Shown here: one piece after another, positions 1-64,000 of the stretch
Position numbering within the stretch: the first letter of the stretch is position 1
How the letters are laid out: each line of letters begins with the position of its first letter
IMG/VR virus record: IMGVR_UViG_3300033121_000149
Coordinates: 1-64,000 of that record
Length of the DNA: 64,000 nt
From: a virus
Direction: 5' to 3' (one strand)
Notes under the pieces: generated by a model
Told to the model about the DNA's origin: nothing
Database searches by the model: none
The model's input: only the letters and a program-made list of their open reading frames with translations
Translations under genes and position numbers: made by a program

Positions 1-158
1 AGTATGGGTTTAATTGTAGGGTATAAGTTACATGACGTAACAAAAGTTGTCACTCATTATAACCTTAATCACATGTACATAATGAATCTAATTATGTCTA
101 ACATGGATAATAAAAAGTATGAACGTATCCTGTACCTAATCAAATCATAGGAGTAAGT

Positions 159-407
159 ATGGAGTATTTAAACGACACCGATCTTAAACTAAGAGGATTG
201 AGAGATTTACGTGGTGAAGTACGTAAAGAATTATCTTTAGCTATACAATCATCGGGTACTAATCTAGCTAATGGTATAGGTGATTTAAAGAGTGAAGCTG
301 ATTATCTATGTGACTTTATTCAGAGAGCTGTAAAGAAACTAGATAACATAGAACGTAAGATTGAAGAGATTGAACTACCTTTTTGTAGTGATGATATTCC
401 TTTTTAG
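159..407 (+). CDS. hypothetical protein (82 aa)
   Basis: ORF with upstream AGGAG-like RBS; no recognisable motif. Confidence 0.5.
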   Translation: MEYLNDTDLKLRGLRDLRGEVRKELSLAIQSSGTNLANGIGDLKSEADYLCDFIQRAVKKLDNIERKIEEIELPFCSDDIPF

Positions 408-409
408 AG

Positions 410-598
410 GTGTATATGAAAGTTACATTAACTGAATATCGTAAAGAGAGGCTATTGACTCTCTTCGAAATAACTTGTAAACATTATCCCGAGCGTATAA
501 TATACAGCTATGGGAAGAAACTATTTAAGTTTGTTGGTGAGTTTAGTATATTCGAAGTTAATTTAAACGAAGGATATTATATTATAACAGATAGGTAA
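410..598 (+). CDS. hypothetical protein (62 aa)
   Basis: ORF starting 3 nt after previous stop with GAGG RBS. Confidence 0.45.
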   Translation: MYMKVTLTEYRKERLLTLFEITCKHYPERIIYSYGKKLFKFVGEFSIFEVNLNEGYYIITDR

Positions 599-601
599 TA
601 T

Positions 602-811
602 ATGGAACAAGAAAATATTAGTGACGAGCTAAGGTACTCGCTATATTACTCGCTATGGAACTCGCTAAGGGACTCGCTATACGACTCGCTATGGTGCTCG
701 CTATGGGACTCGCTAAGGGACTCGCTATACTACTCGCTAAGGAACTCGCTATGGTGCTCGCTAAGGGACTCGCTATGGTGCTCGCTACGGAGGGAGTATG
801 GAGAATATTAG
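602..811 (+). repeat. MKQENIS cassette 1. Minigene (69 aa) with 13 tandem 12-bp CTCGCTA units (xxSL repeats), ends REYGEY*
   Basis: Conserved 5' ATGGAACAAGAAAATATTAGTGACGAG, 12-bp periodic array, conserved 3' GGAGGGAGTATGGAGAATATTAG. Confidence 0.85.
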
Positions 812-953
812 TAGCTCCATTCTTATACATATACGTATTAAGTTCTATAAAGAAATGAGGAAACAATTAGGTAAGAGTAAACATAATAAAATTGACGATA
901 TTTTATACGATGCTGTAAGATGTAATACAGTATCTGTTATGAATTTATTATAG
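798..953 (+). CDS. MENIS-family minigene (51 aa), start donated by cassette 3' end
   Basis: ATG inside GGAGGGAGTATGGAGAATATTAGT; stop TAG overlaps RBS of 965 gene. Confidence 0.4.
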   Translation: MENISSSILIHIRIKFYKEMRKQLGKSKHNKIDDILYDAVRCNTVSVMNLL

Positions 954-964
954 GAGAACAAACT

Positions 965-1903
965 ATGTCATTAAACAATCAGTTAATTGAAACGTTAAAG
1001 AAAGAAGCTTTAGACTATTCATTAGTGGTCAATAAGAAAACAGTAGAGAGTAATGTGCGAACATTATTCAATTCTATTTATCAACTAAAGAATAGAACAC
1101 TCAATAAAGTTGAGATACTTCCTTCACCTAAAGCAGTGCAAGATAGAGCGAATGAACTAACTAAGAGTAGTTCCAAGACTGTTCAAAGTAATATCTCACA
1201 TAATTCACTAGCACCTATTGTCCAATGTTATAGGTATCTAATGAAAGAACATAGTGATAAAACTAACGAAACATATAAGAATATTGTAGATAATTTTGAT
1301 TGTTATTTCTACGCTGTTGCATTATCCGATACTGTACTAGTGAGTGAGTTTCCTACCTTCATTCAAGTAGATAGTCAACATAGATTACATAATCTTAATG
1401 GTGCGTCTATGAGATTTAAAGATGGCTTCGAAACATTCCACTTTTCGGGTAACGTAGTAGATAAAGAATTAGCTTTAACACCTGTTGAGAAAGTTACTGC
1501 TGATATGTTAGCTAAAATTTCTAATGCTGATATACGTCGAGACTTCATTCAGAAAGTAGGTACATCACGATTAGTAAAGATACTTAACTTCAAGACAATC
1601 GAAGAAGCTTTAGGTTATAGACTGATAGAGTTCAAGGTAGTTAATGAAACTCATAAATATTTAATGATGGTGAATCCATCTATGAGTGATGAGCTACTAG
1701 AGTTTAGCGATGAGATCAGTGAGATATTCTACGACAACATGGATAATAATCCTAAATGGGTAGTTCATGTCGAAGGTGTTGACGATAATTGTAAGACAGT
1801 TATTGACGCTCTTAAATGTAGAAATGGCAAAATTAGTCCCAGAAAGGGCTTTGAAATTTCTTTAGAAAAGCCTGATAATTTTCTACCGAATCAACTAACA
1901 TAG
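965..1903 (+). CDS. hypothetical protein (312 aa)
   Basis: Long ORF, RBS GGAGAA. Confidence 0.65.
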   Translation: MSLNNQLIETLKKEALDYSLVVNKKTVESNVRTLFNSIYQLKNRTLNKVEILPSPKAVQDRANELTKSSSKTVQSNISHNSLAPIVQCYRYLMKEHSDKTNETYKNIVDNFDCYFYAVALSDTVLVSEFPTFIQVDSQHRLHNLNGASMRFKDGFETFHFSGNVVDKELALTPVEKVTADMLAKISNADIRRDFIQKVGTSRLVKILNFKTIEEALGYRLIEFKVVNETHKYLMMVNPSMSDELLEFSDEISEIFYDNMDNNPKWVVHVEGVDDNCKTVIDALKCRNGKISPRKGFEISLEKPDNFLPNQLT

Positions 1904-1910
1904 GAGTATT

Positions 1911-2030
1911 ATGAAAATATTATTATTGCTATCTATGACATTGTTTGTGTCATGTGTGACATGTAAAACTAAACTAAGTAATAGAGATACTATGTTGGAT
2001 AATATGACGAATAGAAGTACTATTAGATAG
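1911..2030 (+). CDS. putative lipoprotein minigene (39 aa; LFVSC lipobox-like signal)
   Basis: TAGGAG RBS, hydrophobic N-terminus followed by Cys. Confidence 0.3.
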   Translation: MKILLLLSMTLFVSCVTCKTKLSNRDTMLDNMTNRSTIR

Positions 2031-2037
2031 GTAATAT

Positions 2038-2307
2038 ATGAAACAAGAAAATATAAGTGACGAGTTATGGTACTCGCTAGGGAACTCGCTAAGGGACTCG
2101 CTATGGGACTCGCTAGGGAACTCGCTAGAGGACTCGCTATGGTACTCGCTAGGGAACTCGCTATGGTACTCGCTAAGGGTCTCGCTAAGGGTCTCGCTAT
2201 GGTACTCGCTAAGGGACTCGCTAGGGAAATCGCTATGGAACTCGCTAAGGTACTCGCTATGGGACTCGCTATTGAACTCGCTATGGATAGAGTATGGAGA
2301 ATATTAG
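2038..2307 (+). repeat. MKQENIS cassette 2. Minigene (89 aa) with 18 tandem 12-bp CTCGCTA units
   Basis: Same conserved 5' and 3' ends; 12-bp periodicity. Confidence 0.85.
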
Positions 2308-2416
2308 CGAGGATCTACGTGATTGTTTAACGTGGTGTCTATGTTGGGAAATGGAAGCTGATAATTATTTTATAAGACATACAATTAAGGAGGTACTATG
2401 CAAAAAGTTATTTTAG
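2294..2416 (+). CDS. MENIS-family minigene (40 aa)
   Basis: ATG within cassette 3' end; overlaps next gene start. Confidence 0.35.
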   Translation: MENISEDLRDCLTWCLCWEMEADNYFIRHTIKEVLCKKLF

Positions 2417-2742
2417 GAAAAGCTGAACAACAAGGTGACGTGTTAATGTTTCCAGTGGTTAATCACGATGAAGTATTAAAGGTACTTACTAATGGTAAGT
2501 CTACAATGTTAGTACATCAAACGACGCATCAATCTAATCAGCATCGTATTAAGAAAGGTACTATGACACAGTTTGATGGTGACTTCTTTCTCACAGGTTC
2601 AAGTGAGGTGCAAGTAACACACGTTGAACATGATAGAGATGGCGAGACTCCATTGGTATTAAGTCCAAACACTCTTTACTTAAAGGAGATTGTAAATGAA
2701 TTTGACCACATCGCAAACGAACTTAGAAAAGTTATCGACTAA
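2398..2742 (+). CDS. hypothetical protein (114 aa)
   Basis: AAGGAGG RBS 8 nt upstream. Confidence 0.65.
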   Translation: MQKVILGKAEQQGDVLMFPVVNHDEVLKVLTNGKSTMLVHQTTHQSNQHRIKKGTMTQFDGDFFLTGSSEVQVTHVEHDRDGETPLVLSPNTLYLKEIVNEFDHIANELRKVID

Positions 2743-2884
2743 TATATCATATGAGTTAGAAAGTCAGCTAAGAATGTTATTAGTGTGTGACTTAAGAGAC
2801 TTAGAGAACCATGAGATATTCTCACCAATAAAAGCTTTCATTCCTTTACATAGAAAGTTGTATAGACTATTGGATAATATATGA
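2696..2884 (+). CDS. hypothetical protein (62 aa)
   Basis: AGGAGATTGTAAATG RBS; stop overlaps next ATG (ATGA). Confidence 0.5.
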   Translation: MNLTTSQTNLEKLSTNISYELESQLRMLLVCDLRDLENHEIFSPIKAFIPLHRKLYRLLDNI

Positions 2885-3054
2885 AACAAGAAAACATAAG
2901 TGACGAGTTATGGTGCTCGCTATACGACTCGCTATGGTGCTCGCTATGGGACTCGCTAAGGGACTCGCTATGGTACTCGCTAGGGAACTCGCTATGGTAC
3001 TCGCTAAGGGACTCGCTATGGTACTCGCTACGGAGGGAGTATGGAGAATATTAG
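2881..3054 (+). repeat. MKQENIS cassette 3. Minigene (57 aa) with 10 repeat units
   Basis: Conserved ends, CTCGCTA 12-mers. Confidence 0.85.
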
Positions 3055-3184
3055 CTATGAACTAGGTTCAGAGTTAAGAAATGAACTATTCTATTCACTA
3101 TGGGATAATATCGGATATTATAGAACAGATAAATTAACACAAAACATTAATCAATTAATGGTGACTATATGGAAAATTATCTAG
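3041..3184 (+). CDS. MENIS-family minigene (47 aa, contains YSLWDN)
   Basis: ATG from cassette end; overlaps ATG 3169. Confidence 0.35.
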   Translation: MENISYELGSELRNELFYSLWDNIGYYRTDKLTQNINQLMVTIWKII

Positions 3185-3792
3185 TAAGAAATTCTAAGAT
3201 GATGGAATCAAGTGAACGAATATTTAATTTCGGTATTCCTGCTTATAAATCTAAGTCGGGTTTAATAACCTGTCCTTCAGCAGGTATATGTAAGAACGGC
3301 TGTTATGCAACTATGGGTACTTACATATGGGAGCAAGTTCAGAACGCATATGAACGAAGATTAAAATTAACACAAAGTAAAAAGTTTAGTGATGTTATTT
3401 CGGAAGAAATTCAACGTCGTGATATTAAGTATGTTAGAATACATGATAGTGGTGACTTCTATAATTCAGAGTATTTGAGTAAATGGATCAAGGTTATGGA
3501 ACTTAATCCATCGGTTACATTTTACGCATATACTAAACAAGTTAAGTTACTTAAATCATTTGTACTACCTGATAATTTCAAAGTGATATATTCATTCGGT
3601 GGCAAGCAAGACAAGTTAATTAATACTAAATGTGATAGACATAGTAAGGTGTTTATGAATGAAACTGAATTAAAAGAAGCTGGTTATGTAGATGCTTCAA
3701 AAAATGATGCAGTTGCTTTTCAAAATATTTCTAAAAAAATAGGTTTAATTTATCATGGGTATAAATCAAGAGGTGAAGTATGGAAGAACTAA
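3169..3792 (+). CDS. Cys-motif protein (207 aa; C-x5-C-x3-C-YA), possibly DUF5131/Gp37-Gp68-like
   Basis: Motif TCPSAGICKNGCYA read in translation; family assignment unverified. Confidence 0.55.
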   Translation: MENYLVRNSKMMESSERIFNFGIPAYKSKSGLITCPSAGICKNGCYATMGTYIWEQVQNAYERRLKLTQSKKFSDVISEEIQRRDIKYVRIHDSGDFYNSEYLSKWIKVMELNPSVTFYAYTKQVKLLKSFVLPDNFKVIYSFGGKQDKLINTKCDRHSKVFMNETELKEAGYVDASKNDAVAFQNISKKIGLIYHGYKSRGEVWKN

Positions 3793-4001
3793 AACAAAAA
3801 TTTAGAAAACTTTGTGGTAGAATGTCATACTATGAAGCGAGTGAAGGTTCCTCTTACAATCAAGAGGAAAAAGAAAGAAACGAATGTAATGTTGAGTTAC
3901 GTAAGGTAGCTCAAGAACTCCTTAGTAAAGGAGTAACTAAACAAGAGTTACAAGAGCTTTCATCTAATACATTAATGACTGAACGAATATATTTACAATA
4001 G
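3780..4001 (+). CDS. hypothetical protein (73 aa)
   Basis: ORF overlapping previous stop. Confidence 0.45.
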   Translation: MEELKQKFRKLCGRMSYYEASEGSSYNQEEKERNECNVELRKVAQELLSKGVTKQELQELSSNTLMTERIYLQ

Positions 4002-4010
4002 AGTTAGTAT

Positions 4011-4518
4011 ATGGAAAATATTAGTAGTATTCTGTTCTTAGAACTATACTTCGGTATTGGTAACGATTCTAGTTTACTATACAGTGATATATCGTATTCA
4101 TTTGATGATGTAGTTAAAAAAATAAGGATAGATTATGGAGAATATTAGCATAGAGTTAGGAGACTTTCTTTGGTATTGGTTACAACATGAAACATATTAC
4201 AAACTAAATACTCGTATTTATAACGAATTAATGTTTATGAGATTAAAATTAAATAATGTTAGGTTTAGATTATGACCAATATATCAGATGAACTAAAACA
4301 ATATCTCTATTACAATTTACATAATCCATGTTGTAATACTATATTCTGGATTGAATACTGGAACATGAGAGAAGAGTTCAGTAATACGAGGTATTATGCA
4401 GAACATTAGTAAAGAGTTAGATAACTATGTGTGGTCTATACTTTCCAGAGAAATAGACGACGATTCAAGAATATTATTATATTACTTATACAATAAATTA
4501 GGTCGTAAATATATGTAA
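4011..4518 (+). other. Chain of four MxNIS-family minigenes (4011-4148, 4135-4275, 4272-4409, 4396-4518; 40-46 aa each) linked by stop/start overlaps
   Basis: Each begins ATG-GAR/ACC/CAG-AAY-ATT-AGY (MENIS/MTNIS/MQNIS) followed by xEL; first ends IDYGEY* like cassettes. Confidence 0.4.
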
Positions 4519-4527
4519 GGAGTAACT

Positions 4528-6369
4528 ATGCTATTAAATTCCAATGCAGTATCTATTGAAACGAATTTAGATCGATCACAATCAACGTCATTTGGTATAG
4601 GTGACGTTAGTGTTATTATTGAAATTCTTAGAAGTAAGATGTACACTAATCCTGTTCAAACATCAGTACAGGAATATATCTGTAATGGTAGAGATGCTAT
4701 GCGTGAAGCTAAAACATTCAGTATAACACCTTTAGAAATATGTGTACCTAATACGTTTAAGCCAACGTTTAAAGTACGTGACTTTGGTGTAGGTCTTTCA
4801 CCTGAAAGGGTACGTGATGTATTTGTTATGTATGGTAGTTCAACTAAACGTGGTGACAATGGACAGACAGGTGGATTCGGTATCGGTGCTAAGTCAGCAT
4901 GGGCATACACTGATTCATTCACTATTACTTCATTCTATAATGGAATACGTTATGAATATGTAGCTCACCTTGGAGGGAATAATTCTGGTGTACTTGATAT
5001 TATCTCCAAGACAGAAACGACTGAACCTAATGGTGTATCAGTAGAGTTCGCAGTTAAACCTAATGATGTTAATACTTTTAAGGAAGCTATCTTTAGATGT
5101 ATTAGATACTGGAGTCCTAGTAGTTACAAGTTACTAGGTACTGTTGACTTCATAGTTCCTAAGATACTTATTGAAACTGATGATATTATAGTGTTACCTT
5201 ATGAGAAAGTAAACAACATTAATGGATTCATTATCGATAATATTGTTTATCCTAATATTAAACAGGAGGGTAGTTGGCAAGAGTATCACGTATCTGGATT
5301 GTCTGGAAGATTTCTTTTGAAATTTAAAACAGGTGAGATTGATATAAATCCTAACAGAGAATCTATTATTAATAATACTAAAAATCACGAAGTTATTAAA
5401 AGAAAAATAAAGAGTGTTGAATCCTTTATACAAAAAGAACGTGATGAAGTATTAAAACACGTAAATAAATCAGCTAAAAATATTCTAAACGAGTTTAAGA
5501 AAAGACCTTGGTTAATTATTAATGGTGTTGATCTAGGTAATAATTTTATACTTGATTCAACTAAAATTAGATTACCTTTTAAAGTGATTATGAAAGGGTT
5601 AAGTAGACGAGGTAGTAAGAAAACTATTCTAGTTGATTATATTGATCACGATCAAACTATCTACGTTCAATCACTTACTGATAGCGACAATCAATTCACT
5701 AGAAAGGTTGCACCTTTTGTTAATAGTGTAAGTAATATAGTTCAATTAACTTCTGATAAATATAGTAAATGTAAAGATTATCTGGTAGGTAATGTAATCA
5801 TGTCAGATACTTTAGAGTTACCTAAAATTAAAAAGAAAGTTAAAGGTAGTAGTCAATTTGTAGATGGTATTGTCTATAGTGTTGATAGATATGGTGCTAG
5901 AACACAATACAATATATCTAAAATTAGAACATTATCCAATGCTTACGAGTTACCCGACGATATAACAGATCAAGTTGAACGTAATAGAATACTACAGTTA
6001 GGTTCATTTCTTGATGTTGAACTTATCCAAGTTCCTAAAATACATAAAGGAAAATTACCTAACTTGAAACCTATTACAGAACTTGATACTCTATTATTGC
6101 AATACAAGTCTAATGCTATCTTTGATGGTTATAATGTAAACATTCTTAAACTAATTAGAGAAGGATACTTAACTACTAAGATTCCTTTAAATACTTCGTT
6201 GTCTATTAAAGTTCCGTCATTAAATTTATTTAAAGATAAAGCTGTAGTTAAAGAGATTAATGATAGTAGAGAAACATTGAATAAGTTTATTGAATCTAAT
6301 CCTGTATTCAAAACCAATGCTGGTTTAGGTACTATTAAGTTTTATGTTAAGAGAGGTAAGACAGTATGA
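4528..6369 (+). CDS. GHKL-superfamily ATPase (613 aa), Bergerat fold motifs, no TOPRIM seen
   Basis: N-box EYICNGRDA, G1 box DFGVGLS, G2 box GGFGIGAKSAWA in N-terminal 130 aa; TAAGGAG RBS. Confidence 0.6.
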   Translation: MLLNSNAVSIETNLDRSQSTSFGIGDVSVIIEILRSKMYTNPVQTSVQEYICNGRDAMREAKTFSITPLEICVPNTFKPTFKVRDFGVGLSPERVRDVFVMYGSSTKRGDNGQTGGFGIGAKSAWAYTDSFTITSFYNGIRYEYVAHLGGNNSGVLDIISKTETTEPNGVSVEFAVKPNDVNTFKEAIFRCIRYWSPSSYKLLGTVDFIVPKILIETDDIIVLPYEKVNNINGFIIDNIVYPNIKQEGSWQEYHVSGLSGRFLLKFKTGEIDINPNRESIINNTKNHEVIKRKIKSVESFIQKERDEVLKHVNKSAKNILNEFKKRPWLIINGVDLGNNFILDSTKIRLPFKVIMKGLSRRGSKKTILVDYIDHDQTIYVQSLTDSDNQFTRKVAPFVNSVSNIVQLTSDKYSKCKDYLVGNVIMSDTLELPKIKKKVKGSSQFVDGIVYSVDRYGARTQYNISKIRTLSNAYELPDDITDQVERNRILQLGSFLDVELIQVPKIHKGKLPNLKPITELDTLLLQYKSNAIFDGYNVNILKLIREGYLTTKIPLNTSLSIKVPSLNLFKDKAVVKEINDSRETLNKFIESNPVFKTNAGLGTIKFYVKRGKTV

Positions 6370-6536
6370 AACAAGAAAACATAAGTAACGAGTTATGGTG
6401 CTCGCTATGGAACTCGCTAGGGGTCTCGCTAAGGGACTCGCTAGGGGTCTCGCTAAGGAACTCGCTATGGAACTCGCTAGAGGACTCGCTATGGAACTCC
6501 CTACGGAGGGAATATGAATTTGTGGTTATTATCTAA
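6366..6536 (+). repeat. MKQENIS cassette 4. Minigene (56 aa), 9 repeat units, divergent 3' end (REYEFVVII*)
   Basis: ATGA overlap with GHKL stop; CTCGCTA 12-mers. Confidence 0.8.
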
Positions 6537-6569
6537 TGTACGAAATTATTTAAACAATAGGAGATTATT

Positions 6570-7397
6570 ATGAACTTTATTATTTTACCTAGTTCTTTAG
6601 TATTAAACAATGGTAAAGGTTCTTCTGTTACAATTAAAAAAGAGGACGCTCGTTTTGAAAAAATTATAGAGTTACTTAAGAGTGGAGCAACAGATGAAGA
6701 AATCGAAAAACTTATTAATATCGAAGAGCAACTTGAAAAGGAAGGGTTTACTGTTGAGCATGGTCTTGTACAGATTGATGGCAAACCTGTACCTGAAGTT
6801 ATAGGTCAACGTATCTTGGAGTTTTATAAACTAAACTTACCTTACAAACATCTAGTTAAGTTTGTTCGTAAATTACGTAACAATCCAAGCTTTAATAGTA
6901 TTCAAATGTTGTACAAATTCTTAGAACATAACGGACACCCAATCACTACGGAAGGTAACTTTATCGCTTATAAAGCAGTAAGACCGAACTTCTTAGATAT
7001 ACATACAGGTAAGTTTGATAATAGCGTAGGTAATATTGTATCAATGGAACGTAGTTCAGTTGATGATAATCCAGAGAATACTTGTTCGTCAGGATTACAC
7101 GTTGCTACTCTAGGTTATGCTCAAAGTTTTGGTGGATATGACAGCATCTTGATTGATGTTGAAATCGATCCTGCTGATGTAGTATCAGTACCTAAAGATT
7201 ACGATGGTACTAAGATGCGAACTTGTAAGTATAAAGTAGTAGCTGTTAATACTGCTAAAAGAATTATCGAATCACCTTTAGTTGATTCAAGTTATGCTGA
7301 AGGTTATGATATACCCGATGACAAAGAATGTCCTAACTGTGGAGCTGATGTAGACGAGTTCGATTCTTTCTGTAAAGATTGTGGTGAAGAGTTATGA
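6570..7397 (+). CDS. hypothetical protein (275 aa) with C-terminal CxxC...CxxC zinc ribbon
   Basis: AGGAGA RBS; CPNCG...CKDCG at C-terminus. Confidence 0.65.
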   Translation: MNFIILPSSLVLNNGKGSSVTIKKEDARFEKIIELLKSGATDEEIEKLINIEEQLEKEGFTVEHGLVQIDGKPVPEVIGQRILEFYKLNLPYKHLVKFVRKLRNNPSFNSIQMLYKFLEHNGHPITTEGNFIAYKAVRPNFLDIHTGKFDNSVGNIVSMERSSVDDNPENTCSSGLHVATLGYAQSFGGYDSILIDVEIDPADVVSVPKDYDGTKMRTCKYKVVAVNTAKRIIESPLVDSSYAEGYDIPDDKECPNCGADVDEFDSFCKDCGEEL

Positions 7398-7528
7398 AAA
7401 AGCAACAGAATATTAGCGTCGAGTTATACCAGATGATTGACCATAGATTGTACAACTCTAATATAGAGATTATAAATCATCTATATTGGGAGATCTGGGA
7501 TAACCTCCATAATTTATTCATAAAATAG
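7394..7528 (+). CDS. MKQENIS-family minigene without tandem array (MKKQQNISVELY, 44 aa)
   Basis: ATGA overlap; N-terminal family motif. Confidence 0.4.
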   Translation: MKKQQNISVELYQMIDHRLYNSNIEIINHLYWEIWDNLHNLFIK

Positions 7529-7550
7529 TCCCATCGTTTCAAATTCAATT

Positions 7551-7580
7551 CTTTAAAAGAAACCCTTTTTATTTTAGGAG
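7551..7580 (+). promoter_or_regulatory. conserved about 30-bp motif TTTAAAAGAAA-NNN-TTTTTATTTTA directly upstream of RBS (copy 1 of 3)
   Basis: Near-identical copies at 7551, 10505, 11945. Confidence 0.4.
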
Positions 7581-7585
7581 ATACC

Positions 7586-7819
7586 ATGAGTAAATTATAC
7601 TTCAATAGTGATGGTAGTGTTAGTTCTTTTAGTGACGAATTACATGAGTATTATACAACAGTGTTTAGTATATCAGAAGATGACGTTCAGACATTAGCCG
7701 AAGGTAATATAGGTAGGCGATTAACAGAAAATGAAATGAATAGGTTTAGATCTAAGTTTACTGTAGAGGATTGGACTGAAATCGTATTAGATACTATAGG
7801 AAATATAAAGGAGTTTTAA
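7586..7819 (+). CDS. hypothetical protein (77 aa)
   Basis: Preceded by conserved AAAAGAAACCCTTTTTATTTTAGGAG motif. Confidence 0.55.
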   Translation: MSKLYFNSDGSVSSFSDELHEYYTTVFSISEDDVQTLAEGNIGRRLTENEMNRFRSKFTVEDWTEIVLDTIGNIKEF

Positions 7820-7822
7820 TAT

Positions 7823-8068
7823 ATGAAAATATTTAAAATACCTCCTGCTGAATTTAAAGTACTGATGTATCTAAAAACACTAGACTTATCTCAAATGTAT
7901 TGTATCCAGTTTATTGCAGACAATACAAGATTAAGTTTTAAGACAACTAATAAAGCAATACAATGGTTAGAGTACTTCAATATTATTAATAGAAGTATAA
8001 CACGTAATAAGTACACTAAAAATGGTACTGTGTATGTAATAAACTCGGAGGAGTTATGGAAAATATAA
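7823..8068 (+). CDS. hypothetical protein (81 aa)
   Basis: AGGAG RBS. Confidence 0.55.
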   Translation: MKIFKIPPAEFKVLMYLKTLDLSQMYCIQFIADNTRLSFKTTNKAIQWLEYFNIINRSITRNKYTKNGTVYVINSEELWKI

Positions 8069-8217
8069 GTAATGATCTTTATATTGAACTTAGTAATAGT
8101 TTATGGTATTGTTTTGGTAGTATAACAAACTCTTTAGTTTATCGTGTATTTATTTACGATGCTAGTTTTCCACATCATAGAACAGTAAAACAGATATTAC
8201 AAGGTATGACAGTATGA
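8056..8217 (+). CDS. MENIS-family minigene (53 aa; MENISNDLY...SNSLWY)
   Basis: GGAGGAGTT RBS; protein-level xSLx motifs without DNA tandem. Confidence 0.4.
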   Translation: MENISNDLYIELSNSLWYCFGSITNSLVYRVFIYDASFPHHRTVKQILQGMTV

Positions 8218-8423
8218 AACAAGAAAATATAAGTAACGAGTTAAGGAACTCGCTATGGAACTCGCTATACGACTCGCTATACTACTCGCTATGGGACTCG
8301 CTAGGGAACTCGCTATGGGACTCGCTAGGGAACTCGCTATGGAACTCGCTATGGGACTCGCTAGGGAACTCGCTATGGAACTCGCTATACTACTCGCTAT
8401 GGAGGGAGTATGGAGAATATTAG
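8214..8423 (+). repeat. MKQENIS cassette 5. Minigene (69 aa), 13 repeat units
   Basis: Conserved ends; ATGA overlap. Confidence 0.85.
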
Positions 8424-8580
8424 CATAGAATTACGTAATGATTTATTCAATAACATGCTCTGGAATAATCGTTACTTATTAACATATACTGTAATACATA
8501 CTTTATACTCTAAGTTAAGGGATACACTCAATGATCCAAAGGAAAAATATGTTTTATCCGACTATAAAATACGTAGCTAA
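8410..8580 (+). CDS. MENIS-family minigene (56 aa)
   Basis: ATG within cassette 3' end. Confidence 0.35.
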   Translation: MENISIELRNDLFNNMLWNNRYLLTYTVIHTLYSKLRDTLNDPKEKYVLSDYKIRS

Positions 8581-9016
8581 TCCACAGTTTAACGGAATGT
8601 ATATTCCTGAAAACGATACCATCATCATTAAACAAGGACTTCCTGATAGATGGAAAGAATACGTTATTAACCATGAGTTATATCACGCATCGGGACATAC
8701 TGAACGTAATAACCGATATACACTAACACACTTTAACGATCTAGCTATAAACAGAATACATGAAGAGTTATTCGCTGATACATTAGCGTATATTATAGAT
8801 ACTTGTAGATATGGACAAGATACTTGTATTACTTATCAATGGAAATACTACATAATAACACAATCTCGATCAACTTTCGATGATATTAAACTAGATTACA
8901 ATGATTTATATCAAGCTCTAGACTACTTCTTTGAAGGAGAGTATAATGAAAAAGTGTTTAATAACTGTAAACAATTTATAGAGAAGGTAATATATGAAAC
9001 AAGAAAACATAAGTGA
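8531..9016 (+). CDS. HExxH zinc-metallopeptidase-like small protein (161 aa; HELYHASGH); alternative start 8549
   Basis: HExxH motif; AAAGGAAAAAT RBS before 8549 ATG. Confidence 0.5.
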   Translation: MIQRKNMFYPTIKYVANPQFNGMYIPENDTIIIKQGLPDRWKEYVINHELYHASGHTERNNRYTLTHFNDLAINRIHEELFADTLAYIIDTCRYGQDTCITYQWKYYIITQSRSTFDDIKLDYNDLYQALDYFFEGEYNEKVFNNCKQFIEKVIYETRKHK

Positions 9017-9155
9017 CGAGTTATGGGTCTCGCTAGGGAACTCGCTATGGAACTCGCTATACGACTCGCTATACTACTCGCTAGGGTACTCGCTAAGGAA
9101 CTCGCTATGTAACTCGCTAAGGAACTCGCTACGGAGGGAGTATGGAGAATATTAG
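8994..9155 (+). repeat. MKQENIS cassette 6. Minigene (53 aa), 9 repeat units
   Basis: Conserved ends. Confidence 0.85.
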
Positions 9156-9300
9156 TGACGATCTACGTATACTTGTACATAATAAGTTATGTGATGAAAT
9201 ATTTCATAGACATTCAAAATATGTTGAAACAGATGGTATTAACATGATGTTATACAGTAGAATAAAATTAAGAGGAGGGTTTATATGGACGAACTATTAA
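9142..9300 (+). CDS. MENIS-family minigene (52 aa)
   Basis: ATG in cassette end. Confidence 0.35.
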   Translation: MENISDDLRILVHNKLCDEIFHRHSKYVETDGINMMLYSRIKLRGGFIWTNY

Positions 9301-9500
9301 AAGAAGTAAGATTAACTGTTAATAAAGAAGTAGCTCATAGTTTACAATTAATTAGAGAAGAACAACGTGAAGGATCTATTGAAACGGAAGATGACTTGAA
9401 TCAGTTAATTGATAGAGATCTATTCTTCGATATAGACGATCTTACTGGTAGTATATGTAAAGAGATTCGCCGACTTATTCGGAAAGAACTTAAACGATAG
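9285..9500 (+). CDS. hypothetical protein (71 aa)
   Basis: GAGGAGGG RBS. Confidence 0.55.
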   Translation: MDELLKEVRLTVNKEVAHSLQLIREEQREGSIETEDDLNQLIDRDLFFDIDDLTGSICKEIRRLIRKELKR

Positions 9501-9508
9501 GAGTATTT

Positions 9509-9778
9509 ATGAATGGATTTCAATTAGGGTTAGCTATTGTACTAGAATCAGTAACAGTTAGGTTACAAAAACGTATAGAGAGTAGAGATATTCTAGATAC
9601 ACCTTTCGATATGATTGAGAGGGAAATTAAAGAAATGAGAGCTGAGTACGAAGCAGTTAAGGAACAGTTTGAGAATATGTCAACCGAAGAAAAGCAACGA
9701 GAAATTGATAAGGTGTTGAACTCGTTAGAAGAACAAGGTATTGTTAAGAAAGATGTAAACAAAGGCGAATTACAATGA
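9509..9778 (+). CDS. hypothetical protein (89 aa)
   Basis: TAGGAG RBS. Confidence 0.55.
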   Translation: MNGFQLGLAIVLESVTVRLQKRIESRDILDTPFDMIEREIKEMRAEYEAVKEQFENMSTEEKQREIDKVLNSLEEQGIVKKDVNKGELQ

Positions 9779-9945
9779 CAGTATTATTAGCATTAATTTC
9801 TGTAACTATTGCAGTATTGTTGAGTCCTTCAGTAAGGTTAGTATTATTACTACCATTTATGACACTTTTCAAGTATACTATGTTAGTAGTATCCAGTGAT
9901 ATTGGATTAGTGTTAATTGCGATAGTTACGAGATTATTATGGTAA
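9775..9945 (+). CDS. small membrane protein (56 aa, two hydrophobic segments)
   Basis: ATGA overlap; hydrophobic translation MTVLLALISVTIAVLL. Confidence 0.4.
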   Translation: MTVLLALISVTIAVLLSPSVRLVLLLPFMTLFKYTMLVVSSDIGLVLIAIVTRLLW

Positions 9946-10145
9946 AGCGTAAAAAGAAACGTGTTCAAGTCAAGGACGACGAGATAAAGATTCCTAAGAC
10001 AGTAATCGATTCCAAGATGGAGTCGATTCATGTTAGTAATATTCATATGGATGCTTGGGTCGACACTGACACAGTATTCTATTGGATGTCCGAGGAAGAT
10101 TTACTAGACACGTTTCATTTTGCGTATGCTTCTTACGAGGAGTAG
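9939..10145 (+). CDS. hypothetical protein (68 aa)
   Basis: ORF. Confidence 0.45.
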   Translation: MVKRKKKRVQVKDDEIKIPKTVIDSKMESIHVSNIHMDAWVDTDTVFYWMSEEDLLDTFHFAYASYEE

Positions 10146-10151
10146 TATTAT

Positions 10152-10409
10152 ATGGTTAGTAGAATTAAATACGAACGTAGATCTGACGTTAATAACGAGT
10201 ACTGTACACCTCTCTACGTACTTCTAGGTGAGATAGTATACGGTTATGTTACACCTTCAACGTATGGTGTTAAATACCTACGTGGTGATATTATCTATCA
10301 TAACACATGTGATAATCTACGTCAAGGTAAAAGTAAATTAAAAAAGAAATTAGTAGAGTTAGGTGTTGTATTTTACGAGGAAGTTAGAAGTGGACGTAGT
10401 ACTCCTTAA
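10152..10409 (+). CDS. hypothetical protein (85 aa)
   Basis: ORF with GAGGAG upstream. Confidence 0.5.
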   Translation: MVSRIKYERRSDVNNEYCTPLYVLLGEIVYGYVTPSTYGVKYLRGDIIYHNTCDNLRQGKSKLKKKLVELGVVFYEEVRSGRSTP

Positions 10410-10504
10410 ATTTAGATACACAATACTCTCGATCTTTTAAAGTTTTTATCCACGTTACTAGTATAGTATACGTTAAAAAATGATGTCAAGCGTTATTTTA
10501 AAGT

Positions 10505-10535
10505 TTTTTAAAAGAAACGTTATTTTATAAGAGGT
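10505..10535 (+). promoter_or_regulatory. conserved upstream motif copy 2
   Basis: TTTTTTAAAAGAAACGTTATTTTATAAGAGG. Confidence 0.4.
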
Positions 10536-10540
10536 TATGT

Positions 10541-10801
10541 ATGTCGATAACAAAACAATGGAAAGTAACAGATTGGGGACAGATTCCAGACACTCCTGTT
10601 TACGGTGGACGTAATAAACCAGAGGTTGTAAACTCTATAGATCAGAAATACTGTAATCATGAATGGAAGGAAATACTCTTACTAAATACTACAGTGTATA
10701 ACTGTAAACACTGTGATAAAAAGAAAGAAGATTATGAAAAAGAACAGAAAGAGTCAAGCACTACCGAGTGGAAGACTGATTGGCGTGATTACATTTATTA
10801 A
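10541..10801 (+). CDS. hypothetical zinc-ribbon protein (86 aa)
   Basis: CNHEW...CKHC; preceded by conserved AAAAGAAACGTTATTTTATAAGAGG motif. Confidence 0.5.
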   Translation: MSITKQWKVTDWGQIPDTPVYGGRNKPEVVNSIDQKYCNHEWKEILLLNTTVYNCKHCDKKKEDYEKEQKESSTTEWKTDWRDYIY

Positions 10802-10825
10802 CATGTTACTTGCTTTTACAGCTAG

Positions 10826-11107
10826 TTGTATGTTAACATTAATATTATTTATACTAATGATGAGGTTGGTATGGTAAAGAGAAGAGTTGTTTTAAGACGT
10901 TTAAAACAGAAGAAACAAGTAGAAGATCATGGTAGAATGTTTTGTGAGTACTGTGATAAAACAGTATACGAACGAAATAGTATACATAGACAACACGATG
11001 ATGCTACTGCAGATCACATAATACCACGTGCCAAGGGTGGTAAAGATACGTATGATAATATAGCAGTATGTTGTTGGGAATGTAACTGGCAAAAGAGAGA
11101 TTCATAA
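10826..11107 (+). CDS. HNH endonuclease (93 aa)
   Basis: CEYC...DHIIP...DNIAVCCWECNWQK HNH signature. Confidence 0.6.
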   Translation: MYVNINIIYTNDEVGMVKRRVVLRRLKQKKQVEDHGRMFCEYCDKTVYERNSIHRQHDDATADHIIPRAKGGKDTYDNIAVCCWECNWQKRDS

Positions 11108-11337
11108 TGAATAATAATGACGATGATAATAAAGAAGTAACGTGTATTTATTGTGGTAATGATTGGGAAGGATTAGCAGTATGTCGTATGTGTCAAGCTC
11201 ATATATGCGATCAATGTCAAAAAAATGTGTACCCTGAAGAACCTAGTGAATATGTACATGTTGACAGTCGTAAGTCTTATTTTTTATGTCAGAAGTGTGG
11301 GATAAAACATGCTCAGTTTTATGTTCCTATACTATAG
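11107..11337 (+). CDS. Cys-rich zinc-finger protein (76 aa)
   Basis: Multiple CxxC pairs. Confidence 0.5.
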   Translation: MNNNDDDNKEVTCIYCGNDWEGLAVCRMCQAHICDQCQKNVYPEEPSEYVHVDSRKSYFLCQKCGIKHAQFYVPIL

Positions 11338-11349
11338 AGAAGGTAATAT

Positions 11350-11526
11350 ATGAAACAAAAAAATATAAGTGACGAGTTAAGTGATGAATTAACAGCCTCG
11401 CTATGGGACTCGCTAAGGGACTCGCTATGGTACTCGCTAGGGAACTCGCTATGGTACTCGCTATACGATTGGCTAGGGAACTCGCTATGTAGGGAGTATG
11501 AATTTAATAACAAGGAGAATGTATGA
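11350..11526 (+). repeat. MKQENIS cassette 7 (degenerate; MKQKNISDEL, about 8 units, divergent 3' end)
   Basis: Conserved 5' end; CTCGCTA units; ATGA overlap at 11523. Confidence 0.75.
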
Positions 11527-11915
11527 AACAATTAGTATTAATGTCATTATTATGTACAACATTAACAGGGTGTGGAAAGTGGTATGCAAGTTGGCAAGGT
11601 GAGATAGCTAAAATCGAAAAACAAAAATCAGGTGAAGCTCAGTTATTAGAGGCTGAAAACACTAAACGTATTGCTATTGAAGACGCTAAGGCTAAGTTAG
11701 AGTCAGCTCGATTATTAGCTCAAGCTGAAGTTGAACGTGCAAAGGGTGTAGCAGAAGCTAATCAGATTATTGGAGATAGCTTAAAAGGTAACGAAGCGTA
11801 TTTACGTTATTTATATATCTCGAATTTAGAAAAAGCAGAATCGAATGGATCTGTTAACACTATTTACATTCCAACAGAAGCAGGATTACCTATTTTAGAG
11901 GCTAGGAATAAGTAA
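11523..11915 (+). CDS. lipoprotein (130 aa) with SPFH/HflC-like C-terminal region
   Basis: Signal LMSLLCTTLTGC lipobox; AEAERAKGVAEA...AYLRYLYI resembles SPFH C-terminus. Confidence 0.5.
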   Translation: MKQLVLMSLLCTTLTGCGKWYASWQGEIAKIEKQKSGEAQLLEAENTKRIAIEDAKAKLESARLLAQAEVERAKGVAEANQIIGDSLKGNEAYLRYLYISNLEKAESNGSVNTIYIPTEAGLPILEARNK

Positions 11916-11944
11916 AATTGATCCCAAGTGATTTGAATTGTATT

Positions 11945-11975
11945 TTTAAAAAGAAAGGGTTTTTATTTTTAGAGG
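11945..11975 (+). promoter_or_regulatory. conserved upstream motif copy 3
   Basis: TTTTAAAAAGAAAGGGTTTTTATTTTTAGAGG. Confidence 0.4.
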
Positions 11976-11979
11976 TGTT

Positions 11980-12417
11980 ATGGAATTAGTTTACAAAAAA
12001 GGTGATTTATTACAAGCCATGCGAGATAAAGAGGTCGATCATATTATACATGGTTGTAACTCTTTAGGAGTTATGGGTTCAGGTATCGCTAAACAGATTC
12101 GTGATGAATATCCTAAATGTTTTGAAGTGTATAAGAATGGAGTTCTTAGATTAGGTTGGAGTAGTCATTACAAAGATGGAGAAGCTAGTATATTTAATCT
12201 AATAACACAATCAGACTTTCATCCTAGAACAGTTAGACATTGTAATTACGAAGCTCTCGCTGTTGGATTACATGATCTTAATGAATTATATGCTGGATCA
12301 CATTTTGGCTTACCTAAGATTGGCGCAGGACTAGGTGGTGGTGATTGGAATGTTATAGAAGCGATAATAAAAAGCGAAATGAAGGACTGTAAGGTAACTA
12401 TCTATACATTGGAGTAA
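11980..12417 (+). CDS. Macro domain protein (ADP-ribose binding/hydrolase)
   Basis: IIHGCNSLGVMGSGIA and GLPKIGAGLGGGDW macro motifs; conserved upstream motif. Confidence 0.65.
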   Translation: MELVYKKGDLLQAMRDKEVDHIIHGCNSLGVMGSGIAKQIRDEYPKCFEVYKNGVLRLGWSSHYKDGEASIFNLITQSDFHPRTVRHCNYEALAVGLHDLNELYAGSHFGLPKIGAGLGGGDWNVIEAIIKSEMKDCKVTIYTLE

Positions 12418-12421
12418 TAAC

Positions 12422-12619
12422 ATGAAACAAGTTAATATAAGTGACGAGTTATGGGACTCGCTATGGAACTCGCTATGGTGCTCGCTATGGGACTCGCTAA
12501 GGAACTCGCTAAGGTACTCGCTAAGGGACTCGCTAAGGAACTCGCTAGGGTACTCGCTAAGGAACTCGCTATGTAACTCGCTAAGGAACTCGCTACGGAG
12601 GGAGTATGGAGAATATTAG
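12422..12619 (+). repeat. MKQENIS cassette 8. Minigene (65 aa), 12 repeat units
   Basis: Conserved ends (MKQVNISDEL variant). Confidence 0.85.
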
Positions 12620-12868
12620 CTACGATCTTGTTAATACAACATGGGAGAGTTTATATAAATATACTCTATTAAATCACTATTATTTAAGACAATTACACGA
12701 TGATTTAAATGTACTATATTCAATACGGAGATGTACTGTATGAAAAATATTAGCCACGAATTAAGTAATGAGATATGGATAAACTTAATGACACCTGTTT
12801 CGGGAACACCTACTTTTGATATGATAGACGATAAACTTCGAATGTTGTTAATATGGAGATTACCATGA
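12606..12868 (+). other. Two MxNIS-family minigenes (12606-12743 MENISYDL, 12740-12868 MKNISHEL), ATGA-linked
   Basis: Family N-terminal motif; overlaps. Confidence 0.35.
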
Positions 12869-13677
12869 TAATACTAAATCACTCAGGATTACAAACTATC
12901 ATCAAACCTACTATCTTTCCAGATGGTACACAACAAGTATGGAAACTAGAGTTACTTAAAAGTAATAATTGTAACATAGTATGGAAGTATGAAAATGATG
13001 GAGAGCTTATAACACTTGCACAACTCATTGACTTACTTAAAAACGAAGGTATTCAAATTACTGGTATCTTTATTCCGTTCTTACCTTACGCACGACAGGA
13101 TAAATTAATAAGCAACACAACAACATTCGGACTTAATACGTTTTGTCGTATGTTAAATCAGATAACTGGAAACATAAATGTTTATTCGTTGGATATACAT
13201 AACAATGCTTATGGATCAGTCGAAAACATCGAACCTACTGAGTATATTCTTAAAGCTATTATAGAAAGCGAAGCTAGTCGTATTTGTTTCCCAGACAAGG
13301 GAGCTTTTAGACGTTACCATTCAGTAGTTCCTGATAATAAAGGTATCATAACACTTAATAAAATGCGTAATCAGGAAACAGGTGAGATCGTTGAAATGAG
13401 TCTTATATCAAACGATAAGGCTTTAATTAATGGAGGAGTGTTAATAGTTGACGATATTTGTGACGGAGGTGCAACGTTTATTAACACCGTTAAGTCATTA
13501 CGTTCAAACAGTATATTTCAAGGTTGTAACATTGATCTATACACTACTCATGGAATATACTCAAAGGGTATAAACAATTTAATTGACAACGGTATTAACA
13601 AACTCTATACTACAGATAGCTTTTGTAAGCTAGAAGAAAACAAACGATTAAAGATATTTCAAACGAGGTTTAAATGA
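12853..13677 (+). CDS. Prs-family ribose-phosphate pyrophosphokinase homologue (274 aa), candidate ADPR pyrophosphokinase (Adps) of an NAD reconstitution pathway; alt start 12865
   Basis: IPFLPYARQDK and VLIVDDICDGGAT PRPP-binding motifs; ATGA overlap with downstream Nampt-like gene. Confidence 0.6.
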   Translation: MEITMIILNHSGLQTIIKPTIFPDGTQQVWKLELLKSNNCNIVWKYENDGELITLAQLIDLLKNEGIQITGIFIPFLPYARQDKLISNTTTFGLNTFCRMLNQITGNINVYSLDIHNNAYGSVENIEPTEYILKAIIESEASRICFPDKGAFRRYHSVVPDNKGIITLNKMRNQETGEIVEMSLISNDKALINGGVLIVDDICDGGATFINTVKSLRSNSIFQGCNIDLYTTHGIYSKGINNLIDNGINKLYTTDSFCKLEENKRLKIFQTRFK

Positions 13678-15179
13678 AAGGCTTAATTCCTACACTTTTA
13701 TGTGATTTCTATAAAACTTGCCATCGAGAGCAATATCCACAAGGTACTGAAGTTGTATATTCAACTTGGACTCCACGTTCAGGTAAATTAGCTCCTAATA
13801 TTAAACATGTTGTATCGTTTGGTATCGAAGGATTTATCAAAGAATTTTTATTAGATTACTTTAACGAAAACTTTTTCAGTAGATCTAAACAAGATGTGGT
13901 AAACGAGTATAGTAGATATATGAAGAACTGTCTTCTTATTACTAATCCTCATACACAACACATTGAAGATTTACACGATTTAGGTTATTTACCTTTACAT
14001 ATTAAAGCATTAGAAGAAGGAACTCTGTTACCATTTAGAGTACCAATGTTGACAGTTGAGAATACCGATCCTCGTTTCTTCTGGTTGACAAATTATATCG
14101 AAACATTAGCATCAGCTAATCTATGGAAGCCAGCAACAACAGCTTCTATTGCTAAAGTTTATAATGATGTATTAACAAAGTTTGCAATGGAAACAGTTGG
14201 AGATGCAGGATTTGTACAGTTTCAAGGACACGATTTTTCAATGAGAGGAATGTCAGGTCTAGAAGATTCAGCGAGATCAGGAGCTGGACATTTACTATCA
14301 TTTGTCGGCACTGACACTATTCCAGCTATTCAATATGTAGAAGCTTATTATGGAGCTAATGTTGAAAAAGAATTAATTGGTTGTTCAGTAAACGCTAGTG
14401 AACATTCCGTGATGTGTTGTGGCAGCAAAGAAGGTGAATATGAAACATATCGTAGATTAATTCAAGATGTATATCCAACTGGTATTGTATCTTTAGTATC
14501 AGATACATGGGATTTGTTTAATGTTATTACAAACATTCTTCCACAATTAAAACCTATCATCATGTCACGTAATGGCGGTGAAGGTTCTATCGATAAAGTT
14601 GTAATTAGACCTGACTCAGGTGATCCTGCTGACATTCTATGTGGTGATCCTAAAGCTCCGGTAGGTAGTCCAGAAAGTAAAGGTGTAGTAGAACTTCTAT
14701 TTGAAATATTCGGAGGATCAACTAACGATAAAGGATTTAAATTACTTGATTCACATATCGGTGCTATTTACGGAGACTCTATCACTATCGACAGATGTAC
14801 TGAAATCTGTCAACGCTTAAAAGATAAAGGATTTGCTTCAACTAATGTTGTGTTCGGTATTGGTTCATATACATATCAGTATTTAACAAGAGATAGTTTA
14901 GGGTTTGCAATGAAAGCAACTTCTGTTACTATCAATGGTGTACAACAAGCGATCTTTAAAGACCCTAAAACTGACAACGGTACTAAGAAATCAGCTATGG
15001 GTAGAGTAAAAGTTATTAAAGATAAAGGAACGTTAGTAATGTTAGATGAAAGTAATAACGATCACCCAACGGCAGATGATTTACTAACAACAGTTTTCTT
15101 AAATGGAAAACTTACACGTAGTTCAACGTTTGGAGAGATCAGAGAACGATTAAAAGTTAATTCAAGTGAACTAAAGTAG
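13674..15179 (+). CDS. Nampt-family phosphoribosyltransferase (501 aa), NadV or Namat
   Basis: Size and N-terminus typical of nicotinamide phosphoribosyltransferase family; operon with Prs-like gene. Confidence 0.6.
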   Translation: MKGLIPTLLCDFYKTCHREQYPQGTEVVYSTWTPRSGKLAPNIKHVVSFGIEGFIKEFLLDYFNENFFSRSKQDVVNEYSRYMKNCLLITNPHTQHIEDLHDLGYLPLHIKALEEGTLLPFRVPMLTVENTDPRFFWLTNYIETLASANLWKPATTASIAKVYNDVLTKFAMETVGDAGFVQFQGHDFSMRGMSGLEDSARSGAGHLLSFVGTDTIPAIQYVEAYYGANVEKELIGCSVNASEHSVMCCGSKEGEYETYRRLIQDVYPTGIVSLVSDTWDLFNVITNILPQLKPIIMSRNGGEGSIDKVVIRPDSGDPADILCGDPKAPVGSPESKGVVELLFEIFGGSTNDKGFKLLDSHIGAIYGDSITIDRCTEICQRLKDKGFASTNVVFGIGSYTYQYLTRDSLGFAMKATSVTINGVQQAIFKDPKTDNGTKKSAMGRVKVIKDKGTLVMLDESNNDHPTADDLLTTVFLNGKLTRSSTFGEIRERLKVNSSELK

Positions 15180-15354
15180 TATCTTATATATGCCAGCTAT
15201 GTCTACCAACAACTGGTTAATTATAAGAGACACCACTAAAGATTATATATGGTAGGATGTATAATAGAGTAAGAAAACAGTAAGGTCATGTGGAGCCGCA
15301 TCAAAGTCTTAAAAATTTGTCGCTTACTCACTTCTAACGAATGTTGGAAAACTA

Positions 15355-15378
15355 GAACCGAGAAATCGGTTCTTTTTA
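15355..15378 (+). terminator. intrinsic terminator (GAACCGA-GAAA-TCGGTTC + TTTTTA)
   Basis: Perfect 7-bp stem, GNRA loop, T-tract. Confidence 0.7.
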
Positions 15379-15379
15379 T

Positions 15380-15406
15380 TTGACATATACTAAATATTAA
15401 TATAAG
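15380..15406 (+). promoter_or_regulatory. sigma70-like promoter TTGACA-N15-TATAAG upstream of flotillin gene
   Basis: Consensus -35, -10-like hexamer, followed by GGAGG RBS. Confidence 0.5.
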
Positions 15407-15434
15407 CTGTAATAGAAATACCATAGGAGGTATC

Positions 15435-16853
15435 ATGACAATTTCAACGTTATTATTTTCAGGTTTAGGGTTAGCTTTGTTTGCTATCTCTTTCTTTCTA
15501 GCTGCGTTATGGAGACGAGTTGTTCCAACTAATGAAGTACATATTGTACAAACGAAGGGACAGACAATTAGTTACGGTAAGGATACAGGTAACGGTAACG
15601 TGTATTACCAAGTACCTACATGGGTTCCGTTGTTTGGTATCGAGAAAGTTGTATTACCAGTAAGTGTATTCGACATTGAGTTAAACGCTTACGAAGCTTA
15701 TGATAAAGGTAGACTACCATTCGTTGTTGACGTTAAAGCTTTCTTCCGTGTATCGGATTCATCAACAGCAGCTCAACGTGTTGCTAACTTTAGTGAATTA
15801 AAGGATCAACTTGTTGCAGTAGTACAAGGTGCTGTTCGTGCTATTCTAGCAGGTAGTGACATTGAAGAGATTATGCAAGGACGATCTAAGTTTGGTGATG
15901 AATTTACTAAAGAAGTAAAAGAACAATTAACTCATTGGGGTGTAGAACCTGTTAAGAATATCGAGTTAATGGACTTACGTGATAGCAAATCTAGTAATGT
16001 TATCCACAACATCATGGAGAAAAAGAAATCGATGATTGAAATGGAATCAAGACAAGAAGTTGCTAAGAATATGAAGACAGCTCAGATTGCTGAAATCGAA
16101 GCTAAAAGAGAAATCGAATTAAATAAACAAGAAGCTGAACAACAAGTAGGTTTACGTACAGTTGAAGCTAAACGTAAAGTCGATCTCGCCGAAGAAGATA
16201 GAAAACAGATGATTACAGATCAAGCTAAAACTACAGCAGAGAAAGCCGCTGAAGTATTAAGAGTTCAAAAGGTTAAAGCTGCTGAAATCGAGAAACAATC
16301 TCAGATTATTAAAGCTGAACAAGAAAAGACTACGGCTCTTTTAAAAGCAGAACAGGACAAAGCTACTGCTATCTTAAATGCAGAAGCTTCATTTGAATCT
16401 GTTAATAGAAAAGCAGAAGCTGATCTTAATAAGAATGTTAAAGACGCTGAAGGTTTAAAAGCTATCGGTAATGCTAAAGCAGAAGCTGAGAAACTTATGT
16501 TACTAGCTCCGGTCGAAGCACAAACTAGATTAGCTAAAGAGATTGGTGAAAATAAATCATACCAAGAATATCTAATTCAAATTAGAAAAGTTGAAGCTGA
16601 ACAAAATGTAGGTATTGAACAAGCTAAATCTTTACACCAAGCTGAAATTAAGATCATCGCAAATACTGGTTCAGCTACCAGTGGTATTAAATCAGTAATG
16701 GATATCTTTTCATCACAAGGTGGTGTACAATTAGGTGCAATGTTAGAAGGATTACAAAATACAGATACAGGTAAAGCATTACTAAGTACGTTAGGTGTTA
16801 AAGAACAAGCTGAAACTAAAGCAACTAGTTCAGCTACTGTTAAAAAACAATAA
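15435..16853 (+). CDS. flotillin-like SPFH/band-7 protein (472 aa) with N-terminal TM
   Basis: N-terminal hydrophobic segment, SPFH core, C-terminal EA/KA-rich flotillin repeats. Confidence 0.65.
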   Translation: MTISTLLFSGLGLALFAISFFLAALWRRVVPTNEVHIVQTKGQTISYGKDTGNGNVYYQVPTWVPLFGIEKVVLPVSVFDIELNAYEAYDKGRLPFVVDVKAFFRVSDSSTAAQRVANFSELKDQLVAVVQGAVRAILAGSDIEEIMQGRSKFGDEFTKEVKEQLTHWGVEPVKNIELMDLRDSKSSNVIHNIMEKKKSMIEMESRQEVAKNMKTAQIAEIEAKREIELNKQEAEQQVGLRTVEAKRKVDLAEEDRKQMITDQAKTTAEKAAEVLRVQKVKAAEIEKQSQIIKAEQEKTTALLKAEQDKATAILNAEASFESVNRKAEADLNKNVKDAEGLKAIGNAKAEAEKLMLLAPVEAQTRLAKEIGENKSYQEYLIQIRKVEAEQNVGIEQAKSLHQAEIKIIANTGSATSGIKSVMDIFSSQGGVQLGAMLEGLQNTDTGKALLSTLGVKEQAETKATSSATVKKQ

Positions 16854-16862
16854 GTTACATAC

Positions 16863-16896
16863 GAGCTATTCGGAATTACCGAATAGCTCCTTTATA
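16863..16896 (+). terminator. intrinsic terminator (11-bp stem GAGCTATTCGG/CCGAATAGCTC, loop AATTA, T-rich tail)
   Basis: Perfect inverted repeat followed by CTTTATAT. Confidence 0.65.
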
Positions 16897-16972
16897 TCAG
16901 AAGTAGTTAAATTGGTTATAACGATGGATTGTGAGTCCGTAGTAAAGAGTTCGAATCTCTTCTTCTGAACCA
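16897..16972 (+). tRNA. tRNA-His: tRNA-His (anticodon GTG), no encoded G-1, A73, encoded CCA
   Basis: Hand-folded cloverleaf: acceptor TCAGAAG/CTTCTGA, D-arm GTTA/TAAC, anticodon stem ATGGA/TCCGT, loop TTGTGAG, T-arm AAGAG-TTCGAAT-CTCTT. Confidence 0.7.
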
Positions 16973-17038
16973 TAATATTATACCTTATCGGGTATAATAT
17001 TAACAGAAACGATAGATCTACACCCGATAGGGTATAAA

Positions 17039-17557
17039 ATGAATACAAAAATAAGTAAAGATTTATTCGACAAGTTAACATCTAACAAGCATATATCGTA
17101 TACAGTAGGCTCTACTCTCCATAATAACAGAAAACAAAACAGTGATACAGATTATGTATTAGTACTATCTGATAACGACTTAGTTGAAGATATAACATAT
17201 CAATATAACAACGGTACTGATGATTTTATCATAGTCAATGAAAGTAGATTCAATAGATGTAGAGAAGATGGTAGCGATATTGTATTCTTCGAAGCTGATC
17301 CTATTAAACCTAATAAAAATATTATACGTGCATACTTAGGACTTGCTAAACGAGATTGGAAAGAGTATATTAAAACAGGGAATAAGAAAAAGAAGTATCA
17401 CGCAATTAGGTGTTATTGTATAGCTTCAAGTCTTTATAAACACGGTAAACCTCAACTTGATTACAATGCGTATATTGCAGAAATAGAGACTTCTAATTTA
17501 AAAGATTGTGATTTACCTGATATGTATAACAGTCTTAGGCGAAAATTAAATGAGTAA
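17039..17557 (+). CDS. Pol-beta superfamily nucleotidyltransferase (172 aa)
   Basis: GS-x12-DTD motif (TVGSTLHNNRKQNSDTDYVLVL). Confidence 0.5.
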   Translation: MNTKISKDLFDKLTSNKHISYTVGSTLHNNRKQNSDTDYVLVLSDNDLVEDITYQYNNGTDDFIIVNESRFNRCREDGSDIVFFEADPIKPNKNIIRAYLGLAKRDWKEYIKTGNKKKKYHAIRCYCIASSLYKHGKPQLDYNAYIAEIETSNLKDCDLPDMYNSLRRKLNE

Positions 17558-18185
17558 AACGTACTTTATATCAGATACCCATTTCTTTCATGATAATATC
17601 ATAAGATTCTGTAACAGACCTTTTATTGACATTGAACATATGCACACAAGACTTATCAATAACTGGAATAAAGTCGTAAAACAAGATGATACTGTTATTA
17701 TAGTAGGTGATTTCTCGTTTGGTAAAGCAGAAGATACTCGATCAATTGTTTCACAACTTAAAGGTAAGAAAATTCTAATACGTGGAAATCATGACAAAAA
17801 TGTGAATGTAGGATTCGATCATGTATGTGAAGAGATGATGTTAACAATAGCAAATGAACGTGTTTTAATTTCTCATTACCCTTATAGACATACTAAAATA
17901 CGAAGGTTGTTATTTAAACTAAAACATTTATTAAAAGGTGTTATAATCAGAGATAGAAAAAACTGGCACTATCCAGAAGATCGTGGGTTATATCTTATTC
18001 ATGGACATACACATGATAAAGAAAGGATCAAAGGTCGTATGATACATGTAGGTGTTGATGCTTGGAATTTTAAACCAGTACCTTTGCAAGCAATAGCTGA
18101 TTTAATTGTTCAATCGAGGAGAAAAAATGAAACTATTAGACGACTACTACAATCCTGTTCATGGCTTAGAACTAGAACCAAATAA
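17550..18185 (+). CDS. calcineurin-like metallophosphoesterase (211 aa)
   Basis: DTHF, GDF, GNHD, GHTH motifs in order. Confidence 0.7.
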   Translation: MSKTYFISDTHFFHDNIIRFCNRPFIDIEHMHTRLINNWNKVVKQDDTVIIVGDFSFGKAEDTRSIVSQLKGKKILIRGNHDKNVNVGFDHVCEEMMLTIANERVLISHYPYRHTKIRRLLFKLKHLLKGVIIRDRKNWHYPEDRGLYLIHGHTHDKERIKGRMIHVGVDAWNFKPVPLQAIADLIVQSRRKNETIRRLLQSCSWLRTRTK

Positions 18186-18867
18186 AAATACTGGAGATCG
18201 AAATAACGAAAACGGTATTCTATTCTTAGTTGAGTTTATGTTCTTATCAGAGTTTAGAACAGACGACGATGTAGCTGATAAGTTCAACGACGTTGTTAAA
18301 CGTTTAGAAGTAGAAAAAGGTCTTTATGATAGAGGTGCTCTTGATGGTATGATTACATCTATTAATGGTGTTGACTTACCTAAAAGAACTATTTCCCATG
18401 ATAATATATCAGCAATATCAGCAGGTTCTAGATTAATCAACGATCTAACTAATGGTCAAGAATGTTTCTTTCATCATGATATAGCAGAGTATGGTTTGAA
18501 ACATTTCTTCGTATTTAATAATAACCGTAAAGGATTTCGAGCACCTATGAATCCCGGTAATTATTCTATATGGTTAGCGTTAGGTCAAAGAGCATTAATT
18601 CTACAAATACTATTTTTACCGTTCTATCTTATAAACTTTTTTATAACCAATAATAAACCAGCTAATGAAACGTCGGGAAAACTATTAAACTTTGTTGAAT
18701 TATACCCATTGCGTAAAAAGTTTTTTTGGAGTATGATGTATAAAGTATATACAAGCATGATGCGACGTATGTACGACAAAGATTACATGGTTAAACTAAC
18801 TGAGATTTATTTTAAGGATGAAAAACATCCAGTTAGGATAGCCTCTTTGTTATTCCAAGAGGATTAA
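18127..18867 (+). CDS. hypothetical protein (about 246 aa)
   Basis: GAGGAGAAAAAATG RBS. Confidence 0.55.
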   Translation: MKLLDDYYNPVHGLELEPNKNTGDRNNENGILFLVEFMFLSEFRTDDDVADKFNDVVKRLEVEKGLYDRGALDGMITSINGVDLPKRTISHDNISAISAGSRLINDLTNGQECFFHHDIAEYGLKHFFVFNNNRKGFRAPMNPGNYSIWLALGQRALILQILFLPFYLINFFITNNKPANETSGKLLNFVELYPLRKKFFWSMMYKVYTSMMRRMYDKDYMVKLTEIYFKDEKHPVRIASLLFQED

Positions 18868-18868
18868 C

Positions 18869-19048
18869 ATGAAACAACAAAATATTAGTGACGAGTTGTT
18901 TATACAACTTAGAGGTAATTTAATAAATCAGTTACGTTTTAGTCTGTATGGATTACCTTATTATAAATATCAACATGAATATTACGCATTTTTATATCAC
19001 AAATTATATGATAGTATTTACTTTAATAGTCTAGGAGAAATTTTATGA
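18869..19048 (+). CDS. MKQENIS-family minigene without array (MKQQNISDELF, 59 aa)
   Basis: Conserved 5' end; ATGA overlap at 19045. Confidence 0.4.
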   Translation: MKQQNISDELFIQLRGNLINQLRFSLYGLPYYKYQHEYYAFLYHKLYDSIYFNSLGEIL

Positions 19049-19293
19049 GAAAAGAACTAACAGTATATGTCCCAACAACGGAAGACGGTGAAGAAGTTTC
19101 ATTGAAAGGTATTTCACCTGATGGTAAAATAGTGTTATTCGAATTAGCTGGAGTAGGTAGATTCGCCATCAATTCAGATGAATTAAAGAAAGCTTTTATG
19201 GAAATTGAAATCTTTCAAAGTGTTAATAAAAAACAAGAGACACCTGTTCAGCAAATAGACTTTATCGATTGTAATGTGGAGTTTGGATCGTAA
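19045..19293 (+). CDS. hypothetical protein (82 aa)
   Basis: ORF. Confidence 0.5.
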   Translation: MRKELTVYVPTTEDGEEVSLKGISPDGKIVLFELAGVGRFAINSDELKKAFMEIEIFQSVNKKQETPVQQIDFIDCNVEFGS

Positions 19294-20156
19294 TGAATAT
19301 AACAATACTTGTAGGACCACCGGGGTCTGGAAAATCAACATATTGTAAGACATTACTAAATCATGTTCGTATATCTCAAGACGATATGGGAAGAGACGGA
19401 CATTTAAAACAATTCAATGAAGCATTAGAACAAGGTAAAGATATTGTTGTAGATAGAATGAATTTCAATAAGTCACAACGAGCTAGATACTTAAATCCAG
19501 CTAAAGAAAAAGGATACACTACAACTATTGTAGTATTTTATAAAAGCTTTGATAGATGTTTATCAGCTTGTATGGAAAGACCTGAACATCCTACTATCAA
19601 AACATTACAATCAGCTAACGATGCTTTACATAGATTTTTTAAAGATTATCAATTTGTAACAGAAGATGAGGCTGACAGTATTGTAAGGGTAGATGATGAA
19701 GTGTTTCATAAAAAGAACGCAGTTCTTGTTGATTTAGATGGGACTCTTTGTGATATCGAACATAGATTACACTTTGTTAGAACTGATGGGAAAAAGGATT
19801 GGAAAGGATTTTTTGAAGGTATTATTAACGATAGGTTAAATCAAAACATTTATGAAATTGTTGACGAAGAGTATTTCTTAAAAGGTAGGTCAGTCATACT
19901 TTGTTCAGGTAGACCTGATGACTATAGAGGTATTACTGAAACATGGTTAAAGAATAAAGACGTTCAATATACTAAGTTATTGATGAGACAAAGGAACGAC
20001 TTTAGACAGGACGATATTGTAAAACAAATTATATATGAGTTTGACATAAGACCTTACTATAATGTAAAATATGTTTTAGATGATCGCAACCAAGTTGTTA
20101 ATATGTGGCGTAGAAATGGATTAACATGTTTACAGGTCGCTGAAGGGAATTTTTAA
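19293..20156 (+). CDS. pnk: polynucleotide kinase/phosphatase (P-loop kinase + HAD phosphatase), T4 Pnk-like
   Basis: Walker A GPPGSGKST at N-terminus; DxDGT (VLVDLDGTLCD) HAD motif I in C-terminal half. Confidence 0.65.
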   Translation: MNITILVGPPGSGKSTYCKTLLNHVRISQDDMGRDGHLKQFNEALEQGKDIVVDRMNFNKSQRARYLNPAKEKGYTTTIVVFYKSFDRCLSACMERPEHPTIKTLQSANDALHRFFKDYQFVTEDEADSIVRVDDEVFHKKNAVLVDLDGTLCDIEHRLHFVRTDGKKDWKGFFEGIINDRLNQNIYEIVDEEYFLKGRSVILCSGRPDDYRGITETWLKNKDVQYTKLLMRQRNDFRQDDIVKQIIYEFDIRPYYNVKYVLDDRNQVVNMWRRNGLTCLQVAEGNF

Positions 20157-20157
20157 C

Positions 20158-20319
20158 ATGAAACAAGAAAATATAAGTAACGAGTTAAGGAACTCGCTAT
20201 GGTACTCGCTATGGTACTCGCTAGGGAACTCGCTATGGTACTCGCTAAGGGTCTCGCTATGGTACTCGCTATGGTACTCGCTAAGGGACTCGCTACGGAG
20301 GGAGTATGGAGAATATTAG
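20158..20319 (+). repeat. MKQENIS cassette 9. Minigene (53 aa), 9 repeat units
   Basis: Conserved ends. Confidence 0.85.
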
Positions 20320-20351
20320 TGACTTACTAGTTATGAGAGGTATAATTTAAC

Positions 20352-20600
20352 ATGGCTACAACTACTATAGTTAAACATACATGCGATGTCTGTGGAGATA
20401 CAGCAGATCATTTACAAATTAAATTAGATGTTATATTCCAAACAGAGCAGACAGAAGGTAGAAGTGTTCCTAACTATTTAAGTATTGTAACTATTGACTT
20501 ATGTAAAGAGTGTAAAAAACATTTATTAAAGGGTAATTATATTTTCGCAACAGGAGCCATGGGCTATAACAAGTATCGTTTTTTAGGAGACTTTAAATGA
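20352..20600 (+). CDS. zinc-ribbon protein (82 aa)
   Basis: CDVCG...CKEC. Confidence 0.5.
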   Translation: MATTTIVKHTCDVCGDTADHLQIKLDVIFQTEQTEGRSVPNYLSIVTIDLCKECKKHLLKGNYIFATGAMGYNKYRFLGDFK

Positions 20601-21553
20601 AATCTATAGTTAAGATGGAATTTGGTTCAATTGTTTATGGTACAAATACTCCATCTTCTGATAAAGATTATAAAGAAATATTTATCCCCGATCATCGTGA
20701 TATAATTTTAGGAACAACTAAAGACTCATTACAAGTAACTACTAAATTAGACAAGTTAGCAAAAAACACTGAACAAGATGTTGACATTGAAATGTACAGT
20801 GTACAAAAATATCTTAACTTATTATCACAAGGACAAACAGTTGCTACTGATATGTTATTTGTACCAGAAAAACATATAATAGAACATACATATGAATGGG
20901 CACATATTGTTAGCAATAAACATAAGATTATTAACAGAAACTTGAGTGCGTTTATTGGATATTCAAAAACACAAGCCAATCGTTATGGTATTAGAGGAAG
21001 TCGAATGGCTGCCGTTGAAGGATTCATTAATCTTATTAAAGATTTACCAGACAACGATAGAATATCAGATCATATTACTAAGTTACAAGACTACTTAAAT
21101 AATACAGAGTATTGTTCTATTACTCAAAATAACGATAATATATTAATTGAAGTTTGTAATGCTAAAGTTCCAGTTAGAGATAAAGTAAAACGAGCTAAAG
21201 ATCTTTACGTAAGTATTTATAATGAATACGGAAACAGATCAAGACAAGCGAAGGAAAATCAAGGAATCGATTGGAAATCATTAGGACATGCTGTTCGTAT
21301 ATGTGAACAAGGGGTTGAACTTCTAGATACTGGACATGTAACATTTCCTAGACCTAATGCTAAAGATCTTTTAAAAATTAGAAAAGGTGAATATTCATAT
21401 CAAGAAGTAGCAACTAGAATTGAAGAAGGTTTAGATAAACTAGAATCTAAAATTCAAACATCATCATTACCTGATAAATCAGACATTGATTGGATTAACG
21501 ATACAATATATTCAATATACTCTAAACAAGTTGTTGACAATCAACCTAAGTAG
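20597..21553 (+). CDS. nucleotidyltransferase-fold protein (318 aa)
   Basis: GS-x11-DKD motif near N-terminus (GSIVYGTNTPSSDKDYKEIF). Confidence 0.45.
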   Translation: MKSIVKMEFGSIVYGTNTPSSDKDYKEIFIPDHRDIILGTTKDSLQVTTKLDKLAKNTEQDVDIEMYSVQKYLNLLSQGQTVATDMLFVPEKHIIEHTYEWAHIVSNKHKIINRNLSAFIGYSKTQANRYGIRGSRMAAVEGFINLIKDLPDNDRISDHITKLQDYLNNTEYCSITQNNDNILIEVCNAKVPVRDKVKRAKDLYVSIYNEYGNRSRQAKENQGIDWKSLGHAVRICEQGVELLDTGHVTFPRPNAKDLLKIRKGEYSYQEVATRIEEGLDKLESKIQTSSLPDKSDIDWINDTIYSIYSKQVVDNQPK

Positions 21554-21578
21554 ATATATCTTCTATATGGAGGGTATT

Positions 21579-21791
21579 ATGAAACCAGATGATTTATTAT
21601 TAGAACAGTTACAAAACATTGACAAACAAATAGACGAAGAAGAAAGAGCTTTGTTACACTTAAACAAACAAGTAGGAAATAAAATATCTAAGATAGGTAA
21701 ACTAAAAGAAACTAGAAGTAAAGTAGTAGAAGCTTATCGTCAGTTATCAATTCATAATAATAAAGTGGAGGATAAAAATGAGCGAGTTTAA
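21579..21791 (+). CDS. small coiled-coil protein (70 aa)
   Basis: TGGAGGG RBS; internal Met start chosen over long upstream extension. Confidence 0.45.
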   Translation: MKPDDLLLEQLQNIDKQIDEEERALLHLNKQVGNKISKIGKLKETRSKVVEAYRQLSIHNNKVEDKNERV

Positions 21792-23004
21792 AACGTGCTT
21801 TACTCGAATACGTGAGATTAATCCACACAATAACGCAGATGCGTTAGAAATCGCTACAGTATATGGGTTTCAAGTTGTTGTACGTAAAGGTTCTTTTCAT
21901 CAAGGGGATTTTGTTTTATACATTCCTATTGATTCAGTAATACCTGTTGATTTAGAGTCAATAATTTTCGGACCTGATTCGAAAATTAAACTCGATAAAC
22001 AACGAGTTAAACAAATTCGTATTAGAAAATTTGCATCTCAAGGTATGTTGATAAGTCCGTCTGATATACATAAACTTTTAGAACAACGTGGGTTAAAATC
22101 TAGAATGGATTTCAAATTAGAACACGACTATAAGGAATTACTAGGTATTATTAAATACGAACCCCCTGTACCTGAGTTTCAACGTATTCAAGGTGATAAG
22201 AAAACACGTAACAAACCATTAGAGAATCCGTTGTTCCATAAATATAACGGATTAGATAATGTTAAATGGTTTCCTGATTTATTTAAACCAGACGAAGATG
22301 TTGTTATTCAAGAAAAGCTTCACGGTTCAGCAGCTAGGATATGTTTACTACCTACTACAACACCATCGTTTAGACATATCAAGGATGTTTTCTTAACTAT
22401 CAAGGACTCTCCTGATAAGGTTGCAGTATTACGTCAAACATTCGGATTAATTAAAAGATATGTTGCAGGTAAATTAAAACTGTTACCGAGATATGAGTAT
22501 GGTTATGGAAGTAATAATGTTGAATTAACACATAGAGTCGGATATAAAGGATTTTACGGTGAAGATATTTATGGAGCAACTTTTAAACGAGTAGATGCGT
22601 TCAATAAAATACAACACGATGAAATTGTATTCGGTGAAATTATCGGAGAAGGTATTCAAAAGAACTATCATTACGGACATAAACAACACCACTTTGTTGT
22701 ATATGATGTTAAACGATTAAATGAAGATGGAACATTTACATGGCTTCCACCTGAAGACGTTGAGAATTATGCTAAGAGTAGAGGATTTGATTTTGTTCCA
22801 GTATTGTATAAAGGAAAGTTCAATAAAGAATTAGCTTACGAACTTACTAAAGGTAATTCAGTTTATTGTCCTGAACAAAAGATACGAGAAGGTATTGTTA
22901 TTAAATCGGTTAATTATAACGATCCTAGTATGTCTTCATGTAAACGTGCTTTGAAATGGATTTCGGAAGAATACTTGGATAAAGATAATACAGATTTTCA
23001 TTAG
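21778..23004 (+). CDS. ATP-dependent RNA ligase (nucleotidyltransferase superfamily; Rnl with N-terminal extension)
   Basis: Motif I EKLHGS, III FGEIIGEG, IIIa FVVYDV, IV EGIVIK. Confidence 0.6.
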   Translation: MSEFKTCFTRIREINPHNNADALEIATVYGFQVVVRKGSFHQGDFVLYIPIDSVIPVDLESIIFGPDSKIKLDKQRVKQIRIRKFASQGMLISPSDIHKLLEQRGLKSRMDFKLEHDYKELLGIIKYEPPVPEFQRIQGDKKTRNKPLENPLFHKYNGLDNVKWFPDLFKPDEDVVIQEKLHGSAARICLLPTTTPSFRHIKDVFLTIKDSPDKVAVLRQTFGLIKRYVAGKLKLLPRYEYGYGSNNVELTHRVGYKGFYGEDIYGATFKRVDAFNKIQHDEIVFGEIIGEGIQKNYHYGHKQHHFVVYDVKRLNEDGTFTWLPPEDVENYAKSRGFDFVPVLYKGKFNKELAYELTKGNSVYCPEQKIREGIVIKSVNYNDPSMSSCKRALKWISEEYLDKDNTDFH

Positions 23005-23011
23005 AGGTTAT

Positions 23012-23293
23012 ATGACTAAAAAAGAATTTATTAATAGGATAGATAAAGTTATAAAGAAAACAAATAATTATAATTGGTCTTATACATGTTGGAATATGTA
23101 CGAACATTTCCCTACAGACTTCATTAAAAAATATTATAAAAAATATATAAGAACATTTCTTACAAAACCAAATGAATTAATCAGTGTTGAGTATAAAGAC
23201 ACACGTTACACATACAAAACTATACGTATTTTTTTATTAACGTCATTTAGAGAAGAATGTTTACGAACAGGTATATATAAAGATATTTATTAA
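23012..23293 (+). CDS. hypothetical protein (93 aa)
   Basis: ORF. Confidence 0.5.
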   Translation: MTKKEFINRIDKVIKKTNNYNWSYTCWNMYEHFPTDFIKKYYKKYIRTFLTKPNELISVEYKDTRYTYKTIRIFLLTSFREECLRTGIYKDIY

Positions 23294-23294
23294 C

Positions 23295-23411
23295 ATGATG
23301 ACATTGTTTCTATTTTTAACAGGATTTCAAAAAATTGTACCTAAATTAATACTAGGTATTGTATGTGATCTATGTATAGCGTTGATAATAGCTAACACAA
23401 TAAAAGGATAA
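23295..23411 (+). CDS. hydrophobic minigene (38 aa)
   Basis: MMTLFLFLTGF...; fills intergenic gap. Confidence 0.3.
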   Translation: MMTLFLFLTGFQKIVPKLILGIVCDLCIALIIANTIKG

Positions 23412-23412
23412 T

Positions 23413-23685
23413 ATGAAAAAAGTATATAGAGTTTATACTAACAAAGACAGATTAGAAAGTGAATTTAATATGTGGAAGACATTAAATCAATCTTATATCA
23501 ATAAAATAAACGAAACCAAGAAAATTCTTTATTATAAAGAAGGTACTGATCTCCATTTTATAATGTACACTAAAGAAAAACTAAAGGGTTTAAGTAATTG
23601 TTATGTAGAGTTAGATCTGATCTTTGATTTACTTTATTATGAAGAAGCTCTTGAAATTGCTAAAAAGATAAATGTTGACAATTAA
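23413..23685 (+). CDS. hypothetical protein (90 aa)
   Basis: AAAGGATAATATG RBS. Confidence 0.5.
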   Translation: MKKVYRVYTNKDRLESEFNMWKTLNQSYINKINETKKILYYKEGTDLHFIMYTKEKLKGLSNCYVELDLIFDLLYYEEALEIAKKINVDN

Positions 23686-23725
23686 AAATATATAAAGTAT
23701 TCTAATAAAGACATAAGGAGGGAAC

Positions 23726-24616
23726 ATGTCTAAATTAAAAGATTTTTCAATTTTCTTACAAAGTGGTTCTAAGTACATGCCTAGTACCAATCTATCAACA
23801 CACAATCGTCTACCGGCAGGTGTTTATAATGCTAACATGGATAGAGATGGTAATGTGTTTTTAGTAGAGTCTTCATTAAACTCTGACAAATTAATCGATT
23901 TACCTTCAACAGAATTTGAACAGTTAATTGGAGAAATGGAGTTCTTTTTAAAGCCTGAAACGAAATGGAAATTTAAAGAAATGGGCTTTTTATATAAACG
24001 AAGTGCTCTATTACATGGATTACCGGGAACTGGTAAAACGTGTATGGTGGCAAGAGTAGCTAATAAAGTAGTTGAAAACGGTGGTATTGTTTTAATGAAT
24101 CCAGATCCTAGAATGTTATCAGGAGCGTTTCATATTCTTAACACTATTCAACCAGATGTTAATACACTTGTGGTCTTCGAAGAGTTTAATGAAACTTTAG
24201 AAGACTTTGAAGAGATTCTATTATCAATCTTAGACGGTGAAGTTCAGAAAGACAATATTATGTATTTAGCTACTACTAACTTTATTGATCAAATCCCTGC
24301 TCGTATCTTAAGACCGGGAAGATTCAGTAGTGTTATTGAAGTTAAGTATCCAGATATTAAAGCGAGATTGGCTTATTTAAATACTAAGTTAAACGATCTT
24401 AAAAAGATTAATGAACTTGCTAATGTTACAGAAGGGTTCAGTATTGACGAAGTGAAAGAATTAGTATTGTCTACAGAATGTTTACAACAAGATGTTAAAT
24501 ATGTTATTGATCGAATTAAATTCACAAAAGGTATTGTTAAAGAGTTACCTGCTTCGTCGTTAGATAAACGTATGAAGCAACAAGTCCAACTTAATAACAT
24601 GATTAAGAATGGATAG
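23726..24616 (+). CDS. classic-clade AAA ATPase (296 aa)
   Basis: Walker A GLPGTGKT, Walker B VVFEEF, second region of homology ATTNFIDQIPARILRPGRF. Confidence 0.7.
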   Translation: MSKLKDFSIFLQSGSKYMPSTNLSTHNRLPAGVYNANMDRDGNVFLVESSLNSDKLIDLPSTEFEQLIGEMEFFLKPETKWKFKEMGFLYKRSALLHGLPGTGKTCMVARVANKVVENGGIVLMNPDPRMLSGAFHILNTIQPDVNTLVVFEEFNETLEDFEEILLSILDGEVQKDNIMYLATTNFIDQIPARILRPGRFSSVIEVKYPDIKARLAYLNTKLNDLKKINELANVTEGFSIDEVKELVLSTECLQQDVKYVIDRIKFTKGIVKELPASSLDKRMKQQVQLNNMIKNG

Positions 24617-24809
24617 GTCATCCCCCTCTCTTATTATAGGCGTTCTTATCGGAATAGTAGGAACGCTTTTAATAACTGGATATATTACAGAAAAGTATTT
24701 TATTAATAGACAATTTCTAAAAAACGATTTAATATACATAGAAGGAAAGTTCTTTTATCTAAAAGAGTATTGTGGAGAAAAGATTGAACACTGTATAACA
24801 GGACAATAA
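24609..24809 (+). CDS. small membrane protein (66 aa)
   Basis: Hydrophobic N-terminal segment. Confidence 0.45.
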   Translation: MDRSSPSLIIGVLIGIVGTLLITGYITEKYFINRQFLKNDLIYIEGKFFYLKEYCGEKIEHCITGQ

Positions 24810-24810
24810 C

Positions 24811-24948
24811 ATGAAACAAGTTAATATAAGTGACGAGTTATGGTACTCGCTAGAGGACTCGCTATGGAACTCGCTAGAGGACTCGCTATGGAACTCGCTA
24901 GAGGACTCGCTATGGAACTCCCTACGGAGGGAATATGGAGAATATTAA
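24811..24948 (+). repeat. MKQENIS cassette 10. Minigene (45 aa), 7 repeat units
   Basis: Conserved ends. Confidence 0.85.
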
Positions 24949-25081
24949 CAAAGAATTAGATACATTAATATATTCACAATTATATGAATTTTTAGTACAA
25001 CATATTGGTGTATGGGGGTCGTTTAGTTGTGTGTTAGAGTTTAATAGAAATAGATTAGAAGGAGAAATTGTTAATGAGTAA
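24935..25081 (+). CDS. MENIS-family minigene (MENINKEL, 48 aa)
   Basis: ATG in cassette end; overlaps RNR start. Confidence 0.35.
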   Translation: MENINKELDTLIYSQLYEFLVQHIGVWGSFSCVLEFNRNRLEGEIVNE

Positions 25082-26693
25082 AGATGTTTTTGGATCGTCA
25101 TTCGCTAATGATATTTTTTTACAAAAGTATTCAATGGACGGACAAGAAAATTGGGAACAAACTTGTCGAAGAGTTGTTAATGCAGTATGTGGACAATTAG
25201 TTGACGATAAAACAAAAAACAAGATTTTTAAATTTATGTTAGAACGTAAGTTTATACCGGGTGGTAGATATCTTTATTCAGCAGGTAGACCTTTTCATCA
25301 AGTAAATAACTGTTTTTTATTAAGAGCAGAAGACACTAGAGAAGGTTGGTCTAACTTAATGCACAATGTAACATCATGTTTAATGACCGGAGGTGGTATA
25401 GGTGTTTCTTATTCTAAGTTAAGACCGGAAGGTACTAAGATAACACGAACAGGTGGAACGTCTACTGGACCGATAGCATTAATGAACATGGTTAATGAAG
25501 CAGGTAGAGGTATTATGCAGGGAGGTCAACGCAGAAGTGCAATTTTCGGAGGTCTTCAATGGGATCACCCTGATGTTTTTAAATTTATGAAGTTAAAAAA
25601 CCATCCTAAAGAATTAATGGAAATGAAAAAACGAGATTTAAATTTCCAACTTCCAATGGAACTAACTAACATCTCTGTTGAATATAATACTGAATTTTTT
25701 GTAGCTATTGAAGACGAACAACACCCAAAACACGAACTAGCAAAACAAGTATGGTTAGAAAATTGTAGACAGGCATTTGAAACTGCTGAACCGGGTATGT
25801 CTTTTAATTTTCTCAAAGACAATGAGAATCTTAGAAACGCCTGTACAGAAGTTGTGAGTGAAGATGATAATGATAAATGTAACTTAGGTACTGTTTGGAT
25901 GAATAGATGCACTGATAGAAAAGAGTTTGGTGAAGTTTGTAAATATGCCACAATTTTTTTAATGTGTGGTGGTATTTATTCTGATGTTCCTAATGAGTTA
26001 ATTAGACAAGTAGGACTACGTAATAATCGTATAGGTCTAGGGTTAGGTGGTATTCACGAATGGTTAATGACAAGAGGTATGAAATACGAAGTAACTCCCG
26101 AACTTCATAAATGGTTAAACGTATATGAACAAGAATCATCGTCAACAGCATTTATTACTGCTAAACAATTAAACGTGTCTGTTCCTAAAGGCGTAAGAGC
26201 TATTGCACCAACTGGTACTATTGGAATTATCGCAGAAACAACAACAGGTATTGAACCATTATTTTGTAAAGCATATAAACGTAGATATTACAAAGAAGGT
26301 AAATGGTTACATCAGTATGTTGTTGATGGTGCTGTTAAAAGACTATTAGAACAAGGTGTTACTGTTGAAAACATTCAAGACAGTTATGACCTATCATTCA
26401 AAGATAGAGTTAAATTTCAAGCTGATGTTCAAAATTATGTAGACATGTCAATAAGTTCAACTTGTAATATGTCACAATGGGGAAGTGAATTAAATAACGA
26501 AAATACTGTTGAAAAATATTCTAAAATACTACTTAAATACGCTAAACGTTTACGTGGTTTTACAGTTTATCCAGATGGTTGTCGTAGTGGTCAACCTTTA
26601 ACAAGAGTTGATTTACAGGAAGCATTAAATAACGAGGGAACTGTTTTTGAAGAAAAGGAAACAGAATGTGTAGGTGGTGTTTGTGGGTTATAA
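25074..26693 (+). CDS. nrdJ: class II (B12-dependent, monomeric-type) ribonucleotide reductase
   Basis: GGGIGVSYSKLRP, active-site NACTE, C-terminal CVGGVCGL redox tail; GGAG RBS. Confidence 0.6.
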   Translation: MSKDVFGSSFANDIFLQKYSMDGQENWEQTCRRVVNAVCGQLVDDKTKNKIFKFMLERKFIPGGRYLYSAGRPFHQVNNCFLLRAEDTREGWSNLMHNVTSCLMTGGGIGVSYSKLRPEGTKITRTGGTSTGPIALMNMVNEAGRGIMQGGQRRSAIFGGLQWDHPDVFKFMKLKNHPKELMEMKKRDLNFQLPMELTNISVEYNTEFFVAIEDEQHPKHELAKQVWLENCRQAFETAEPGMSFNFLKDNENLRNACTEVVSEDDNDKCNLGTVWMNRCTDRKEFGEVCKYATIFLMCGGIYSDVPNELIRQVGLRNNRIGLGLGGIHEWLMTRGMKYEVTPELHKWLNVYEQESSSTAFITAKQLNVSVPKGVRAIAPTGTIGIIAETTTGIEPLFCKAYKRRYYKEGKWLHQYVVDGAVKRLLEQGVTVENIQDSYDLSFKDRVKFQADVQNYVDMSISSTCNMSQWGSELNNENTVEKYSKILLKYAKRLRGFTVYPDGCRSGQPLTRVDLQEALNNEGTVFEEKETECVGGVCGL

Positions 26694-26696
26694 TGT

Positions 26697-26876
26697 ATGA
26701 ATATAGATAAAATAAACCAGAAGATACTAGAGCTTAAAAATACGTTTTTAGAAGAAACAGGTGAAGATGTTGATGTCGAATTAAAGATCGATCCTAAAAC
26801 ATTTAACACGTTATTTCTTGAACATGTCACTAAATATATGTACCATTCTTTTACACCATTGTTTAAAAAGGAGTAA
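26697..26876 (+). CDS. hypothetical protein (59 aa)
   Basis: ORF filling gap. Confidence 0.35.
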   Translation: MNIDKINQKILELKNTFLEETGEDVDVELKIDPKTFNTLFLEHVTKYMYHSFTPLFKKE

Positions 26877-26879
26877 CAC

Positions 26880-27041
26880 ATGAAACAAGTTAATATAAGT
26901 GACGAGTTAAGGCGCTCGCTAGGGAACTCGCTATGGCACTCGTTAGGGTACTCGCTAATGAACTCGCTATGGCACTCGTTAGGGTACTCGCTAAGGAACT
27001 CGCTAGGGTACTCGCTACGGAGGGAGTATGGAGAATATTAG
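26880..27041 (+). repeat. MKQENIS cassette 11. Minigene (53 aa), 9 repeat units (some CTCGTTA variants)
   Basis: Conserved ends. Confidence 0.85.
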
Positions 27042-27159
27042 CAAAGAATTAGATATTGCTATGTGGACAAACTTACGTCAATGTCTAAGTACTTTACCAC
27101 GTGGAGGACATCGGTTGTGGTGTCATTTTAGAAAACTACCATTAAAGGATATTATATGA
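27028..27159 (+). CDS. MENIS-family minigene (43 aa)
   Basis: ATGA overlap with nuclease gene. Confidence 0.35.
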   Translation: MENISKELDIAMWTNLRQCLSTLPRGGHRLWCHFRKLPLKDII

Positions 27160-28262
27160 AACATTCACATAGTTCCGTAAACAAATTCACTGAATGTGCT
27201 ATGGCATACGACTTACATTATAATAAGAAGTATAGACCTAAGTATCATTCATCTGCTTTATTGTTCGGTTCAGCTATAGATAAAGCTGTTGAAGAATATC
27301 TGAAAACTAAAAACAAAGAAGTAGCTCGTCGTGTTTTTAAAGAAATGTGGGAAGAACAAGATATTAATAAAGTTAAGACACAATTAGCAACATGTACTAA
27401 TATTGTATATGCTAACAATGATTTCGATATAGAATTATTATCTCTTCAAGACATACAAATGTTAATGAAAGATTTTAACATCGAGAATGTGTCACAAGAA
27501 CTTGATGCTATTTATAAACAAAAAGACGTAATAGGTTTCAATAAACTAAAGAAAGAAAAGAAACAATTACTAAACGCTGCTAATTGGTTATGTTTAAGAC
27601 GTAAAGGGCTTCTAATGTTAAAGGAAGCCATTCGTGTTATTGATGAAAATATTGAAGAAGTACTAGGAACTCAAGTTAAAGTAAACTTATCTAACGATAA
27701 TGGAGATGAAGTTATTGGATATGCAGATGCTGTAGTTAGATTAAAAGGACAACCTAAACCTGTTGTAATAGACTTTAAAACAGCAACAAGACCATATGAA
27801 GATGACAGTGTACTTACTTCACATCAGTTAGCGTTGTATATCCACGACTTATCAGATAAGTATGAAGATACACGATCTGCTGGATATATTGTACTAAGTA
27901 AGATTATTCGTAAAAACAAGAAAAAGATATGTACTAAGTGTGGATTCGATGGTTCAGGTTCTAATCATAAAACATGTAATAATGTTATAAACGATGAACG
28001 TTGCCACGGTACATATGATATTGAATTAGACCCACAAGCATCTTCTCAAGTAATACTAGGTGAAATCCCATTTAGACTTGAAGATATTGTTATCGAGAAT
28101 ATGGATAATGTTAATCAAGCTATTACGTATGGTATAAAAATACGTAATCTACAAGCATGTAAAAAGCCATGGGGATTGTGTCCATATTTTAAATACTGTC
28201 ATCAAGATAGTATGGAGGATATTGTAGATATGAATAAAGTTGAGGAGGCTTCCGATGGCTAG
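27156..28262 (+). CDS. PD-(D/E)xK nuclease with Cas4-like 4-Cys Fe-S cluster
   Basis: N-terminal Cys, GYADAVVRL...VIDFKTA, C-terminal CKKPWGLCPYFKYC. Confidence 0.6.
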   Translation: MKHSHSSVNKFTECAMAYDLHYNKKYRPKYHSSALLFGSAIDKAVEEYLKTKNKEVARRVFKEMWEEQDINKVKTQLATCTNIVYANNDFDIELLSLQDIQMLMKDFNIENVSQELDAIYKQKDVIGFNKLKKEKKQLLNAANWLCLRRKGLLMLKEAIRVIDENIEEVLGTQVKVNLSNDNGDEVIGYADAVVRLKGQPKPVVIDFKTATRPYEDDSVLTSHQLALYIHDLSDKYEDTRSAGYIVLSKIIRKNKKKICTKCGFDGSGSNHKTCNNVINDERCHGTYDIELDPQASSQVILGEIPFRLEDIVIENMDNVNQAITYGIKIRNLQACKKPWGLCPYFKYCHQDSMEDIVDMNKVEEASDG

Positions 28263-28391
28263 TGTGTTTCTATTTTCAATAGCTGCGTATTTTTTTATTC
28301 GTTCTATGTTTGTTGACTTTAATATAAGTTTCGTGTATAGTATAACAGGATGGGTATTTTTCCTATTCGCAGTGTTATTAAAGTAGGGTAT

Positions 28392-28556
28392 ATGAAACAA
28401 TTATTAGGTACATTAGTTCCGGGTTGTATCACAATGATTATGATAGGAGTCTATGGACATTTAGTTCCAGCTTTATTAATGTCTAATATTGACTTATTTA
28501 TTTTTTCAGGTATGATATTAACAGTTGTTCCGTTAATCTTATTATTGAGAGGGTAG
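28392..28556 (+). CDS. small membrane protein
   Basis: Two hydrophobic helices. Confidence 0.4.
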   Translation: MKQLLGTLVPGCITMIMIGVYGHLVPALLMSNIDLFIFSGMILTVVPLILLLRG

Positions 28557-28557
28557 T

Positions 28558-28761
28558 ATGTTAAGAAATATAATGTTCGTTCTAGGATTATTAGGAGCTG
28601 CTTTATTGCAATCATGTGGTGGACCTGTTGTACTTGGTCTAGCAGGTGTTGCCTTATTTAAAGAAGCTCAGAAACCGTTTACATATGACGACTTACAAGA
28701 TAAACCTATATTTTATGAAAAATGTATGGAAGTTAATAAATCAAGAGAAAAATGTTTATAG
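28558..28761 (+). CDS. putative lipoprotein (67 aa)
   Basis: Signal peptide ending LLQSCGG. Confidence 0.4.
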   Translation: MLRNIMFVLGLLGAALLQSCGGPVVLGLAGVALFKEAQKPFTYDDLQDKPIFYEKCMEVNKSREKCL

Positions 28762-28770
28762 GAGGAACTA

Positions 28771-29325
28771 ATGAACAGATCTGAATCAATTGTTAAATTA
28801 GCAGAAGCTTTAGTTAAAGCACAATCTAAAATGGGTAATGCTCTTAAAGATAGTAAGAACCCTTTCTTTAAAAGTAAATACGCTGACTTAAACTCAGTAC
28901 GTGAGGCATGTCTACCATTACTAAACGAAAACGGTATTTCAGTAATTCAACCTACTGTTCATATTGAAGGTAAGGCATTTGTTGAAACTGTATTACTGCA
29001 TACATCAGGTGAATTTATTTCGTCTTTAACTGAAATTATCTCAGCTAAAGCTAACGATCCACAAGCTCACGGTTCAGGTGTTTCATACGCTAGACGTTAT
29101 GGATTACAAAGTTTAATTAACTTAGGAGCAGATGACGACGATGGTGAGGCTGCTATGTCTAGAGGTTCAGCACCTGCTAAGACTTTTAACAAAAGTGAAG
29201 AAAAGAAAGCTGATAGTGAAAAACCTGCTGAGAAACCAGCAAGTAAACCAAGTAGTTTTAAAAAACCAAGTAGTACACCAAGTGCTGCAGCTCCAGCTAA
29301 TCAAGCTGATGAAGGATGGCAATAA
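28771..29325 (+). CDS. erf: ERF-family single-strand annealing protein
   Basis: KNPFFKSKYADLNSV motif typical of ERF; GGAGG RBS. Confidence 0.65.
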   Translation: MNRSESIVKLAEALVKAQSKMGNALKDSKNPFFKSKYADLNSVREACLPLLNENGISVIQPTVHIEGKAFVETVLLHTSGEFISSLTEIISAKANDPQAHGSGVSYARRYGLQSLINLGADDDDGEAAMSRGSAPAKTFNKSEEKKADSEKPAEKPASKPSSFKKPSSTPSAAAPANQADEGWQ

Positions 29326-29786
29326 TGGATAATAAAGTAGAAGGTAAAGAAGTGTTTGACGCTGTTCTAGATGAAATGGAACAGATTGAAAAACACATGT
29401 CTACCGAAGAACTAGAAGCTGAATTAATTAAAGAACAGTCTCAACCTAAAGATCCAGTTGAAGCTGCTGCTATGGGATTTAACTTATACTCGTTTAAATT
29501 TAAACAGGGTGTAGATCAGCTTTCAGCTAGGGGTGCTAAACGTTTATTAAAAGCATTAGTAGATGGAAAGCTTTCAGGTAAGAAATACAACCTAAATCAG
29601 TTCGAAGCAACTATGTTAGAAGTAGGTACATTTTGTATGGAATGTAGATTCATTATGGAATTAGATACTTATAACAATGCTAGAGCTGTATTAGAAAAGG
29701 CTGCTGATCCAAATCAAGAACTATCTCAAGAAGAGATTGATATGTTACAAGCTATGGAAAACAACAAGGAGGAAACCAATGGCTGA
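29316..29786 (+). CDS. hypothetical protein (156 aa)
   Basis: ORF. Confidence 0.55.
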   Translation: MAIMDNKVEGKEVFDAVLDEMEQIEKHMSTEELEAELIKEQSQPKDPVEAAAMGFNLYSFKFKQGVDQLSARGAKRLLKALVDGKLSGKKYNLNQFEATMLEVGTFCMECRFIMELDTYNNARAVLEKAADPNQELSQEEIDMLQAMENNKEETNG

Positions 29787-30033
29787 TAGAATTGTAGGTT
29801 CGATTAAGAAAAGTAAAACAGGTGGAGCTGATTACGTAGACATTAGAGATGACCTTAAAAAAGGTACATACAATTTACGTAATAAGAAACAGGCTATCGA
29901 CAGTATTCAAGCAGCGTTAGAAGCTGGTAAACTTTCAGAAGAATATGCTGAGAAATTACTAGCTGATACAGAAAAACTGTATCCAGATTTTGTTCGTTTC
30001 AATATTATTAAAATCGAGAAGAAGGAGAAGTAA
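29779..30033 (+). CDS. hypothetical protein (84 aa)
   Basis: AAGGAGGAAACCAATG RBS. Confidence 0.5.
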   Translation: MADRIVGSIKKSKTGGADYVDIRDDLKKGTYNLRNKKQAIDSIQAALEAGKLSEEYAEKLLADTEKLYPDFVRFNIIKIEKKEK

Positions 30034-30058
30034 TCCCTCCAGTTACTTCTCAAGGTTG

Positions 30059-30088
30059 GGTACTAGCCTTAAAGTAGTACCTCTTTTA
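30059..30088 (+). terminator. intrinsic terminator (GGTACTA-loop-TAGTACC + TCTTTT)
   Basis: 7-bp stem, T-tract. Confidence 0.55.
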
Positions 30089-30104
30089 CTTAGGAGGAAG
30101 GTAA

Positions 30105-32045
30105 ATGTCACCAGTTGATAAACAGTTGTATATTAATGTACGACAAGGCTTAAACAGTAAATCTAATCTAGTTCCCATTTCAGAAGCAACTAAGATTATT
30201 ACCGATAAAAATAAAGATTGGTATATTAGTTTATTTCAGTATAATTCAGAACATAAACAAATTGTAGATAAAACAGGAACGGTTTCAGGTATACAAGATA
30301 CTTCAACTAATATGTTGTACTTTGACTTTGATAGTAAACATAATTTAGAAGAAGCTAGAAAGGACGCTATCACTGTTGCACATAGAGCAATTGAAGCAGG
30401 TATTCCACAAGAGTCTATACATGCTCAGTTCACTGGTAACAAAGGTGTATCTTTGATGATTGACTTAGATACTAGACTTACTCCTAAACAATTTAAGAAT
30501 GCTGTCTTTAAATTAGCAGGTGATTTAAAAACATTTGATAGAGTAGTTAATGACCCTAATCGTATCATCAGAGTTATTAACACTAAACATCAAGAGTCAG
30601 GTTTATACAAGATTCCGTTGGATTTATGGGAACTTGACGAGTTAAGTATTTCAGATATTAGATTAATGGCTACTAATCCTCGGGAGTTAAACATTACACA
30701 ACATCCATCTAAACTACCTGATAGTTTATTAATACCAGAAAAAGAAGATAAGAAGGAAACTGTCAATGAACTAGGTTTCGATATATCTCAAATAGATATG
30801 CGTTTAAAACCAAGAGATTTAGATGATGCTCGTTTTTTATTACTAAATGGGTTTTTTAGAACAGGTGAACGTAACCATGCTATGTTATGTCTAGCTGCTA
30901 CATATCGTAATTTAAGCTATGATGAACGTGTTGTACGAGGTATCCTATCAGGTGTAGCTGAAACTCAAGCTATGCGTACAGGAGAAGAGTTGTTTCCTGA
31001 TAAAGAAATCGAATTAATACTTAAACAAGTATATTCAGATAATTGGAAAGGTGGACAGTTTACAACTAAAGACCCTACTAATTGGTTATCACAGTATGCA
31101 CTAAAGATGGGTTTAAAGATTGACTCATCAACAGACGAACCTATGACTATTCATGAAGTTGAGTCAACGTTTGCTGATTTTGTTAAAAATATAGATAAAA
31201 ATACAGTGAAGACAGGTATTCCTGAATTAGATAAACTTATGCCTATTACAATAGGTTCTAATATTGGCATCGTAGCTTCAGCCGGAGCTGGAAAAACTAG
31301 TATAGCTTTAAAAATTCTAAAAAATACTAGTATGTCTAATGTAGTTACAGTATTCGCTAGTTTAGATATGCACCGTAATAGATTATTTGAGAAACTATGT
31401 TACGCTGTCACTGGATATTCACGTGAACAGATATATGACACGTTTAAGAAAAACGGTGGTAAGGAAATTGTTGAAAAAATCAAAGAACAATATGGTAATG
31501 TTTGGTTCTATGATAGATCAGCAGCTACTGTTTCCAGTATTAAGGATTATGTTCGAGAAGTTGAACGTAAATCTGGACAAAAAGTTAAATTAGTAATGGT
31601 TGATTATTTTGAACGTGTTAATTGTGACGTATCCGATGATACTGCTGCTTCTAAAAAGGTAGCTAACGAGTTACAAGACATGATAAATGATTTAAACGTT
31701 GCCTGTATTACATTATGTCAACCTAATAAGTTCAGTTTAGGAGGTGGACCGGATACCGAGATTAAATCATATACAAGTATTAAGGGAAGTTCATTCTTGT
31801 ATCAATCATTTCGAGGTATTGTTTCATTATCTAGACCGTTCTATACACCTGAAACAAAAGATTTAGATCGCTATATGATTGTAAACATACTTAAAAACGA
31901 TTTAGGTGAGCTTGATCGTCTAATCTATGGGTGGAATGGTAAACGTGGTGATATTTACGGACTTGACGACGCTCAACTTGAACAATTTAATGAACTCATG
32001 AAAATAAAAAACTCTTCTAAGAAAGATAAAGACGGTTGGGATTAA
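30105..32045 (+). CDS. primase-helicase (N-terminal putative primase domain + C-terminal DnaB/SF4-like helicase)
   Basis: Walker A GIVASAGAGKTS, Walker B LVMVDYFE, H3/H4-like motifs; AGGAGGAAGG RBS. Confidence 0.6.
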   Translation: MSPVDKQLYINVRQGLNSKSNLVPISEATKIITDKNKDWYISLFQYNSEHKQIVDKTGTVSGIQDTSTNMLYFDFDSKHNLEEARKDAITVAHRAIEAGIPQESIHAQFTGNKGVSLMIDLDTRLTPKQFKNAVFKLAGDLKTFDRVVNDPNRIIRVINTKHQESGLYKIPLDLWELDELSISDIRLMATNPRELNITQHPSKLPDSLLIPEKEDKKETVNELGFDISQIDMRLKPRDLDDARFLLLNGFFRTGERNHAMLCLAATYRNLSYDERVVRGILSGVAETQAMRTGEELFPDKEIELILKQVYSDNWKGGQFTTKDPTNWLSQYALKMGLKIDSSTDEPMTIHEVESTFADFVKNIDKNTVKTGIPELDKLMPITIGSNIGIVASAGAGKTSIALKILKNTSMSNVVTVFASLDMHRNRLFEKLCYAVTGYSREQIYDTFKKNGGKEIVEKIKEQYGNVWFYDRSAATVSSIKDYVREVERKSGQKVKLVMVDYFERVNCDVSDDTAASKKVANELQDMINDLNVACITLCQPNKFSLGGGPDTEIKSYTSIKGSSFLYQSFRGIVSLSRPFYTPETKDLDRYMIVNILKNDLGELDRLIYGWNGKRGDIYGLDDAQLEQFNELMKIKNSSKKDKDGWD

Positions 32046-32064
32046 GTATTGACATATAAACAAT

Positions 32065-32096
32065 CTCCGGTTATTCTAAAAATCGGAGAGTTTTTT
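32065..32096 (+). terminator. intrinsic terminator (TCTCCG-14 nt loop-CGGAGA G TTTTTT)
   Basis: Stem plus T6. Confidence 0.55.
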
Positions 32097-32147
32097 CGGA
32101 ATTACAGAATGTAGTTTATGTAGACAAGAAACTCGGAGTGATGATTA

Positions 32148-32429
32148 ATGAAACGTAGTCTTATGTTGGAACAAATTGAAGAATTACTAACACCTCCTGT
32201 ATCAATAGACGATGATGAACCATGTGTTACAGTTGAACAACTTCGATATAATAAAGAGTTAGCTGACATCATACTAACTAGATTAGAAGATATGGGAATG
32301 CAACCGCCTCCAGTTAAAGCACGTATTATTAGAGGTGAGAACTATAAGTTTGGTAGTGGTTGTACTATGAGATGTGTATGTGATCAATGCGATCCAAACT
32401 TTCTGATGAATAAATGGGAGAAAGAATGA
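32148..32429 (+). CDS. hypothetical protein (93 aa)
   Basis: ORF. Confidence 0.5.
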   Translation: MKRSLMLEQIEELLTPPVSIDDDEPCVTVEQLRYNKELADIILTRLEDMGMQPPPVKARIIRGENYKFGSGCTMRCVCDQCDPNFLMNKWEKE

Positions 32430-32746
32430 ACTTTATTACATATTTTATACCGATAGTTTTTCTACTAGTATTATTCGTAATGGATAGTTATCACTATCAA
32501 AAACGTATCGATGAATTAGAAGAAAAACTTTTTATCAGTGAATTTAAACATTATGACACAAGTGATTTAACTAAAGAGGAACTTATTAATTTTATAGACC
32601 ATGCTCTTTTATGTGATGGTGTTTTATGGTATAGTTATGATGACGGTCCTCAAATTAAACCAGCATCGGATACTAAGGATATTGCTAAGTTTTTAGTACA
32701 TTCTTTAGAAAGTGTTAACGCTTTAAAAAAATATCAACCGGAGTAA
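32426..32746 (+). CDS. membrane protein (about 106 aa)
   Basis: GGGAGAAAGAATG RBS, N-terminal TM. Confidence 0.5.
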   Translation: MNFITYFIPIVFLLVLFVMDSYHYQKRIDELEEKLFISEFKHYDTSDLTKEELINFIDHALLCDGVLWYSYDDGPQIKPASDTKDIAKFLVHSLESVNALKKYQPE

Positions 32747-32749
32747 ATT

Positions 32750-32950
32750 ATGAAACTACATTTTTTAACACCTAACTTAGGGAAATTTCTACATGACGAT
32801 GGAGGTTACTCTTTTAGAGATGGTTACAGACTTAGTTTTGTAACAGAAATAATGTATTTAAAAGAATTTGAAAGACCTAACTGGATCTCTATTCAAGTAC
32901 TAGGATTCGGTATAGGTGTAAGTTGGGGTGGTGACGAGGATTGTATATGA
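32750..32950 (+). CDS. hypothetical protein (66 aa)
   Basis: ORF. Confidence 0.45.
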   Translation: MKLHFLTPNLGKFLHDDGGYSFRDGYRLSFVTEIMYLKEFERPNWISIQVLGFGIGVSWGGDEDCI

Positions 32951-33318
32951 AACTAATTATAGCAGGTAGTAGAACTTTACAAGTAGACAATGAATTTATA
33001 AAGAGTGTAATTCTAAATCTATTACCAGATGAAGCTTTAACTGGAATGAAGATTGTATCAGGTTGTGCTAAAGGGATAGATAAATGTGGAGAGTGTTTTT
33101 CTTTAGCTAATAAATTAGATTGTGAAAAGTTCCCTGCTGATTGGGATACACACGGTAAAGCCGCTGGAATGATTCGTAATAAACAAATGGCTGAGTATGC
33201 AGATGTTTTACTACTTATATGGGACGGTGAAAGTAAGGGTAGTAGACATATGAAAGAAACTATGTTAAAGTTAGGTAAGCCTGTTTACGAGGTAGTAATT
33301 AGGAGTTATAACGTATGA
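32941..33318 (+). CDS. SLOG/DUF2493-like Rossmann-fold protein (125 aa)
   Basis: IIAGSR...SGCAKGIDK...ADWDTHGKAAGMIRNKQM...WDGESKGSRHM pattern. Confidence 0.5.
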   Translation: MYMKLIIAGSRTLQVDNEFIKSVILNLLPDEALTGMKIVSGCAKGIDKCGECFSLANKLDCEKFPADWDTHGKAAGMIRNKQMAEYADVLLLIWDGESKGSRHMKETMLKLGKPVYEVVIRSYNV

Positions 33319-33611
33319 ATAAGAATTATCAAGGTCTTTATATAAGTAAAGACGGTAATATATATGGTAGATTAAGTAAGACTTTATGGACTAAACTATT
33401 TCATAGATTTGGCGGTTATAATTACATAATGTATAATATCGCACCAGTTTACGATTTTGATAATTACAGTACTTTCTTTAGAGAACTTGACGACGATGAA
33501 ATTGCTCACTTATTAGTAATAAATTATGAAGAAGATGTTATTAGAGATATGAAACAGAAGCATGATAAAAATAAAGAAATAATTATGGATATGTTGAGGT
33601 TTGATAAATGA
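33315..33611 (+). CDS. hypothetical protein (98 aa)
   Basis: ORF. Confidence 0.5.
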   Translation: MNKNYQGLYISKDGNIYGRLSKTLWTKLFHRFGGYNYIMYNIAPVYDFDNYSTFFRELDDDEIAHLLVINYEEDVIRDMKQKHDKNKEIIMDMLRFDK

Positions 33612-34124
33612 ATCTACGACTAACTAAATTCACAGATACCAACACTCATATCTCCGTAACACCAATGTCTTCCACGTTTACAATTAAGTATTGTGAAATA
33701 CCTAGACTTGTGTTATTCTTAGTGAAGGCTTATGTAAGGGGTAAGTTATGATCGATAAAGAGCTTGTAAAATTCTTCAGTAAATTTAAAGACGAAGACTT
33801 AGAAGCTGCTTATATTTTAACTATGGTTATTGCTAACTTTAAAAAGTTATCTAAAACGGAAGAATTTAGGTTACTGTTATTAACAAGTGAGTTGTGTTAT
33901 CGGGGATTGTTATGAAACAGAATATAGTAAACAAACTTGAAATAAATAATGCCATTTCACAGCTAAAAGAAATCAATTTGAAAATTGAATCCTATAATAA
34001 TCAAAATGAATGCGATGAAGAGTTAGAATTGTTTTTAGAATCTGAACAGAAAAGACTAATCAAATTTTTAACAATAAATGTAATGGGATCAAATGTTGTA
34101 ATTATTCCAAGAGGATCAGCATGA
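33608..34124 (+). other. Three ATGA-linked minigenes (33608-33751, 33748-33915, 33912-34124)
   Basis: Overlapping stop/start chain. Confidence 0.35.
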
Positions 34125-34186
34125 AACAAAAAAATATTAGTGACGAGTTAAGTGACTCGCTATGGAGGGAGTATGGAGAATATTAA
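34121..34186 (+). repeat. MKQENIS cassette 12, minimal form (21 aa: MKQKNISDELSDSLWREYGEY*) with a single repeat unit
   Basis: Both conserved ends present around one CTCGCTA unit. Confidence 0.8.
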
Positions 34187-34808
34187 AAAGAAACTAAGAA
34201 GATTACACGAAGATTTAGTTGACAGCTTATACTTACAAACAACTAAGGATATTATTAAAACTAAAACGTTTTTTGCTGGAGGTTGTGTACGTGATTTAAT
34301 TCGTAATAAACAACCTAAAGATTACGACCTGTTCTTCTTTTCTGAAGAGGATAGAGATCTATTCGTAAAAGAAGCTCATAATAACTTTGCATTAAAAAAG
34401 ACAGCTATAAACAACTACAATATACAAGTAGGTGATTGTAAAGTGCAAATTATAACAGTGGTTTGTGGTATGCCGGATAACCTTGTTAAAACATTCGACT
34501 TTACTATTAACCAAGGATTTTATGTTCCGCAGCTAGATATACTTAAACACGGTGACGCTGGTAGTGATTTACTTGTATGTGATAATATACAATCACCTTT
34601 GAACGCTCTTGTTAGAACTATTAAGTTTGTAAACGATGGGTATAATATAACGAGCGAAACTATGATACGATTAGGAGTAGCTGTAAGTAAAATGCAACCT
34701 ATTACTACAGAAGATCAGCTTATAGAAGCTTTGAAAGGTATAAGTACAGGTAATGAACGTTTAATAAAATCGGATTCTGAATTTAAAAGTGACGATATAC
34801 CGTTTTAG
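34173..34808 (+). CDS. minimal tRNA nucleotidyltransferase (CCA-adding enzyme head domain), start MENIKKK donated by cassette 12
   Basis: GGCVRDLI...DYDLFF class II NTase head motifs. Confidence 0.6.
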   Translation: MENIKKKLRRLHEDLVDSLYLQTTKDIIKTKTFFAGGCVRDLIRNKQPKDYDLFFFSEEDRDLFVKEAHNNFALKKTAINNYNIQVGDCKVQIITVVCGMPDNLVKTFDFTINQGFYVPQLDILKHGDAGSDLLVCDNIQSPLNALVRTIKFVNDGYNITSETMIRLGVAVSKMQPITTEDQLIEALKGISTGNERLIKSDSEFKSDDIPF

Positions 34809-34817
34809 GAGGATAGT

Positions 34818-35066
34818 ATGTTAATTGAAGTTATGGCTTTCGATGACGCTGATATAGAAGGTGATTTGTCTCCAATGTTGTTTAATACGGACACAATAAC
34901 ATGTGTAGTATTACATTCAAATAAAACAGCAAGTCTCTTCGTGAAAGATGATAGTGAACCGTTCTTAATTACAGAAGATTCTTATAATAATATTAAAGAA
35001 CGATTTATAGTTAGATACGAAGTACCTACTTCTACAACAAATCCATTCGGTACAAAGATATGGTAA
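34818..35066 (+). CDS. hypothetical protein (82 aa)
   Basis: TAGGAGGATAGTATG RBS. Confidence 0.55.
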   Translation: MLIEVMAFDDADIEGDLSPMLFNTDTITCVVLHSNKTASLFVKDDSEPFLITEDSYNNIKERFIVRYEVPTSTTNPFGTKIW

Positions 35067-35083
35067 CAACATAAGGAACGAAA

Positions 35084-35338
35084 ATGTTTATCAAAATAAC
35101 GTATTTAAGATTAGATAAACCGGTAGTGGGAATGTTTAATACTAAACACATAATAAGAATAATTCCACATTTTACATACCCTGATTACTATCTAATGTCT
35201 ATACATGATCCATATCTTTCAATTAAGGACGATAATTATTTTAAATTATCAACAGAAGAAGCTAATAGAGTTATGTCATTATTAGAAAACACGCCCACTA
35301 ATGCCGTTAATAAAGTTTCACAAGTTATTAAATGGTAA
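35084..35338 (+). CDS. hypothetical protein (84 aa)
   Basis: AAGGAACGAAAATG. Confidence 0.5.
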   Translation: MFIKITYLRLDKPVVGMFNTKHIIRIIPHFTYPDYYLMSIHDPYLSIKDDNYFKLSTEEANRVMSLLENTPTNAVNKVSQVIKW

Positions 35339-35356
35339 CAACATAAGGAGAAAAAT

Positions 35357-35626
35357 ATGTTTAAGAAAAAAGAAAAAACTACGGAACAAATTGTAAACGA
35401 TGCTCTTGGAATTGAAGAACAAGCTCAGTCCGAAGAAGTTAAAGTACCTGAACAACCTTTACAACAAGAAGTAGCGTTCAGTTTAGTTAAAGAAGACGGT
35501 GTTTATAAAGTAGTTGCTGTTAAATTCGATATGAACTCTGCTGTTGTTTTAGAAGAATTTAAAGAACGCTCTGTTGCAATCGAATCGTTTAAAATTCAAG
35601 TAGCTAGATCAGGTATTTTAGGATAA
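35357..35626 (+). CDS. hypothetical protein (89 aa)
   Basis: AAGGAGAAAAATATG. Confidence 0.55.
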   Translation: MFKKKEKTTEQIVNDALGIEEQAQSEEVKVPEQPLQQEVAFSLVKEDGVYKVVAVKFDMNSAVVLEEFKERSVAIESFKIQVARSGILG

Positions 35627-35627
35627 T

Positions 35628-37244
35628 ATGGACGAAATTACTAAACTTATATACGGTAAATCGCCTATTGAACGTATAGTTAATATAGAAGTCGTCGATG
35701 ATGTTGCATATTTATATGTACTTCAAGACGATTTCAGTATTAAACGTATTGATGTTCCTAATAGGTTTTGGGTATTAAGTAGTACTCCTATAGGTAAAAA
35801 ATCAGTAAGACTTGCTGGTAATTTACACTATAAATACGGTAATCAGTTCAAAACACGTAATGATTTTATGGACTTTCGTACTAAAACAAAACGTTATTAC
35901 GATGTTTATAGTATATTCAACTCAACAGAAGCTTTAATGGTTAAAGATGGGTATACATACTTTAAAGGATTAAAGCATACTGATCCACCTATTCTATGTT
36001 TCGATATTGAATCAACCTCTCTTAAAAAAGATGAGAACTCTAAAGTTCTTTTAATCAGTAATACATTCAGAAGAAACGGAATTATTCAAAAACGTTTATT
36101 TTCATACGACGAATACGAAAATGAAGCTGATATGATTGACGATTGGGCTTCGTGGGTTTGTGAAATAGACCCTGCTATTGTTTGTGGACATAATATATTT
36201 GGATATGACTTACCTTATCTAGATTTTATCTATAAAAGAATACGTGGACCTAAAGCTAAGATACAATTAGGTCGTGATGGTGGATATTTACACATAGATA
36301 GCTATATGAATAAGAAACGTGTAGATGGTTCACGTAGTATTTCTTACCCTAAAACTGAATTATTTGGTCGAGAAATTATCGATACAATGTTTCTAGCTAT
36401 AAACTATGACGCTGCTACAAAAAAATACGAAAATTACGGATTAAAGCAGATTATTAAACAAGAAAATTTAGAAAAAGAAAATCGTGTATTCTATGATGCT
36501 TCTCAGATTCGATTTAATTATAAAAAAGCAGACGAATGGGATAAAATTAAACGATATTGTATTGATGACGGTGATGATGCGTTATCTTTATATGATTTAA
36601 TGGTTCCAGCTTTGTTTTACTTTACACGTTCAATACCAAAATCGTTCCAAGCTATGTGTGAATCAGCTACTGGTTCACAATTAAATTCATTATTAGTTCG
36701 TAGTTATTTACAAGATAAACACAGTATACCTAAATCTAGTGAAAAACTTGAGTATCCCGGTGCTATATCATTTGGAGTTCCCGGAATTTACAGAAATTGC
36801 GTAAAGCAAGATATAAAATCGGAATATCCTAGTTGTATACTCCAGTATAATATTTATGACAAAGAAAAAGATCCCAAAGCTAACTTCTATAAGATGGTTG
36901 AATTTTTCACACTTGAACGTTTTAGAAATAAAGATTTATTTAAAGAAACTAAACTCAAATATTATTCGGATATAGAACAATCACAAAAGATCGGTATTAA
37001 CAGTGCGTACGGACTACTAGGTGCTACTGGATTAAATTTCAATTCACCTGCTAATGCAGCACTTGTTACTGAAAAAGGCAGAGAAGTAATTTCTACAGCT
37101 ATACAATGGGCTTCATCTCGCCCTGTATCGTTTTGGTTACAACAAGCAGGAGTTGAAACAGTATATGAAAAACAAGATATTGAAAGTTATTCTAACGATG
37201 GTGTTATTCAATCTAACGAGTTGTTCGACGTTGAAGTGTCATAG
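35628..37244 (+). CDS. family B DNA polymerase, N-terminal part (3'-5' exonuclease + pol motifs A and B)
   Basis: Exo I FDIESTS, Exo II HNIFGYDLPYL, Exo III YCIDDGDDA, motif A DIKSEYPS, motif B KIGINSAYG. Confidence 0.75.
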   Translation: MDEITKLIYGKSPIERIVNIEVVDDVAYLYVLQDDFSIKRIDVPNRFWVLSSTPIGKKSVRLAGNLHYKYGNQFKTRNDFMDFRTKTKRYYDVYSIFNSTEALMVKDGYTYFKGLKHTDPPILCFDIESTSLKKDENSKVLLISNTFRRNGIIQKRLFSYDEYENEADMIDDWASWVCEIDPAIVCGHNIFGYDLPYLDFIYKRIRGPKAKIQLGRDGGYLHIDSYMNKKRVDGSRSISYPKTELFGREIIDTMFLAINYDAATKKYENYGLKQIIKQENLEKENRVFYDASQIRFNYKKADEWDKIKRYCIDDGDDALSLYDLMVPALFYFTRSIPKSFQAMCESATGSQLNSLLVRSYLQDKHSIPKSSEKLEYPGAISFGVPGIYRNCVKQDIKSEYPSCILQYNIYDKEKDPKANFYKMVEFFTLERFRNKDLFKETKLKYYSDIEQSQKIGINSAYGLLGATGLNFNSPANAALVTEKGREVISTAIQWASSRPVSFWLQQAGVETVYEKQDIESYSNDGVIQSNELFDVEVS

Positions 37245-37264
37245 CTTTAATTATTTAAGATGTG

Positions 37265-37294
37265 TTGACAATTGTAAGTCTTTAGGTTTATCAT
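37265..37294 (+). promoter_or_regulatory. candidate internal promoter TTGACA-N18-TATCAT in the gap between PolB halves
   Basis: Consensus -35 and TAnnnT -10. Confidence 0.3.
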
Positions 37295-37339
37295 ATGATC
37301 AGACCATAGAGGTCTGTAAACTAGAGAGAGAACATAGTT

Positions 37340-38050
37340 GTGCAAAAATTAACCCATAATTTCACAATTGTTAATACAGACACTGACTCCATTTCTTTTT
37401 GTAAACAGGATATGTCATCTTATTCTGAAGATGAGATAAAATCACTATTAAACGACATTAATAGTATATTACCTGAAAAAATTAAAATGGACGACGACGG
37501 ATATTATGAAACAGTAATAGTTATTAAAACTAAAAATTATGTACTGTATGACGGTAAAAAAGTAAAGATAAAGGGTTCAGCACTTAAAGCATCAACTAAA
37601 GAACCTGCACTTAAAGAATATATTAATAAATGTATCGACATCATACTACACACTCGAGATATTGAAGACATTAAAACTAAGATGATTGAAACGTATGAAA
37701 CTTATGTTCACGAAATCATGACTTTAACAGATATTAAACGATGGTCTTCACGTAAAACTATTTCAGAAAAAACAATTAATAGTACACGATCTAATGAAAT
37801 AAAGATAATGAACGCTATTAAGGATATTGAATGGTCTGAAGGTGATCGAGTATATGTTTATTATGATAAACAAGAACAACTTAAATTGATTCAGAATTGG
37901 GTTAACGATCACGATAGAGTTCGTTTACTTGGTAAACTATTCGATACATCACTAGTGTTTGAAACTATATTACCTATTAAAGAAATGTTTATTAAATATG
38001 AACTAAAAAAGAACAAACACTTTTTATTGGAAAGAGGTTATGAAGTATGA
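37340..38050 (+). CDS. family B DNA polymerase, C-terminal part (motif C DTDS), GTG start, different frame from N-part
   Basis: IVNTDTDSISF motif C 13 aa from start; frame open from 37325. Confidence 0.65.
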   Translation: MQKLTHNFTIVNTDTDSISFCKQDMSSYSEDEIKSLLNDINSILPEKIKMDDDGYYETVIVIKTKNYVLYDGKKVKIKGSALKASTKEPALKEYINKCIDIILHTRDIEDIKTKMIETYETYVHEIMTLTDIKRWSSRKTISEKTINSTRSNEIKIMNAIKDIEWSEGDRVYVYYDKQEQLKLIQNWVNDHDRVRLLGKLFDTSLVFETILPIKEMFIKYELKKNKHFLLERGYEV

Positions 38051-38433
38051 CTAACGAAGAATTATTTGATGAATATTTTAACAAATTATATAACGAAGCC
38101 ATGCAGTTTAGAGATTGGCAAACCTGTGAAAACTTACTAGATTTTAAGGAAGTAATGAGGAGTTCATTTATAGCAGGGGCTTCAACTAAAGAAAAGAAGT
38201 CTGAACAAATTCTAGAACACTGTAATAAAATAGCTGACGCTGACGGTAAAGCATATAGCGACTTAAATAACAAACTAAATAAAGCAATTGAAACTCTTGA
38301 ATACTATGCTAATGGCAGTAGTTACGACAGTTGTGAAGCGAGCATGGTTTATTATTATTTATGGGAAGAACAGGATACTATAGGAAAAAGAGCACAAGAA
38401 ACATTAGATGAAATACGAGGAAAACATGAGTAG
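38047..38433 (+). CDS. hypothetical protein (128 aa)
   Basis: ATGA overlap. Confidence 0.55.
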   Translation: MTNEELFDEYFNKLYNEAMQFRDWQTCENLLDFKEVMRSSFIAGASTKEKKSEQILEHCNKIADADGKAYSDLNNKLNKAIETLEYYANGSSYDSCEASMVYYYLWEEQDTIGKRAQETLDEIRGKHE

Positions 38434-38668
38434 TGAGATACAACAATTAAAAGAAGGTAAAGCTTACAGACATTCAAATCCTACAACTCTATCAATAAAA
38501 ATTGTTAAAATAATTAAAGAAACAGATGTTGACATTTTAATAAATGTTAAGTATATTAATGATAAGGGTAATTGGATACAGTATCCGTATTCCAAGGATG
38601 GGACGGATACCCTTTTACTCAGTAAAGACGATTATAAAAATTGGACTAAGTTTAATATTGGAGGATAG
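38426..38668 (+). CDS. hypothetical protein (80 aa)
   Basis: GAGGAAAACATG. Confidence 0.5.
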   Translation: MSSEIQQLKEGKAYRHSNPTTLSIKIVKIIKETDVDILINVKYINDKGNWIQYPYSKDGTDTLLLSKDDYKNWTKFNIGG

Positions 38669-39649
38669 ATGGGACACTTTGTAGTAAAAAGCAAGACAAA
38701 TTTAGATAGTTTAAATATCGGAGACATTATTAATGAGTCTGATTTCGCTTCTTTAACACCTGAAGGTAACTTTGTTCAATTAGAATATATCGATAAGTCT
38801 GACTTCACTAGAGGTAATTTAGAAGTTAAACCGGGTATTTTCACTATTATTAAAGATATGTCTGGCTATCACTTAGAACCTACTAACTTCACTAAAGACG
38901 TTATTATGGAAGCATTTATTAACACTAAACAAATTACAGATAAAGCTGATATGTTTTTTGAGAATGCTCCTGTTTATAAGGAATTCGGATTTGATATTGC
39001 TAAACGTGGTATTTTATTATACGGTCCCCCGGGAACTGGTAAATCTACATCATTAGCTGCAATTGCTAATAAGTATACAGCTACTAATGATACTATTGTT
39101 GTGGTATGGAATACTGATAAATACGAAGCACATGAAATTAAAGACTTTATTAAAACATTTGATTACAATAAACACGGTGTTAAACGACTTATTTTAATAG
39201 CAGAAGATATCGGAGGAGTTGAAATCGATCAAGTGCGTATGCGTTCAGATAGTTCATTATTAGCATTACTTGATAATCAAGAAAAAACGTTTACGACAAC
39301 TACATTAATTATCGCTACAACTAACTACCCTGAAGTATTTATGGGTAATTTAACAAACAGACCTAATAGATTCGACGATAAGATCGAAGTAGGGTTTCCA
39401 ACAGCAGAAGCTAGACAATCGTTATTAAAGTTTTTTGATAAAAAGAACATGATCACAGAAGAAGCATCTGAATTAATAGCATCTAAAAAATGTGAGAAGT
39501 TTAGTCCAGCTCATATTCGTGAAATTATTGTTAGAGCCGCTATTCACAGAAAAACATTAGTAGAAGTAATTAATGAGATGTTAACGGAGATTAATCATTA
39601 TGAAAAAGCATTCCAAAAAACGAGATCCACTGGCTTATTTAACGACTAA
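38669..39649 (+). CDS. classic-clade AAA ATPase (326 aa), paralogue of 23726-24616
   Basis: GPPGTGKST, LILIAEDIGG, IIATTNYPE...NRPNRFD. Confidence 0.7.
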   Translation: MGHFVVKSKTNLDSLNIGDIINESDFASLTPEGNFVQLEYIDKSDFTRGNLEVKPGIFTIIKDMSGYHLEPTNFTKDVIMEAFINTKQITDKADMFFENAPVYKEFGFDIAKRGILLYGPPGTGKSTSLAAIANKYTATNDTIVVVWNTDKYEAHEIKDFIKTFDYNKHGVKRLILIAEDIGGVEIDQVRMRSDSSLLALLDNQEKTFTTTTLIIATTNYPEVFMGNLTNRPNRFDDKIEVGFPTAEARQSLLKFFDKKNMITEEASELIASKKCEKFSPAHIREIIVRAAIHRKTLVEVINEMLTEINHYEKAFQKTRSTGLFND

Positions 39650-40265
39650 TACGTTTTTAAAAATATACGGCTCTAGATTTAGTGCACATTGGTTTGTATG
39701 TGTTAATAATCATGAATATAGAACAAACTATTTTTATAATAAACTTTTCAAGAGAGAAGATATATTGACTAACTATGAAGCAGTTTTGTATATAGATGGA
39801 TAATCATAATTACTCAATCCTACATTTACTAACATGTTTAAGTTATGCAACTGTGCAGTTCTATAAAAACTATAATATAGGAGCTAGTGTATTTACTATT
39901 CCTCGACCTAGAGGACATATAATTAGGAGCAATGCTATAACTAAACATAGAGTCAACACACGTAATAAGTGTCTTAAAAAAGAATACAAAATAAACAGTA
40001 TATACATACTAAGAAGATTTTAATGAATAACATAATATCAATACAAGATTTTAAACGATCTAAATCATTGAAAAAAACTATAAACGAAGCAGAATTACTA
40101 ATGAGTGATATAGCTGTTACTTTAAATATATTGACTAAATACAAAGATTTTAGTATGATGAGATCAGTGATTAATGAACTACAAATTAAACACGATGAAG
40201 TATTTAGATTTATAATTAAGAAAAATAACGAATTAAAATCTATCGAGGAGAAATTAGATGGCTAA
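39600..40265 (+). other. three small ORFs (39600-39803, 39796-40023, 40023-40265), coding status uncertain
   Basis: Overlapping ORFs without clear RBS. Confidence 0.3.
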
Positions 40266-41418
40266 GTGGAATGAAAATGATATAAAACGTTTAATTAAAC
40301 TCAGGTTAGAAAGTAATTTAACTTGGGATCAGATGACTGAACACTTTCCCGGAAACTCTCCTAATGCTTTACGAAAAGCTTTTTATAGATATGAAGGTAT
40401 TGAGAAAGATTCAGACCCTTTAATTGAAAGTTTAAAGGCTGAAAAAAGAGCAAAGGTAGCCAAATCATTAGCTGTTAAACAGAATTTAACAGTTGTCAAT
40501 TATTTAGAAAAGAGACAGGACTTACTAAGTGAAATTAAAGACCTTGTTACTTCTACGAGATTTACTAAACCTGTTATAATTAAACCTAAGCTCGATAAAC
40601 GTAAACATAATATGACTATTGAAACAATGTTAACCGATTTACATTACGGTAAAAAATCTAAAACATTTAATGAGAAAATTTCTAGAGAACGTATGAAGAA
40701 ATTTGGAACTGTTACTTTAGATGAAATTAATAGATATTCAAAACATTATAACATTGAACGTATTATAACATTTTTAGGTGGTGACATAATAGAAAATGCT
40801 GATTTCCATGGTGTAGAATCCAGACGAGCATCTGAATTTGGTAATAGTGAACAGGTAGTTTTAGCGGTTAGATCCATATATGAAGATTATATTGTACCTG
40901 TAGTGTCAACAGGTATTAAATGTGATTTTATATGTGTAGCAGGAAATCATTGTCGAAACAGTACAGAGCCGACATTTCAAGATCCGGGTAGAGAAAGTTT
41001 ATCATATATTATATATAATATGTTAATGGATATGTGTAAGTTAGCTGGATTTAAAAACGTTAAATTTATTATACCAGACGGTGTTTTTCATGTTGATGAT
41101 ATATATGGTTCACCTATATTATATGAACACGGTGATAGAATGAAGGGAGGTATAGCAAGAAAGGCTGCCGAGTCTCATTTATCAAAAAGAAGTAAACAAG
41201 TAGGTAAATTAATTAGATTTGCACGTTTCGGTCATTATCATGAAAAAACAATGTTCGGTAGAGGTAGAATAATTTTTAATGCGTCATTATCAGGTCAAGA
41301 TGGATACAGTGAAATTAATGGATTCGATAGTGAAGCATCTTTAACTATAAATTATTATATAGAAACTAAAGACAGGACAGACCCTTTTTATCACAGTTTT
41401 CCGGTTTGTTTGGAGTAA
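40258..41418 (+). CDS. metallophosphoesterase (386 aa)
   Basis: DLHYG, GGD, AGNHC, HGD, GHYHE motifs in order. Confidence 0.6.
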   Translation: MAKWNENDIKRLIKLRLESNLTWDQMTEHFPGNSPNALRKAFYRYEGIEKDSDPLIESLKAEKRAKVAKSLAVKQNLTVVNYLEKRQDLLSEIKDLVTSTRFTKPVIIKPKLDKRKHNMTIETMLTDLHYGKKSKTFNEKISRERMKKFGTVTLDEINRYSKHYNIERIITFLGGDIIENADFHGVESRRASEFGNSEQVVLAVRSIYEDYIVPVVSTGIKCDFICVAGNHCRNSTEPTFQDPGRESLSYIIYNMLMDMCKLAGFKNVKFIIPDGVFHVDDIYGSPILYEHGDRMKGGIARKAAESHLSKRSKQVGKLIRFARFGHYHEKTMFGRGRIIFNASLSGQDGYSEINGFDSEASLTINYYIETKDRTDPFYHSFPVCLE

Positions 41419-41419
41419 T

Positions 41420-41767
41420 ATGAGTAGTAAAAAATCAATCACATTAAACATCAAAGGTACTGATTGGAAGTTTGTTTCATTAACAGCAAAACAATTTGAA
41501 AAGGAAAATCCTCCTGATAACGATGATTACATAGATCATGCTTGTGCTGATAATGAGAAACATACGGTTTTCTTTAAAAAAGAAATGATATCTGCACATA
41601 CTATTAGACATGAATTACAACATGTGCTAGTATTTGAAAGTCTGATAGAATCAAGTGATTTGAATGCACATCAGATGGAAGATTTATGTTGTGAAATAGT
41701 AGGTAAGCACAACAGAGAAATCGAAGCATGGACTATTCAGATATTAGAAGCATTTGCTAGGGGGTAG
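41420..41767 (+). CDS. HExxH motif small protein (115 aa)
   Basis: HTIRHELQHV. Confidence 0.4.
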   Translation: MSSKKSITLNIKGTDWKFVSLTAKQFEKENPPDNDDYIDHACADNEKHTVFFKKEMISAHTIRHELQHVLVFESLIESSDLNAHQMEDLCCEIVGKHNREIEAWTIQILEAFARG

Positions 41768-41769
41768 TA

Positions 41770-42459
41770 ATGTCTATAATTTCAATTTCAGGTAAAAAGG
41801 GTAGTGGTAAAGATACAGCAGCAGCTAGACTTATTGAAAATCACGGATTTACTCGATTCGCCTTTGCTGATATATTAAAAGATATGCTAACAAGTGTTTT
41901 TAAAATAGAACGAAAATACTTCGATGATCATGAATTAAAGGATAAACAATTCGATAGAATTACTGTTGACTTTTCAGACATAGATAAAATTAGAATGTGG
42001 TTAGAGGAAAGAGGTGTTGAAATTGACTATGTTATGCGTACAAACATGGAAAATGTTGGTCATGGTAGAACATTAGATACACCTCGTGAGATGATGCAAT
42101 TTATAGGTACAGATGTATGTCGTGATAATATTTCAAATGACTTATGGATCGATCTTACTATAAAGAACATGTTAAGCAGTGGTAAAAGATTGATAGTAGT
42201 TACAGATGCTCGTTATGCTAATGAACGTCGGGCTTTAAAAAAACTTGGTGGTATTCTTTTATTAATCAAACGATCTACGACAGATGGTAAAGACACTGAT
42301 AAAGAGTGGCAATATGACGATCATAAAACTGAGAATGATCTTGGCTTTGAAGATGACTACGATGTTGTTATCGAAAATAACAGCTCTGTTGGTCAATTAC
42401 AAGCAGATATCGGAATGTGGTGGACACTTAAAAAAGGTATCATCACAAGGAATAAATAA
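41770..42459 (+). CDS. deoxynucleoside monophosphate kinase (T4 gp1-like)
   Basis: ISGKKGSGKDT P-loop and VVTDARYANE resembling T4 dNMP kinase. Confidence 0.6.
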   Translation: MSIISISGKKGSGKDTAAARLIENHGFTRFAFADILKDMLTSVFKIERKYFDDHELKDKQFDRITVDFSDIDKIRMWLEERGVEIDYVMRTNMENVGHGRTLDTPREMMQFIGTDVCRDNISNDLWIDLTIKNMLSSGKRLIVVTDARYANERRALKKLGGILLLIKRSTTDGKDTDKEWQYDDHKTENDLGFEDDYDVVIENNSSVGQLQADIGMWWTLKKGIITRNK

Positions 42460-42460
42460 T

Positions 42461-43054
42461 ATGTTTACAAGATCATGTAAGTCGTGTGGTAAAATACTAG
42501 ATACATTTGATTATCATTACTGTAAGGAATGTCTAGTACATATTCCTGACATTAAAATGTTACCTGTAGAATTTATAACTACTGATAATACAGCAGGTAA
42601 ACCTATATTGTTAAACAGTAAAACATTAAAAGTCAAGAAATTACACGAAGATGCTATAATACCTTCGTTTCAATCTACAGGTGCTAGTTGTTTCGATTTA
42701 CATGCTTTAGAGGATTATGAAATAGCTAATGGCAGTACTCAACTAATACGTACCGGACTTTCATTTGAAATTCCTAAAGGTTATGAACTACAGATTAGAT
42801 CAAGATCAGGCATTGCTTTAAAGACTAAACTTCGTATAGCTAATGGTATTGGTACTATTGATTCAGATTATACAGGTGAAGTAAAAATTATTATGGATAA
42901 TATAGCTACAAACTTCTCGTATGAAAAGATAACTAAAGGTATGAGAATAGCTCAAGCTGCGTTCGTTAAAGTAGAACAACCAACTATTGAAGAAGTAACT
43001 GATATTAAAGAAACAGAAAGAGGTTCTGGTGGATTTGGAAGTACAGGAGTATAA
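42461..43054 (+). CDS. dut: dUTPase with N-terminal zinc ribbon
   Basis: CKSCG...CKEC then dUTPase motifs GASCFDL, RSGIALK, GTIDSDYTGE. Confidence 0.7.
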   Translation: MFTRSCKSCGKILDTFDYHYCKECLVHIPDIKMLPVEFITTDNTAGKPILLNSKTLKVKKLHEDAIIPSFQSTGASCFDLHALEDYEIANGSTQLIRTGLSFEIPKGYELQIRSRSGIALKTKLRIANGIGTIDSDYTGEVKIIMDNIATNFSYEKITKGMRIAQAAFVKVEQPTIEEVTDIKETERGSGGFGSTGV

Positions 43055-43324
43055 ATGACTAAATCATATATCGAAATAAAGCATATCATTCAAAGATTAG
43101 TACATGATCAAGGTAAACATTTAAGATTACTTAAAAAATGTATCAAGAAAACTGACAGATTACCTAGATCACTATATACTAAAGTATATAACGAAGAGAA
43201 AAAATATAACAAAATTCTTTTAAGATGCTTGCAAATCATTAAAAACGCTGGTAATATGGAAAATGTTAGTCGAGATAAAGTAACATTCGAGGCTTTAAGT
43301 ATAATAAATCATTACAAAAAGTAG
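43055..43324 (+). CDS. hypothetical protein (89 aa)
   Basis: ORF. Confidence 0.5.
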   Translation: MTKSYIEIKHIIQRLVHDQGKHLRLLKKCIKKTDRLPRSLYTKVYNEEKKYNKILLRCLQIIKNAGNMENVSRDKVTFEALSIINHYKK

Positions 43325-43331
43325 GAGCATT

Positions 43332-43718
43332 ATGGGTCGTAAACATCGGACCTACGCTAACTCAGATCAAAGGGAAGAACATGAAACAATCGATAAACTT
43401 AAAGCAGCTAATAAAAGACTTAAAAAGCAAGTAGAAGAACTAAAACAAGAACTAGCTACTTATGAAAAAGCTTTTAATAAAACGTCAAGGTTTTTAAAAG
43501 ATAACACAGAGGGCTTTTCAGTTCATGATGTGATTCAAGGTGCTAAACATGGGAAAACATTAGAAGAGATGCGTTCTGATTATAAACAAGTTAACGCTGT
43601 TGAAAAGTGTAATCAATGTTCTAAGTACAGCGTACGTAAATTAGCTGGTGGTCACGGATTTAACTTATTAATATGTGATAATTGTAAACATGTTGAAAAA
43701 AAGGTTGACAATTCGTAA
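43332..43718 (+). CDS. hypothetical coiled-coil/zinc-ribbon protein (128 aa)
   Basis: TAGGAGCATTATG; CNQC...CDNC. Confidence 0.55.
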   Translation: MGRKHRTYANSDQREEHETIDKLKAANKRLKKQVEELKQELATYEKAFNKTSRFLKDNTEGFSVHDVIQGAKHGKTLEEMRSDYKQVNAVEKCNQCSKYSVRKLAGGHGFNLLICDNCKHVEKKVDNS

Positions 43719-43748
43719 TATATTATTTATACTGATTATGATGGTAGT

Positions 43749-43865
43749 ATGTTAAAATTTATAGCGTTATTTGTTATTATATCGTTTTTAGCTTTTTTAA
43801 TTGTTATACCATATGCAGATAAAGTTGAAATGTTAGAGGATTTTTTTGACGATGACGGAGAATAA
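43749..43865 (+). CDS. hydrophobic minigene (38 aa)
   Basis: MLKFIALFVIISFLAFLIVIPY. Confidence 0.3.
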   Translation: MLKFIALFVIISFLAFLIVIPYADKVEMLEDFFDDDGE

Positions 43866-44298
43866 TAACGAAGAAGATAAAGAAAAACAATACCATAGAG
43901 AGTTAAAGAAGTTTTTAACTCCAGTATTACGTCGTGCTACGTATAGATGGAGTGCTCGTAATCAAGCCTTGACTAACGCTAGAGTGGAACGTGGGTTGTA
44001 TATGTGTGCTATGTGTCAAGGTGATTTTAAAAAAGATGAGGTATGTATAGACCACATCGAACCTGTTGTATCCGTCACTGAAGGTTTCACGAATTGGCAC
44101 GATTATGTCGTTCGTATGTTTCCATCAGTTGACGGTTTTCAGGTTTTATGTGAAGTTTGTCACGATCAAAAGACTATGGTAGAAGATTCTTTACGAGCTA
44201 CCTATAATGCTAAACGTAAAGAAGAAAAGAAACGTTTAAAGCAAGAAGAGAAAGAACGTAAAAAACAAGAAAAACTTCTAGCTAAAGGTAAGAAATAA
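43852..44298 (+). CDS. HNH endonuclease (about 148 aa)
   Basis: CAMCQ...CIDHIEPV...W...LCEVCHDQKT. Confidence 0.6.
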   Translation: MTENNNEEDKEKQYHRELKKFLTPVLRRATYRWSARNQALTNARVERGLYMCAMCQGDFKKDEVCIDHIEPVVSVTEGFTNWHDYVVRMFPSVDGFQVLCEVCHDQKTMVEDSLRATYNAKRKEEKKRLKQEEKERKKQEKLLAKGKK

Positions 44299-44480
44299 TG
44301 GATTGGATAGTAGACTGTAAAGAATGTGGACGTAAAACAGAAGAGACCTATATTAACGCTGTAAACGATCCATGTCCTGTTTGTGGTTCATGGAAAACTG
44401 AAGTTTATAAGAAATCAGTAGCTGAGTCTTTTAAAAAAGAATTTGACGAGATGTTAGATAAACATACAAAGGAAGATTAA
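44298..44480 (+). CDS. zinc-ribbon protein (60 aa)
   Basis: CKECG...CPVCG. Confidence 0.5.
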   Translation: MDWIVDCKECGRKTEETYINAVNDPCPVCGSWKTEVYKKSVAESFKKEFDEMLDKHTKED

Positions 44481-44481
44481 G

Positions 44482-44742
44482 ATGGAAGTAGTAATAGCAA
44501 TACTAGGTTCAATTCTTGGATTATTCCTATATAATAAATTTACTAAAACTAACACATTAAACGCTAATGATGGTGTACGTGAAAAATTAGATGATTTATC
44601 TAAATCGATTGCTAACATTGAAAAAGAGAAGATTAAAGAGGAGGCTAAACGTGAGTCTATTAAAGATGGGATTGAAAGAGATTCTAAAGACGTTAGTAGT
44701 GACGAGCTTGTTGATTTCTTTAATAATAGGAAACCTAAATAA
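44482..44742 (+). CDS. N-terminal TM + charged helical protein (86 aa); possible lysis accessory
   Basis: TM MEVVIAILGSILGLFLY then KE-rich region. Confidence 0.45.
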   Translation: MEVVIAILGSILGLFLYNKFTKTNTLNANDGVREKLDDLSKSIANIEKEKIKEEAKRESIKDGIERDSKDVSSDELVDFFNNRKPK

Positions 44743-45088
44743 TGCTTTGGCTGCGGAATCCAGTGTTGCCCTTCAGAAGGGTTCTCAAGCACCGTTCAGT
44801 GGGATTCTTATCTCAGAAGAGGTTGCTCAACAAACACGCAGGGATGTTATTGAACTCGTTGGTCAGCGGTCAATTAACGAATCGCTCAACAAAAGTTTAC
44901 AGTTACAAGATTTACAAATCCAGAAAGCTACAGACCAAATACAACTTTTAGAACATCAGAATAAACGATTATATGATTCACTCCAACAGGATAAATCTAT
45001 GAATAACTATGAAAGAGTTTTATGGTTTGGATTAGGGGTAATAGGTACAGGAGCCGCTGTTTACGGAGCAGGTAAACTATTGAGATAA
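44666..45088 (+). CDS. secreted/anchored coiled-coil protein embedded in +1 frame of previous gene (signal peptide, C-terminal TM); start uncertain
   Basis: Signal-like MGLKEILKTLVVTSLLISLIIGNLNNALA-AES; C-terminal VLWFGLGVIGTGAAVYGAG. Confidence 0.35.
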   Translation: MGLKEILKTLVVTSLLISLIIGNLNNALAAESSVALQKGSQAPFSGILISEEVAQQTRRDVIELVGQRSINESLNKSLQLQDLQIQKATDQIQLLEHQNKRLYDSLQQDKSMNNYERVLWFGLGVIGTGAAVYGAGKLLR

Positions 45089-45780
45089 TGAACAGTAGAA
45101 AAGATACTAAAGAACTATTAGAACTACTAGATACAACAGAAGAGTCAGATACCGACGAAGTGTTAGAGTATTTTGACGATGTTGTTCCATTTATATCTAA
45201 ATTCAACATACAACATGGAGAAAACACTGTAACAGGTGCTTTACTCTATAAATTATATCGATCTTATTCAAAAAATCCATTGACAGTTAATAAATTCCAT
45301 AATATAATGGTAAGATATTTACCTGACTCTATCTATGATTATTCACGTAAAAAAGGACATAGAAGAGTGTACAGGTTAAATTTAACAGCATTACGTGTTA
45401 GTTCTGAACTATTTAAACTAACAACAAAAAAGACTCAAAAACTGTTAACATCTGAACGCTTACTCAATCATTTTAGACAATTTAAAGATGAAGTAGGTTT
45501 GAAAGATGGAGATAAATGGGTAGAAGTTAGAGTTATTTATAAATGCTATAAACGATATTGTGCTAGTAAAAATAAACGTCACACATTAAGTGAAAGACGT
45601 TTTGGACAATTAATAGAAGTTCATTTCAAACATACACGTTTAAATGAGGTTTGCAAGTGGGTAAAAGCTACAGAGGAATATTTAAAGTATGTCAAAAAAG
45701 AAGAAATCAAGGATCTCCGTAAAAAAAGAAGAGAAGGTAAACTCAGACAAACCAACAAAACGTTTAAAAGAAAAGTATAG
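45088..45780 (+). CDS. hypothetical protein (230 aa)
   Basis: ATGA overlap. Confidence 0.55.
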   Translation: MNSRKDTKELLELLDTTEESDTDEVLEYFDDVVPFISKFNIQHGENTVTGALLYKLYRSYSKNPLTVNKFHNIMVRYLPDSIYDYSRKKGHRRVYRLNLTALRVSSELFKLTTKKTQKLLTSERLLNHFRQFKDEVGLKDGDKWVEVRVIYKCYKRYCASKNKRHTLSERRFGQLIEVHFKHTRLNEVCKWVKATEEYLKYVKKEEIKDLRKKRREGKLRQTNKTFKRKV

Positions 45781-46168
45781 AGCACTAAAACCTGAACTTA
45801 ATCTTAAATCTCGTTATGAAGAAATTGAAGATTTAGCTAGTTACGCTTCTACTTTATCAGATGAAGATAAAGCATGGTTAAACGCTTATGCTGAAGAGGA
45901 GATTTGTGCTAACTTTAAACACAAAGGTCCAAAACTTAATACAACAGTAGCAGATAAAAGAAGAATTTACAATAGAAATAATGCAAGAAATCGTTGTGTT
46001 TTTACTAAACAGAAAGCACAAGGTAAAGAGAATATGGATTATATTGAAGTAATGAAAAAACTAGAAGCAGGTGATGACTACTACGCTGAGTACTCTGACT
46101 TATTAGATTACTTAGAAGATTCTGTAGATGATTCTGGTTTATTAGATGGCTTAGACAGTTCTGATTGA
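45689..46168 (+). CDS. hypothetical K-rich/acidic protein (159 aa); 92-nt overlap with previous gene at A7 run
   Basis: ORF in +1 frame relative to 45088 gene. Confidence 0.4.
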   Translation: MSKKKKSRISVKKEEKVNSDKPTKRLKEKYRALKPELNLKSRYEEIEDLASYASTLSDEDKAWLNAYAEEEICANFKHKGPKLNTTVADKRRIYNRNNARNRCVFTKQKAQGKENMDYIEVMKKLEAGDDYYAEYSDLLDYLEDSVDDSGLLDGLDSSD

Positions 46169-46578
46169 GCTTGTTTCACTACATCATTTTTACTGCCTAG
46201 TTTTTCTAAAAGATCTTTGAAAATATTATTACCATTAATAGTGTTTAAATTTTCCAAACATGATTTTAACTCGACGCTACCTATTAAACCACCTATTATC
46301 TTAGAAACAGGAACCAAGTCATATGCTAAATATTTTTCAACAAGAAATCCAGTAACTACTGCTGTTTGATATACTAGACATTTTGTAACAGTTCTTCTTA
46401 ACGCTGCACTTGTTATTTTTTCACCACGTTTTCTAGCTGCCATTATACCAGTTATCAAATCTATGACGATTAGAATACCTACTGTTAACATCGTCGCTTT
46501 TATTGGTGCTAGAGCTGCTACTACTCCGACCATTACATGTTCCAAGTACTTCATCTTATTCCTCTTGTTCGTTCCCAT
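46108..46578 (-). CDS. putative holin (156 aa, 2-3 TM)
   Basis: TM segments VMVGVVAALAPI, LTVGILIVIDLITGIMAA; last gene of late operon. Confidence 0.4.
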   Translation of the reverse strand: MGTNKRNKMKYLEHVMVGVVAALAPIKATMLTVGILIVIDLITGIMAARKRGEKITSAALRRTVTKCLVYQTAVVTGFLVEKYLAYDLVPVSKIIGGLIGSVELKSCLENLNTINGNNIFKDLLEKLGSKNDVVKQAQSELSKPSNKPESSTESSK

Positions 46579-48445
46579 ATAATTCTAAACGTGCATCTGG
46601 ATTTTGCATTATAATAAATAACGCTGCTTTTTTCTTATCCATATCATTAGTATCAATTGCTTGTTTTAAAGCTTCACCGAAACGACTTGTTTTAGGATTA
46701 GCTAAAAGTTTTGAAGCGGCTGACTGTAATTGTTGAATAGGTGCTTGAAATAAGTTTTTACTTAATTGAGCTGCTGGATTTGCTACTCTACCAGCAACAT
46801 TAGCAACTGCTAGACCTTTACCTTTAGCTAAACCAGCTATTTTAGGTATTACACCAGAAGCAGTAACATCTGTAGAATATTGTTCGTTAAAACGTCCACG
46901 TAATGCTCTAACTTCATCTGAAGCTTTTTTACCTTGTTCTAAAATATCAGAACCTTTAAAACCTTGAACATTATCACCCATACGTTCAGCTATATTACTT
47001 AGTGCTATATTAGACTTAGAACCAATATTTTCTTGTTTAGTAGCTCTTGAAAATATATCTTCTAAGTTACCACGAACTGTTTCATATCTCTTTTCAGGTG
47101 AAATATCTCTAAGTTTAGGTGAGTACTTATTTAATTCACGTTCACCTGCTAGTATATTTTCAGGAACTAATGTTCTGAATTGTTCAAACTTATCAATAGC
47201 TTGTTTATATCCCGGAACTTGAGTTATAAGTTCATCACGTAAAGAATTTTTTAAACTAATTAATTCACTACGCATCATTGCGTCAGTACCTTGTGAACCT
47301 TGTAAAAGATCGATAAACTGTTGAATATCTTTCATTAACACATTAGCTTGATCTGGAGTAATAACTCCATTAGTTTGTGATAATCTGTTGAATATTTTTT
47401 CACCACCACGTGCTTGAGCTATACTAGGATTTTTAATATAAGCATCGTTAAGTGATTTGAACCCCTTATTGACAGTATTTGATATATTAATAGGTTGTCT
47501 AGAGTTATTTAATACTTGTTCAATACCCTTACCTAGATTTTCATCGGTTTCAAATATCTTACTAGTTAAATCATCAACCGGTTCGTATAATGCTTTCTTT
47601 TCTAATTGCGATTTAACATCGAAATCACCGGTATTAATACCTTCAGTACCTTTAGTAAAGTGATAAGCTAAATCTTGAACATATGGATTTACTTTAATAG
47701 CGTCAATAGAATCACTAGCTATTTGTTTACCAACACTACCTGCACTTTGTATACCAGATAATGCTCCGCCTGCTAATGCACCAAATGAACCTTCTTCTAA
47801 AGCACCTTGTAATCTATCGTCTGATTGTTCACCAGCACCCATTAAAGCACCATAACCTGCACCTTCTGCAGCTAATATACCAGCACGTTTACTTGCTTCT
47901 TTAACTACTTCCGGTACAGCTTGTACTAATTTATTTTTACTATAGATATCACCTAATGTAGTACCAGCTTTTTGAGCTGCTGTTTGTGGTATAGGTAACA
48001 CCTTACCTAGAGCAACACTTGATGCTATATTACCAAGAATCTCACCGCCTGTGTAACCAATAGGCGTTCTTTCTTGTGCTTCTTTGTTAAATCTTTCGAA
48101 AAGTTTCTGACTTGTTTCGTATGTATCTTCAGGTTGTTCTATTTGAAACCCTTGAGCTTTTAATTGTTCATCAACATCAGATCCACCTTCAGGTATTAAT
48201 TGATCAACACTTGCAGCTAGTTCGTCTCCCCATTTAAAAGTAGTACCTTGACCTAACCCTGATAGTGTATCAATAGCTTGATCTAAATTACTTGAAACAC
48301 GTTCAGATATTGGACGAATATCTCGCTGTTGAGCAGGTAGCTCTTCAACTTGTTCAAATGGAATATTAGGATCGAACTTAGGTTTGACATCATCAATAGG
48401 TTCAAACGGCTTAGTAGGATCGAACTTAGGTTTATTCATATTCAC
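46556..48445 (-). CDS. virion structural/internal protein (629 aa)
   Basis: Large late-operon ORF, Gly/Ala-rich segments. Confidence 0.5.
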   Translation of the reverse strand: MNMNKPKFDPTKPFEPIDDVKPKFDPNIPFEQVEELPAQQRDIRPISERVSSNLDQAIDTLSGLGQGTTFKWGDELAASVDQLIPEGGSDVDEQLKAQGFQIEQPEDTYETSQKLFERFNKEAQERTPIGYTGGEILGNIASSVALGKVLPIPQTAAQKAGTTLGDIYSKNKLVQAVPEVVKEASKRAGILAAEGAGYGALMGAGEQSDDRLQGALEEGSFGALAGGALSGIQSAGSVGKQIASDSIDAIKVNPYVQDLAYHFTKGTEGINTGDFDVKSQLEKKALYEPVDDLTSKIFETDENLGKGIEQVLNNSRQPINISNTVNKGFKSLNDAYIKNPSIAQARGGEKIFNRLSQTNGVITPDQANVLMKDIQQFIDLLQGSQGTDAMMRSELISLKNSLRDELITQVPGYKQAIDKFEQFRTLVPENILAGERELNKYSPKLRDISPEKRYETVRGNLEDIFSRATKQENIGSKSNIALSNIAERMGDNVQGFKGSDILEQGKKASDEVRALRGRFNEQYSTDVTASGVIPKIAGLAKGKGLAVANVAGRVANPAAQLSKNLFQAPIQQLQSAASKLLANPKTSRFGEALKQAIDTNDMDKKKAALFIIMQNPDARLELYGNEQEE

Positions 48446-50102
48446 CAGTACTTTCGTTTAATGTATAAGTATGTCCGTTTTGTATAACAGTTTTAGATTT
48501 AGGTTTACTTGGTTCTAAATCAACACCTCTTACTTTATATGCAGTATTAGCTCTTTCATCAACTCTGTCTTTAAATGTATTAAGGATTTGTTTAGCTGTA
48601 CTATCTCTCATAAACATTCTACCAGTTGTTGATTCAGGTACTAATGATTGACGAACTAAATGTACTTCCGAAGGTCTTGCGATAGATTTCGGATCTTGTA
48701 ATTTAGCCATATCTGTAGCTATTTCATTGAGAATACCTTGAAGTTGTTCACTTTCAGGTCCAGTAGCTTCTACTGTTCCCACTTTATCAATAAGCTGGTT
48801 AACTCTATCTATATTAGATTTAATATTACGACGAAATCCTTCAACTTCTTCTGTAATTAACTTACGTTTATCTAAACGTTCTAATTCACGTTGATTTTCT
48901 TTATCTTGTTTAGCTTCCGCTTTTTCTTTTGCTAAAATATTAGCAATTTCTTTTCTAGAAGCTGCTGACTCTCTACGAGCTGCTTCATTTTGTTCATATC
49001 CTAATAGTGTATTAAGATTTAAACCAGTAGCTTTTTGTATTTGATTTACTGACATACCTTCAGGTACGTTAACACCGAACTTACTTAATTTCATACGAAG
49101 TTGTGAAGCAAGTGGTGAATTAGGATTATTCAAATCACGTTGAGTATTAAGTTCACGATTAGCTTCTTCCATTTTTCGTTGATCGTCAATGTTAGATATT
49201 AATCGTTGTCCATGTTGTTGTAAGTCACCTGCAAAATCTGGACCCTTAACACCTGTAACGGCTTCATTCATAGCTTGTCCAGCTTTAATAATAGCACCAG
49301 CAACACCTAGATCACTAGCTTGTTGTTGAGCTTGTTTTAAAGCTTGTAAATAATCTAATTGTTCTTGATGATAAGATTGTTGTTTATCTAAATCAGAAGG
49401 TATAGATTCTTGACGTACAGGATTAGCTTGAACTTTTTCTATATTAGATTGACCTTGTACTGATTTTATTTTAGTATCTGGATTAGTTTGTTTAATAGAC
49501 TCTGGATTAGATTGAGATGGTTGTACAGACATTCTTTGAATATTACCAGAATTATCGTCACCTAATTGACTCAAACCATAAATACCGCCACCAATACCTG
49601 CTCCGATACCAAGTTTAGTCAAAAGTGACATTCCCGGATTAGCTTCTTTAGCTGATGTCTCAATAACATCTTCTAATGAAGGTTTTTTAATAGTTGCAGG
49701 TAATTCCGAAACAACTTCTGGTTTACTAACATATTTAGTAATATCACCAGCTTCTTGTTTAGGTATTACGTTCATATCAGGTCGTGTTGATACATTACGA
49801 GATGGACTAGACACCGGAGCATGAAACTCTTTCGATTCTGGAAAGTAATCACTTGGTTTCATTTTAATGTCTGGCTGTTGTAAATACTCGCCTAAATCTT
49901 TAGCATCTACATTATCCGACATTACTTCTTTAGAATAAGGTGCTTTTTTACCGATATTACCTTTAGATATATCTTTAGCACGTTTTTGAGCTGTTCTGTA
50001 CTTATTTACATTAAGAATGTCATCAGAAATAGCACTTGTTGGAGCATTATCTGAAATCTTAAGTAAATCTAATAACGTATCTAAAGCTTGTTTTTTACTC
50101 AT
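48432..50102 (-). CDS. virion structural protein (556 aa)
   Basis: Late operon. Confidence 0.5.
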   Translation of the reverse strand: MSKKQALDTLLDLLKISDNAPTSAISDDILNVNKYRTAQKRAKDISKGNIGKKAPYSKEVMSDNVDAKDLGEYLQQPDIKMKPSDYFPESKEFHAPVSSPSRNVSTRPDMNVIPKQEAGDITKYVSKPEVVSELPATIKKPSLEDVIETSAKEANPGMSLLTKLGIGAGIGGGIYGLSQLGDDNSGNIQRMSVQPSQSNPESIKQTNPDTKIKSVQGQSNIEKVQANPVRQESIPSDLDKQQSYHQEQLDYLQALKQAQQQASDLGVAGAIIKAGQAMNEAVTGVKGPDFAGDLQQHGQRLISNIDDQRKMEEANRELNTQRDLNNPNSPLASQLRMKLSKFGVNVPEGMSVNQIQKATGLNLNTLLGYEQNEAARRESAASRKEIANILAKEKAEAKQDKENQRELERLDKRKLITEEVEGFRRNIKSNIDRVNQLIDKVGTVEATGPESEQLQGILNEIATDMAKLQDPKSIARPSEVHLVRQSLVPESTTGRMFMRDSTAKQILNTFKDRVDERANTAYKVRGVDLEPSKPKSKTVIQNGHTYTLNESTGEYE

Positions 50103-50123
50103 TATTTAACCTGTATAAAGTTG

Positions 50124-50780
50124 TTATTTAAAACTATTTCTTAATCTATTGAATATATTAAATCGTTGTATATCTTGACCGTCAGTATCTGGTTCTTGTT
50201 GTTCACCAGTAGCTTGTAATGCTTGTTTTGGATTTACATCAGCAGGTCCACCTAGTTGTCTAGCCATTTTAAGAGCCTCTAATTTAGCTCTCAATTCCTC
50301 GTCCTTTTGACGATCAGCTCTCATTTCTGGGGTTATAATATCACTCCCCTGTCCCACTGATTCAGCAGAATCTAGTATAGGGATTGCAGCAGATACGTCA
50401 CCTGAGTGCAATGCTTCAGCTACTCCAATAGCAGTACCTAAACCCGGAACCATACTAAGAAGTTTTTTAGCTTTGTATAATTTAGGATTAGAGATACTTT
50501 TAGTAACACCTCCACCCTTTTCTTTAATTTTATCTAAAACTTCTGATAGTGTACCAGCTATAGGTTGTGTACGTTCTAATTGTTTTCTAGAACCACCAGC
50601 TTTTTCAATAACATTAGCAGGTAAATCATTATGAACTAAATTAGAAGGAATTGAACCTCCACCTAATTCACCCATCTCAGCACCTACATCAGCTATTCTT
50701 TTATGACGAGCAGCTTCTTCTGCACGTATAGCTTTAATCCTATCAATAATTTGTTGTTTTTTTAAATCATTATCGTTCAT
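50124..50780 (-). CDS. virion-associated protein (218 aa)
   Basis: Late operon. Confidence 0.45.
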   Translation of the reverse strand: MNDNDLKKQQIIDRIKAIRAEEAARHKRIADVGAEMGELGGGSIPSNLVHNDLPANVIEKAGGSRKQLERTQPIAGTLSEVLDKIKEKGGGVTKSISNPKLYKAKKLLSMVPGLGTAIGVAEALHSGDVSAAIPILDSAESVGQGSDIITPEMRADRQKDEELRAKLEALKMARQLGGPADVNPKQALQATGEQQEPDTDGQDIQRFNIFNRLRNSFK

Positions 50781-50786
50781 TATTTA

Positions 50787-51857
50787 CTACCCAATTTTAC
50801 TAGTGTCTGTTTTTATTGGTGGTTGATATGTTCGTATACCCATAGAACGTTCTCTTTCGAGATTATATTGTCTATCTAAATTAGCCTGATTTTGTTGATT
50901 AGTTTGATTTTGAGCATAAGCACTTGCTAGACCTGAAGCGGCTTGACCTATACCTGCCATTAATCCACCGTAATTACTAGCTTGTCTAGCTAAAACTGTA
51001 TTACCACCTGTTCTAGCATTAGCTTTAGCTTGTGCCAAATCTAACTGATCTTGCCAGTATTGACGTTTAGCTTCTTGTTGACGTAATTTTTCAGTATTAG
51101 CCATTTGTATATTAGCATCTTGAATACGTTGTTTTTCACCTAAATTAGCAGCCTGTGCTTGATTACGAGCTGATATATTACGTTGTTGAACACCTCTACT
51201 ATTTTCAATATTAAATCGAGATAATTCGTCCATAGCAGCAGCTCTTGCTGCGTCTACACCGTAATCTTGTTCTCTAATTTGTCCGGCTAAATTACTTGAC
51301 TGTCCTAGAGCTTGTAGAGCATTCATAGAAGCTTGAGCAGCAATTCTATCACCTTGCTCTGATGCTTGATCGGCACCAGCTTGTGAAGCCTGTAAAGAAG
51401 CAATAAGTTCGTTTCCCGAACCGCCTTGTCCACGTGCTGCAAAGTTTTGTAATACTTGTTGTCTTTTAGCTTCGACATCTCTTTGTACTTCCTGTCTTAC
51501 TTTATTTAAAGCTGCTCTATCTTCAGGTGTTAATCCTGCTTTTCCTCGTTGAGAAATTAATTGTAATGCTTGCATTTGTTGATCACGTAATTCAGGAGCA
51601 CGTTCTTTAAGTTCTCCCATCTTACTAGATTGCATTTCAATTTCTTGTTCAAGTTCTGGAGTTAATACACCTGCTTGAGCAAATTGTTGATAGATAATTT
51701 CCTTAGATAAATCAGGAGGCATTCCTACTTTATTAAGTTCTTCTAATGCTGCAGCTATATTAGCTTGCATCTGAGCATTCATCTTCTTATTTTGTTTATA
51801 AGAAGCTATTGATGTACCTAGATTAATGGCACCTGCACCGGCTGCTGCCCATCCCAT
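50787..51857 (-). CDS. A/Q-rich low-complexity protein (356 aa), internal/ejection or scaffold-like
   Basis: Compositional bias. Confidence 0.45.
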   Translation of the reverse strand: MGWAAAGAGAINLGTSIASYKQNKKMNAQMQANIAAALEELNKVGMPPDLSKEIIYQQFAQAGVLTPELEQEIEMQSSKMGELKERAPELRDQQMQALQLISQRGKAGLTPEDRAALNKVRQEVQRDVEAKRQQVLQNFAARGQGGSGNELIASLQASQAGADQASEQGDRIAAQASMNALQALGQSSNLAGQIREQDYGVDAARAAAMDELSRFNIENSRGVQQRNISARNQAQAANLGEKQRIQDANIQMANTEKLRQQEAKRQYWQDQLDLAQAKANARTGGNTVLARQASNYGGLMAGIGQAASGLASAYAQNQTNQQNQANLDRQYNLERERSMGIRTYQPPIKTDTSKIG

Positions 51858-52285
51858 TATTTACCTTCCTGTTTAATAACGTATAATATTTTATTTTTAT
51901 CTTGTATTGCTATTTTTCCACCCTGACGTTCAATAAATTTACGTGCAGGTGTATTATGTTCATATAATCCAACGAAAAATACTGGACAGAAGTTATCACA
52001 AATCTCTTTCCAGATACCTTCCATGTATTCTTTTTTACGAAAAGTAGGATCAATGAAAAAACTAGTAAGAGCTTGCATTCCATTATTCGATTCTATACCG
52101 AAATAACCAATTATACGACCTTCTCTTTCTAAAAGTTTTGTGTATATTTTATTATCTTCTAACATTTTCCATTCATCATTAACACAACTATCGAGACCTT
52201 CACCTGCACATTGATGATATAGATTAATTAGATTTTCATCACTATCATACATTTCACGTAATAAATCTTTCGTTAATTGTTTCAT
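51857..52285 (-). CDS. GNAT-fold acetyltransferase-like protein (142 aa)
   Basis: RIIGYFGI...LTSFFIDPTFRKK...ARKFIERQGG pattern. Confidence 0.4.
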   Translation of the reverse strand: MKQLTKDLLREMYDSDENLINLYHQCAGEGLDSCVNDEWKMLEDNKIYTKLLEREGRIIGYFGIESNNGMQALTSFFIDPTFRKKEYMEGIWKEICDNFCPVFFVGLYEHNTPARKFIERQGGKIAIQDKNKILYVIKQEGK

Positions 52286-53934
52286 TATGATTTCTTTTTC
52301 TCTTTAAGTATATTTTTTAACATATCGCCATATTTAGCTTGAATTTCCTGTGCCTGACGATTGTACGATTCAGTTTGATCTGTATTCATACCTGCCATTG
52401 ATCTGAATAATCTAGCTAATGTATCATTAGCGTTCTCAGTATATCTAGGTAAATTAGGATAACTACTAAAATCAGAACGCTGATTGTATTCGTTCATAGC
52501 TTTTTGTTGAGCTTGTTGGAAAGCTGGATTATAGATACCTTGATCACTGACAGCATTTACAACCTGTTGATTAACATATTTATTAACATCACCAAATTGT
52601 TTTTGTAATTCTGGATTTGAATAAAAAGTATTAGCTGCTGTATTACGTACATTATTTATCATGTTACGTGTTTGTTCATTTAAAATATAATCTTGCTTAC
52701 CTGAACTATCAGTAGCTCCCATAGTATTAACTAATCTGTTATAATCTATATTAGCACCTAATGTATTAAGGTGTTGTAAGCTTCCTTTTAAACCAGCGTC
52801 ACCTGCACCTAATCTACCAAGGGCTGTAGCTCTTTCTAATTCTTTACGAGCTTCTATATCTTTATTACCGATATCTTGTTTAAATTTATCAACATCGAAA
52901 CCAGCTTTTGCTGCTTTATATTGTCCAGCTTTTTCTAGATCGTATTTATCTTGTCTACCCATTAACTTCTGTAGTGCGTTAATACGAGCAGCGTTCATTT
53001 TTTCAATAGTATCAGCTTCACTAGTTGGAACTGATGAACCTTCACGTTTTAAATAATCAGCAAAATTTCCACCCATTGCTGATCTACCCATTAAATCAGT
53101 AATACCTAATGCTTCAGCATCTTCTTTACTAATTTCACCCTTAGCTAAATCTTCACGTAAAGCATTAAGTTTTGCATCAACATCTGTTGACGCTTTAGCT
53201 TTTGCTTCGAAATCAGAACGAGCTAAATCTTCTTGTGCTTTATTTTTTTCAGCTAACATTCTAGATGTTTCATCAGCGAAGCCCTTAGCTTGCTGAGTAT
53301 ACATACTAGATAGATTGGCTGCTTCATTTTTAGCACGTGATAAATCTTCGTCTAATCCTGAAGTATATCGTCTAACAGCGTTTAATGCTCCGGGTTGAGC
53401 TGATAACAATAAGTTATCTATACGTTGTTGACCTACATTATATTGTCCACCACCTGCGTATCTTTGTAGTAAACCTTGTCTACCACCGCTTGTTTGTGTC
53501 ATTCTACCTAAAGCTTGAGCGTTTTCAGTTTGAGCTTGTAACTCACCTTCGTTTTGTAATTGTTGTGGACCTGAATAAGCACCTGAACGGAACTTTTCGA
53601 ATTGTCCTACTTCTTGTTCACCAACAACAGGAGGTGTGTCTTGAGTTTGTTCCACTTTATTTAAAACATTACTACGAGCTGCTCTATTGGCTTCAGTATC
53701 TAATCTACCTTGATTTGCTTGGTCTCTAAACTGAGATGCTGATCCTCGAATATTTTGTCTAGCTTGTTCTGATTGACCTAATACACCTTGAGATACTGCT
53801 TGTCCGAGTCTGTTATTAGTGTTAGCTTGTAACACTCTATTAATGTTAGTAAACCCTGAACCTCTTCTTTGTTGTTGAGGATTTTGAGGTTTAAAACCTT
53901 GATTTTGTTGATTCTTAGGATCGTTAAAAGCCAT
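52285..53934 (-). CDS. Q/N-rich low-complexity virion protein (549 aa)
   Basis: Compositional bias. Confidence 0.45.
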   Translation of the reverse strand: MAFNDPKNQQNQGFKPQNPQQQRRGSGFTNINRVLQANTNNRLGQAVSQGVLGQSEQARQNIRGSASQFRDQANQGRLDTEANRAARSNVLNKVEQTQDTPPVVGEQEVGQFEKFRSGAYSGPQQLQNEGELQAQTENAQALGRMTQTSGGRQGLLQRYAGGGQYNVGQQRIDNLLLSAQPGALNAVRRYTSGLDEDLSRAKNEAANLSSMYTQQAKGFADETSRMLAEKNKAQEDLARSDFEAKAKASTDVDAKLNALREDLAKGEISKEDAEALGITDLMGRSAMGGNFADYLKREGSSVPTSEADTIEKMNAARINALQKLMGRQDKYDLEKAGQYKAAKAGFDVDKFKQDIGNKDIEARKELERATALGRLGAGDAGLKGSLQHLNTLGANIDYNRLVNTMGATDSSGKQDYILNEQTRNMINNVRNTAANTFYSNPELQKQFGDVNKYVNQQVVNAVSDQGIYNPAFQQAQQKAMNEYNQRSDFSSYPNLPRYTENANDTLARLFRSMAGMNTDQTESYNRQAQEIQAKYGDMLKNILKEKKKS

Positions 53935-53954
53935 ATTACACCACTATATAGTTG

Positions 53955-54374
53955 TTAATTCAATGAGATAACTCGTAATCTATAAGTATTATCAGGTATT
54001 AAACCTGTTATATGATCTATAGAAACACCGTCGTTTGTTTGTGTCCATGATATTGTAACACCTGATGTAGGATAACCTGCAGAATTTGTTAGATTTCTAA
54101 CTGAAACAACTAAAAGACCTTTAACTTGTAGAGTTTCAACTTGGGAATCCTGTTTAAAAGATGTTTTAACTTTAGGAATACCTGAAGCATTTACAACAAC
54201 ATCTAAATCTTTAACAGTTGCTTGAAAGTTATCATCAAATGTTAAACGTTTATTAAGAGCTGAATATAATACTTCTAACCCTTGATTGATTGTTACAGAT
54301 AGTTGATCAACAAGAGATTGATATTCACTTGAGAAATCTGTAGTAATTATTCTTCTAAAATTAGGTAACTTCAT
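53955..54374 (-). CDS. hypothetical virion protein (139 aa)
   Basis: Late operon. Confidence 0.5.
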   Translation of the reverse strand: MKLPNFRRIITTDFSSEYQSLVDQLSVTINQGLEVLYSALNKRLTFDDNFQATVKDLDVVVNASGIPKVKTSFKQDSQVETLQVKGLLVVSVRNLTNSAGYPTSGVTISWTQTNDGVSIDHITGLIPDNTYRLRVISLN

Positions 54375-57300
54375 TATTTATAAGCTCTCGTACTTAATCC
54401 AACTTCTGCTGTGATTGTTGTACCTAAAATATCGTAAGATTCTCTAGCTATTGTGTGAGAGAATTTTACTGAGATATATCTACAACGTTGACAGTTTCTT
54501 GGAATATATGTTCTAAATGGAGCTGCATTACTAGCACCACCGAAAAAACCGGCTCCGTAATTACCACTACCGAATATACCGTTACCATCTAAATCAAAAT
54601 TAACTGGTATAAACGCAGGTAAAAGATCTGTTGAAAATTCTAATGTACCACTTGTTACAGCTCTTGTATTAAACATTAGAGTAGCTTCTCTTGCGTGTTT
54701 TAAACTTAACGGATCGCCCATTGTATTAGGGTTATAAGTAAAGCTAGATTTAATAGCTTTGAATATTACAACATCGCCTACGGTATATTGAATATTTTTA
54801 TTAAGTGTTATTGTTTTAGATACTTTATTAACGTTTGTTATAATACTTTCCATTAATGTTACAGTATCAACTTGCATATAATTACTAAATGAAACACCTG
54901 TATCTGCATTTAATTTTGTTACAATTTTATTATAACATTGTTCAATGTCTTTTAAATTCTGATTAAGAGTTTCAAATGTTCCACCTGAAGTGTTACTAAT
55001 AGTTTTCTTAGGTATAGAAAAGTTATTAGCATCTATAACAGTTACAGAATACTCTCCATCATAAGAAGTACCAGTAATATTAACGATACGTCCAGTAAAT
55101 AATCCATGATTGCTCGATGTTATAACAGTTGAATTACCTGCTTGTGTAGCAGTTATCGATCCTGTTTTTAATGAAATTGTTGATAAGTAATCAGTTTGTA
55201 CAACGCCTGTATCATTATCTAATTTAGTAGCAAGTGCTTCTATTTTAGAACGTAAATTATTACCCGAAACAGCTTCTAATGTTGAAAAGAAGTTATTATC
55301 TACAATTCCGGGATCGTTATCTAGAGTCTTTAATAAACTATTAAATTCATATATAGTAAGATACTGAGTTTGAACAAACGCATCTCCTACTTCTACACCT
55401 GTTACTGATGGTAATATTACAGTAGTTCCTGAAAACTTATTATTGTTTATGATAGTATCTACTTCTCTATTAGAATAATCTGTTCTATCGAAGTTTTTAC
55501 GTTCTTGTTCAATGTAATTAGTGTCACCTGCACCTATGTACATCTTATCATCTGAACTAAATATAATACCACACGTATTACTTCTAGTTAATGTTGTCCA
55601 TGTATTTGTTAAATTGGAATAACGATAAGCAATGCTTGCGACTTCATCACTAGGCTCACTGACTGTCCAAACAGTATAACTGTTATCAGACTCATAACCC
55701 ACTCCCCATGTTGCTGTTTTAAAGTTAGTATAATTAGCAGAAGCTAACTTTAATATCTGGTTATCAATAACTCTACTGATAATTTGAACACCAGATTCTG
55801 TAACAGTAACAATCCCTTGAGTAGTCCAGCTATAAACTAAATTATTAGCAACACTCACTGAATCAGGGGCTTTTAATATACAAGAAGAATCGAATAATGA
55901 AACGTTAAAAGGAGCGAACTCTCCTGATATACGATACAACCCATCTTCTTTAAAAACAAATAACGAATCTCTTAACGGAAATATTCTTAAAATTTCTTTA
56001 TCGGTAGCACCTACATCAAAGTAATTTGTGATAGGAACAGCTTCAGGTTGTTGAAACTTTGAGTAGTATACTCTATTAACTTTAATTTCATTTTCAGAAT
56101 AATTAGAGTCAACAGCTTTTAAAATAGAACCACGTACATTAGCTGTACTTGTAGATATATTTAAAACAAAATTATTAGAATCAACAACTAAAGATACTTG
56201 ATGTAAACCATCTAAAGGTGACATTGTACCTATTAATGGAGTAGCATCTGTATTTGTTAATAATACATAATCACCTTGAACTAAACCATGTGAAGGATTT
56301 GTAATAGTAGTTGTAGTACCTGTTGTAACTGCTGTTATGTCAGAATTAGGTTCGATATTAGGATTAAATGAAGAACCTACATTAGAGCTACTTCCTACAA
56401 CGTAAAATGTATTATCAGATAAATCTTTAGATTCTAAAAGAATTTTACCCGGAACATCTTGTGCTCCAGATAGATAATAAGCATATACTGGACTATCATC
56501 ATTTTTATTTATAATTCTAACTAACGATCTAGCTGTAGCATCTACTGATCTAGCTGGTGATGTTAAATTAGATAATAGTATTTTTCTATCAACAGCGTCT
56601 TCACCTTGACCTTCAGTTGTTACACCTGTGAAACCTACAGTTCCCGGATTATAGTTACCTACGTATCCAAACTCTGTCTGAAGAACAGTTAAAACACCTG
56701 TTGAAGAACTTACTTCAAAATCATTTACATATAATGAAAGTTGATCACGTGTTTTATCTGCAACCTGAGTAGCTGTATCGACGTTAGTTATTCTAACTTT
56801 AACTGATATGTAACCAGAAGGTATTGTCGGACCTACTGCTGAACCAGATACATCGTACCACACTCTATAAGTAACGCCACGTACTGCTGGTATATCAAAG
56901 TATTGATCGTCCGATATTGTTCCACCTGATGTACATGTAATATCTACAGACTCTTGAATACCTAAAATAAAACTATAAGTAAAGTCATTAATACCATTAG
57001 CGATAGTTATAACAGGATTTAATGAGCTATTATAATCATCAATGATCTTTTGAACACCTAATAGATTAATAAACAATCTATGTCTAGTTCTGGTATTAGC
57101 ATAGAATATAGAATTTCTGAAACGATTAATATCTTTAGCAAACGGAGGTATGTCATTAGCTTGTGTAATACCTTCACCAGTTGCTGCGTTTGTATAGAGA
57201 TTAGCTCCTCTAAATTCATCAGGAGTTTCATCTGTAAATATAATTTCACCTGCTGATAATTCTGCAGATGTTGGATATGCCTCATAAACTAATTGAAGTT

Positions 57301-58651
57301 CATCTGAAGGCGTTAGATCGTCTAATACTGTTGTTAATTCAGCTTGAGCTATACTTGATCTATAAACCTGCATGAAATGATTTTCAGTAACACCTTCCGG
57401 TATAGTTACTGCTATATCTACAGTTGATGATGTAGTAATATCTAGTAAATCAATATAAGTAGTAGCGTTAGCTAATGTTATAATATTGACATTTTCGGAC
57501 TGTAATCGTTGAATGATACTGTCCATATAGTTTTGGATTTCAACTAATTGTTGATTAGGAGTTGGAATATCAATAGTAGAAGGTTGTGTAATACTTCTAT
57601 ATTCATTAGAATATATAGTAGCTGATGATAGAGTAACAGCTCCAGTTGCTGATGTGTTAAAAGCAATCGTAGTAGACGTTACAGTTACTAATGTTTGAGC
57701 ACCATTTAATGTACCAGTTGCCGGTGCAAACCCTGCTAGAAATACTTTACTATTTGCTAACCAATATTGTGTAGGATCACCTGATGAAAATGTAACAGTA
57801 CAAACACCAGAACTTATAACAGCACTTGAAATTTGTAATGGAGCTACTGCTGCTTGATCTGCTATAAATATGTCGTTATCTAATTTAGAACATAAACTTA
57901 TTAAGTTAGTACGTAATTCAGTAGCAGATGCTGTTATAGGTAATTTTAAAGTATTTGTATAGTTACCATCTGAAATACGTGCAGTTGTTGTAGTATCAGT
58001 TATATTATCTAGATTCACCAACATATACAGAAAATCTTGTATCATCATTGGTGTCATATAATTGTAAACAGTTTCTCGTTGTGATGGCGTTCCTGTTACT
58101 AAATTGTTATTAAGATCTTTTGAAGCCCACACTACACGATATGCTACTGCTGAATCTTGAGGTAAAAACCCTGTTTGATTACCGTAGATATAATTAGAAG
58201 TAGCTTGCATATCTACTGCTTTTATACCACCTGCATCAGTTACTGCTACACCGTTATCTAAATCTGCTCCATTTCGAGCACTAATTTTCTTAATACCTGT
58301 ATTTGTAGTGAAATAGTAGTTACCGTTAGATTCTACTGATTTAACACGTAACCCTGTTTGTGTTTCTGTAAATGTTCCTGAAAAATTAGAAAAGTTACCT
58401 GAACCGTCATCATATTGTAATACATTACCATAATGACGTAAAATTCTATTACGATATTGAGTTAACTGTTTAACTCTATCGTTAGGTGATGGTAAGTTTG
58501 TTCCGTATAGTTTAAAACCACGTGACGGTTCAATAATACCATCTCTTTTAATGATTATATTCTTAGCTTCAGAAAGAGCACCGTCTGGTCTATCTAATAA
58601 GTTAGGAGACGTTATAAGCCCTGCAGCTTTAAGTAATATAGTTGATGCCAC
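54374..58651 (-). CDS. giant tail/structural protein (1425 aa)
   Basis: S/T/N/G-rich beta-type composition. Confidence 0.55.
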   Translation of the reverse strand: MASTILLKAAGLITSPNLLDRPDGALSEAKNIIIKRDGIIEPSRGFKLYGTNLPSPNDRVKQLTQYRNRILRHYGNVLQYDDGSGNFSNFSGTFTETQTGLRVKSVESNGNYYFTTNTGIKKISARNGADLDNGVAVTDAGGIKAVDMQATSNYIYGNQTGFLPQDSAVAYRVVWASKDLNNNLVTGTPSQRETVYNYMTPMMIQDFLYMLVNLDNITDTTTTARISDGNYTNTLKLPITASATELRTNLISLCSKLDNDIFIADQAAVAPLQISSAVISSGVCTVTFSSGDPTQYWLANSKVFLAGFAPATGTLNGAQTLVTVTSTTIAFNTSATGAVTLSSATIYSNEYRSITQPSTIDIPTPNQQLVEIQNYMDSIIQRLQSENVNIITLANATTYIDLLDITTSSTVDIAVTIPEGVTENHFMQVYRSSIAQAELTTVLDDLTPSDELQLVYEAYPTSAELSAGEIIFTDETPDEFRGANLYTNAATGEGITQANDIPPFAKDINRFRNSIFYANTRTRHRLFINLLGVQKIIDDYNSSLNPVITIANGINDFTYSFILGIQESVDITCTSGGTISDDQYFDIPAVRGVTYRVWYDVSGSAVGPTIPSGYISVKVRITNVDTATQVADKTRDQLSLYVNDFEVSSSTGVLTVLQTEFGYVGNYNPGTVGFTGVTTEGQGEDAVDRKILLSNLTSPARSVDATARSLVRIINKNDDSPVYAYYLSGAQDVPGKILLESKDLSDNTFYVVGSSSNVGSSFNPNIEPNSDITAVTTGTTTTITNPSHGLVQGDYVLLTNTDATPLIGTMSPLDGLHQVSLVVDSNNFVLNISTSTANVRGSILKAVDSNYSENEIKVNRVYYSKFQQPEAVPITNYFDVGATDKEILRIFPLRDSLFVFKEDGLYRISGEFAPFNVSLFDSSCILKAPDSVSVANNLVYSWTTQGIVTVTESGVQIISRVIDNQILKLASANYTNFKTATWGVGYESDNSYTVWTVSEPSDEVASIAYRYSNLTNTWTTLTRSNTCGIIFSSDDKMYIGAGDTNYIEQERKNFDRTDYSNREVDTIINNNKFSGTTVILPSVTGVEVGDAFVQTQYLTIYEFNSLLKTLDNDPGIVDNNFFSTLEAVSGNNLRSKIEALATKLDNDTGVVQTDYLSTISLKTGSITATQAGNSTVITSSNHGLFTGRIVNITGTSYDGEYSVTVIDANNFSIPKKTISNTSGGTFETLNQNLKDIEQCYNKIVTKLNADTGVSFSNYMQVDTVTLMESIITNVNKVSKTITLNKNIQYTVGDVVIFKAIKSSFTYNPNTMGDPLSLKHAREATLMFNTRAVTSGTLEFSTDLLPAFIPVNFDLDGNGIFGSGNYGAGFFGGASNAAPFRTYIPRNCQRCRYISVKFSHTIARESYDILGTTITAEVGLSTRAYK

Positions 58652-58659
58652 TTATACTC

Positions 58660-59868
58660 CTATAAACGACGACGATCTCTAGATTTACCGTAGCGTAAAT
58701 GTGAATGTCTAGCTAATACTTTTTTAGGATCACCTGCTCCACGATTATCAATAAGATTAGCTTGTCTCTGTTCAACTTCTGCTAATTTCTTATCGATATC
58801 ACCAACTGCCTGTAAGTCACCTTGAGCTGACATTATTCTAGCACATGTTCTATGTACTAAACTTATATGTAAATCATCAGGAATCTGAGGAATTATACAT
58901 TCATATTGAGAAGCTATGTAATCACCTACTTTAAAATCAGTAGGAATCACACCTGAATTAAACGATATAGTTGAACCTGAAACTACGTTAGCACCTAATA
59001 GAACATCATATTTAAAAGTTCTATGTCCACCTTCAGTTTCAAGGAAATCTATATACGTACTATTCGCTATATTAGTAGGAACAGTCGATGTAAACTCTAT
59101 AATCTCTTTAGAGTTTACTGTCATACCACTAGATGATGACACTATATCAGTATTTATATCAGTGTATTTTAATGTAACTATAGCAGTAGATGGTGTACCA
59201 TTAGAAGCTGAGTAAGTACCTTCTGTTTGAATAGCCTGAGCTAAATTAGTTGCTGTAGCTATATCATTAACACCGATACTAAAATCAACACCTGCTTCAA
59301 AAACTAAAGAACCTATAGATAAAGTATCGCCACTAACTAAGTTAGTATTATCTATAGTTATTTCTTTACAGAAATTTTTACAGAAAGCAGCTCTACTATT
59401 TACAACTAGTTGATTAGGTCTAATATAGAACTTAAATACTAAACTACCTGTTGGATTTGTTATCATTCTAGGGGTAAGAACAATATCATTACCTTCGAAG
59501 TAGTATTTATGTACTGCTTGATTAGCACCTACATTTCGTTGGAAGTATGATTGATCGTCAGGATTTATCTGAGTCATCTCGAATAAATTTCCAGACAAGT
59601 CTTTCCAAAATAAAGCTCGAATATTCATACCTATTGCTCTTTTAGGAATAGGATACTTATTCTTGCCATCTACTAATGTTACTTCGTAATCATATGAGAA
59701 ATAATTCTCTTGGAACTGAAGAACACTAGGTACTTCAGCTATCATCATTTCTTCATTAGCAAATTTTAGTATATCATCTTCTGAAAACGTATTTTGTGAG
59801 ATAGGTACTGCACTATTACGTTTAACAGCTTCGATAATATCGTTACTGGTTTTGTATGGGGTTGCCAT
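58660..59868 (-). CDS. structural protein (402 aa)
   Basis: Late operon. Confidence 0.5.
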   Translation of the reverse strand: MATPYKTSNDIIEAVKRNSAVPISQNTFSEDDILKFANEEMMIAEVPSVLQFQENYFSYDYEVTLVDGKNKYPIPKRAIGMNIRALFWKDLSGNLFEMTQINPDDQSYFQRNVGANQAVHKYYFEGNDIVLTPRMITNPTGSLVFKFYIRPNQLVVNSRAAFCKNFCKEITIDNTNLVSGDTLSIGSLVFEAGVDFSIGVNDIATATNLAQAIQTEGTYSASNGTPSTAIVTLKYTDINTDIVSSSSGMTVNSKEIIEFTSTVPTNIANSTYIDFLETEGGHRTFKYDVLLGANVVSGSTISFNSGVIPTDFKVGDYIASQYECIIPQIPDDLHISLVHRTCARIMSAQGDLQAVGDIDKKLAEVEQRQANLIDNRGAGDPKKVLARHSHLRYGKSRDRRRL

Positions 59869-59882
59869 TACAATCCTTTATA

Positions 59883-60230
59883 TTAAGCTTGTAGCTTTTT
59901 AAGTTCTTCTTTTTTCTTTAAAAGTTCAGCGATCTTTTCATCGATCTCTTCTGGAGTATTACACTCTTCTTCAGAAGATTCCATTTCAGGTGATTCAATT
60001 GATTCGTCTTCATCGCTTTCAACTTCTTCAACCTTTTCTTTAGCCATATCTAGACCTTTTTCAAGTCCTTCTTTGCTATCTGAAGCTACTGTAACTTTCT
60101 TAATCTTACCACCCATAGCTTTCATAGCATGGTTACGTAGATCTTCTAATACGTTCATTTTTGCATCTTTTTCTACTGGAGACATCTTAGATGCTTTCTT
60201 TTTCTCCATCATCTTTTGGAAAGATTTCAT
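59883..60230 (-). CDS. acidic K/E-rich protein (115 aa), scaffold-like
   Basis: Composition. Confidence 0.4.
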   Translation of the reverse strand: MKSFQKMMEKKKASKMSPVEKDAKMNVLEDLRNHAMKAMGGKIKKVTVASDSKEGLEKGLDMAKEKVEEVESDEDESIESPEMESSEEECNTPEEIDEKIAELLKKKEELKKLQA

Positions 60231-60509
60231 TTATACCCCTTTAATTATTTTTATAACTAGCACTATATTCAGTGTGACTAGTGACCCTAAGATAGCGAAA
60301 ATATAGGAAGGAATCTTGTTAACATACACTAACTTCTCGGAATTAGGAACATTAACTTCTATTTTTATATCCTTCAACGCTTGTTTTAAGTTATCTGGAT
60401 CGATCTTTAGGTTCTCTCCAGAAACGATTACAACACGTTGAGCCTCGTTAGACTCATCGTGTTGTGTTCGGATTATCATATTAGCATCTAAGTGTGATAT
60501 ATTTCTCAT
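60231..60509 (-). CDS. small membrane protein (92 aa)
   Basis: C-terminal TM IFAILGSLVTLNIVLVIKII. Confidence 0.45.
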   Translation of the reverse strand: MRNISHLDANMIIRTQHDESNEAQRVVIVSGENLKIDPDNLKQALKDIKIEVNVPNSEKLVYVNKIPSYIFAILGSLVTLNIVLVIKIIKGV

Positions 60510-60551
60510 AAAATTTCTCTTATAAAGTTGTTAATTCACACTCCCAACTTA

Positions 60552-62174
60552 CTAAAAGTTGGTTGTAATTGCTCTAAATCTAATAGTATTTGAAACAAAT
60601 CCTGTTACGTTAGTTGACGTATATTGAATCTGTCCAGCATTGGTAATACTGAATACTATACCAGAATCATCACCTACTGAGCTAACAGTAATATCGAAGC
60701 TTGATCCTTTATTAACACCTAGAATTTCAAAAGACTCATATAAATCAGCAGTTGCGTCTATTTCAACAGAAATTAAAGCTTTGAAACTTCTAACCGAAAC
60801 AGAAGCGAAAGCTAATCCTGTTACATCAGCAGCAGAACCTTGGTTATTAGCAGCCGAGAAACTAGATTCGTTAATATCACCAGCAGAACTTAATGGAACA
60901 CCAGCTAAAAAGTTAGCTCTTGTCATTTTACGACGAGCAGAAGCTGATACATCATAAATTAAGATTTCATCACCATTAGCTACTGAAGTTTCAGCAGTTG
61001 TACCGTTAATATCTACAACAAGTGATCTTGAAGCAGTAGTATCACCACCACCACTTAACCCTGAGTTAGCGTTAGTATTGATTGATACTGAAGAGTGATC
61101 GATGTGTTCATTAGCTACAAAGTTAGCTAACTGATCGTGATCAACACCTGCTGGAAGAACAGCAGCACTAATTTGATTTGAACCATCGTTATATGTAAAG
61201 TCAATAGAAGCAGTATCAGTTAAAGCTGAACCAACTGCATCTTGTGCTCTTTCATCTGTAAAGTATAAGTTAGTACCTTCAGCTAAGTTTGTTGTACTTT
61301 TTGTTGCTAATCTTGTATCGAATGTAGAATTAAAATCAGCAGATGCGAATTTCTCTGAATCTAATTCATCAATAGCAGCTTGTACAGTTGTTGCAGCAAT
61401 ATTACCTGCTGGAACGTTTGTAACTTGGGATGCTGTATAATCACCAGATTGAGCTGTAACTGCTCCTGTTCTACCGAATACAGATGTTACTGAATCTGTT
61501 AAATCCCATTTTTCATATTGAGATGTAGCACCATTATATACAACTTTATCACCGATTACGAATGTAATATTCCCATTACCGAAATCAACAGTACCTGCTG
61601 CATTAACGTGATATACATCTCCGTTATTACCAACACCATCTGCTAACGATGGAGTATTTGTTGCTGCTGACCAGTTTCCTTTGTATTCCATTGGATCTGG
61701 CATAGCTTCTAAAGCAGTTTCTAAAGCTTGAATCGCTTGTTTAACAGTTTGATTATCAGGAATTGTTGTACCTGAAAATGTTCCTAAATTTACAGCATTT
61801 GCTGCAACTCCTGATAAACTAACTAAATCATTAATATCAGTTTGAACATCGTCGATATTAGATTGTAGTTCATTTAACGCTGATTGTACATCTGTCGCAG
61901 CTAAATTACCCGAAGGTACGTTAGAAATAGCACTTGCATCGTGAGCATCTGTAGCATCTGATAAGTGATTTGAAATGTCAGTTGCATTAGTGTTTAATTG
62001 TGTTTGGATAGAACTTGTAACACCTGATACGTAACCTAATTCAGTAAGCGTTACTGAACTTGATACGATGTTACCTGAAGCGTCTAATTGTAACGCTCTA
62101 GATGCGGTCTGTGTTGATAACGTAAAGTTTCCACCTTGTACGTTAATACCGCTTTTAAATTTGTTAGCAGCCAT
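60552..62174 (-). CDS. tail fibre protein (540 aa)
   Basis: S/T/A/N-rich; SALNELQSNIDDVQ and VQAAIDELDSEK fibre-like repeats. Confidence 0.55.
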   Translation of the reverse strand: MAANKFKSGINVQGGNFTLSTQTASRALQLDASGNIVSSSVTLTELGYVSGVTSSIQTQLNTNATDISNHLSDATDAHDASAISNVPSGNLAATDVQSALNELQSNIDDVQTDINDLVSLSGVAANAVNLGTFSGTTIPDNQTVKQAIQALETALEAMPDPMEYKGNWSAATNTPSLADGVGNNGDVYHVNAAGTVDFGNGNITFVIGDKVVYNGATSQYEKWDLTDSVTSVFGRTGAVTAQSGDYTASQVTNVPAGNIAATTVQAAIDELDSEKFASADFNSTFDTRLATKSTTNLAEGTNLYFTDERAQDAVGSALTDTASIDFTYNDGSNQISAAVLPAGVDHDQLANFVANEHIDHSSVSINTNANSGLSGGGDTTASRSLVVDINGTTAETSVANGDEILIYDVSASARRKMTRANFLAGVPLSSAGDINESSFSAANNQGSAADVTGLAFASVSVRSFKALISVEIDATADLYESFEILGVNKGSSFDITVSSVGDDSGIVFSITNAGQIQYTSTNVTGFVSNTIRFRAITTNF

Positions 62175-62186
62175 TGTTTTCTCCTA

Positions 62187-62585
62187 TTATTCTATAATGA
62201 CACGACCGTTAAATCGATTGTCTGGCGTTTCTAAAACTTTTATTGTTATTAATCCTGAATTATCTATTGTAATACTACAAGTAACTTCTTCGTAGCTCCC
62301 ACTTACTAATTCATATATTGTTACCGTTGGATATACACCTTTTAAATGAGCAGCTTCGTTTATTACTAAACTGTATTCACCACCACTCGGTCCTGTCCAA
62401 TCACCTGATACAAATGTTTGTACATATTTTGTTGTACGATCTGCGAGTTGATCGAGAGCGTCACCTACTGTTGATGGATCTGGATTCCAATGAGCAGGAT
62501 CTCCGGGAGTATATGAAGTACTACCACCTGTAGATTGTTCGTAGTAATCTAAATTACCTGTAAGAGGATTGTAAAAAAAAGCCAT
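62187..62585 (-). CDS. hypothetical tail-associated protein (132 aa)
   Basis: Late operon. Confidence 0.45.
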   Translation of the reverse strand: MAFFYNPLTGNLDYYEQSTGGSTSYTPGDPAHWNPDPSTVGDALDQLADRTTKYVQTFVSGDWTGPSGGEYSLVINEAAHLKGVYPTVTIYELVSGSYEEVTCSITIDNSGLITIKVLETPDNRFNGRVIIE

Positions 62586-63223
62586 TATTTTTCTCTCTTT
62601 AAAATTGCTTTAGTAGCGTAGTTATCAGTTTTCTTATGACATTCTTTACATAAAATCTGAACATTAGTAATGTCGTAACGTAAGTCAGGATAATTACACC
62701 ATTCTTTAACATGATGTAGTTCTAATTTTTTATTACTTGAACAAAGTTGACATTTATAACAATCACGTTTAAGTGCTTCTTTTTTTAACTCTTTATATTG
62801 AATACTAGAAAGAGCTAACTTACGTTCAGATGTTTTTCCACCTCTCCAAGCATTGCTAAGATTAGCCTTCTTATTTAATTTGCTCTTAGACATTTTATCA
62901 CGAATTTCTTCTGTATAATCTATACCACCTAAAGTGTTAATTATTTCCATTTGTCTCTTATTTTTATCATAATTACGATTACATTTGTATTCAATATTTT
63001 TATTCCAAGGTGTTTGACCTTTTTTGAATTTTGATTTATTATCTCTTATAGATTCAGCACATTTATAACAATCGCCACTATTTTTATTTGTTTTTATATT
63101 CCAAACTTGACAATATGAAACATATCTTTCGTGTTGACAAGTAGGACATGATATCGCCCATTTGGACTTTCTATCGGTTAAAAATGGATCAACTTTACTA
63201 AACATATAATCACGTTGTGTCAT
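62585..63223 (-). CDS. HNH homing-type endonuclease with zinc fingers (212 aa)
   Basis: CYKCQLC...HHVKEW...ILCKECHKKTD. Confidence 0.6.
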   Translation of the reverse strand: MTQRDYMFSKVDPFLTDRKSKWAISCPTCQHERYVSYCQVWNIKTNKNSGDCYKCAESIRDNKSKFKKGQTPWNKNIEYKCNRNYDKNKRQMEIINTLGGIDYTEEIRDKMSKSKLNKKANLSNAWRGGKTSERKLALSSIQYKELKKEALKRDCYKCQLCSSNKKLELHHVKEWCNYPDLRYDITNVQILCKECHKKTDNYATKAILKREK

Positions 63224-63483
63224 TATACCGTTCTTTCGACTGAACTTAAATCTGTTTTAGTTCCGTCTGTATATGTTATTCTTATTGTATAAAGAAGAGT
63301 TGAACCGTCGTAATATTTATAATCTTCGATATTAACTGATACATTGACTTTTTCGATTTTGTGACCAACTTTTCCTACAACAAAACTAGCTGTAGTTATG
63401 GATTTATCGACACCGTTATATACTTCAGCAATAACTTGTTCAAAGTCTAAATTGTCGGATTGTTTACTTGTTTTATTTGTCAT
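63223..63483 (-). CDS. hypothetical protein (86 aa)
   Basis: Late operon. Confidence 0.5.
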   Translation of the reverse strand: MTNKTSKQSDNLDFEQVIAEVYNGVDKSITTASFVVGKVGHKIEKVNVSVNIEDYKYYDGSTLLYTIRITYTDGTKTDLSSVERTV

Positions 63484-63495
63484 TGTTAGTTATCC

Positions 63496-63936
63496 TTACT
63501 CTACAATACTATTACGTTTATTTTGTCTTTCTAACATTAACTCGTTAAACTCTAAATCAGACATTGAACATTGTACGTTAGCTAATTTTTGTTCATAGTG
63601 TCGAATTACTTTATAGTCAGTATCAGCTAAAAACTTACGAGCATTTCTATTAATAGTTTCTTGGTCGATTTTAGCTTGTACGTTAACTACTTGTGCTTCT
63701 AATAAACTCAAGTTACTGTCGTCGTTACTTTCAATAGCTTCTTTCAATACTAAAGCAGGGTTACTGATTTGTAATCCAGCTAAATGTACTGCTAAATGTA
63801 CGTCAGGTATAGCGTTAAAACGTGCTGTGAGAGCTTCTACTCTAGCGATCTCTGCTTGTCTAGCAGCTTCTTCGATAGCTAATTGTGCTTCAAATGCTTC
63901 ACGTTCTTCTTGTGTCATTGTATTTGGAAATGGCAT
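63496..63936 (-). CDS. hypothetical protein (146 aa), first gene of - strand block in window
   Basis: AGGAGACATAAATG RBS on - strand. Confidence 0.5.
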   Translation of the reverse strand: MPFPNTMTQEEREAFEAQLAIEEAARQAEIARVEALTARFNAIPDVHLAVHLAGLQISNPALVLKEAIESNDDSNLSLLEAQVVNVQAKIDQETINRNARKFLADTDYKVIRHYEQKLANVQCSMSDLEFNELMLERQNKRNSIVE

Positions 63937-64000
63937 TTATGTCTCCTATTTAACCTTAGTAATTTTTACTTGAGTATATATCTCATTAACACTGAAGTTA

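Follow-up and report, generated by a model that had tools for sequence, protein, structure and literature searches.

A large, uncultured phage with 33% G+C carries repeat cassettes on its early/middle-gene strand; what are they? In the 64,000-nucleotide stretch of its DNA analysed here (the window), variable numbers of a 12-bp unit lie between shared ends that could belong to DNA sites, to movable translation-initiation modules or to genes. We favor the last of these. The cassettes are probably small protein-coding genes of one paralogous family, amplified recently, that encode xxSL repeat peptides and are linked to DUF6745.

Cassette heads, arrays and tails

The 30-bp 5' end (head) has 13 matches at three or fewer mismatches, all on the + strand, where 0 are expected. 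They comprise the 12 sites of the original prediction and a diverged paralog at 18869 that carries the head without an array. The 23-bp 3' end (tail) occurs 11 times, against 0 expected. Ten copies lie directly behind arrays and the eleventh, at 4126, follows a decayed cassette (4011-4148). This tail had been expected on every element; it is intact on ten arrays and degenerate on those at 6366 and 11350, which close with RREYEFVVII and CREYEFNNKENV, respectively, before the stop. The genes, with their in-register unit counts, are:

602..811, + strand, cassette gene, 69 aa, MEQENISDEL, 13 xxSL units, RREYGEY-stop
2038..2307, + strand, cassette gene, 89 aa, 18 units, tail WIEYGEY-stop
2881..3054, + strand, cassette gene, 57 aa, 10 units
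6366..6536, + strand, cassette gene, 56 aa, 9 units, degenerate tail, no intact MENIS gene downstream
8214..8423, + strand, cassette gene, 69 aa, 13 units
8994..9155, + strand, cassette gene, 53 aa, 9 units
11350..11526, + strand, cassette gene, 58 aa, duplicated SDEL head, 8 units, degenerate tail
12422..12619, + strand, cassette gene, 65 aa, 12 units
18869..19048, + strand, diverged paralog, 59 aa, head MKQQNISDEL, period-4 Leu pattern, no perfect array
20158..20319, + strand, cassette gene, 53 aa, 9 units, then a 14-aa MENIS remnant at 20306
24811..24948, + strand, cassette gene, 45 aa, 7 units, 24-bp higher-order repeat
26880..27041, + strand, cassette gene, 53 aa, 9 units, holds both TTA variants
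34121..34186, + strand, minimal cassette, 21 aa, 1 unit, tail contains the Shine-Dalgarno (SD) site and ATG of 34173-34808
34173-34808, + strand, nucleotidyltransferase-like gene (MENIKKK...), starts inside the tail of cassette 34121

The 12-bp arrays were detected by Tandem Repeats Finder and total exactly 118 units, matching the earlier estimate of about 118 in 12 arrays of 1 to 18 copies. The units fall into 26 DNA types and 24 peptide types and differ from the consensus, TGG AAC TCG CTA, by 184 non-synonymous and 4 synonymous nucleotide changes. Synonymous variants are rare (TCC twice, TTA twice, TAT/TAC) and 116 of the 118 units have C as the last base of codon 2; the claims that the Ser and Leu codons never vary synonymously and that codon 2 always ends in C were thus too strict.

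No stop codon or frameshift interrupts the 118 units. Head, array and tail share one reading frame behind a purine-rich SD site, and the peptide consists of the head M-K-Q-E-N-I-S-D-E-L, itself a degenerate repeat, n tetrapeptides (W/R/G/Y)(N/D/Y/C/V)-Ser-Leu and the tail R-E-Y-G-E-Y. The heads differ synonymously among themselves (AAT/AAC, ATA/ATT, TTA/CTA/TTG). Every array lies in frame within an ORF, all on a single strand, and none is intergenic. Four of the 13 cassettes overlap the preceding gene by ATGA, an arrangement once thought universal; the others either are separated from it by 1-12 nt or overlap it by 23 nt. The cassettes are not an assembly artefact. Arrays 602 and 2038 are identical base for base in an independent JGI assembly (L010), and four short-read contigs (L010, L011, L064, L065) each end within a cassette.

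Unit variation is concentrated at two nucleotide positions, and a conserved head, repeated core and conserved tail recur in many paralogs. This layout could suit precursors of a ribosomally synthesised, post-translationally modified product, or targets of a diversification system such as a DGR. Either role is extremely improbable: no maturase-type or reverse-transcriptase domain was found in the 30 larger ORFs scanned, the invariant A at position 12 (118/118) and near-invariant A at position 5 misfit adenine-specific mutagenesis, and arrays are normally internal to proteins of 300-500 aa.

Peptide conservation and array turnover

Tetrapeptide arrays of the form x-x-(S/N/Q)-(L/V), with a W/R/G-rich position 1, also occur in unrelated viral contigs. 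The codons of the constant residues vary by lineage, from TCG CTA in the window to TCG CTG (L052), AGT CTC (L008), TCA CTY (L066-68), TCT GTA (L002) and CAG CTG; TCGGTC is another constant DNA among the homologous arrays. One contig of 52% GC (L009) carries at least 25 tandem genes of the form MKVESLKHKLMDRFG-(R/W/Q)(D/V/Y)(S/P)L x n-RDTIDRQARTGRDEG-stop, with TCG/TCT/TCA for Ser and CTG/CTA/TTG for Leu. The residue preferences (W/R/G, then D/N/Y and the like, S/N/Q and L/V) recur in lineages of 26-67% G+C. Since contigs encode the same peptide with different codons, these comparisons indicate that the reading frame and the peptide, rather than the DNA, are conserved, which bears out the family of xxSL-repeat peptides that had been offered as one option. 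The cassettes are probably translated, and the rival open frame (xxLA) appears not to be conserved in the other lineages. Some of the likeness among such low-complexity repeats could be convergent rather than homologous.

The heptamer CTCGCTA occurs 112 times, in every case within cassettes, and its reverse complement matches once. Its near-invariance, third codon positions included, its confinement to arrays and its phasing at exactly 12 bp had suggested iterons or decoy targets of a DNA-binding protein encoded by phage or host. We consider this very unlikely. Homologous arrays keep the peptide periodicity with other constant DNA, using synonymous or wholly different Ser and Leu/Val codons, and synonymous Ser and Leu codons occur even within L009. 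The original prediction had named just such synonymous codons in homologous arrays as favouring peptide over DNA function. The in-frame, single-strand placement of the arrays in ORFs also argues against DNA-binding-site arrays, which are not supported, and no replication-initiator or origin context is seen.

Very recent concerted evolution among the copies, the second possibility raised in the original prediction, explains why the codons are so uniform within the genome. Eleven 3-unit blocks are common to different arrays, against 1.7 expected, and shared blocks reach 5 units. Orthologous arrays with flanks 98-100% identical contain 24 versus 25 units, 28 versus 52, and 52 versus 52 at 70% identity. 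The predicted hypervariability holds for these homologous arrays in other phages. The two assemblies of this genome show no array variation.

Several array codons are rare in the phage, including TCG (6% of Ser), CTA (14% of Leu), AGG (4% of Arg), GGG (6% of Gly) and NAC. The arrays could therefore be imagined as leader peptides that sense tRNA supply and gate a coupled downstream gene, whose start overlaps the cassette stop by 14 nt. The window also encodes PNKP, an RNA ligase, a CCA-adding-like enzyme and tRNA-His, and such gating, if true, could matter to a phage carrying tRNA-repair genes. It has almost no likelihood in our view: the codons used elsewhere are common for their own G+C (TCT GTA in L002, TCA CTT in L066-68), rows of at least 25 such genes include no 'real' gene to regulate, and arrays fused within DUF6745 proteins cannot be leaders.

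MENIS minigenes and the stop/SD/ATG junction

Sixteen further ORFs share an M-x-N-I-(S) head. The minigenes include:

798..953, + strand, MENIS minigene, decayed-array paralog, 51 aa, starts 14 nt inside a cassette tail
2294-2416, minigene of the same class
3041-3184, minigene of the same class
8410-8580, minigene of the same class
9142-9300, minigene of the same class
12606-12743, minigene of the same class
24935-25081, minigene of the same class
27028-27159, minigene of the same class
4011..4518, + strand, four tandem minigenes (4011-4148, 4135-4275, 4272-4409, 4396-4518), heads MENIS/MTNIS/MQNIS; 4011-4148 retains the tail IDYGEY-stop
8056-8217, member of the 4011..4518 type
12740-12868, member of the 4011..4518 type

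In the 16 non-array minigenes, 73% of every fourth residue is L/I/V/M/F, against 15-22% at the other positions, and remnants lie at 6523, 11500 and 20306. The MENIS minigenes are decayed paralogs of the array genes. Ten ORFs begin within a cassette end with a 14-nt overlap, among them the 20306 remnant and the nucleotidyltransferase at 34173, for which this start had been predicted. One more begins within the end of decayed cassette 4011, which makes about 11 rather than the 15 or more minigenes proposed.

In 10 cases, 34173 included, the tail contains both GGAGGGAG and the start codon ATG of the following gene. Each cassette head is about 85% identical to the downstream head over 20 nt, so that direct repeats flank each cassette. 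Such ends could represent portable translation-initiation and recombination modules that supply SD, ATG and homology, with the array as a spacer. Shuffling of small early genes through repeats has a precedent in PeSLs (promoter-early stem-loops), mobile regulatory cassettes of T4-type phages (Arbiol et al. 2010, PMC2839356; PMC4122927). A dedicated module of this kind, as originally put forward, is quite unlikely here. Because the downstream MENIS genes are mostly decayed arrays, the stop/SD/ATG end is the normal boundary that tandem duplication leaves between neighbouring members of a single gene family. Promoter-like sites are not enriched (109 versus 96 +/- 10), neither they nor + strand terminator-like sites are associated with cassettes, and arrays elsewhere are internal to large proteins, where an initiation role is impossible. 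Unequal recombination could still draw on the roughly 20 nt of homology that the repeated head supplies.

DUF6745 and comparison with known systems

One gene between two cassettes places the family beside a larger protein:

965..1903, + strand, array-less DUF6745 (PF20530) gene, PF20530 match at E 6e-10

The arrays are physically linked to DUF6745. Of 92 IMG/VR loci identified solely by their repeat, 70 carry an ORF positive for the DUF6745 HMM in which the array separates the N-terminal from the C-terminal part, and 3 are stand-alone rows. Of the 150 best-matching DUF6745 homologs, at least 23 have an array inside. Usually one array of 8-59 units separates an N-terminal part from the C-terminal DUF6745 part; less commonly it lies between other domains, and the host proteins normally have 300-500 aa. 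A tblastn search of a window cassette against 50,697 phage records returned a sole match, the array of prophiGD102-1 gp38 (E 3e-13). In the window DUF6745 protein, the position equivalent to the arrays of fused homologs is residues 67-73, the sole low-confidence stretch before residue 240 in its AF2 model. Next to this segment, on its C-terminal side, is QSNISHNSL, similar to the cassette head QENISDEL. In fused proteins, the junction behind the array (S[LV]R.YF/YG...) is similar to the cassette tails. Stand-alone rows occur in the window and four other lineages. A DUF6745 gene adjoins them in four of the five (window, L052, L002, L008) and lacks an array in all three cases readable in full.

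The cassettes appear to be amplified, stand-alone versions of a fast-evolving repeat module, which hundreds of other phages carry within DUF6745 proteins. We propose that the array and its immediate flanks came to be encoded apart from DUF6745 and multiplied to at least 12 stand-alone genes. Replication slippage and unequal recombination or gene conversion would let the arrays grow, shrink and shuffle a small unit alphabet, which would remove synonymous differences but preserve variety at codon positions 1 and 4. Older copies have decayed to MENIS minigenes. By the Rosetta-stone argument, the fused-versus-split pattern suggests that the free peptides work together with the DUF6745 protein as interchangeable interaction modules of variable length and surface. 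Such a variable module is our best inference from the fusion/fission pattern and gene neighbourhood, and would probably serve the phage-host arms race. AF2 without an alignment models the repeat as one long helix (pLDDT 86.6), but a helix is hard to reconcile with the frequent Gly and with the Pro at position 3 in L009.

The cassettes could instead be selfish or neutral slippage-prone repeat ORFs, spread along with their flanks by unequal recombination owing to their recombinogenic nature and tolerated without function in a plastic early region. The birth-and-death pattern of decayed copies and truncated remnants fits this, as do the scarcity of stand-alone rows and the rare codons and 58% G+C that suggest recent spread. 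No cassettes were found near the ribonucleotide reductase gene in 40 related contigs, so they may be dispensable. We still judge a functionless family unlikely, given equal residue preferences across the G+C range with other codons, the uninterrupted frames and excess of non-synonymous changes, the start codons and SD sites kept in the heads, and the array-less DUF6745 genes that adjoin the rows.

For the amplified peptide family favored here, the original observation is confirmed almost to the letter and its interpretation partly supported. The claim that no equivalent had been described agrees with the searchable literature, where we found no published description of the arrays or of array-bearing DUF6745 proteins, but not with the databases, which hold the repeat module inside many Pfam DUF6745 proteins.

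Plasmid and phage iterons, like the window arrays, are phased direct repeats of a short motif, but they are non-coding, located at origins and conserved as DNA, whereas the window arrays are in-frame coding and conserved as peptide only. TAL effector RVDs, PPR and pentapeptide-repeat proteins, which have hypervariable residues in each repeat, offer an analogy only: they too combine a constant scaffold with two variable residues per repeat and a variable array length, but the window repeat is only four residues long and has no sequence relationship to them. PeSLs resemble the window ends as short conserved sequences between small non-essential early genes that can mediate modular shuffling; they are non-coding promoter-plus-terminator elements, whereas the window ends are coding (head/tail) and have no accompanying promoter or terminator signal.

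Borg aaTRs are near-perfect nucleotide tandem repeats in ORFs, with units divisible by three, and share with the window arrays a mobile element, rapid evolution and similar repeat composition in homologous proteins (Schoelmerich et al. 2023, PMC9879509). Borg repeats have independent origins at many unrelated sites and are A-enriched (PMC9879509), whereas the window arrays are of one repeat type, peptide-conserved across many phage lineages, G+C-rich relative to the genome and part of a dispersed gene family whose members share one head and tail. Among deposited DUF6745 proteins, prophiGD102-1 gp38 (Mycobacterium phage, MW584211.1, 'hypothetical protein') has an internal array and PHROG 31813 (Microcystis phage Ma-LMM01 gp174) is the array-less form. 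Array-bearing members match the window in residue preferences (W/R/G-rich position 1, D/N/G/A and others at 2, S/N/Q at 3, L/V at 4) and in variable unit number, and resemble it in the junction after the array. They fuse one array within 300-500 aa, whereas the window distributes its arrays over at least 12 separate genes of 21-89 aa and encodes DUF6745 without one.

Repeat cassettes and their reading frame

The repeat family outlined in the original prediction is real and was accurately described: heads, tails and all 12 arrays were recovered. In the window, the 30-bp head is present in 13 copies at no more than 3 mismatches and the 23-bp tail in 11 copies, all on the + strand and with 0 expected by chance for either, and Tandem Repeats Finder delimits twelve 12-bp arrays. 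Translated from the head ATG, each element encodes M-K-Q-x-N-I-S-D/N-E-L, a run of n tetrapeptides, and R-E-Y-G-E-Y followed by a stop. The 12 arrays comprise 118 in-register units of 26 DNA types, with the consensus [T/A/G]GG [A/G/T]AC TCG CTA and a G+C content of ~58% in a genome of 33%. Ser-Leu occupies positions 3-4 of the tetrapeptide in 117 of 118 units, and the first residue is mostly W, R or G (45, 28 and 18 of 110 units counted). The units fit a module of period 4 in which position 1 is rich in W/R/G, position 3 is S/N/Q and position 4 is L/V.

The borders of the cassettes are less uniform than had been claimed. Most elements end in the shared 3' end; in arrays 6366 and 11350 the tail is degenerate. 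Only 4 of 13 cassettes, rather than all, show ATGA coupling to the gene upstream, and ~11 ORFs, rather than at least 15, begin in a cassette end; 16 further ORFs do carry the M-x-N-I-S head. Another cassette (MKQENISNEL, 9 units, RREYGEY and stop) lies at 1444-1605 of L010, an independent and nearly identical JGI assembly, ~0.5 kb upstream of the window start; the window therefore does not contain the whole family. Base pairing between the head sequence ACGAGT and ACTCG in the first unit can form a 5-9-bp hairpin ~25 nt past the start codon, which could affect the mRNA or promote slippage.

Head/first-unit hairpins in the window, scored 'terminator-like', - strand
2060-2077
2903-2920
6386-6407
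8234-8255
9016-9033
12444-12461

Cassette-type minigenes on unrelated viral contigs came to light through a scan with a DNA pattern and a protein search. These have the same layout of a conserved head, a variable number of tetrapeptides and a conserved tail that overlaps the start of the next gene.

Cassette-type minigenes in other lineages, with the codons of the constant residues (TCG CTA in the window)
L009, 52% G+C: head MKVESLKHKLMDRFG, repeat (R/W/Q)(D/V/Y)(S/P)L, tail RDTIDRQARTGRDEG and stop, at least 25 genes in a row; TCG/TCT/TCA with CTG/CTA/TTG
L008, 47.5% G+C: head MKYNLGKPV.., repeat xxSL, tail EEDNKR and stop; AGT CTC
L052, 48% G+C: head MFCVSNDDL, repeat xxSL, tail QSVYKGVEYVLCV and stop; TCG CTG
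L002/L004, 35% G+C: head MNKINDSV, repeat xxSV, tail RDYFEQK and stop, >25 genes; TCT GTA (L002)

Loci L066-68, which encode an array protein of another architecture, use TCA CTT/CTC. Judged by this comparison, the window arrays are coding and the conserved entity is the peptide. Constraint on the DNA sequence had been one of the readings in the original prediction; the constant codons differ by lineage while the peptide is kept, the very outcome that it had named as favouring the peptide. That the arrays are DNA iterons, or arrays of DNA-binding sites, is improbable on the same grounds, and all of them lie in frame within ORFs. The alternative open frame of the window arrays, which reads as xxLA tetrapeptides, is not conserved in the other lineages. 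A tie between the NAC codons of the units (Asn/Asp/Tyr/His, read by queuosine tRNAs) and the tRNA-repair genes was rejected because other lineages use NAT or other codons, and free variation of the first base in a NAY codon accounts for them.

Other non-protein or mobile readings were weighed against the same arrays. PeSL-like modules for shuffling and initiation (PMC2839356) are unlikely, and a PeSL-like promoter/terminator cassette was rejected for want of + strand signals: no promoter-like or terminator-like site was found on that strand at the cassettes, nor is there an enrichment of promoter-like sites. We give little weight to RiPP precursors or DGR targets. All 118 units have A at position 12, and the 30 larger ORFs scanned in the window (200 aa and longer) yielded neither an RT nor a maturase domain; on both counts a DGR target was rejected. 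A MITE or IS transposon was rejected since no terminal inverted repeats bracket the cassettes, save one weak pair that is probably due to chance. The arrays are also poor candidates for an RNA element, and a known RNA family was rejected because only the tRNA-His at 16897 reaches the Rfam gathering score. Searches of Pfam, PHROGs and NCBIfam with the cassette peptides and minigenes gave no meaningful match, a sequence search of the PDB gave none, and the tail used as an exact DNA pattern found no match in IMG/VR.

Array turnover and visibility in databases

Differences from the consensus unit amount to 184 non-synonymous and 4 synonymous nucleotides over the 118 window units, so that synonymous variants, said to be absent, do exist (TCC twice and TTA twice). 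Variation lies at unit positions 1 and 4 (1.5-1.7 bits), with at most 0.14 bits at each of positions 6-12. The array codons are rare in the phage (TCG 6% of Ser, CTA 14% of Leu, AGG 4% of Arg, GGG 6% of Gly). Arrays share 11 blocks of 3 units, compared with 1.7 expected from shuffled arrays, the shared blocks reaching 3-5 units, and several have higher-order periods of 24-48 bp. The skewed substitutions, rare codons, shared blocks and higher-order periods point to recent expansion and concerted evolution, apparently as a small set of unit types is reshuffled by slippage and unequal recombination. Rare-codon leader peptides are an improbable alternative reading of such genes, as are neutral or selfish repeats, which the conservation of the peptide in other lineages argues against.

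The arrays had been predicted to be hypervariable, and orthologous arrays in other phages bear this out. Where the flanking domains are 98-100% identical, orthologs carry 24 and 25, 28 and 52, or 52 and 52 units at only 70% identity, and the constant codons are always the same. Such wholesale change between near-identical phages is the signature expected under host-driven diversifying pressure.

Besides the cassettes there are 16 small array-less ORFs with the MENIS head, in which every fourth residue is hydrophobic in 73% of cases compared with 15-22% at other positions, and one of which retains the tail IDYGEY and stop. By this residue pattern they are decayed arrays. The stop, Shine-Dalgarno and ATG end, which had been proposed as a portable initiation module, is then explained as the junction between tandem paralogs. 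A copy of the head on both sides of a cassette provides ~20 nt of homology for unequal exchange, which could be the reason why the nucleotidyltransferase at 34173 starts with MENI. At 6523, 11500 and 20306 there are remnants, which suggest that deletions have occurred where cassettes end.

L010, the only close relative available, is collinear with the window over 2.9 kb and identical to it through arrays 602 and 2038, ruling out an assembly artefact. The two differ by 19 SNPs and one 3-nt indel, all within window 31-388 (two small genes), followed by 2.5 kb of identity, a pattern that suggests a recombination mosaic boundary near position 400. Four independent short-read contigs stop inside cassettes.

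Short-read contig ends within cassettes (window positions)
L010: 2884
L011: 2079
L064: 20187
L065: 11398/12445

The cassettes evidently fragment short-read assemblies, and copy numbers in longer contigs are to be read with that caution. The public gene call on L010 uses the xxLA frame (L010 2691-2894 and 4103-4366, corresponding to window 655-858 and 2067-2330), so the true cassette products are missing from protein databases. An exact-product look-up of the cassette 2038 peptide returned no record, probably because gene callers took the other open frame, as in L010. Assembly breaks and wrong-frame calls together help explain the poor visibility of the family.

Linkage to the DUF6745 gene

The gene at window 965-1903, between the first two cassettes, matches Pfam DUF6745 (PF20530) and is not fused to an array. 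DUF6745 genes also adjoin the minigene rows in L052, L002 and L008. A word-indexed homolog search with the window protein returned only itself, so that an exhaustive HMMER search was needed, which gave 1803 homologs. In at least 23 of the best 150 of these, an N-terminal stretch of ~80 aa is followed by an internal array of [G/R/W/D/Y/H]-[S/D/A/N/G]-[Q/S/N]-[L/V] and then by the DUF6745 part.

IMG/VR was scanned by the repeat peptides alone (two sets of six 8-residue peptides), which confirmed arrays in 290 (xxSV) and 12 (xxSL) contigs; 92 loci were kept. The array lies inside a DUF6745-HMM-positive ORF in 70 of the 92, with 8-59 units (median 27), and stand-alone minigenes occur in only 3. 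Six further array ORFs are cut by the end of the locus. About 16 loci have a second complete architecture, and a similar protein in L066-68 combines DUF7666 (in L066/L068), an array and a short C-domain. The order in this architecture is a variable N-domain, HPF..PP....LLK, the array, RAY.GS.F and a C-domain of ~60 aa with GLVPSFDG..W.LH.

Loci with the second architecture
L066-L068
L095, L108, L119, L122, L124, L128, L133, L135
L143-L150
L158

Fusion inside large proteins, together with conservation of the peptide across lineages, stands against all six alternatives (neutral repeats, PeSL-like modules, iterons, leader peptides, RiPP precursors or DGR targets, and RNA elements), as does the absence of promoter, terminator, terminal inverted repeat and Rfam signals and of RT/maturase domains.

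A tblastn search of the phage collection with cassette 2038 recovered a single record, gp38 of Mycobacterium phage prophiGD102-1 (E 3e-13, 44% identity over 94% of the query, in low-complexity sequence). This deposited example (L062 3932-5377) has ~50 units of [WRG][GD]QL. Its array region matches PHROG 3311 (81 positions) and 22557 (136 positions), families of unknown function, and stand-alone repeat proteins may thus also exist among deposited phages. Relatives of the module are also found on contigs binned with Treponemataceae, Nitrospirota, Hermodarchaeota and Woesearchaeota.

Module loci on contigs binned with archaeal MAGs
L057 5338-7183: Asgard (Hermodarchaeota)
L060 5388-6468: Woesearchaeota

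In L057, an ORF of ~70 units ([WRGE]xNL) overlaps the start of an array-less DUF6745 gene, which may reflect a recent split or frameshift.

In an alignment, the arrays of fused homologs fall at residues 67-73 of the DUF6745 protein in the window; up to residue 240, its AF2 model (pLDDT 85.9, pTM 0.78) has no other stretch of low confidence. Directly after these residues stands QSNISHNSL, which resembles the cassette head QENISDEL, and the fused post-array junctions S[LV]R.YF.. and ..YGQHD resemble the tails REYGEY-stop and RDYFEQK-stop; all of these motifs are too short for statistics. Given the adjacency, the fused arrays, the mapped site and the junctions, the cassettes resemble a repeat segment that has come free of a DUF6745 gene, together with the adjoining flanks, and multiplied. 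They make up a family of coding minigenes that evolve in concert and are physically linked to a DUF6745 gene; to the repeat module of DUF6745 proteins they are homologous or, at the least, isomorphic.

The phage, a possible role and related systems

The phage is large and uncultured, with 32.7% G+C. Its + strand from 1 to ~46 kb carries early and metabolic genes, including NAMPT, PNKP, RNA ligase, ribonucleotide reductase, a DnaB-like helicase, a family-B polymerase and tRNA-His. Large ORFs on the - strand, without Pfam matches except for one sub-threshold match to an adaptor protein, are probably virion genes. No match came up when window 1-12000 was compared by megablast with 50,697 phage records, and known phage proteins share just 23-26% identity with the helicase, which leaves the phage without an available cultured relative. 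Anchoring on the ribonucleotide reductase gene yielded 40 related loci, none with cassettes and all too diverged in surrounding gene order to define orthologous slots.

Several neighbouring genes may bear on host defence. NAMPT (13674-15179) is preceded by a gene (12853-13677) with a weak phosphoribosyltransferase match, and 12853-15179 looks like a phage NAD+ salvage pair. Such pairs are used against NAD-depleting host defences. An RNA-repair set suggests a countermeasure to host anticodon nucleases; it includes tRNA-His, PNKP (kinase and HAD phosphatase), an RlaP-like nucleotidyltransferase, RNA ligase and a CCA-adding-like nucleotidyltransferase.

RNA-repair genes in the window
16897-16972: tRNA-His
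19293-23004 and 34173-34808: the remaining genes of the set

The family-B DNA polymerase may be split or interrupted: an ORF of 538 aa with the exonuclease domain and part of the polymerase domain is followed by a 236-aa ORF without a Pfam match (35628-38050).

The fused-versus-split pattern leads us to infer that the free repeat peptides would partner the DUF6745 protein, serving as modules that can replace one another and that differ in length and surface. That arrays change so quickly suggests that they work at the interface between phage and host. AF2 without an alignment predicts the array peptide as one long helix (pLDDT 86.6); its Gly and Pro content urges caution. A far more speculative scheme, which we regard as a long shot and which is drawn by analogy, is a programmable recognition scaffold in which the two variable residues of each unit would read a polymeric target and 12 or more free arrays would plug into one DUF6745 core. 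Targets might be nucleic acid, a cell-wall polymer or a repetitive host protein, read out by W/R/G and then N/D/Y and so on, much as in TAL-effector or PPR codes. Slippage would diversify the array, and the phage would gain combinatorial specificity in its arms race against the defences of the host.

With the reading as a DNA element falling away, what had been suspected to be non-coding becomes an unstudied, apparently widespread and hypervariable phage protein module, with relatives also in the deposited genome of a mycobacteriophage prophage and on MAG contigs of bacteria and archaea. Its fused-versus-split distribution names a testable partner, DUF6745, for an orphan minigene family. The original statement that no equivalent is described holds for the searchable literature, where we found no description of the DUF6745 repeat module, and does not hold for databases, where the module is present under a DUF label. 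In kind it resembles the aaTRs of Borgs, whose A-enriched units originate independently at each site (PMC9879509). The 12-bp units of the window are likewise near-perfect tandem repeats within ORFs, with a length divisible by three, whereas the arrays all draw on a single family of units, share their head and tail, and reach ~58% G+C in a 33% G+C genome. What is new is the split, amplified and dispersed form that the module takes in the window.

What the first reader, a model, noticed from the sequence alone, without database searches (positions are those of the whole stretch)
11980..15179. Macro domain, Prs-like and Nampt-like operon: candidate NAD reconstitution (NARP1-like) anti-defence module
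A Prs-family pyrophosphokinase (12853-13677) is translationally coupled (ATGA) to a Nampt-family enzyme (13674-15179). No NMN adenylyltransferase is visible. This is the gene pair described for phage NAD reconstitution pathway 1. In that pathway ADP-ribose is pyrophosphorylated (Adps) and condensed with nicotinamide (Namat). It counters NAD-depleting defences such as Thoeris, DSR, SIR2 and SEFIR systems. A macro domain gene (11980-12417) lies immediately upstream. That suggests coupling to ADP-ribose handling, for example removal of ADP-ribose from targets, processing of ADPR-derived signals, or DarT-type DNA ADP-ribosylation reversal. The operon ends at a clean terminator (15355).
Basis: partly seen in the sequence, partly recalled or inferred. 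Interest (0 to 1): 0.7.

Follow-up and report, generated by a model that had tools for sequence, protein, structure and literature searches.

The report
Phage NAD+ rebuilding operon (NARP1-AP type)
An uncultured phage carries a known kind of three-enzyme counter-defence module that is predicted to rebuild NAD+ from the fragments left when bacterial immune systems destroy it, so it is a good new example rather than a new kind of system.

Summary
The three ORFs exist as described, and so do the ATGA overlap and the terminator at 15354.

- **Nampt-like protein (13674-15179): a Namat, not a Nampt.** It scores 650 bits against the crystallised SPbetaL1 Namat and about 250 bits against true Nampts. 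It carries the published adenine-clamp motif (GSYTYQYLTRD) and all catalytic residues.
- **Prs-like protein: an Adps.** It scores 231 bits on an HMM of Namat-linked Adps, against 122 bits for E. coli Prs. It falls below every curated Prs cut-off, as the tested Adps proteins do.
- **No Nmnat** was found in about 77 kb of this genome.
- **Macro protein.** It aligns end to end with the 'Adpp' ADPR-1''-phosphate phosphatases that a January 2026 preprint described in 15% of NARP1 operons (NARP1-AP, which counters aRES defence). It keeps their invariant residues, including the tested His24.

That role rests on homology and linkage only; an SCO6735-like de-ADP-ribosylase activity is not excluded.

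Local peculiarities: the macro gene lies upstream of Adps, separated by three small ORFs of a lineage-specific 12-nt repeat family, and the phage has no cultured relative.

Verdict: new member of a known kind, low to moderate interest.

The parts
11980..12417 (+). Macro-domain protein (145 aa), predicted Adpp-type ADPR-1''-phosphate phosphatase
   Evidence: phrog_335 E 6e-46. Aligns full length with 10 NARP1-associated Adpps at 28-38% identity. H24, N27, G35, A37, P45, Q77, P112, G115, G120 and W123 are invariant. H24 corresponds to Gary Adpp H24, whose H24A mutation abolishes function. AlphaFold pLDDT 92.5, TARG1/DarG/Poa1p/SCO6735 fold class.
12422..12619 (+). Small ORF (65 aa) made of about 11 tandem 12-nt units [T/A/G]GG[T/A/G]ACTCGCTA. 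It is one of 11 such arrays in the window. It is intervening, and no role in the pathway is known.
   Evidence: No Pfam or PHROG hit. Only one weak homologue among 5.8 billion proteins. A shorter array sits at the same position after the macro gene in an 80%-identical relative.
12606..12743 (+). Small ORF (45 aa, MENIS... family), whose start overlaps the stop of the array ORF
   Evidence: Called as a gene on independent Logan contigs.
12731..12868 (+). Small ORF (42-45 aa, M..NIS.EL family). Its stop overlaps the probable Adps start at 12865 as ATGA.
12853..13677 (+). Adps (ADP-ribose diphosphokinase, Prs-family), with the probable true start at 12865 (270 aa)
   Evidence: Below all NCBIfam Prs cut-offs: 85 bits against a TIGR01251 cut-off of 113, as for tested Adps at 106 and 100 bits. 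Scores 231 bits on an HMM of 70 Namat-linked Adps; tested Adps score 288 and 216, E. coli Prs 122. K170 corresponds to Gary Adps K192 and E. coli Prs K194.
13674..15179 (+). Namat (nicotinamide ADP-ribose transferase, Nampt-family)
   Evidence: 650 bits to PDB 9W5X/9W5W (SPbetaL1 Namat) against about 250 bits to Nampts. 59% identity to SPbetaL1 Namat. SCH motif GSYTYQYLTRD. SCL K38. 17 of 20 ligand-contact residues are identical and the other 3 are conservative. Catalytic H244 is present.
15354..15383 (+). Intrinsic-terminator-like hairpin plus T-run that ends the gene string
   Evidence: and the sequence

Best explanation
This is a phage NAD+ reconstitution pathway 1 module of the extended 'NARP1-AP' type. 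When a host defence system destroys NAD+, Adps (12865-13677) uses ATP to pyrophosphorylate the ADP-ribose fragment to ADPR-PP. Namat (13674-15179) then joins ADPR-PP to nicotinamide and regenerates NAD+ in two steps, without NMN or an Nmnat. The macro protein (11980-12417), encoded on the same tightly packed gene string, most likely acts first as an ADPR-1''-phosphate phosphatase (Adpp). It would convert the product of RES-domain NAD+ phosphorylases (aRES defence) into plain ADPR. The pathway would then also work against that defence, besides Thoeris, DSR, SIR2-HerA and SEFIR-type NADases. The chemistry is shown experimentally for homologues: SPbetaL1, Bas63, and Vibrio phage Gary for all three enzymes. 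The assignment of the window's Adps and Namat to those families is shown here by sequence. Three things are inferred: the macro protein's substrate, co-transcription, and the anti-defence phenotype in this phage. My confidence is about 0.9 for Adps and Namat being NARP1, and about 0.6-0.65 for the macro being Adpp.
For: Namat. The best PDB matches are the SPbetaL1 Namat crystal structures at 650 bits, against about 250 bits for any Nampt. The published Namat-specific clamp motif GS-X-phi-X-phi-X-phi-TRD (PMC12774641) is present as GSYTYQYLTRD. The clamp loop has Lys38 at the Arg/Lys/Tyr position. All catalytic-core residues and the catalytic His are conserved. Across the fetched loci, the motif or a close variant occurs in all 96 Namat homologues paired with an Adps-type neighbour, and in none of the 6 paired with a Prs-type neighbour.

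Adps. It scores 231 bits on an Adps HMM built without it, with tested Adps at 288 and 216 bits and E. coli Prs at 122. It lies below every curated Prs cut-off, like the tested Adps proteins. The Lys mutated in Gary Adps (K192A) is conserved. Adps and Namat overlap as ATGA. 79 of 80 Namat relatives have an Adps alongside.

No Nmnat was found in the window or in about 13 kb of flanks.

Macro. It is a full-length homologue of the Adpps in the preprint's Table S1, with the invariant residues including the tested His24. It scores 78-86 bits against NARP1-linked Adpps and 40 bits against PhiKZ AdfM. 25 of 88 family members lie within 10 kb of NARP1, whereas NARP1 occurs in only about 4% of phages. 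The window's closest Namat relatives carry a macro gene within 0-6 kb. Two of the nearest macro homologues show the same macro, small ORF, Adps-type, Nampt-family order. Gaps between ORFs are at most 4 nt from 11980 to 15179, with no terminator before 15354.
Against: No biochemistry exists for these proteins. The macro family is not confined to NARP1 loci: 51 of 88 relatives have no NAD-salvage gene within 10 kb. The closest cultured-phage homologue (4MG, 44% identity) and P0006 (45%) are among these unlinked cases. NARP1-linked and unlinked members cannot be told apart at the catalytic positions. By sequence, the Adpp profile is closer to BT1257, SCO6735, DarG and TARG1 (80-59 bits) than to the phosphatase Poa1p (49 bits). 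SCO6735 has the same His24/Asn27/Gln layout and removes ADP-ribose from DNA and protein (PMC9411070). The macro gene is three small ORFs away from Adps, outside the preprint's 'within two genes' rule. Identity to the one tested Adpp is only 31%. Part of the genome, roughly 6-10 kb, was not seen. The host and its defences are unknown.
Confidence: 0.7

Rival explanations
1. Adps and Namat are NARP1, but the macro protein is a de-ADP-ribosylating hydrolase of the SCO6735/BT1257 type. It would remove ADP-ribose from phage DNA (against DarT2-type toxins) or from proteins. Its position next to NARP1 would be either coincidental clustering in an accessory or anti-defence region, or a way to release free ADPR.
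For: The Adpp-family profile scores higher against BT1257 (80 bits) and SCO6735 (75 bits) than against Poa1p (49 bits). SCO6735 shares His24, Asn27 and the Gln at the TARG1/DarG lysine position, cleaves thymidine-linked ADPr-DNA and rescues cells from DarT. Phage macro proteins that counter DarT2 exist, such as PhiKZ AdfM. Most family members are not next to NARP1. The region also holds other counter-defence-like genes, an RNA repair set.
Against: The only tested member of this phage family (Gary Adpp) is an ADPR-1''-P phosphatase required for anti-aRES activity. The window protein is much closer to NARP1-linked Adpps (78-86 bits) than to AdfM (40 bits) or SCO6735 (31 bits). It lacks the catalytic Lys of DarG, TARG1 and AdfM, having Gln77 instead, and it lacks TARG1 Asp125. 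The two DNA-positioning lysines of SCO6735 (K34, K89) are Ser34 and His81 here, and K34 is mostly Ser or Ala across the phage family. The 28% linkage to NARP1 is far above chance.
Confidence: 0.15
2. The macro protein feeds NARP1 by processing a different defence-derived ADPR derivative, for example O-acetyl-ADPR, ADPR-2'-phosphate or a Thoeris-type signal. This would parallel the way RyDEP feeds NARP1 from cyclic ADPR.
For: A precedent exists for accessory enzymes in NARP1 loci that convert immune nucleotides to ADPR: RyDEP (bioRxiv 10.64898/2026.05.28.727677). Macro domains are generally promiscuous towards ADPR derivatives. JGI annotates relatives as O-acetyl-ADP-ribose deacetylase.
Against: No member of this family has been shown to do this. 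The tested member acts on ADPR-1''-P. The annotation is automatic. Nothing in the sequence points to a substrate other than that of the Adpps.
Confidence: 0.1
3. This is ordinary PRPP-based salvage (NARP2/NadV-like). The Prs-like enzyme makes PRPP, the Nampt-like enzyme makes NMN, and an Nmnat encoded elsewhere or supplied by the host completes NAD+ synthesis.
For: Both proteins belong to the Prs and Nampt superfamilies. Namat retains about half of human Nampt's PRPP activity in vitro. About 6-10 kb of the genome was not inspected.
Against: The Namat clamp motif is present and the protein is 59% identical to the crystallised Namat. The Prs-like protein is Adps-type by reciprocal HMM scoring. 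No Nmnat was found in about 77 kb. Osterman et al. found no phage with both pathways, and 97% of Adps-clade genes lie next to a Namat.
Confidence: 0.03

Closest known systems
NARP1-AP of Vibrio phage Gary (Adps-Adpp-Namat; Osterman et al., bioRxiv 10.64898/2026.01.28.702374)
   Same: It has the same three protein families on one strand. The residues mutated in Gary are conserved here (Adps K192 = K170, Adpp H24 = H24, Namat H243 = H244). Both Namats have the clamp motif.
   Different: The gene order is macro-(3 small ORFs)-Adps-Namat instead of Adps-Adpp-Namat. Identities are low (Adpp 31%, Adps 29%, Namat 45%). The macro gene lies outside the preprint's two-gene neighbourhood rule. The phage lineage is unrelated. 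Nothing has been tested experimentally.
NARP1 of Bacillus phage SPbetaL1 (Adps + Namat; Osterman et al. 2024; Namat structures 9W5X/9W5W, PMC12774641)
   Same: The Namats are 59% identical, and every NAM/NMN/AMP-contact residue is identical or conservatively replaced. Both have an overlapping Adps-Namat gene pair.
   Different: SPbetaL1 has no macro gene at the locus. Adps is only about 30% identical. The clamp loop has Lys38 where SPbetaL1 has Arg40.
NARP2 of Vibrio phage KVP40 (Nampt + bifunctional Nmnat)
   Same: It uses a Nampt-superfamily enzyme and rebuilds NAD+ to defeat NAD+-depleting defences.
   Different: NARP2 uses PRPP and NMN, needs an Nmnat and lacks Adps. The window has Adps and a clamp-bearing Namat, and no Nmnat was found.
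PhiKZ AdfM / DarG2 macrodomain antitoxins
   Same: Both are phage-encoded stand-alone macro domains of the same fold class.
   Different: AdfM and DarG carry the catalytic Lys (FPTK) and lack His24. The window protein has Gln77 and His24, and scores only 40 bits against AdfM.
SCO6735 / BT1257 bacterial macrodomains
   Same: They share the His24/Asn27/Gln active-site layout and are the best PDB sequence matches of the Adpp profile.
   Different: They are cellular proteins. SCO6735 acts on ADPr-DNA and ADPr-protein and uses Lys34 and Lys89 for DNA positioning. These are Ser34 and His81 in the window protein.
Yeast Poa1p (ADP-ribose 1''-phosphate phosphatase, PDB 6LFQ-6LFU)
   Same: It has the same fold (TM 0.76-0.79) and the activity proposed here. 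The preprint names it as the closest homologue of Adpp with a known function.
   Different: Sequence similarity is weak (27 bits for the window protein, 49 bits for the Adpp profile). It is a eukaryotic tRNA-splicing housekeeping enzyme.

Membership tests
NARP1 (Adps + Namat) | The Prs-family protein belongs to the Adps clade, separate from canonical Prs | tested here: met
   Adps HMM built from 70 Namat-linked sequences, window excluded: window 231 bits, tested SPbetaL1 288, tested Gary 216, E. coli Prs 122, jumbo-phage Prs-like 110-125. TIGR01251 gives 85 bits against a cut-off of 113, with tested Adps at 106 and 100. No maximum-likelihood tree was built.
NARP1 (Adps + Namat) | The Namat gene lies immediately next to the Adps gene | tested here: met
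   4-nt ATGA overlap at 13674-13677. 79 of 80 Namat relatives show the same pairing.
NARP1 (Adps + Namat) | The Nampt-family protein belongs to the Namat clade rather than the Nampt clade | tested here: met
   650 bits to SPbetaL1 Namat (9W5X/9W5W) against at most 252 bits to any Nampt in the PDB.
NARP1 (Adps + Namat) | Selectivity-clamp helix motif GS-X-phi1-X-phi2-X-phi3-TRD with aromatic X | tested here: met
   GSYTYQYLTRD at residues 397-407. phi3 is Leu rather than the usual Asn or Val, but GSFTYQYLTRD also occurs in other Adps-linked Namats.
NARP1 (Adps + Namat) | The selectivity-clamp loop has Arg, Lys or Tyr at its third position | tested here: met
   Lys38 aligns with SPbetaL1 Arg40. 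Whether Leu39 can stack on adenine was not modelled.
NARP1 (Adps + Namat) | Conserved catalytic core (F189, R192, D215, R306, D308 and the catalytic His; Adps flexible-loop Lys) | tested here: met
   F188, R191, D214, R312, D314 and H244 in Namat; K170 in Adps.
NARP1 (Adps + Namat) | No Nmnat in the same phage genome | tested here: met
   No Nmnat-type Pfam family among window ORFs of at least 110 aa, and none on record for flanking contigs L170 and L172. An estimated 6-10 kb of the genome was not seen.
NARP1 (Adps + Namat) | ADPR + ATP gives ADPR-PP, then nicotinamide gives NAD+; the module rescues phage from NAD+-depleting defences | not testable with these tools
   This needs purified proteins with LC-MS, and plaque assays.
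NARP1-AP (NARP1 with associated phosphatase Adpp) | A macro-domain protein lies within two genes of the NARP1 genes (preprint's detection rule) | tested here: inconclusive
   The macro fold is confirmed. The gene is 435 bp upstream on the same strand, but three small ORFs intervene. It is adjacent only if these are not counted as genes.
NARP1-AP (NARP1 with associated phosphatase Adpp) | Homology to the tested Adpp, with the catalytic His (Gary H24) conserved | tested here: met
   Full-length alignment with Gary Adpp (31% identity, E 7e-13) and 9 other Table S1 Adpps (28-38%). H24 and N27 are invariant.
NARP1-AP (NARP1 with associated phosphatase Adpp) | ADPR-1''-phosphate phosphatase activity; required to overcome aRES | not testable with these tools
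   This needs an enzyme assay and co-expression with aRES.
DarG2 / AdfM-type anti-DarT macrodomain | Catalytic lysine (DarG K80, TARG1 K84) in the ...PTK... segment | tested here: not met
   Gln77 occupies that position and TARG1 Asp125 is Gly. AdfM has FPTK and matches the window protein at only 40 bits.
SCO6735-type ADPr-DNA/protein hydrolase | His24/Asn27/Gln85 layout plus the DNA-positioning Lys34 and Lys89 | tested here: inconclusive
   His24, Asn27 and Gln77 are present. Lys34 is Ser34 and Lys89 is His81. Activity on ADPr-DNA cannot be excluded from sequence.
Canonical ribose-phosphate diphosphokinase (Prs) | Scores above the curated NCBIfam Prs cut-offs | tested here: not met
   Best result is 85 bits against a cut-off of 113 (TIGR01251). 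All equivalog models are far below their cut-offs. The best PDB Prs match is 42 bits.
NARP2 (Nampt + Nmnat) | A clamp-less, PRPP-preferring Nampt together with an Nmnat and no Adps | tested here: not met
   The clamp is present, an Adps is present, and no Nmnat was found.

The most novel reading that the evidence does not exclude
The macro enzyme may not be a dedicated ADPR-1''-P phosphatase. It could be a broader 'ADPR-liberating' hydrolase with SCO6735-like chemistry. It would strip ADP-ribose from several defence products, such as ADPR-1''-P from aRES and ADPr-DNA or ADPr-protein from DarT-like transferases, and hand the free ADPR to Adps and Namat. One module would then both undo ADP-ribosylation and recycle it into NAD+. 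A related possibility concerns the lineage-specific 12-nt repeat cassettes, one of which sits between the macro gene and Adps. These could be functional elements, either recombination or regulatory punctuation or hypervariable small proteins, that assemble such accessory genes into the early region.
Probability: 0.12. Interest if true: 0.55.

Novelty: new member of a known kind. Interest (0 to 1): 0.25.

Why it matters
If the prediction holds, this phage can rebuild NAD+ after attack by both canonical NADase defences and RES-type NAD+ phosphorylases. It extends the recently described NARP1-AP counter-defence to an uncultured phage lineage with no cultured relative. It also shows a gene order (macro first, with inserted small ORFs) that a strict two-gene neighbourhood rule would miss, so the reported 15% of NARP1 operons with an Adpp is probably an underestimate. 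The analysis also shows that the Adpp-type macro family shares its active-site layout with SCO6735-type ADPr-DNA hydrolases and occurs mostly away from NARP1. Its substrate range therefore deserves direct testing. None of this changes the current picture of NAD+-centred phage-host conflict.

Tried and rejected
- Megablast of the locus against 50,697 phage records gave no match. The phage has no close cultured relative; its primase-helicase is at most 26% identical to anything in that collection.
- A single-sequence search of IMG/VR with the macro protein found nothing. The alignment-based search was needed.
- I first argued that Gln77 in place of the DarG/TARG1 catalytic Lys excludes a DarT-reversal role. 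I withdrew this after reading that SCO6735, which has the same Gln, cleaves ADPr-DNA. The argument now holds only against the DarG2/AdfM type.
- The NCBIfam DarG hit (59 bits, cut-off 250) does not discriminate, because the tested Gary Adpp also hits that model (35 bits).
- Fold search confirms the macro class but cannot separate Poa1p, TARG1, DarG and SCO6735 (TM 0.72-0.79 for all).
- Residue comparison of NARP1-linked and unlinked macro homologues found no distinguishing position.
- Promoter-like sites are at chance level (20 found, 19.6 expected), so nothing was inferred about transcription starts.
- No solved Adps structure exists in the PDB copy, so no structural Adps-versus-Prs comparison was made.
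- Look-up of the 540-aa ORF at 60552-62174 found nothing on record.
- Searches for the 12-nt array or its junction gave two chance single matches in IMG/VR, no three-unit match in IMG/VR, and one irrelevant metagenome hit. Rfam found only the tRNA.

Full report
**Observation.** The window is a phage genome segment of about 33% G+C. Early, replication and nucleotide-metabolism genes lie on the + strand (1-46 kb), and structural genes lie on the - strand. The Adps stop and the Namat start overlap as ATGA. A hairpin followed by a T-run lies at 15354-15383, and no + strand terminator was predicted earlier in the string.

Two details need correcting.
- The macro gene is not immediately upstream of Adps. 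Three small overlapping ORFs fill the 435 bp in between.
- Adps most likely starts at 12865, not 12853. That start has GGAG six bases upstream and forms a second ATGA overlap with the preceding small ORF. It is the start called on independent contigs, and it aligns with Met1 of SPbetaL1 Adps.

From 11980 to 15179 no gap between consecutive ORFs exceeds 4 nt.

**Namat.** The 501-aa protein is a Nampt-superfamily member (PF04095, E 3e-41). Its best matches among solved structures are 9W5X and 9W5W at 650 bits, against about 250 bits for mammalian Nampts and about 210-220 bits for a bacterial one. These two entries are the SPbetaL1 Namat structures of Lan et al., NAR 2026 (PMC12774641).

That paper defines what separates Namat from Nampt. 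The catalytic core is shared. Namat adds an adenine 'selectivity clamp' made of two parts:
- a helix motif GS-X-phi-X-phi-X-phi-TRD with aromatic X;
- a variable loop whose third residue is Arg, Lys or Tyr.

The window protein has GSYTYQYLTRD, and Lys38 aligns with SPbetaL1 Arg40. Of the 20 residues that contact NAD+ in the crystal, 17 are identical. The other three are R40K, F392Y and A362S. The catalytic His is present as H244.

I tested how well the motif discriminates on loci fetched from IMG/VR. All 96 Namat homologues whose neighbour is Adps-type have the motif or a near variant (83 match it strictly). All 6 whose neighbour is Prs-type lack it.

**Adps.** The 270/274-aa protein is Prs-like but falls below every curated NCBIfam Prs cut-off (best 85 bits against 113 for TIGR01251). 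The two experimentally tested Adps proteins behave the same way, SPbetaL1 at 106 bits and Gary at 100 bits. No Adps structure is in the PDB, and the best Prs match is 42 bits.

I built an HMM from 70 distinct Adps sequences that lie next to Namat relatives in IMG/VR, excluding the window. Scores were as follows.

| Protein | Bits on the Adps HMM |
|---|---|
| Window protein | 231 |
| SPbetaL1 Adps (tested) | 288 |
| Gary Adps (tested) | 216 |
| E. coli Prs | 122 |
| Prs-like proteins of jumbo phages | 110-125 |

The Lys whose mutation kills Gary Adps (K192A) is K170 here, and it aligns with the flexible-loop Lys194 of E. coli Prs. In 79 of 80 loci centred on Namat relatives an Adps homologue lies alongside; the exception is cut by a contig end. 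This matches the published figure that 97% of Adps-clade genes sit next to a Namat.

**No Nmnat.** No Nmnat-type family appears among window ORFs of at least 110 aa. The source genome could be followed about 9 kb beyond the window start, through early genes, endolysin, terminase, protease and portal. It could be followed about 4.3 kb beyond the window end, through structural genes. No such family is on record in either flank. Relatives have genomes of 80-85 kb, so perhaps 6-10 kb remain unseen. Osterman et al. found no phage with both NARP1 and NARP2.

**The macro protein.** Pfam Macro is sub-threshold (18.3 bits). PHROG 335 ('phosphatase') matches at E 6e-46. An AlphaFold model (pLDDT 92.5) matches BT1257, DarG, TARG1, Poa1p and SCO6735 at TM 0.72-0.79.

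The decisive literature is Osterman et al., bioRxiv January 2026 (10.64898/2026.01.28.702374). Its findings are:
- 15% of NARP1 operons carry a macro-domain gene.
- In Vibrio phage Gary the operon Adps-Adpp-Namat overcomes aRES, a RES-domain defence that phosphorolyses NAD+ to nicotinamide and ADPR-1''-phosphate, a product NARP1 cannot use.
- Purified Adpp converts ADPR-1''-P to ADPR.
- The H24A mutation abolishes the phenotype.

The window protein aligns end to end with Gary Adpp (31% identity, E 7e-13) and with nine other Adpps from that paper's Table S1 (28-38% identity). It shares all ten invariant positions, including His24 and Asn27.

**Linkage of the macro gene to NARP1.**
- Among 88 phage homologues of the macro protein with usable context, 25 lie within 10 kb of an Adps-type plus Namat-type pair. 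Another 12 lie near other Nampt-family genes. NARP1 occurs in only about 4% of phages.
- The window's closest Namat relatives (62-70% identity: L007, L008, L009, L069, L075, L077) all have a macro gene 0-6 kb away wherever downstream DNA is available.
- L008 and L069 are genuine relatives of this phage: RNR 70-74% identical, PNKP about 50%, RNA ligase about 58%.
- The position of the macro gene varies: after Namat, between Adps and Namat, or 5 kb downstream. Table S1 also lists several orders.
- Two of the nearest macro homologues (47% and 43% identity) show exactly the window's order: macro, small ORF, Adps-type, Nampt-family gene.

**What remains uncertain about the macro protein.**
- Most family members are not near NARP1 (51 of 88). 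These include the closest cultured-phage homologue (4MG, 44% identity) and P0006 (45%).
- Linked and unlinked members are identical at the catalytic positions.
- The Adpp profile is closer in sequence to BT1257 (80 bits), SCO6735 (75), DarG (64) and TARG1 (59) than to the phosphatase Poa1p (49).

I first took Gln77, which aligns with the catalytic Lys of DarG and TARG1, as excluding DarT reversal. That is wrong as a general argument. SCO6735 has His24, Asn27 and Gln85, cleaves thymidine-linked ADPr-DNA and protects against DarT (PMC9411070).

What can be said is narrower. The window protein is not of the DarG2/AdfM type. PhiKZ AdfM has FPTK, lacks His24 and matches at only 40 bits, against 78-86 bits for NARP1-linked Adpps. 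The window protein also lacks SCO6735's DNA-positioning Lys34 and Lys89, which are Ser34 and His81 here. I therefore rate 'macro = Adpp' at about 0.6-0.65, an SCO6735-like hydrolase at about 0.15, and another ADPR-derivative-processing role at about 0.1.

**Mechanism proposed.**
1. Host NADases (TIR, SIR2, SEFIR) yield ADPR and nicotinamide. RES-type phosphorylases yield ADPR-1''-P and nicotinamide.
2. The macro protein (Adpp) removes the 1''-phosphate. This step is inferred here and shown for Gary Adpp.
3. Adps transfers pyrophosphate from ATP to ADPR, giving ADPR-PP. The family assignment is shown here; the chemistry is shown for SPbetaL1, Bas63 and Gary.
4. Namat displaces the pyrophosphate with nicotinamide, giving NAD+. 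The family assignment and clamp are shown here; the chemistry and structure are shown for SPbetaL1.

Co-transcription is inferred from the packing of the ORFs and from the single downstream terminator.

**Comparison with what is known, and novelty.** The locus meets every sequence-level criterion for NARP1. It meets the homology criterion for NARP1-AP. It fails only the preprint's operational 'within two genes' rule, and only if the three small ORFs are counted. It is a new member of a known kind, in a phage lineage without cultured relatives. The exact proteins recur in a few metagenomes: JGI 3300033075, a 73-kb JGI contig, and Logan SRR32380191/200/201. NARP3 (PnuC plus NadR; PMC13464706) is unrelated.

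**Side observations.** The small ORFs between the macro gene and Adps belong to a family of about 25 small ORFs in window 600-27200. They share the N-terminus M(K/E)(Q)ENIS(D/E)L.
- Eleven of them are arrays of 5-17 copies of a 12-nt unit [T/A/G]GG[T/A/G]ACTCGCTA, read as x-x-Ser-Leu.
- Ser is TCG and Leu is CTA in 113 of 115 units. Variation is confined to nucleotides 1 and 4.
- Each array ends ...RREYGEY*, and that stop overlaps the MENIS start of the next small ORF.
- This pattern points to DNA-level repetition or very recent slippage, not ordinary purifying selection on a protein.
- Short-read assemblies break at these arrays.
- An 80%-identical relative has a 2-3-unit array at the same place after its macro gene.
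- The arrays are absent from more distant relatives and essentially absent from public protein and contig collections.
- Rfam finds nothing there. Their function is unexplained.

Downstream of the module lie an SPFH/Band_7 protein, tRNA-His and an RNA-repair set: RlaP-like nucleotidyltransferases, a metallophosphoesterase, PNKP and an RNA ligase. This stretch therefore looks like an accessory or counter-defence region.

**Verdict.** The macro coupling is supported and can be stated more precisely as the already published NARP1-AP. Interest 0.25.

Noticed in passing
window 600-27200, + strand (arrays at 602-811, 2038-2307, 2881-3054, 6366-6536, 8214-8423, 8994-9155, 11350-11526, 12422-12619, 20158-20319, 24811-24948, 26880-27041): About 25 small ORFs share the N-terminus M(K/E)(Q)ENIS(D/E)L. 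Eleven are tandem arrays of 5-17 copies of a 12-nt unit [T/A/G]GG[T/A/G]ACTCGCTA. Ser is always TCG and Leu always CTA, and only nucleotides 1 and 4 vary. Each array ends RREYGEY*, overlapping the MENIS start of a following small ORF. There is no Pfam, PHROG or Rfam match, and the family is essentially absent from public collections apart from an 80%-identical relative. Function unknown.
   Followed up: partly
window ~2884 and ~12593; L004-L006, L170: Independent short-read assemblies of this phage (Logan SRR32380191/200/201 and JGI 3300033075) end inside the 12-nt arrays. The arrays behave as assembly-breaking repeats, and array length differs between relatives: 11 units in the window and 2-3 units in L174.
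   Followed up: partly
L176:4416-8083 and L177:8001-11147: Two of the nearest macro homologues sit in macro, small ORF, Adps-type (223 and 260 bits on the Adps HMM), Nampt-family strings. Their Nampt-family protein has a Nampt-like GIGGLLLQQHNRD instead of the Namat clamp and is only 35% identical to the window Namat. This pairs an Adps-type enzyme with a clamp-less partner, a combination not covered by the published Namat signature.
   Followed up: partly
L092/L094, L134/L135, L147, L165 (contigs of 192-369 kb; L094 is a 54-kb contig with the same genes as L092): Jumbo-phage contigs carry the same macro family within 10 kb of a canonical-scoring Prs-like gene (110-125 bits on the Adps HMM) and a clamp-less Nampt-like gene. 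L126, L144 and L156 have the macro gene directly followed by a Nampt-like gene with no Adps. The macro family therefore associates with several kinds of NAD-salvage sets, not only NARP1.
   Followed up: no
L075 and L077, 10001-12436: In these close relatives (70% identity) the Namat reading frame is matched in two pieces, 10001-10951 and 11858-12436, separated by about 900 bp. This suggests an intron, intein or homing-endonuclease insertion. The macro gene follows directly at 12447-12875.
   Followed up: no
window 15435-23004: Directly after the module's terminator lie a 472-aa SPFH/Band_7 protein (15435-16853), tRNA-His (16897-16972) and an RNA-repair-like set. The set comprises RlaP-like nucleotidyltransferases (17039-17557, a weak match; 20597-21553), a metallophosphoesterase (17550-18185), PNKP (19293-20156) and an RNA ligase (21778-23004). 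L177 also has Band_7 and PNKP genes near its macro-Adps-Nampt string.
   Followed up: no
whole window; L170, L172: The phage has no cultured relative. There is no megablast hit, and the primase-helicase at 30105-32045 is at most 26% identical to anything in INPHARED. SU10/P22-type portal and SU10 adaptor hits suggest a podovirus-like virion with a genome of about 80-85 kb. The host is unknown.
   Followed up: partly
window 965-1903: A 312-aa ORF with a DUF6745 domain (E 6e-10) lies among the repeat arrays near the window start. Its function is unknown.
   Followed up: no
PDB entry 9KE8/9KEO: A further solved 'nicotinamide phosphoribosyltransferase' matches the window Namat at 535 bits, far above true Nampts. 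It is probably another phage Namat structure. Its identity was not established.
   Followed up: no

What the first reader, a model, noticed from the sequence alone, without database searches (positions are those of the whole stretch)
16897..23004. RNA repair gene neighbourhood: tRNA-His, two NTases, metallophosphoesterase, Pnk kinase/HAD phosphatase and RNA ligase
Within 6 kb there is a tRNA-His gene followed by Pol-beta-type nucleotidyltransferases (17039, 20597), a metallophosphoesterase (17550), a T4-Pnk-like kinase/HAD phosphatase (19293) and an ATP-dependent RNA ligase (21778). The ligase has motifs I, III, IIIa and IV and a roughly 185-aa N-terminal extension. A minimal CCA-adding enzyme lies at 34173. 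Together these match the enzymology of bacterial Pnkp/Hen1 and T4 Pnk/Rnl1 tRNA healing. That suggests a counter-defence against anticodon nucleases (PrrC, RloC, colicin-like or PARIS/Retron-type tRNA cleavage) and 3'-end (CCA) damage.
Basis: partly seen in the sequence, partly recalled or inferred. Interest (0 to 1): 0.6.

Follow-up and report, generated by a model that had tools for sequence, protein, structure and literature searches.

The report
Phage RNA end-repair gene cluster
An uncultured large phage carries, in 6 kb, the enzymes needed to clean, rebuild and rejoin broken RNA ends; such kits have already been described in phages and are thought to undo host attacks on tRNA, so this is a new example, not a new kind.

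Summary
Window 16897-23004 contains:
- a tRNA-His gene;
- a 172-aa Pol-beta nucleotidyltransferase, shown here to be a trimmed RlaP-superfamily member;
- a metallophosphoesterase;
- a T4-type polynucleotide kinase/HAD 3'-phosphatase;
- a 318-aa RlaP nucleotidyltransferase, the counterpart of T4 NrdC.11;
- an ATP-dependent RNA ligase.

The ligase's N-terminal "extension" is the OB domain that defines the Rnl5 (DraRnl/NgrRnl) family, and it passes NCBI's equivalog cut-off for that family.

Four related viral contigs, with ligases 49-53% identical, keep kinase-phosphatase, RlaP and/or the phosphoesterase next to the ligase. The linkage is therefore conserved, not chance.

This architecture (ATP-dependent RNA ligase + PNK-HAD + RlaP, sometimes a calcineurin-like phosphatase) is already described for phages. 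I rate it a new member of a known kind.

- The tRNA-His is not linked to the cluster in relatives.
- There is no Hen1 or Rnl1. Rnl5 enzymes seal nicks in duplexes, so anticodon-loop repair is an inference.
- The "minimal CCA-adding enzyme" at 34173 has the head-domain motifs but QSPLN where I place the nucleotide-selecting EDxxR motif.

About half of the 6 kb is unrelated filler.

Side finding: 13 copies of a cassette for small ([WRG]xSL)n repeat proteins, 12 of them with a 12-nt repeat array.

The parts
16897..16972 (+). tRNA-His (GTG), CCA encoded, no G at -1, A73. Adjacent to the cluster; membership doubtful.
   Evidence: ARAGORN; Rfam RF00005 63.1 bits; sequence. No tRNA in related loci L001-L004.
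16978..17037 (+). 16-bp hairpin between the tRNA and the first NTase gene, ending 1 nt before its ATG. Possible processing or translation-control element (inferred).
   Evidence: RNA fold -21.9 kcal/mol, z -4.4, 0 of 200 shuffles fold as well.
17039..17557 (+). 172-aa trimmed RlaP-superfamily Pol-beta nucleotidyltransferase ('mini-RlaP'); G24-S25, D36xD38. Its end overlaps the phosphoesterase start by 8 nt.
   Evidence: invariant motifs; 311 profile hits, 20 of 40 sampled hit PF10127; hhalign vs RlaP 97%, E 5.5e-11; the family profile hits the window's own 318-aa RlaP at 1.9e-8; AF2 pLDDT 78 with NTase fold hits HalB, 3c18 and ANT.
17550..18185 (+). 211-aa calcineurin-like metallophosphoesterase; candidate 2',3'-cyclic phosphodiesterase / 3'-phosphatase (inferred).
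   Evidence: PF12850 34.6 bits, phrog_547 2.7e-53; motifs intact; homologues near the ligase in L002 and L003; best PDB match is aq_1665, 1xm7.
19293..20156 (+). 287-aa T4-type polynucleotide 5'-kinase / HAD 3'-phosphatase (Pnkp); Walker A 8-16, DLDGT 147-151.
   Evidence: PF25109 9.2e-38, PF13671 9.8e-13, phrog_505 1.3e-55; PDB Pnkp1 4xrp 3.6e-24 and T4 Pnk 1ltq 8.9e-19; directly upstream of the ligase in L001, L002 and L004.
20597..21553 (+). 318-aa RlaP nucleotidyltransferase (T4 NrdC.11 type); G10-S11, D22xD24.
   Evidence: PF10127 39.1 bits (cut-off 23), phrog_388 8.7e-83; 1599 phage records including nrdC.11; alignment A2; present in L001 and L004 beside PNK and ligase.
21778..23004 (+). 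408-aa ATP-dependent RNA ligase of the Rnl5 (DraRnl/NgrRnl) family: N-terminal OB domain (about residues 9-132) plus NTase domain. Motifs: I K180, III 286-290, IIIa 306-311, IV 370-376, V 391-396.
   Evidence: PF09414 1.4e-21 and PF21189 2.4e-15; TIGR02306 155.7 bits vs 151.15; NgrRnl 5cot E 4.7e-11; motif residues invariant in alignment A4; positions.
18127..18867 (+). 246-aa interspersed ORF that does not belong to the repair set: conserved phage protein with an alpha/alpha-toroid fold resembling glycoside hydrolases.
18869..19293 (+). Two small interspersed ORFs (59 aa at 18869-19048; 82 aa at 19045-19293), function unknown. The 59-aa ORF starts with the MKQQNISDEL leader of the repeat cassette.
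   Evidence: No family hits; not conserved in relatives; leader match.
20158..20350 (+). One copy of the repeat cassette. It comprises a 53-aa ORF MKQENISNEL(xxSL)n..RREYGEY (12-nt array at 20192-20295) and an overlapping 14-aa 'MENIS' ORF. Not an RNA-repair gene.
20352..20600 (+). 82-aa interspersed ORF with CxxC...CxxC cysteines, function unknown.
   Evidence: Translation; no family hits; not conserved in relatives.
21567..21791 (+). 74-aa ORF overlapping the ligase start by 14 nt. Its sequence looks like a coiled coil (my reading, not computed). Function unknown.
   Evidence: no family hits for the longer ORF 21486-21791.

Best explanation
The region holds a phage RNA end-healing, end-rebuilding and sealing kit, interspersed with unrelated small genes.

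Proposed sequence of events; the enzyme family assignments are shown, the order and the substrates are inferred:
1. A host ribonuclease cuts a tRNA or another structured RNA, leaving a 2',3'-cyclic phosphate (or 3'-phosphate) and a 5'-OH.
2. The HAD domain of the T4-type Pnkp removes the 3' phosphate. The metallophosphoesterase may help, acting as a cyclic phosphodiesterase or phosphatase. The Pnkp kinase domain phosphorylates the 5'-OH.
3. If the nuclease also removed one or two nucleotides, one of the two RlaP nucleotidyltransferases adds one or two NMPs to the 3'-OH.
4. The Rnl5 ligase is adenylylated on K180, transfers AMP to the 5'-phosphate and seals the 3'-OH/5'-PO4 nick.

The genes from 17039 to 23004 are co-directional and mostly overlap or abut. 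No terminator-like site lies on their strand. They are probably expressed together early in infection.

The likely benefit is keeping translation running when abortive-infection tRNases fire.
For: - Family assignments above curated cut-offs for Pnkp, RlaP, MPE and Rnl5, with all catalytic motifs present.
- Solved relatives are RNA repair enzymes: Pnkp1 of the Pnkp1-Rnl-Hen1 complex and T4 Pnk; NgrRnl and T4 Rnl2.
- Conserved linkage in four related viral contigs: RlaP-PNK-ligase in L001 and L004, MPE..PNK-ligase in L002, and MPE..RlaP-like..ligase in L003. In Caulobacter phage CcrColossus an NTase gene lies about 1.4 kb upstream of the ligase.
- Gene spacing from -59 to +1 nt, and no + strand terminator-like site inside the block.
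- Literature: RlaP adds one or two NMPs to RNA 3'-OH, prefers damaged RNA, and restores aminoacylation of over-damaged tRNA (PMC12776372). RlaP, PNK-HAD, calcineurin-like phosphatases and ATP-dependent RNA ligases co-occur in large phages and are read as counter-measures to tRNA-cleaving defences (PMC7824862, section 3.4.9).
Against: - No biochemistry, and no known host or host nuclease.
- Characterised Rnl5 enzymes seal nicks in duplexes and are not known to seal anticodon loops (abstract of PMC4408790). The true substrate may be a stem nick, rRNA or an RNA-DNA hybrid.
- MPE linkage is patchy: absent within 10 kb of the ligase in L001 and L004. Related calcineurin-like phage enzymes are also proposed to degrade signalling nucleotides (PMC7824862).
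- The mini-RlaP has few close homologues and none in the related loci. Its nearest solved fold is HalB, which makes oligo-dA rather than repairing RNA.
- Roughly half the interval is unrelated ORFs.
- In Aeromonas T4-like phages the same ligase family stands alone.
Confidence: 0.75

Rival explanations
1. The ligase and Pnkp serve nucleic-acid transactions other than tRNA repair. Candidates are sealing RNA-terminated nicks in RNA-DNA hybrids during replication, recombination or repair, or repairing phage mRNA or host rRNA. The phosphoesterase would then be a ligase-associated DNA-damage nuclease or phosphatase.
For: - Rnl5 enzymes seal duplex nicks whose 3'-OH strand is RNA (abstract of PMC4408790).
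- The MPE has a faint similarity to the ligase-associated PdeM model TIGR04123, at 20.7 bits.
- The cluster sits among replication and nucleotide-metabolism genes: RNR at 25068, PD-(D/E)XK at 27156, Erf at 28771, DnaB at 30105 and PolB at 35628.
- T4 Pnkp also acts on DNA ends (own knowledge).
Against: - The PdeM score of 20.7 bits is far below its cut-off of 150.
- RlaP was found to act on RNA only among cellular macromolecules (PMC12776372).
- The conserved RlaP-PNK-ligase triad is the signature described for RNA repair systems (PMC7824862).
Confidence: 0.12
2. Only the Pnkp-RlaP-Rnl5 core is a repair unit. The upstream mini-RlaP/phosphoesterase pair is a separate two-gene module with another job. 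One possibility is degrading or forging nucleotide signals of host immunity, for example a phosphodiesterase against cyclic nucleotides, or a HalB-like NTase making oligonucleotide decoys. The pair would then merely lie nearby in a shuffled early region.
For: - The two genes overlap by 8 nt and are separated from Pnkp by three unrelated ORFs.
- The mini-RlaP is absent from related loci, and the MPE from two of four.
- The best solved fold match of the mini-RlaP is Hailong HalB, E 7e-5, TM about 0.5.
- Calcineurin-like phage enzymes are proposed as anti-signal phosphodiesterases (PMC7824862).
- Repeat cassettes flank modules in this region, which fits shuffling.
Against: - The mini-RlaP is sequence-related to RlaP, not specifically to HalB. 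It has no PADLOC hit.
- The MPE lies within 4.5 kb of the ligase in the window, L002 and L003.
- Calcineurin-like phosphatases are documented partners of RNA ligases, for example in CthPnkp (abstract of PMC2190708).
Confidence: 0.25
3. The co-location is coincidental. These are independent accessory genes that accumulate in the hyperplastic early region of large phages and do not cooperate.
For: - Many unrelated small ORFs are interspersed.
- In Aeromonas T4-like phages the Rnl5-type ligase is not next to PNK or RlaP.
- In Erythrobacter phage L02 no ligase or PNK is annotated near the RlaP.
Against: - Adjacent PNK-ligase in three of four independent relatives, and RlaP-PNK-ligase in two.
- The enzymes' chemistries are complementary.
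- The association has been established across genomes in the literature (PMC7824862, PMC12776372).
Confidence: 0.05

Closest known systems
Phage and bacterial RlaP-containing RNA repair systems (Burroughs & Aravind 2016, as summarised in PMC7824862; PfRlaP/PaRlaP in PMC12776372)
   Same: Same component set: ATP-dependent 5'-phosphate RNA ligase, PNK fused to a HAD phosphatase, an RlaP Pol-beta NTase, and an optional calcineurin-like phosphatase. Same proposed logic of heal, add back lost nucleotides, then seal.
   Different: The biochemically studied RlaPs sit in RtcB-RtcA operons of Pseudomonas. Here the partner is an Rnl5 ligase. There are two RlaP-superfamily paralogues, one of them a 172-aa trimmed form, and the cluster is interrupted by unrelated ORFs.
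Rnl5 family RNA ligases: Deinococcus radiodurans DraRnl (DRB0094) and Naegleria gruberi NgrRnl (PDB 5cot)
   Same: N-terminal OB domain followed by the nucleotidyltransferase domain, with no C-terminal domain. Passes TIGR02306. NgrRnl is the best solved relative.
   Different: 408 aa against 340 aa for NgrRnl. Compared with its closest relatives it has an extra insertion of about 23 aa after motif I (around residues 205-235). Activity is untested. It is phage-encoded and linked to Pnkp and RlaP.
Bacteriophage T4 Pnkp + Rnl1 tRNA-Lys repair (counter to PrrC), and T4 Rnl2 and NrdC.11
   Same: Pnkp has the same two-domain architecture (P-loop kinase + DxDxT phosphatase; T4 Pnk 1ltq at E 8.9e-19). 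The 318-aa NTase corresponds to T4 NrdC.11. The NTase domain of the ligase resembles Rnl2 (2hvq, E 1.3e-6).
   Different: No Rnl1-type ligase. The ligase is Rnl5, not Rnl1 or Rnl2. In the Aeromonas T4-like phage examined, the corresponding ligase is not next to PNK or an NTase, whereas here the genes are clustered.
Bacterial Pnkp/Hen1 and Pnkp1-Rnl-Hen1 (PDB 4xrp) RNA repair complexes
   Same: Pnkp1 is the best solved relative of the kinase-phosphatase (E 3.6e-24). A separate ligase polypeptide is used, as in Pnkp1-Rnl-Hen1.
   Different: No Hen1 methyltransferase was found among the ORFs scanned. The single-chain kinase/metallophosphatase/ligase Pnkp is absent (TIGR04075 at 16.4 bits vs 750). 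Repair would therefore not leave the 2'-O-methyl mark that blocks re-cleavage.
Class II CCA-adding enzymes / poly(A) polymerases (PF01743), for the 211-aa NTase at 34173
   Same: Head-domain motif A (GGCVRD...DYD) and motif B (DFTIN); PF01743 at 24.1 bits against a cut-off of 23.
   Different: About half the length, with no body or tail domains. The position I equate with the nucleotide-templating EDxxR motif reads QSPLN. Closest families are short phage NTases of unknown function (phrog_4400, phrog_1614).

Membership tests
Rnl5 (DraRnl/NgrRnl) RNA ligase | N-terminal OB-type domain preceding the nucleotidyltransferase domain | tested here: met
   PF21189 PHA02142 OB-fold at residues 9-92, 2.4e-15. 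Residues 11-132 align to NgrRnl 13-128.
Rnl5 (DraRnl/NgrRnl) RNA ligase | Covalent nucleotidyltransferase motifs I, III, IIIa, IV and V with the motif I lysine | tested here: met
   K180 in EKLHG, GEIIG 286-290, FVVYDV 306-311, REGIVIK 370-376, ALKWIS 391-396. K180, E287, D310, R370, E371 and K393 are invariant in six relatives.
Rnl5 (DraRnl/NgrRnl) RNA ligase | Score above the curated equivalog cut-off of TIGR02306 RNA_lig_DRB0094 | tested here: met
   155.7 bits against a cut-off of 151.15, covering residues 9-402. The margin is narrow.
Rnl5 (DraRnl/NgrRnl) RNA ligase | Seals 3'-OH(RNA)/5'-PO4 nicks in duplexes with ATP | not testable with these tools
   Needs enzyme assays.
T4-type polynucleotide kinase-phosphatase (Pnkp) | N-terminal P-loop 5'-kinase domain with Walker A GxxGxGK[ST] | tested here: met
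   GPPGSGKST at 8-16; PF13671 9.8e-13; phrog_505 covers residues 2-287.
T4-type polynucleotide kinase-phosphatase (Pnkp) | C-terminal DxDxT (HAD) 3'-phosphatase domain | tested here: met
   DLDGT at 147-151; PF25109 HAD_PNKP 9.2e-38 over 142-287; aligns to T4 Pnk 157-301.
RlaP (PF10127) nucleotidyltransferase: 318-aa protein | Pfam gathering score, and the Pol-beta GS...DxD active site | tested here: met
   39.1 bits against a cut-off of 23. G10, S11, D22 and D24 are invariant.
RlaP (PF10127) nucleotidyltransferase: 318-aa protein | Gene neighbourhood with an RNA ligase | tested here: met
   About 0.2 kb upstream of the ligase here. Adjacent to PNK and ligase in L001 and L004.
RlaP (PF10127) nucleotidyltransferase: 172-aa protein | Pfam gathering score for PF10127 | tested here: not met
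   16.8 bits against a cut-off of 23. I therefore file it only as a trimmed RlaP-superfamily relative. Support: 20 of 40 family members pass at E <= 0.001; hhalign 97%; hmmsearch 1.9e-8 to the window's RlaP.
Bacterial Pnkp/Hen1 system | Single polypeptide with kinase + metallophosphatase + ligase domains | tested here: not met
   TIGR04075 at 16.4 bits against a cut-off of 750. The domains lie on separate proteins.
Bacterial Pnkp/Hen1 system | Hen1 2'-O-methyltransferase partner | tested here: not met
   No methyltransferase family among about 40 + strand ORFs of the window scanned with Pfam. The structural genes on the - strand were scanned with PHROGs only, and small ORFs were not all scanned.
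T4 Pnk/Rnl1 tRNA repair | Rnl1-type ligase with a tRNA-specific C-terminal domain | tested here: not met
   The ligase hits only PF09414/PF21189, TIGR02306 and weakly Rnl2. The protein ends right after motif V.
Class II CCA-adding enzyme (for 34173-34808) | Head domain motifs A and B | tested here: met
   GGCVRD 36-41, DYD 50-52, DFTIN 109-113. PF01743 at 24.1 bits against a cut-off of 23.
Class II CCA-adding enzyme (for 34173-34808) | Motif D EDxxR nucleotide-templating residues, plus neck, body and tail domains for tRNA binding | tested here: not met
   The position I equate with motif D reads QSPLN (141-145), and the protein ends at residue 211. The placement is by eye against the consensus I recall; BLASTP to a remembered E. 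coli Cca sequence aligned only motif A.

The most novel reading that the evidence does not exclude
The phage carries a two-tier 'rebuild' capacity that has not been described. It would comprise two RlaP-superfamily NTases with different nucleotide or substrate preferences. One is a 172-aa minimal form translationally coupled to a metallophosphoesterase. Working with Pnkp and an Rnl5 ligase, they would restore tRNAs from which RloC-like 'smart' nucleases have excised nucleotides.

A more speculative extension concerns the ([WRG]xSL)n leader ORFs. They are rich in rare codons and are translationally coupled to downstream genes, including one copy inside this cluster and one directly before the 211-aa NTase. 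They might act as sensors of tRNA availability that tune expression when tRNAs are attacked.
Probability: 0.1. Interest if true: 0.7.

Novelty: new member of a known kind. Interest (0 to 1): 0.3.

Why it matters
The cluster adds an uncultured, low-GC (about 32%) large-phage lineage to the list of viruses that carry a complete RNA heal, rebuild and seal kit. It also gives a natural pairing of an Rnl5 ligase with Pnkp and RlaP. The physiological substrates of Rnl5 ligases are unknown, and RlaP was characterised biochemically only in a 2025 preprint. A compact phage cluster with conserved synteny is therefore a convenient system for asking what Rnl5 seals in vivo and whether RlaP really counters nucleotide-excising tRNases. 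It does not change the current picture of phage counter-defence.

Tried and rejected
- Megablast of 16800-23100 against 50,697 phage records found no match. The phage has no close sequenced relative there.
- Rfam E-value scan of 12-36 kb found only the tRNA.
- The promoter scan was not above shuffles: 47 sites against 52 expected. No promoter claim is made.
- Pairwise BLASTP and a shallow three-sequence profile failed to link the 172-aa NTase to RlaP. A 40-sequence profile was needed.
- PADLOC gave no hit for any repair protein.
- The HalB and aminoglycoside-NTase fold matches of the 172-aa model have TM of only about 0.3-0.55. I treat them as generic Pol-beta fold resemblance.
- A profile of the NrdC.11-type RlaPs found no solved structure by sequence.
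- The 246-aa ORF was considered as a possible new repair component and rejected. Its homologues sit in unrelated contexts and its fold resembles glycoside-hydrolase toroids.
- tRNA linkage was rejected.
- The motif CGRTAGGGTATAA near the tRNA is not enriched in the window.
- Burroughs & Aravind 2016 could not be read because it is not held. It is cited only through PMC7824862 and PMC12776372.
- A literature search for the 12-nt arrays found nothing relevant.
- I considered that the arrays might be non-coding DNA or RNA elements, because 8 of 12 nt are invariant and the codons are rare. I largely rejected this: other phages keep the peptide pattern with different codons.

Full report

Yes. ARAGORN finds one tRNA in the 64-kb window, tRNA-His(GTG) at 16897-16972. 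Rfam confirms it at 63.1 bits. Downstream, every ORF of note is on the + strand. Domain searches against Pfam, PHROGs and NCBIfam give:

| Coordinates | Size | Assignment | Key scores |
|---|---|---|---|
| 17039-17557 | 172 aa | weak RlaP-like NTase | PF10127 16.8 bits, below the cut-off of 23 |
| 17550-18185 | 211 aa | calcineurin-like metallophosphoesterase (MPE) | PF12850 34.6 bits; phrog_547 2.7e-53 |
| 19293-20156 | 287 aa | P-loop kinase + HAD_PNKP phosphatase | PF25109 9.2e-38; phrog_505 'polynucleotide kinase' 1.3e-55 |
| 20597-21553 | 318 aa | RlaP | PF10127 39.1 bits vs 23; phrog_388 8.7e-83 |
| 21778-23004 | 408 aa | RNA ligase | PF09414 at 174-394; PHA02142 OB-fold PF21189 at 9-92 |

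The catalytic motifs can be read directly:
- Pnkp: Walker A GPPGSGKST (8-16) and DLDGT (147-151).
- Ligase: EK180LHG, GEIIG, FVVYDV, REGIVIK, ALKWIS.
- MPE: DTHFFH, GDFSFG, GNHD, GHTH.
- RlaP: G10-S11 and D22xD24.

Genes from 17039 to 23004 overlap or abut, with spacing of -59 to +1 nt. The one exception is a 224-nt stretch before the ligase, which itself holds a 74-aa ORF. No terminator-like site lies on the + strand inside the block.

**2. What the two uncertain pieces are**

They do.
- The best solved relative is Naegleria NgrRnl (5cot, E 4.7e-11). Residues 11-132 align to its N-terminal domain, residues 13-128.
- The protein passes NCBI's equivalog model for the Deinococcus DRB0094 ligase: TIGR02306, 155.7 bits against a cut-off of 151.15.
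- T4 Rnl2 is a weaker relative of the NTase domain.

*The 172-aa NTase.* Pairwise comparison and a three-sequence profile were inconclusive.
- An exhaustive profile search found 311 relatives.
- Of 40 sampled, 20 individually hit PF10127 RlaP.
- The 40-sequence profile aligns to NrdC.11-type RlaPs with 97% probability, E 5.5e-11.
- It hits the window's own 318-aa RlaP at 1.9e-8.
- Its AlphaFold model (pLDDT 78) has a Pol-beta fold. Nearest solved structures are HalB, 3c18 and aminoglycoside NTases, at TM of about 0.3-0.55.

I call it a trimmed RlaP-superfamily NTase, not a certified RlaP.

**3. Is the clustering meaningful?**

The region has no near-identical relative among 50,697 phage records. 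A scan of IMG/VR found four contigs whose ligases are 49-53% identical. Their neighbourhoods:

| Locus | Order around the ligase |
|---|---|
| L004 | RlaP - PNK - ligase, contiguous |
| L001 | RlaP - one ORF - PNK - ligase |
| L002 | MPE ... PNK - ligase |
| L003 | MPE - RNR - divergent RlaP-like ... ligase |

Further points:
- Caulobacter phage CcrColossus has an NTase gene about 1.4 kb upstream of its ligase.
- The PNK-RlaP-Rnl5 core is therefore a conserved linkage. MPE is a frequent but not constant neighbour.
- The mini-RlaP, the 246-aa ORF and the small ORFs are specific to this phage.
- No related locus has a tRNA nearby, so the tRNA-His adjacency looks incidental.
- The same ligase family can also stand alone, as in Aeromonas T4-like phages.

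**4. Mechanism**

Shown: family membership and intact active sites.

Inferred from those families:
1. Pnkp phosphorylates 5'-OH ends and removes 2',3'-cyclic or 3' phosphates.
2. The MPE may add cyclic phosphodiesterase or phosphatase capacity. Calcineurin-type domains do this in CthPnkp (abstract of PMC2190708) and are noted in some jumbo phages (PMC7824862).
3. The RlaPs add one or two NMPs to a 3'-OH. This was demonstrated for Pseudomonas RlaPs, which restored aminoacylation of over-trimmed tRNA (PMC12776372).
4. Rnl5 seals the 3'-OH/5'-PO4 junction through a lysyl-AMP intermediate.

The biological reading is reversal of tRNA cleavage by abortive-infection nucleases. The RlaP step would answer nucleotide-excising enzymes such as RloC. 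This is the standard interpretation (PMC7824862 section 3.4.9; PMC12776372).

One qualification matters. NgrRnl seals nicks in duplexes whose 3'-OH strand is RNA (abstract of PMC4408790). The in vivo substrate of an Rnl5 ligase may therefore not be an anticodon loop.

**5. Comparison with known systems**

- The cluster works like T4 Pnkp/Rnl and like the RlaP-containing repair operons.
- It is a member of the Rnl5, T4-Pnkp and RlaP families.
- It is not a Pnkp/Hen1 system. TIGR04075 scores 16.4 bits against 750, and no methyltransferase was found in the ORFs scanned.
- It has no Rnl1.
- The '34173 minimal CCA-adding enzyme' is a 211-aa PolyA_pol head-domain NTase with motifs A and B. Where I place motif D (EDxxR) it reads QSPLN, and the tRNA-binding body and tail are absent. 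The motif placement rests on my own knowledge of class II enzymes. Its closest families are short phage NTases of unknown function. The CCA claim is therefore not supported, though it is not excluded.

**6. Novelty and score**

The architecture is described in the literature, and the component families are populous: 273 phage records have a related ligase and 1599 a related RlaP.

New here are the lineage, the Rnl5 partner in a tight RlaP-PNK-ligase arrangement, and the second, miniature RlaP paralogue coupled to the phosphoesterase. That makes it a new member of a known kind. Interest is about 0.3.

**7. Side finding**

The 53-aa ORF inside the cluster (20158-20319) is one of 13 copies of a cassette on the + strand between 0.6 and 34.2 kb. 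Its parts are:
- a leader, ATG AAA CAA GAA AAT ATA AGT GAC GAG TTA (MKQENISDEL);
- (NNN NNN TCG CTA)n, with 1 to about 18 units;
- the ending ...RREYGEY*;
- overlapping that end, GGAGGGAGT-ATG-GAG-AAT-ATT, which starts a second ORF beginning 'MENIS.EL'.

One copy supplies the start of the 211-aa NTase at 34173.

The array codons are rare in this genome: TCG is 6% of Ser, CTA 13% of Leu, AGG 3% and CGG 0.2% of Arg.

Other viral contigs encode the same peptide pattern with different codons: (SV[WGR][ND])n in L016/L018 and ([WRG]xSL)n with AGT CTC in L022. These are therefore real small repeat proteins. They have no Pfam family.

Their function is unknown. Their dispersed identical copies may explain the shuffled gene order of this cluster. 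They also explain why short-read assemblies of this phage break exactly at them.

Noticed in passing
window, leader-ORF starts at 602, 2038, 2881, 6366, 8214, 8994, 11350, 12422, 18869, 20158, 24811, 26880, 34121 (all + strand); arrays e.g. 2066-2287, 20192-20295: Thirteen copies of a cassette. Each has a small ORF MKQENISDEL-([WRGYE][NDYVC]SL)n-RREYGEY (the copy at 18869 has only the leader, no array). In most copies an overlapping RBS and ATG then start a second small ORF, 'MENIS.EL...'. The repeat is a 12-nt tandem array, ACTCGCTA plus 4 variable nt, 1 to about 18 units. An 18-mer from it has 105 matches against 0 expected. The codons used are rare in this genome. The same peptide pattern with different codons occurs in other viral contigs (L016/L018 with SVxx; L022 with at least 16 such ORFs), so it is a real protein family. 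It has no Pfam model. Function unknown. It may mediate module shuffling or translational coupling.
   Followed up: partly
It reads QSPLN where I place the EDxxR templating motif, and it lacks body and tail domains. Related short NTases occur in Bacillus, Listeria, Moorella and Stenotrophomonas phages.
   Followed up: partly
[not shown]
   Followed up: partly
window 16896-16972: The tRNA-His lacks an encoded G-1 (A at -1). It has an A73 discriminator and a 9-nt D-loop, like the G-1-less tRNA-His of some alphaproteobacteria (PMC3064791). However, it has U1-A72 instead of G1-U72. Many of the best phage matches of the RlaP and ligase are from phages of alphaproteobacteria, so the host may be a low-GC alphaproteobacterium. 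This is a hint only.
   Followed up: partly
window 16978-17037: A 16-bp hairpin (-21.9 kcal/mol, z -4.4) fills the spacer between the tRNA-His and the first NTase gene, ending just before its ATG. A separate terminator-like hairpin at 16863-16889 precedes the tRNA.
   Followed up: partly
window 12853-16853 and 32941-33318: Upstream neighbours suggest other counter-defence or metabolic functions. They are a ribose-phosphate pyrophosphokinase-like protein (12853-13677), a nicotinamide phosphoribosyltransferase (13674-15179; NAD+ salvage) and an SPFH/Band-7 protein (15435-16853). A YAcAr SLOG-domain protein lies at 32941-33318.
   Followed up: no
window 4528-7397: rIIA-like (4528-6369) and rIIB-like (6570-7397) genes are separated by a repeat cassette (6366-6536). 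The rIIB-like ORF matches only the C-terminal fifth of the PHROG rIIB profile.
   Followed up: no
window 23726-24616: The AAA ATPase downstream of the ligase has PADLOC hits to IetA (4e-11) and TRIP13-like models. A homologue (31% identity) is present in related locus L003.
   Followed up: no
window 21778-23004, protein residues about 205-235: The ligase carries an insertion of about 23 aa after motif I that is absent from its four closest relatives.
   Followed up: no
L007, L008 (Logan contigs identical to window about 12593-20187): Independent short-read assemblies of the same phage (runs SRR32380191, SRR32380200 and SRR32380201) end at the 12-nt arrays. The arrays therefore fragment assemblies and are probably under-represented in databases.
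   Followed up: no
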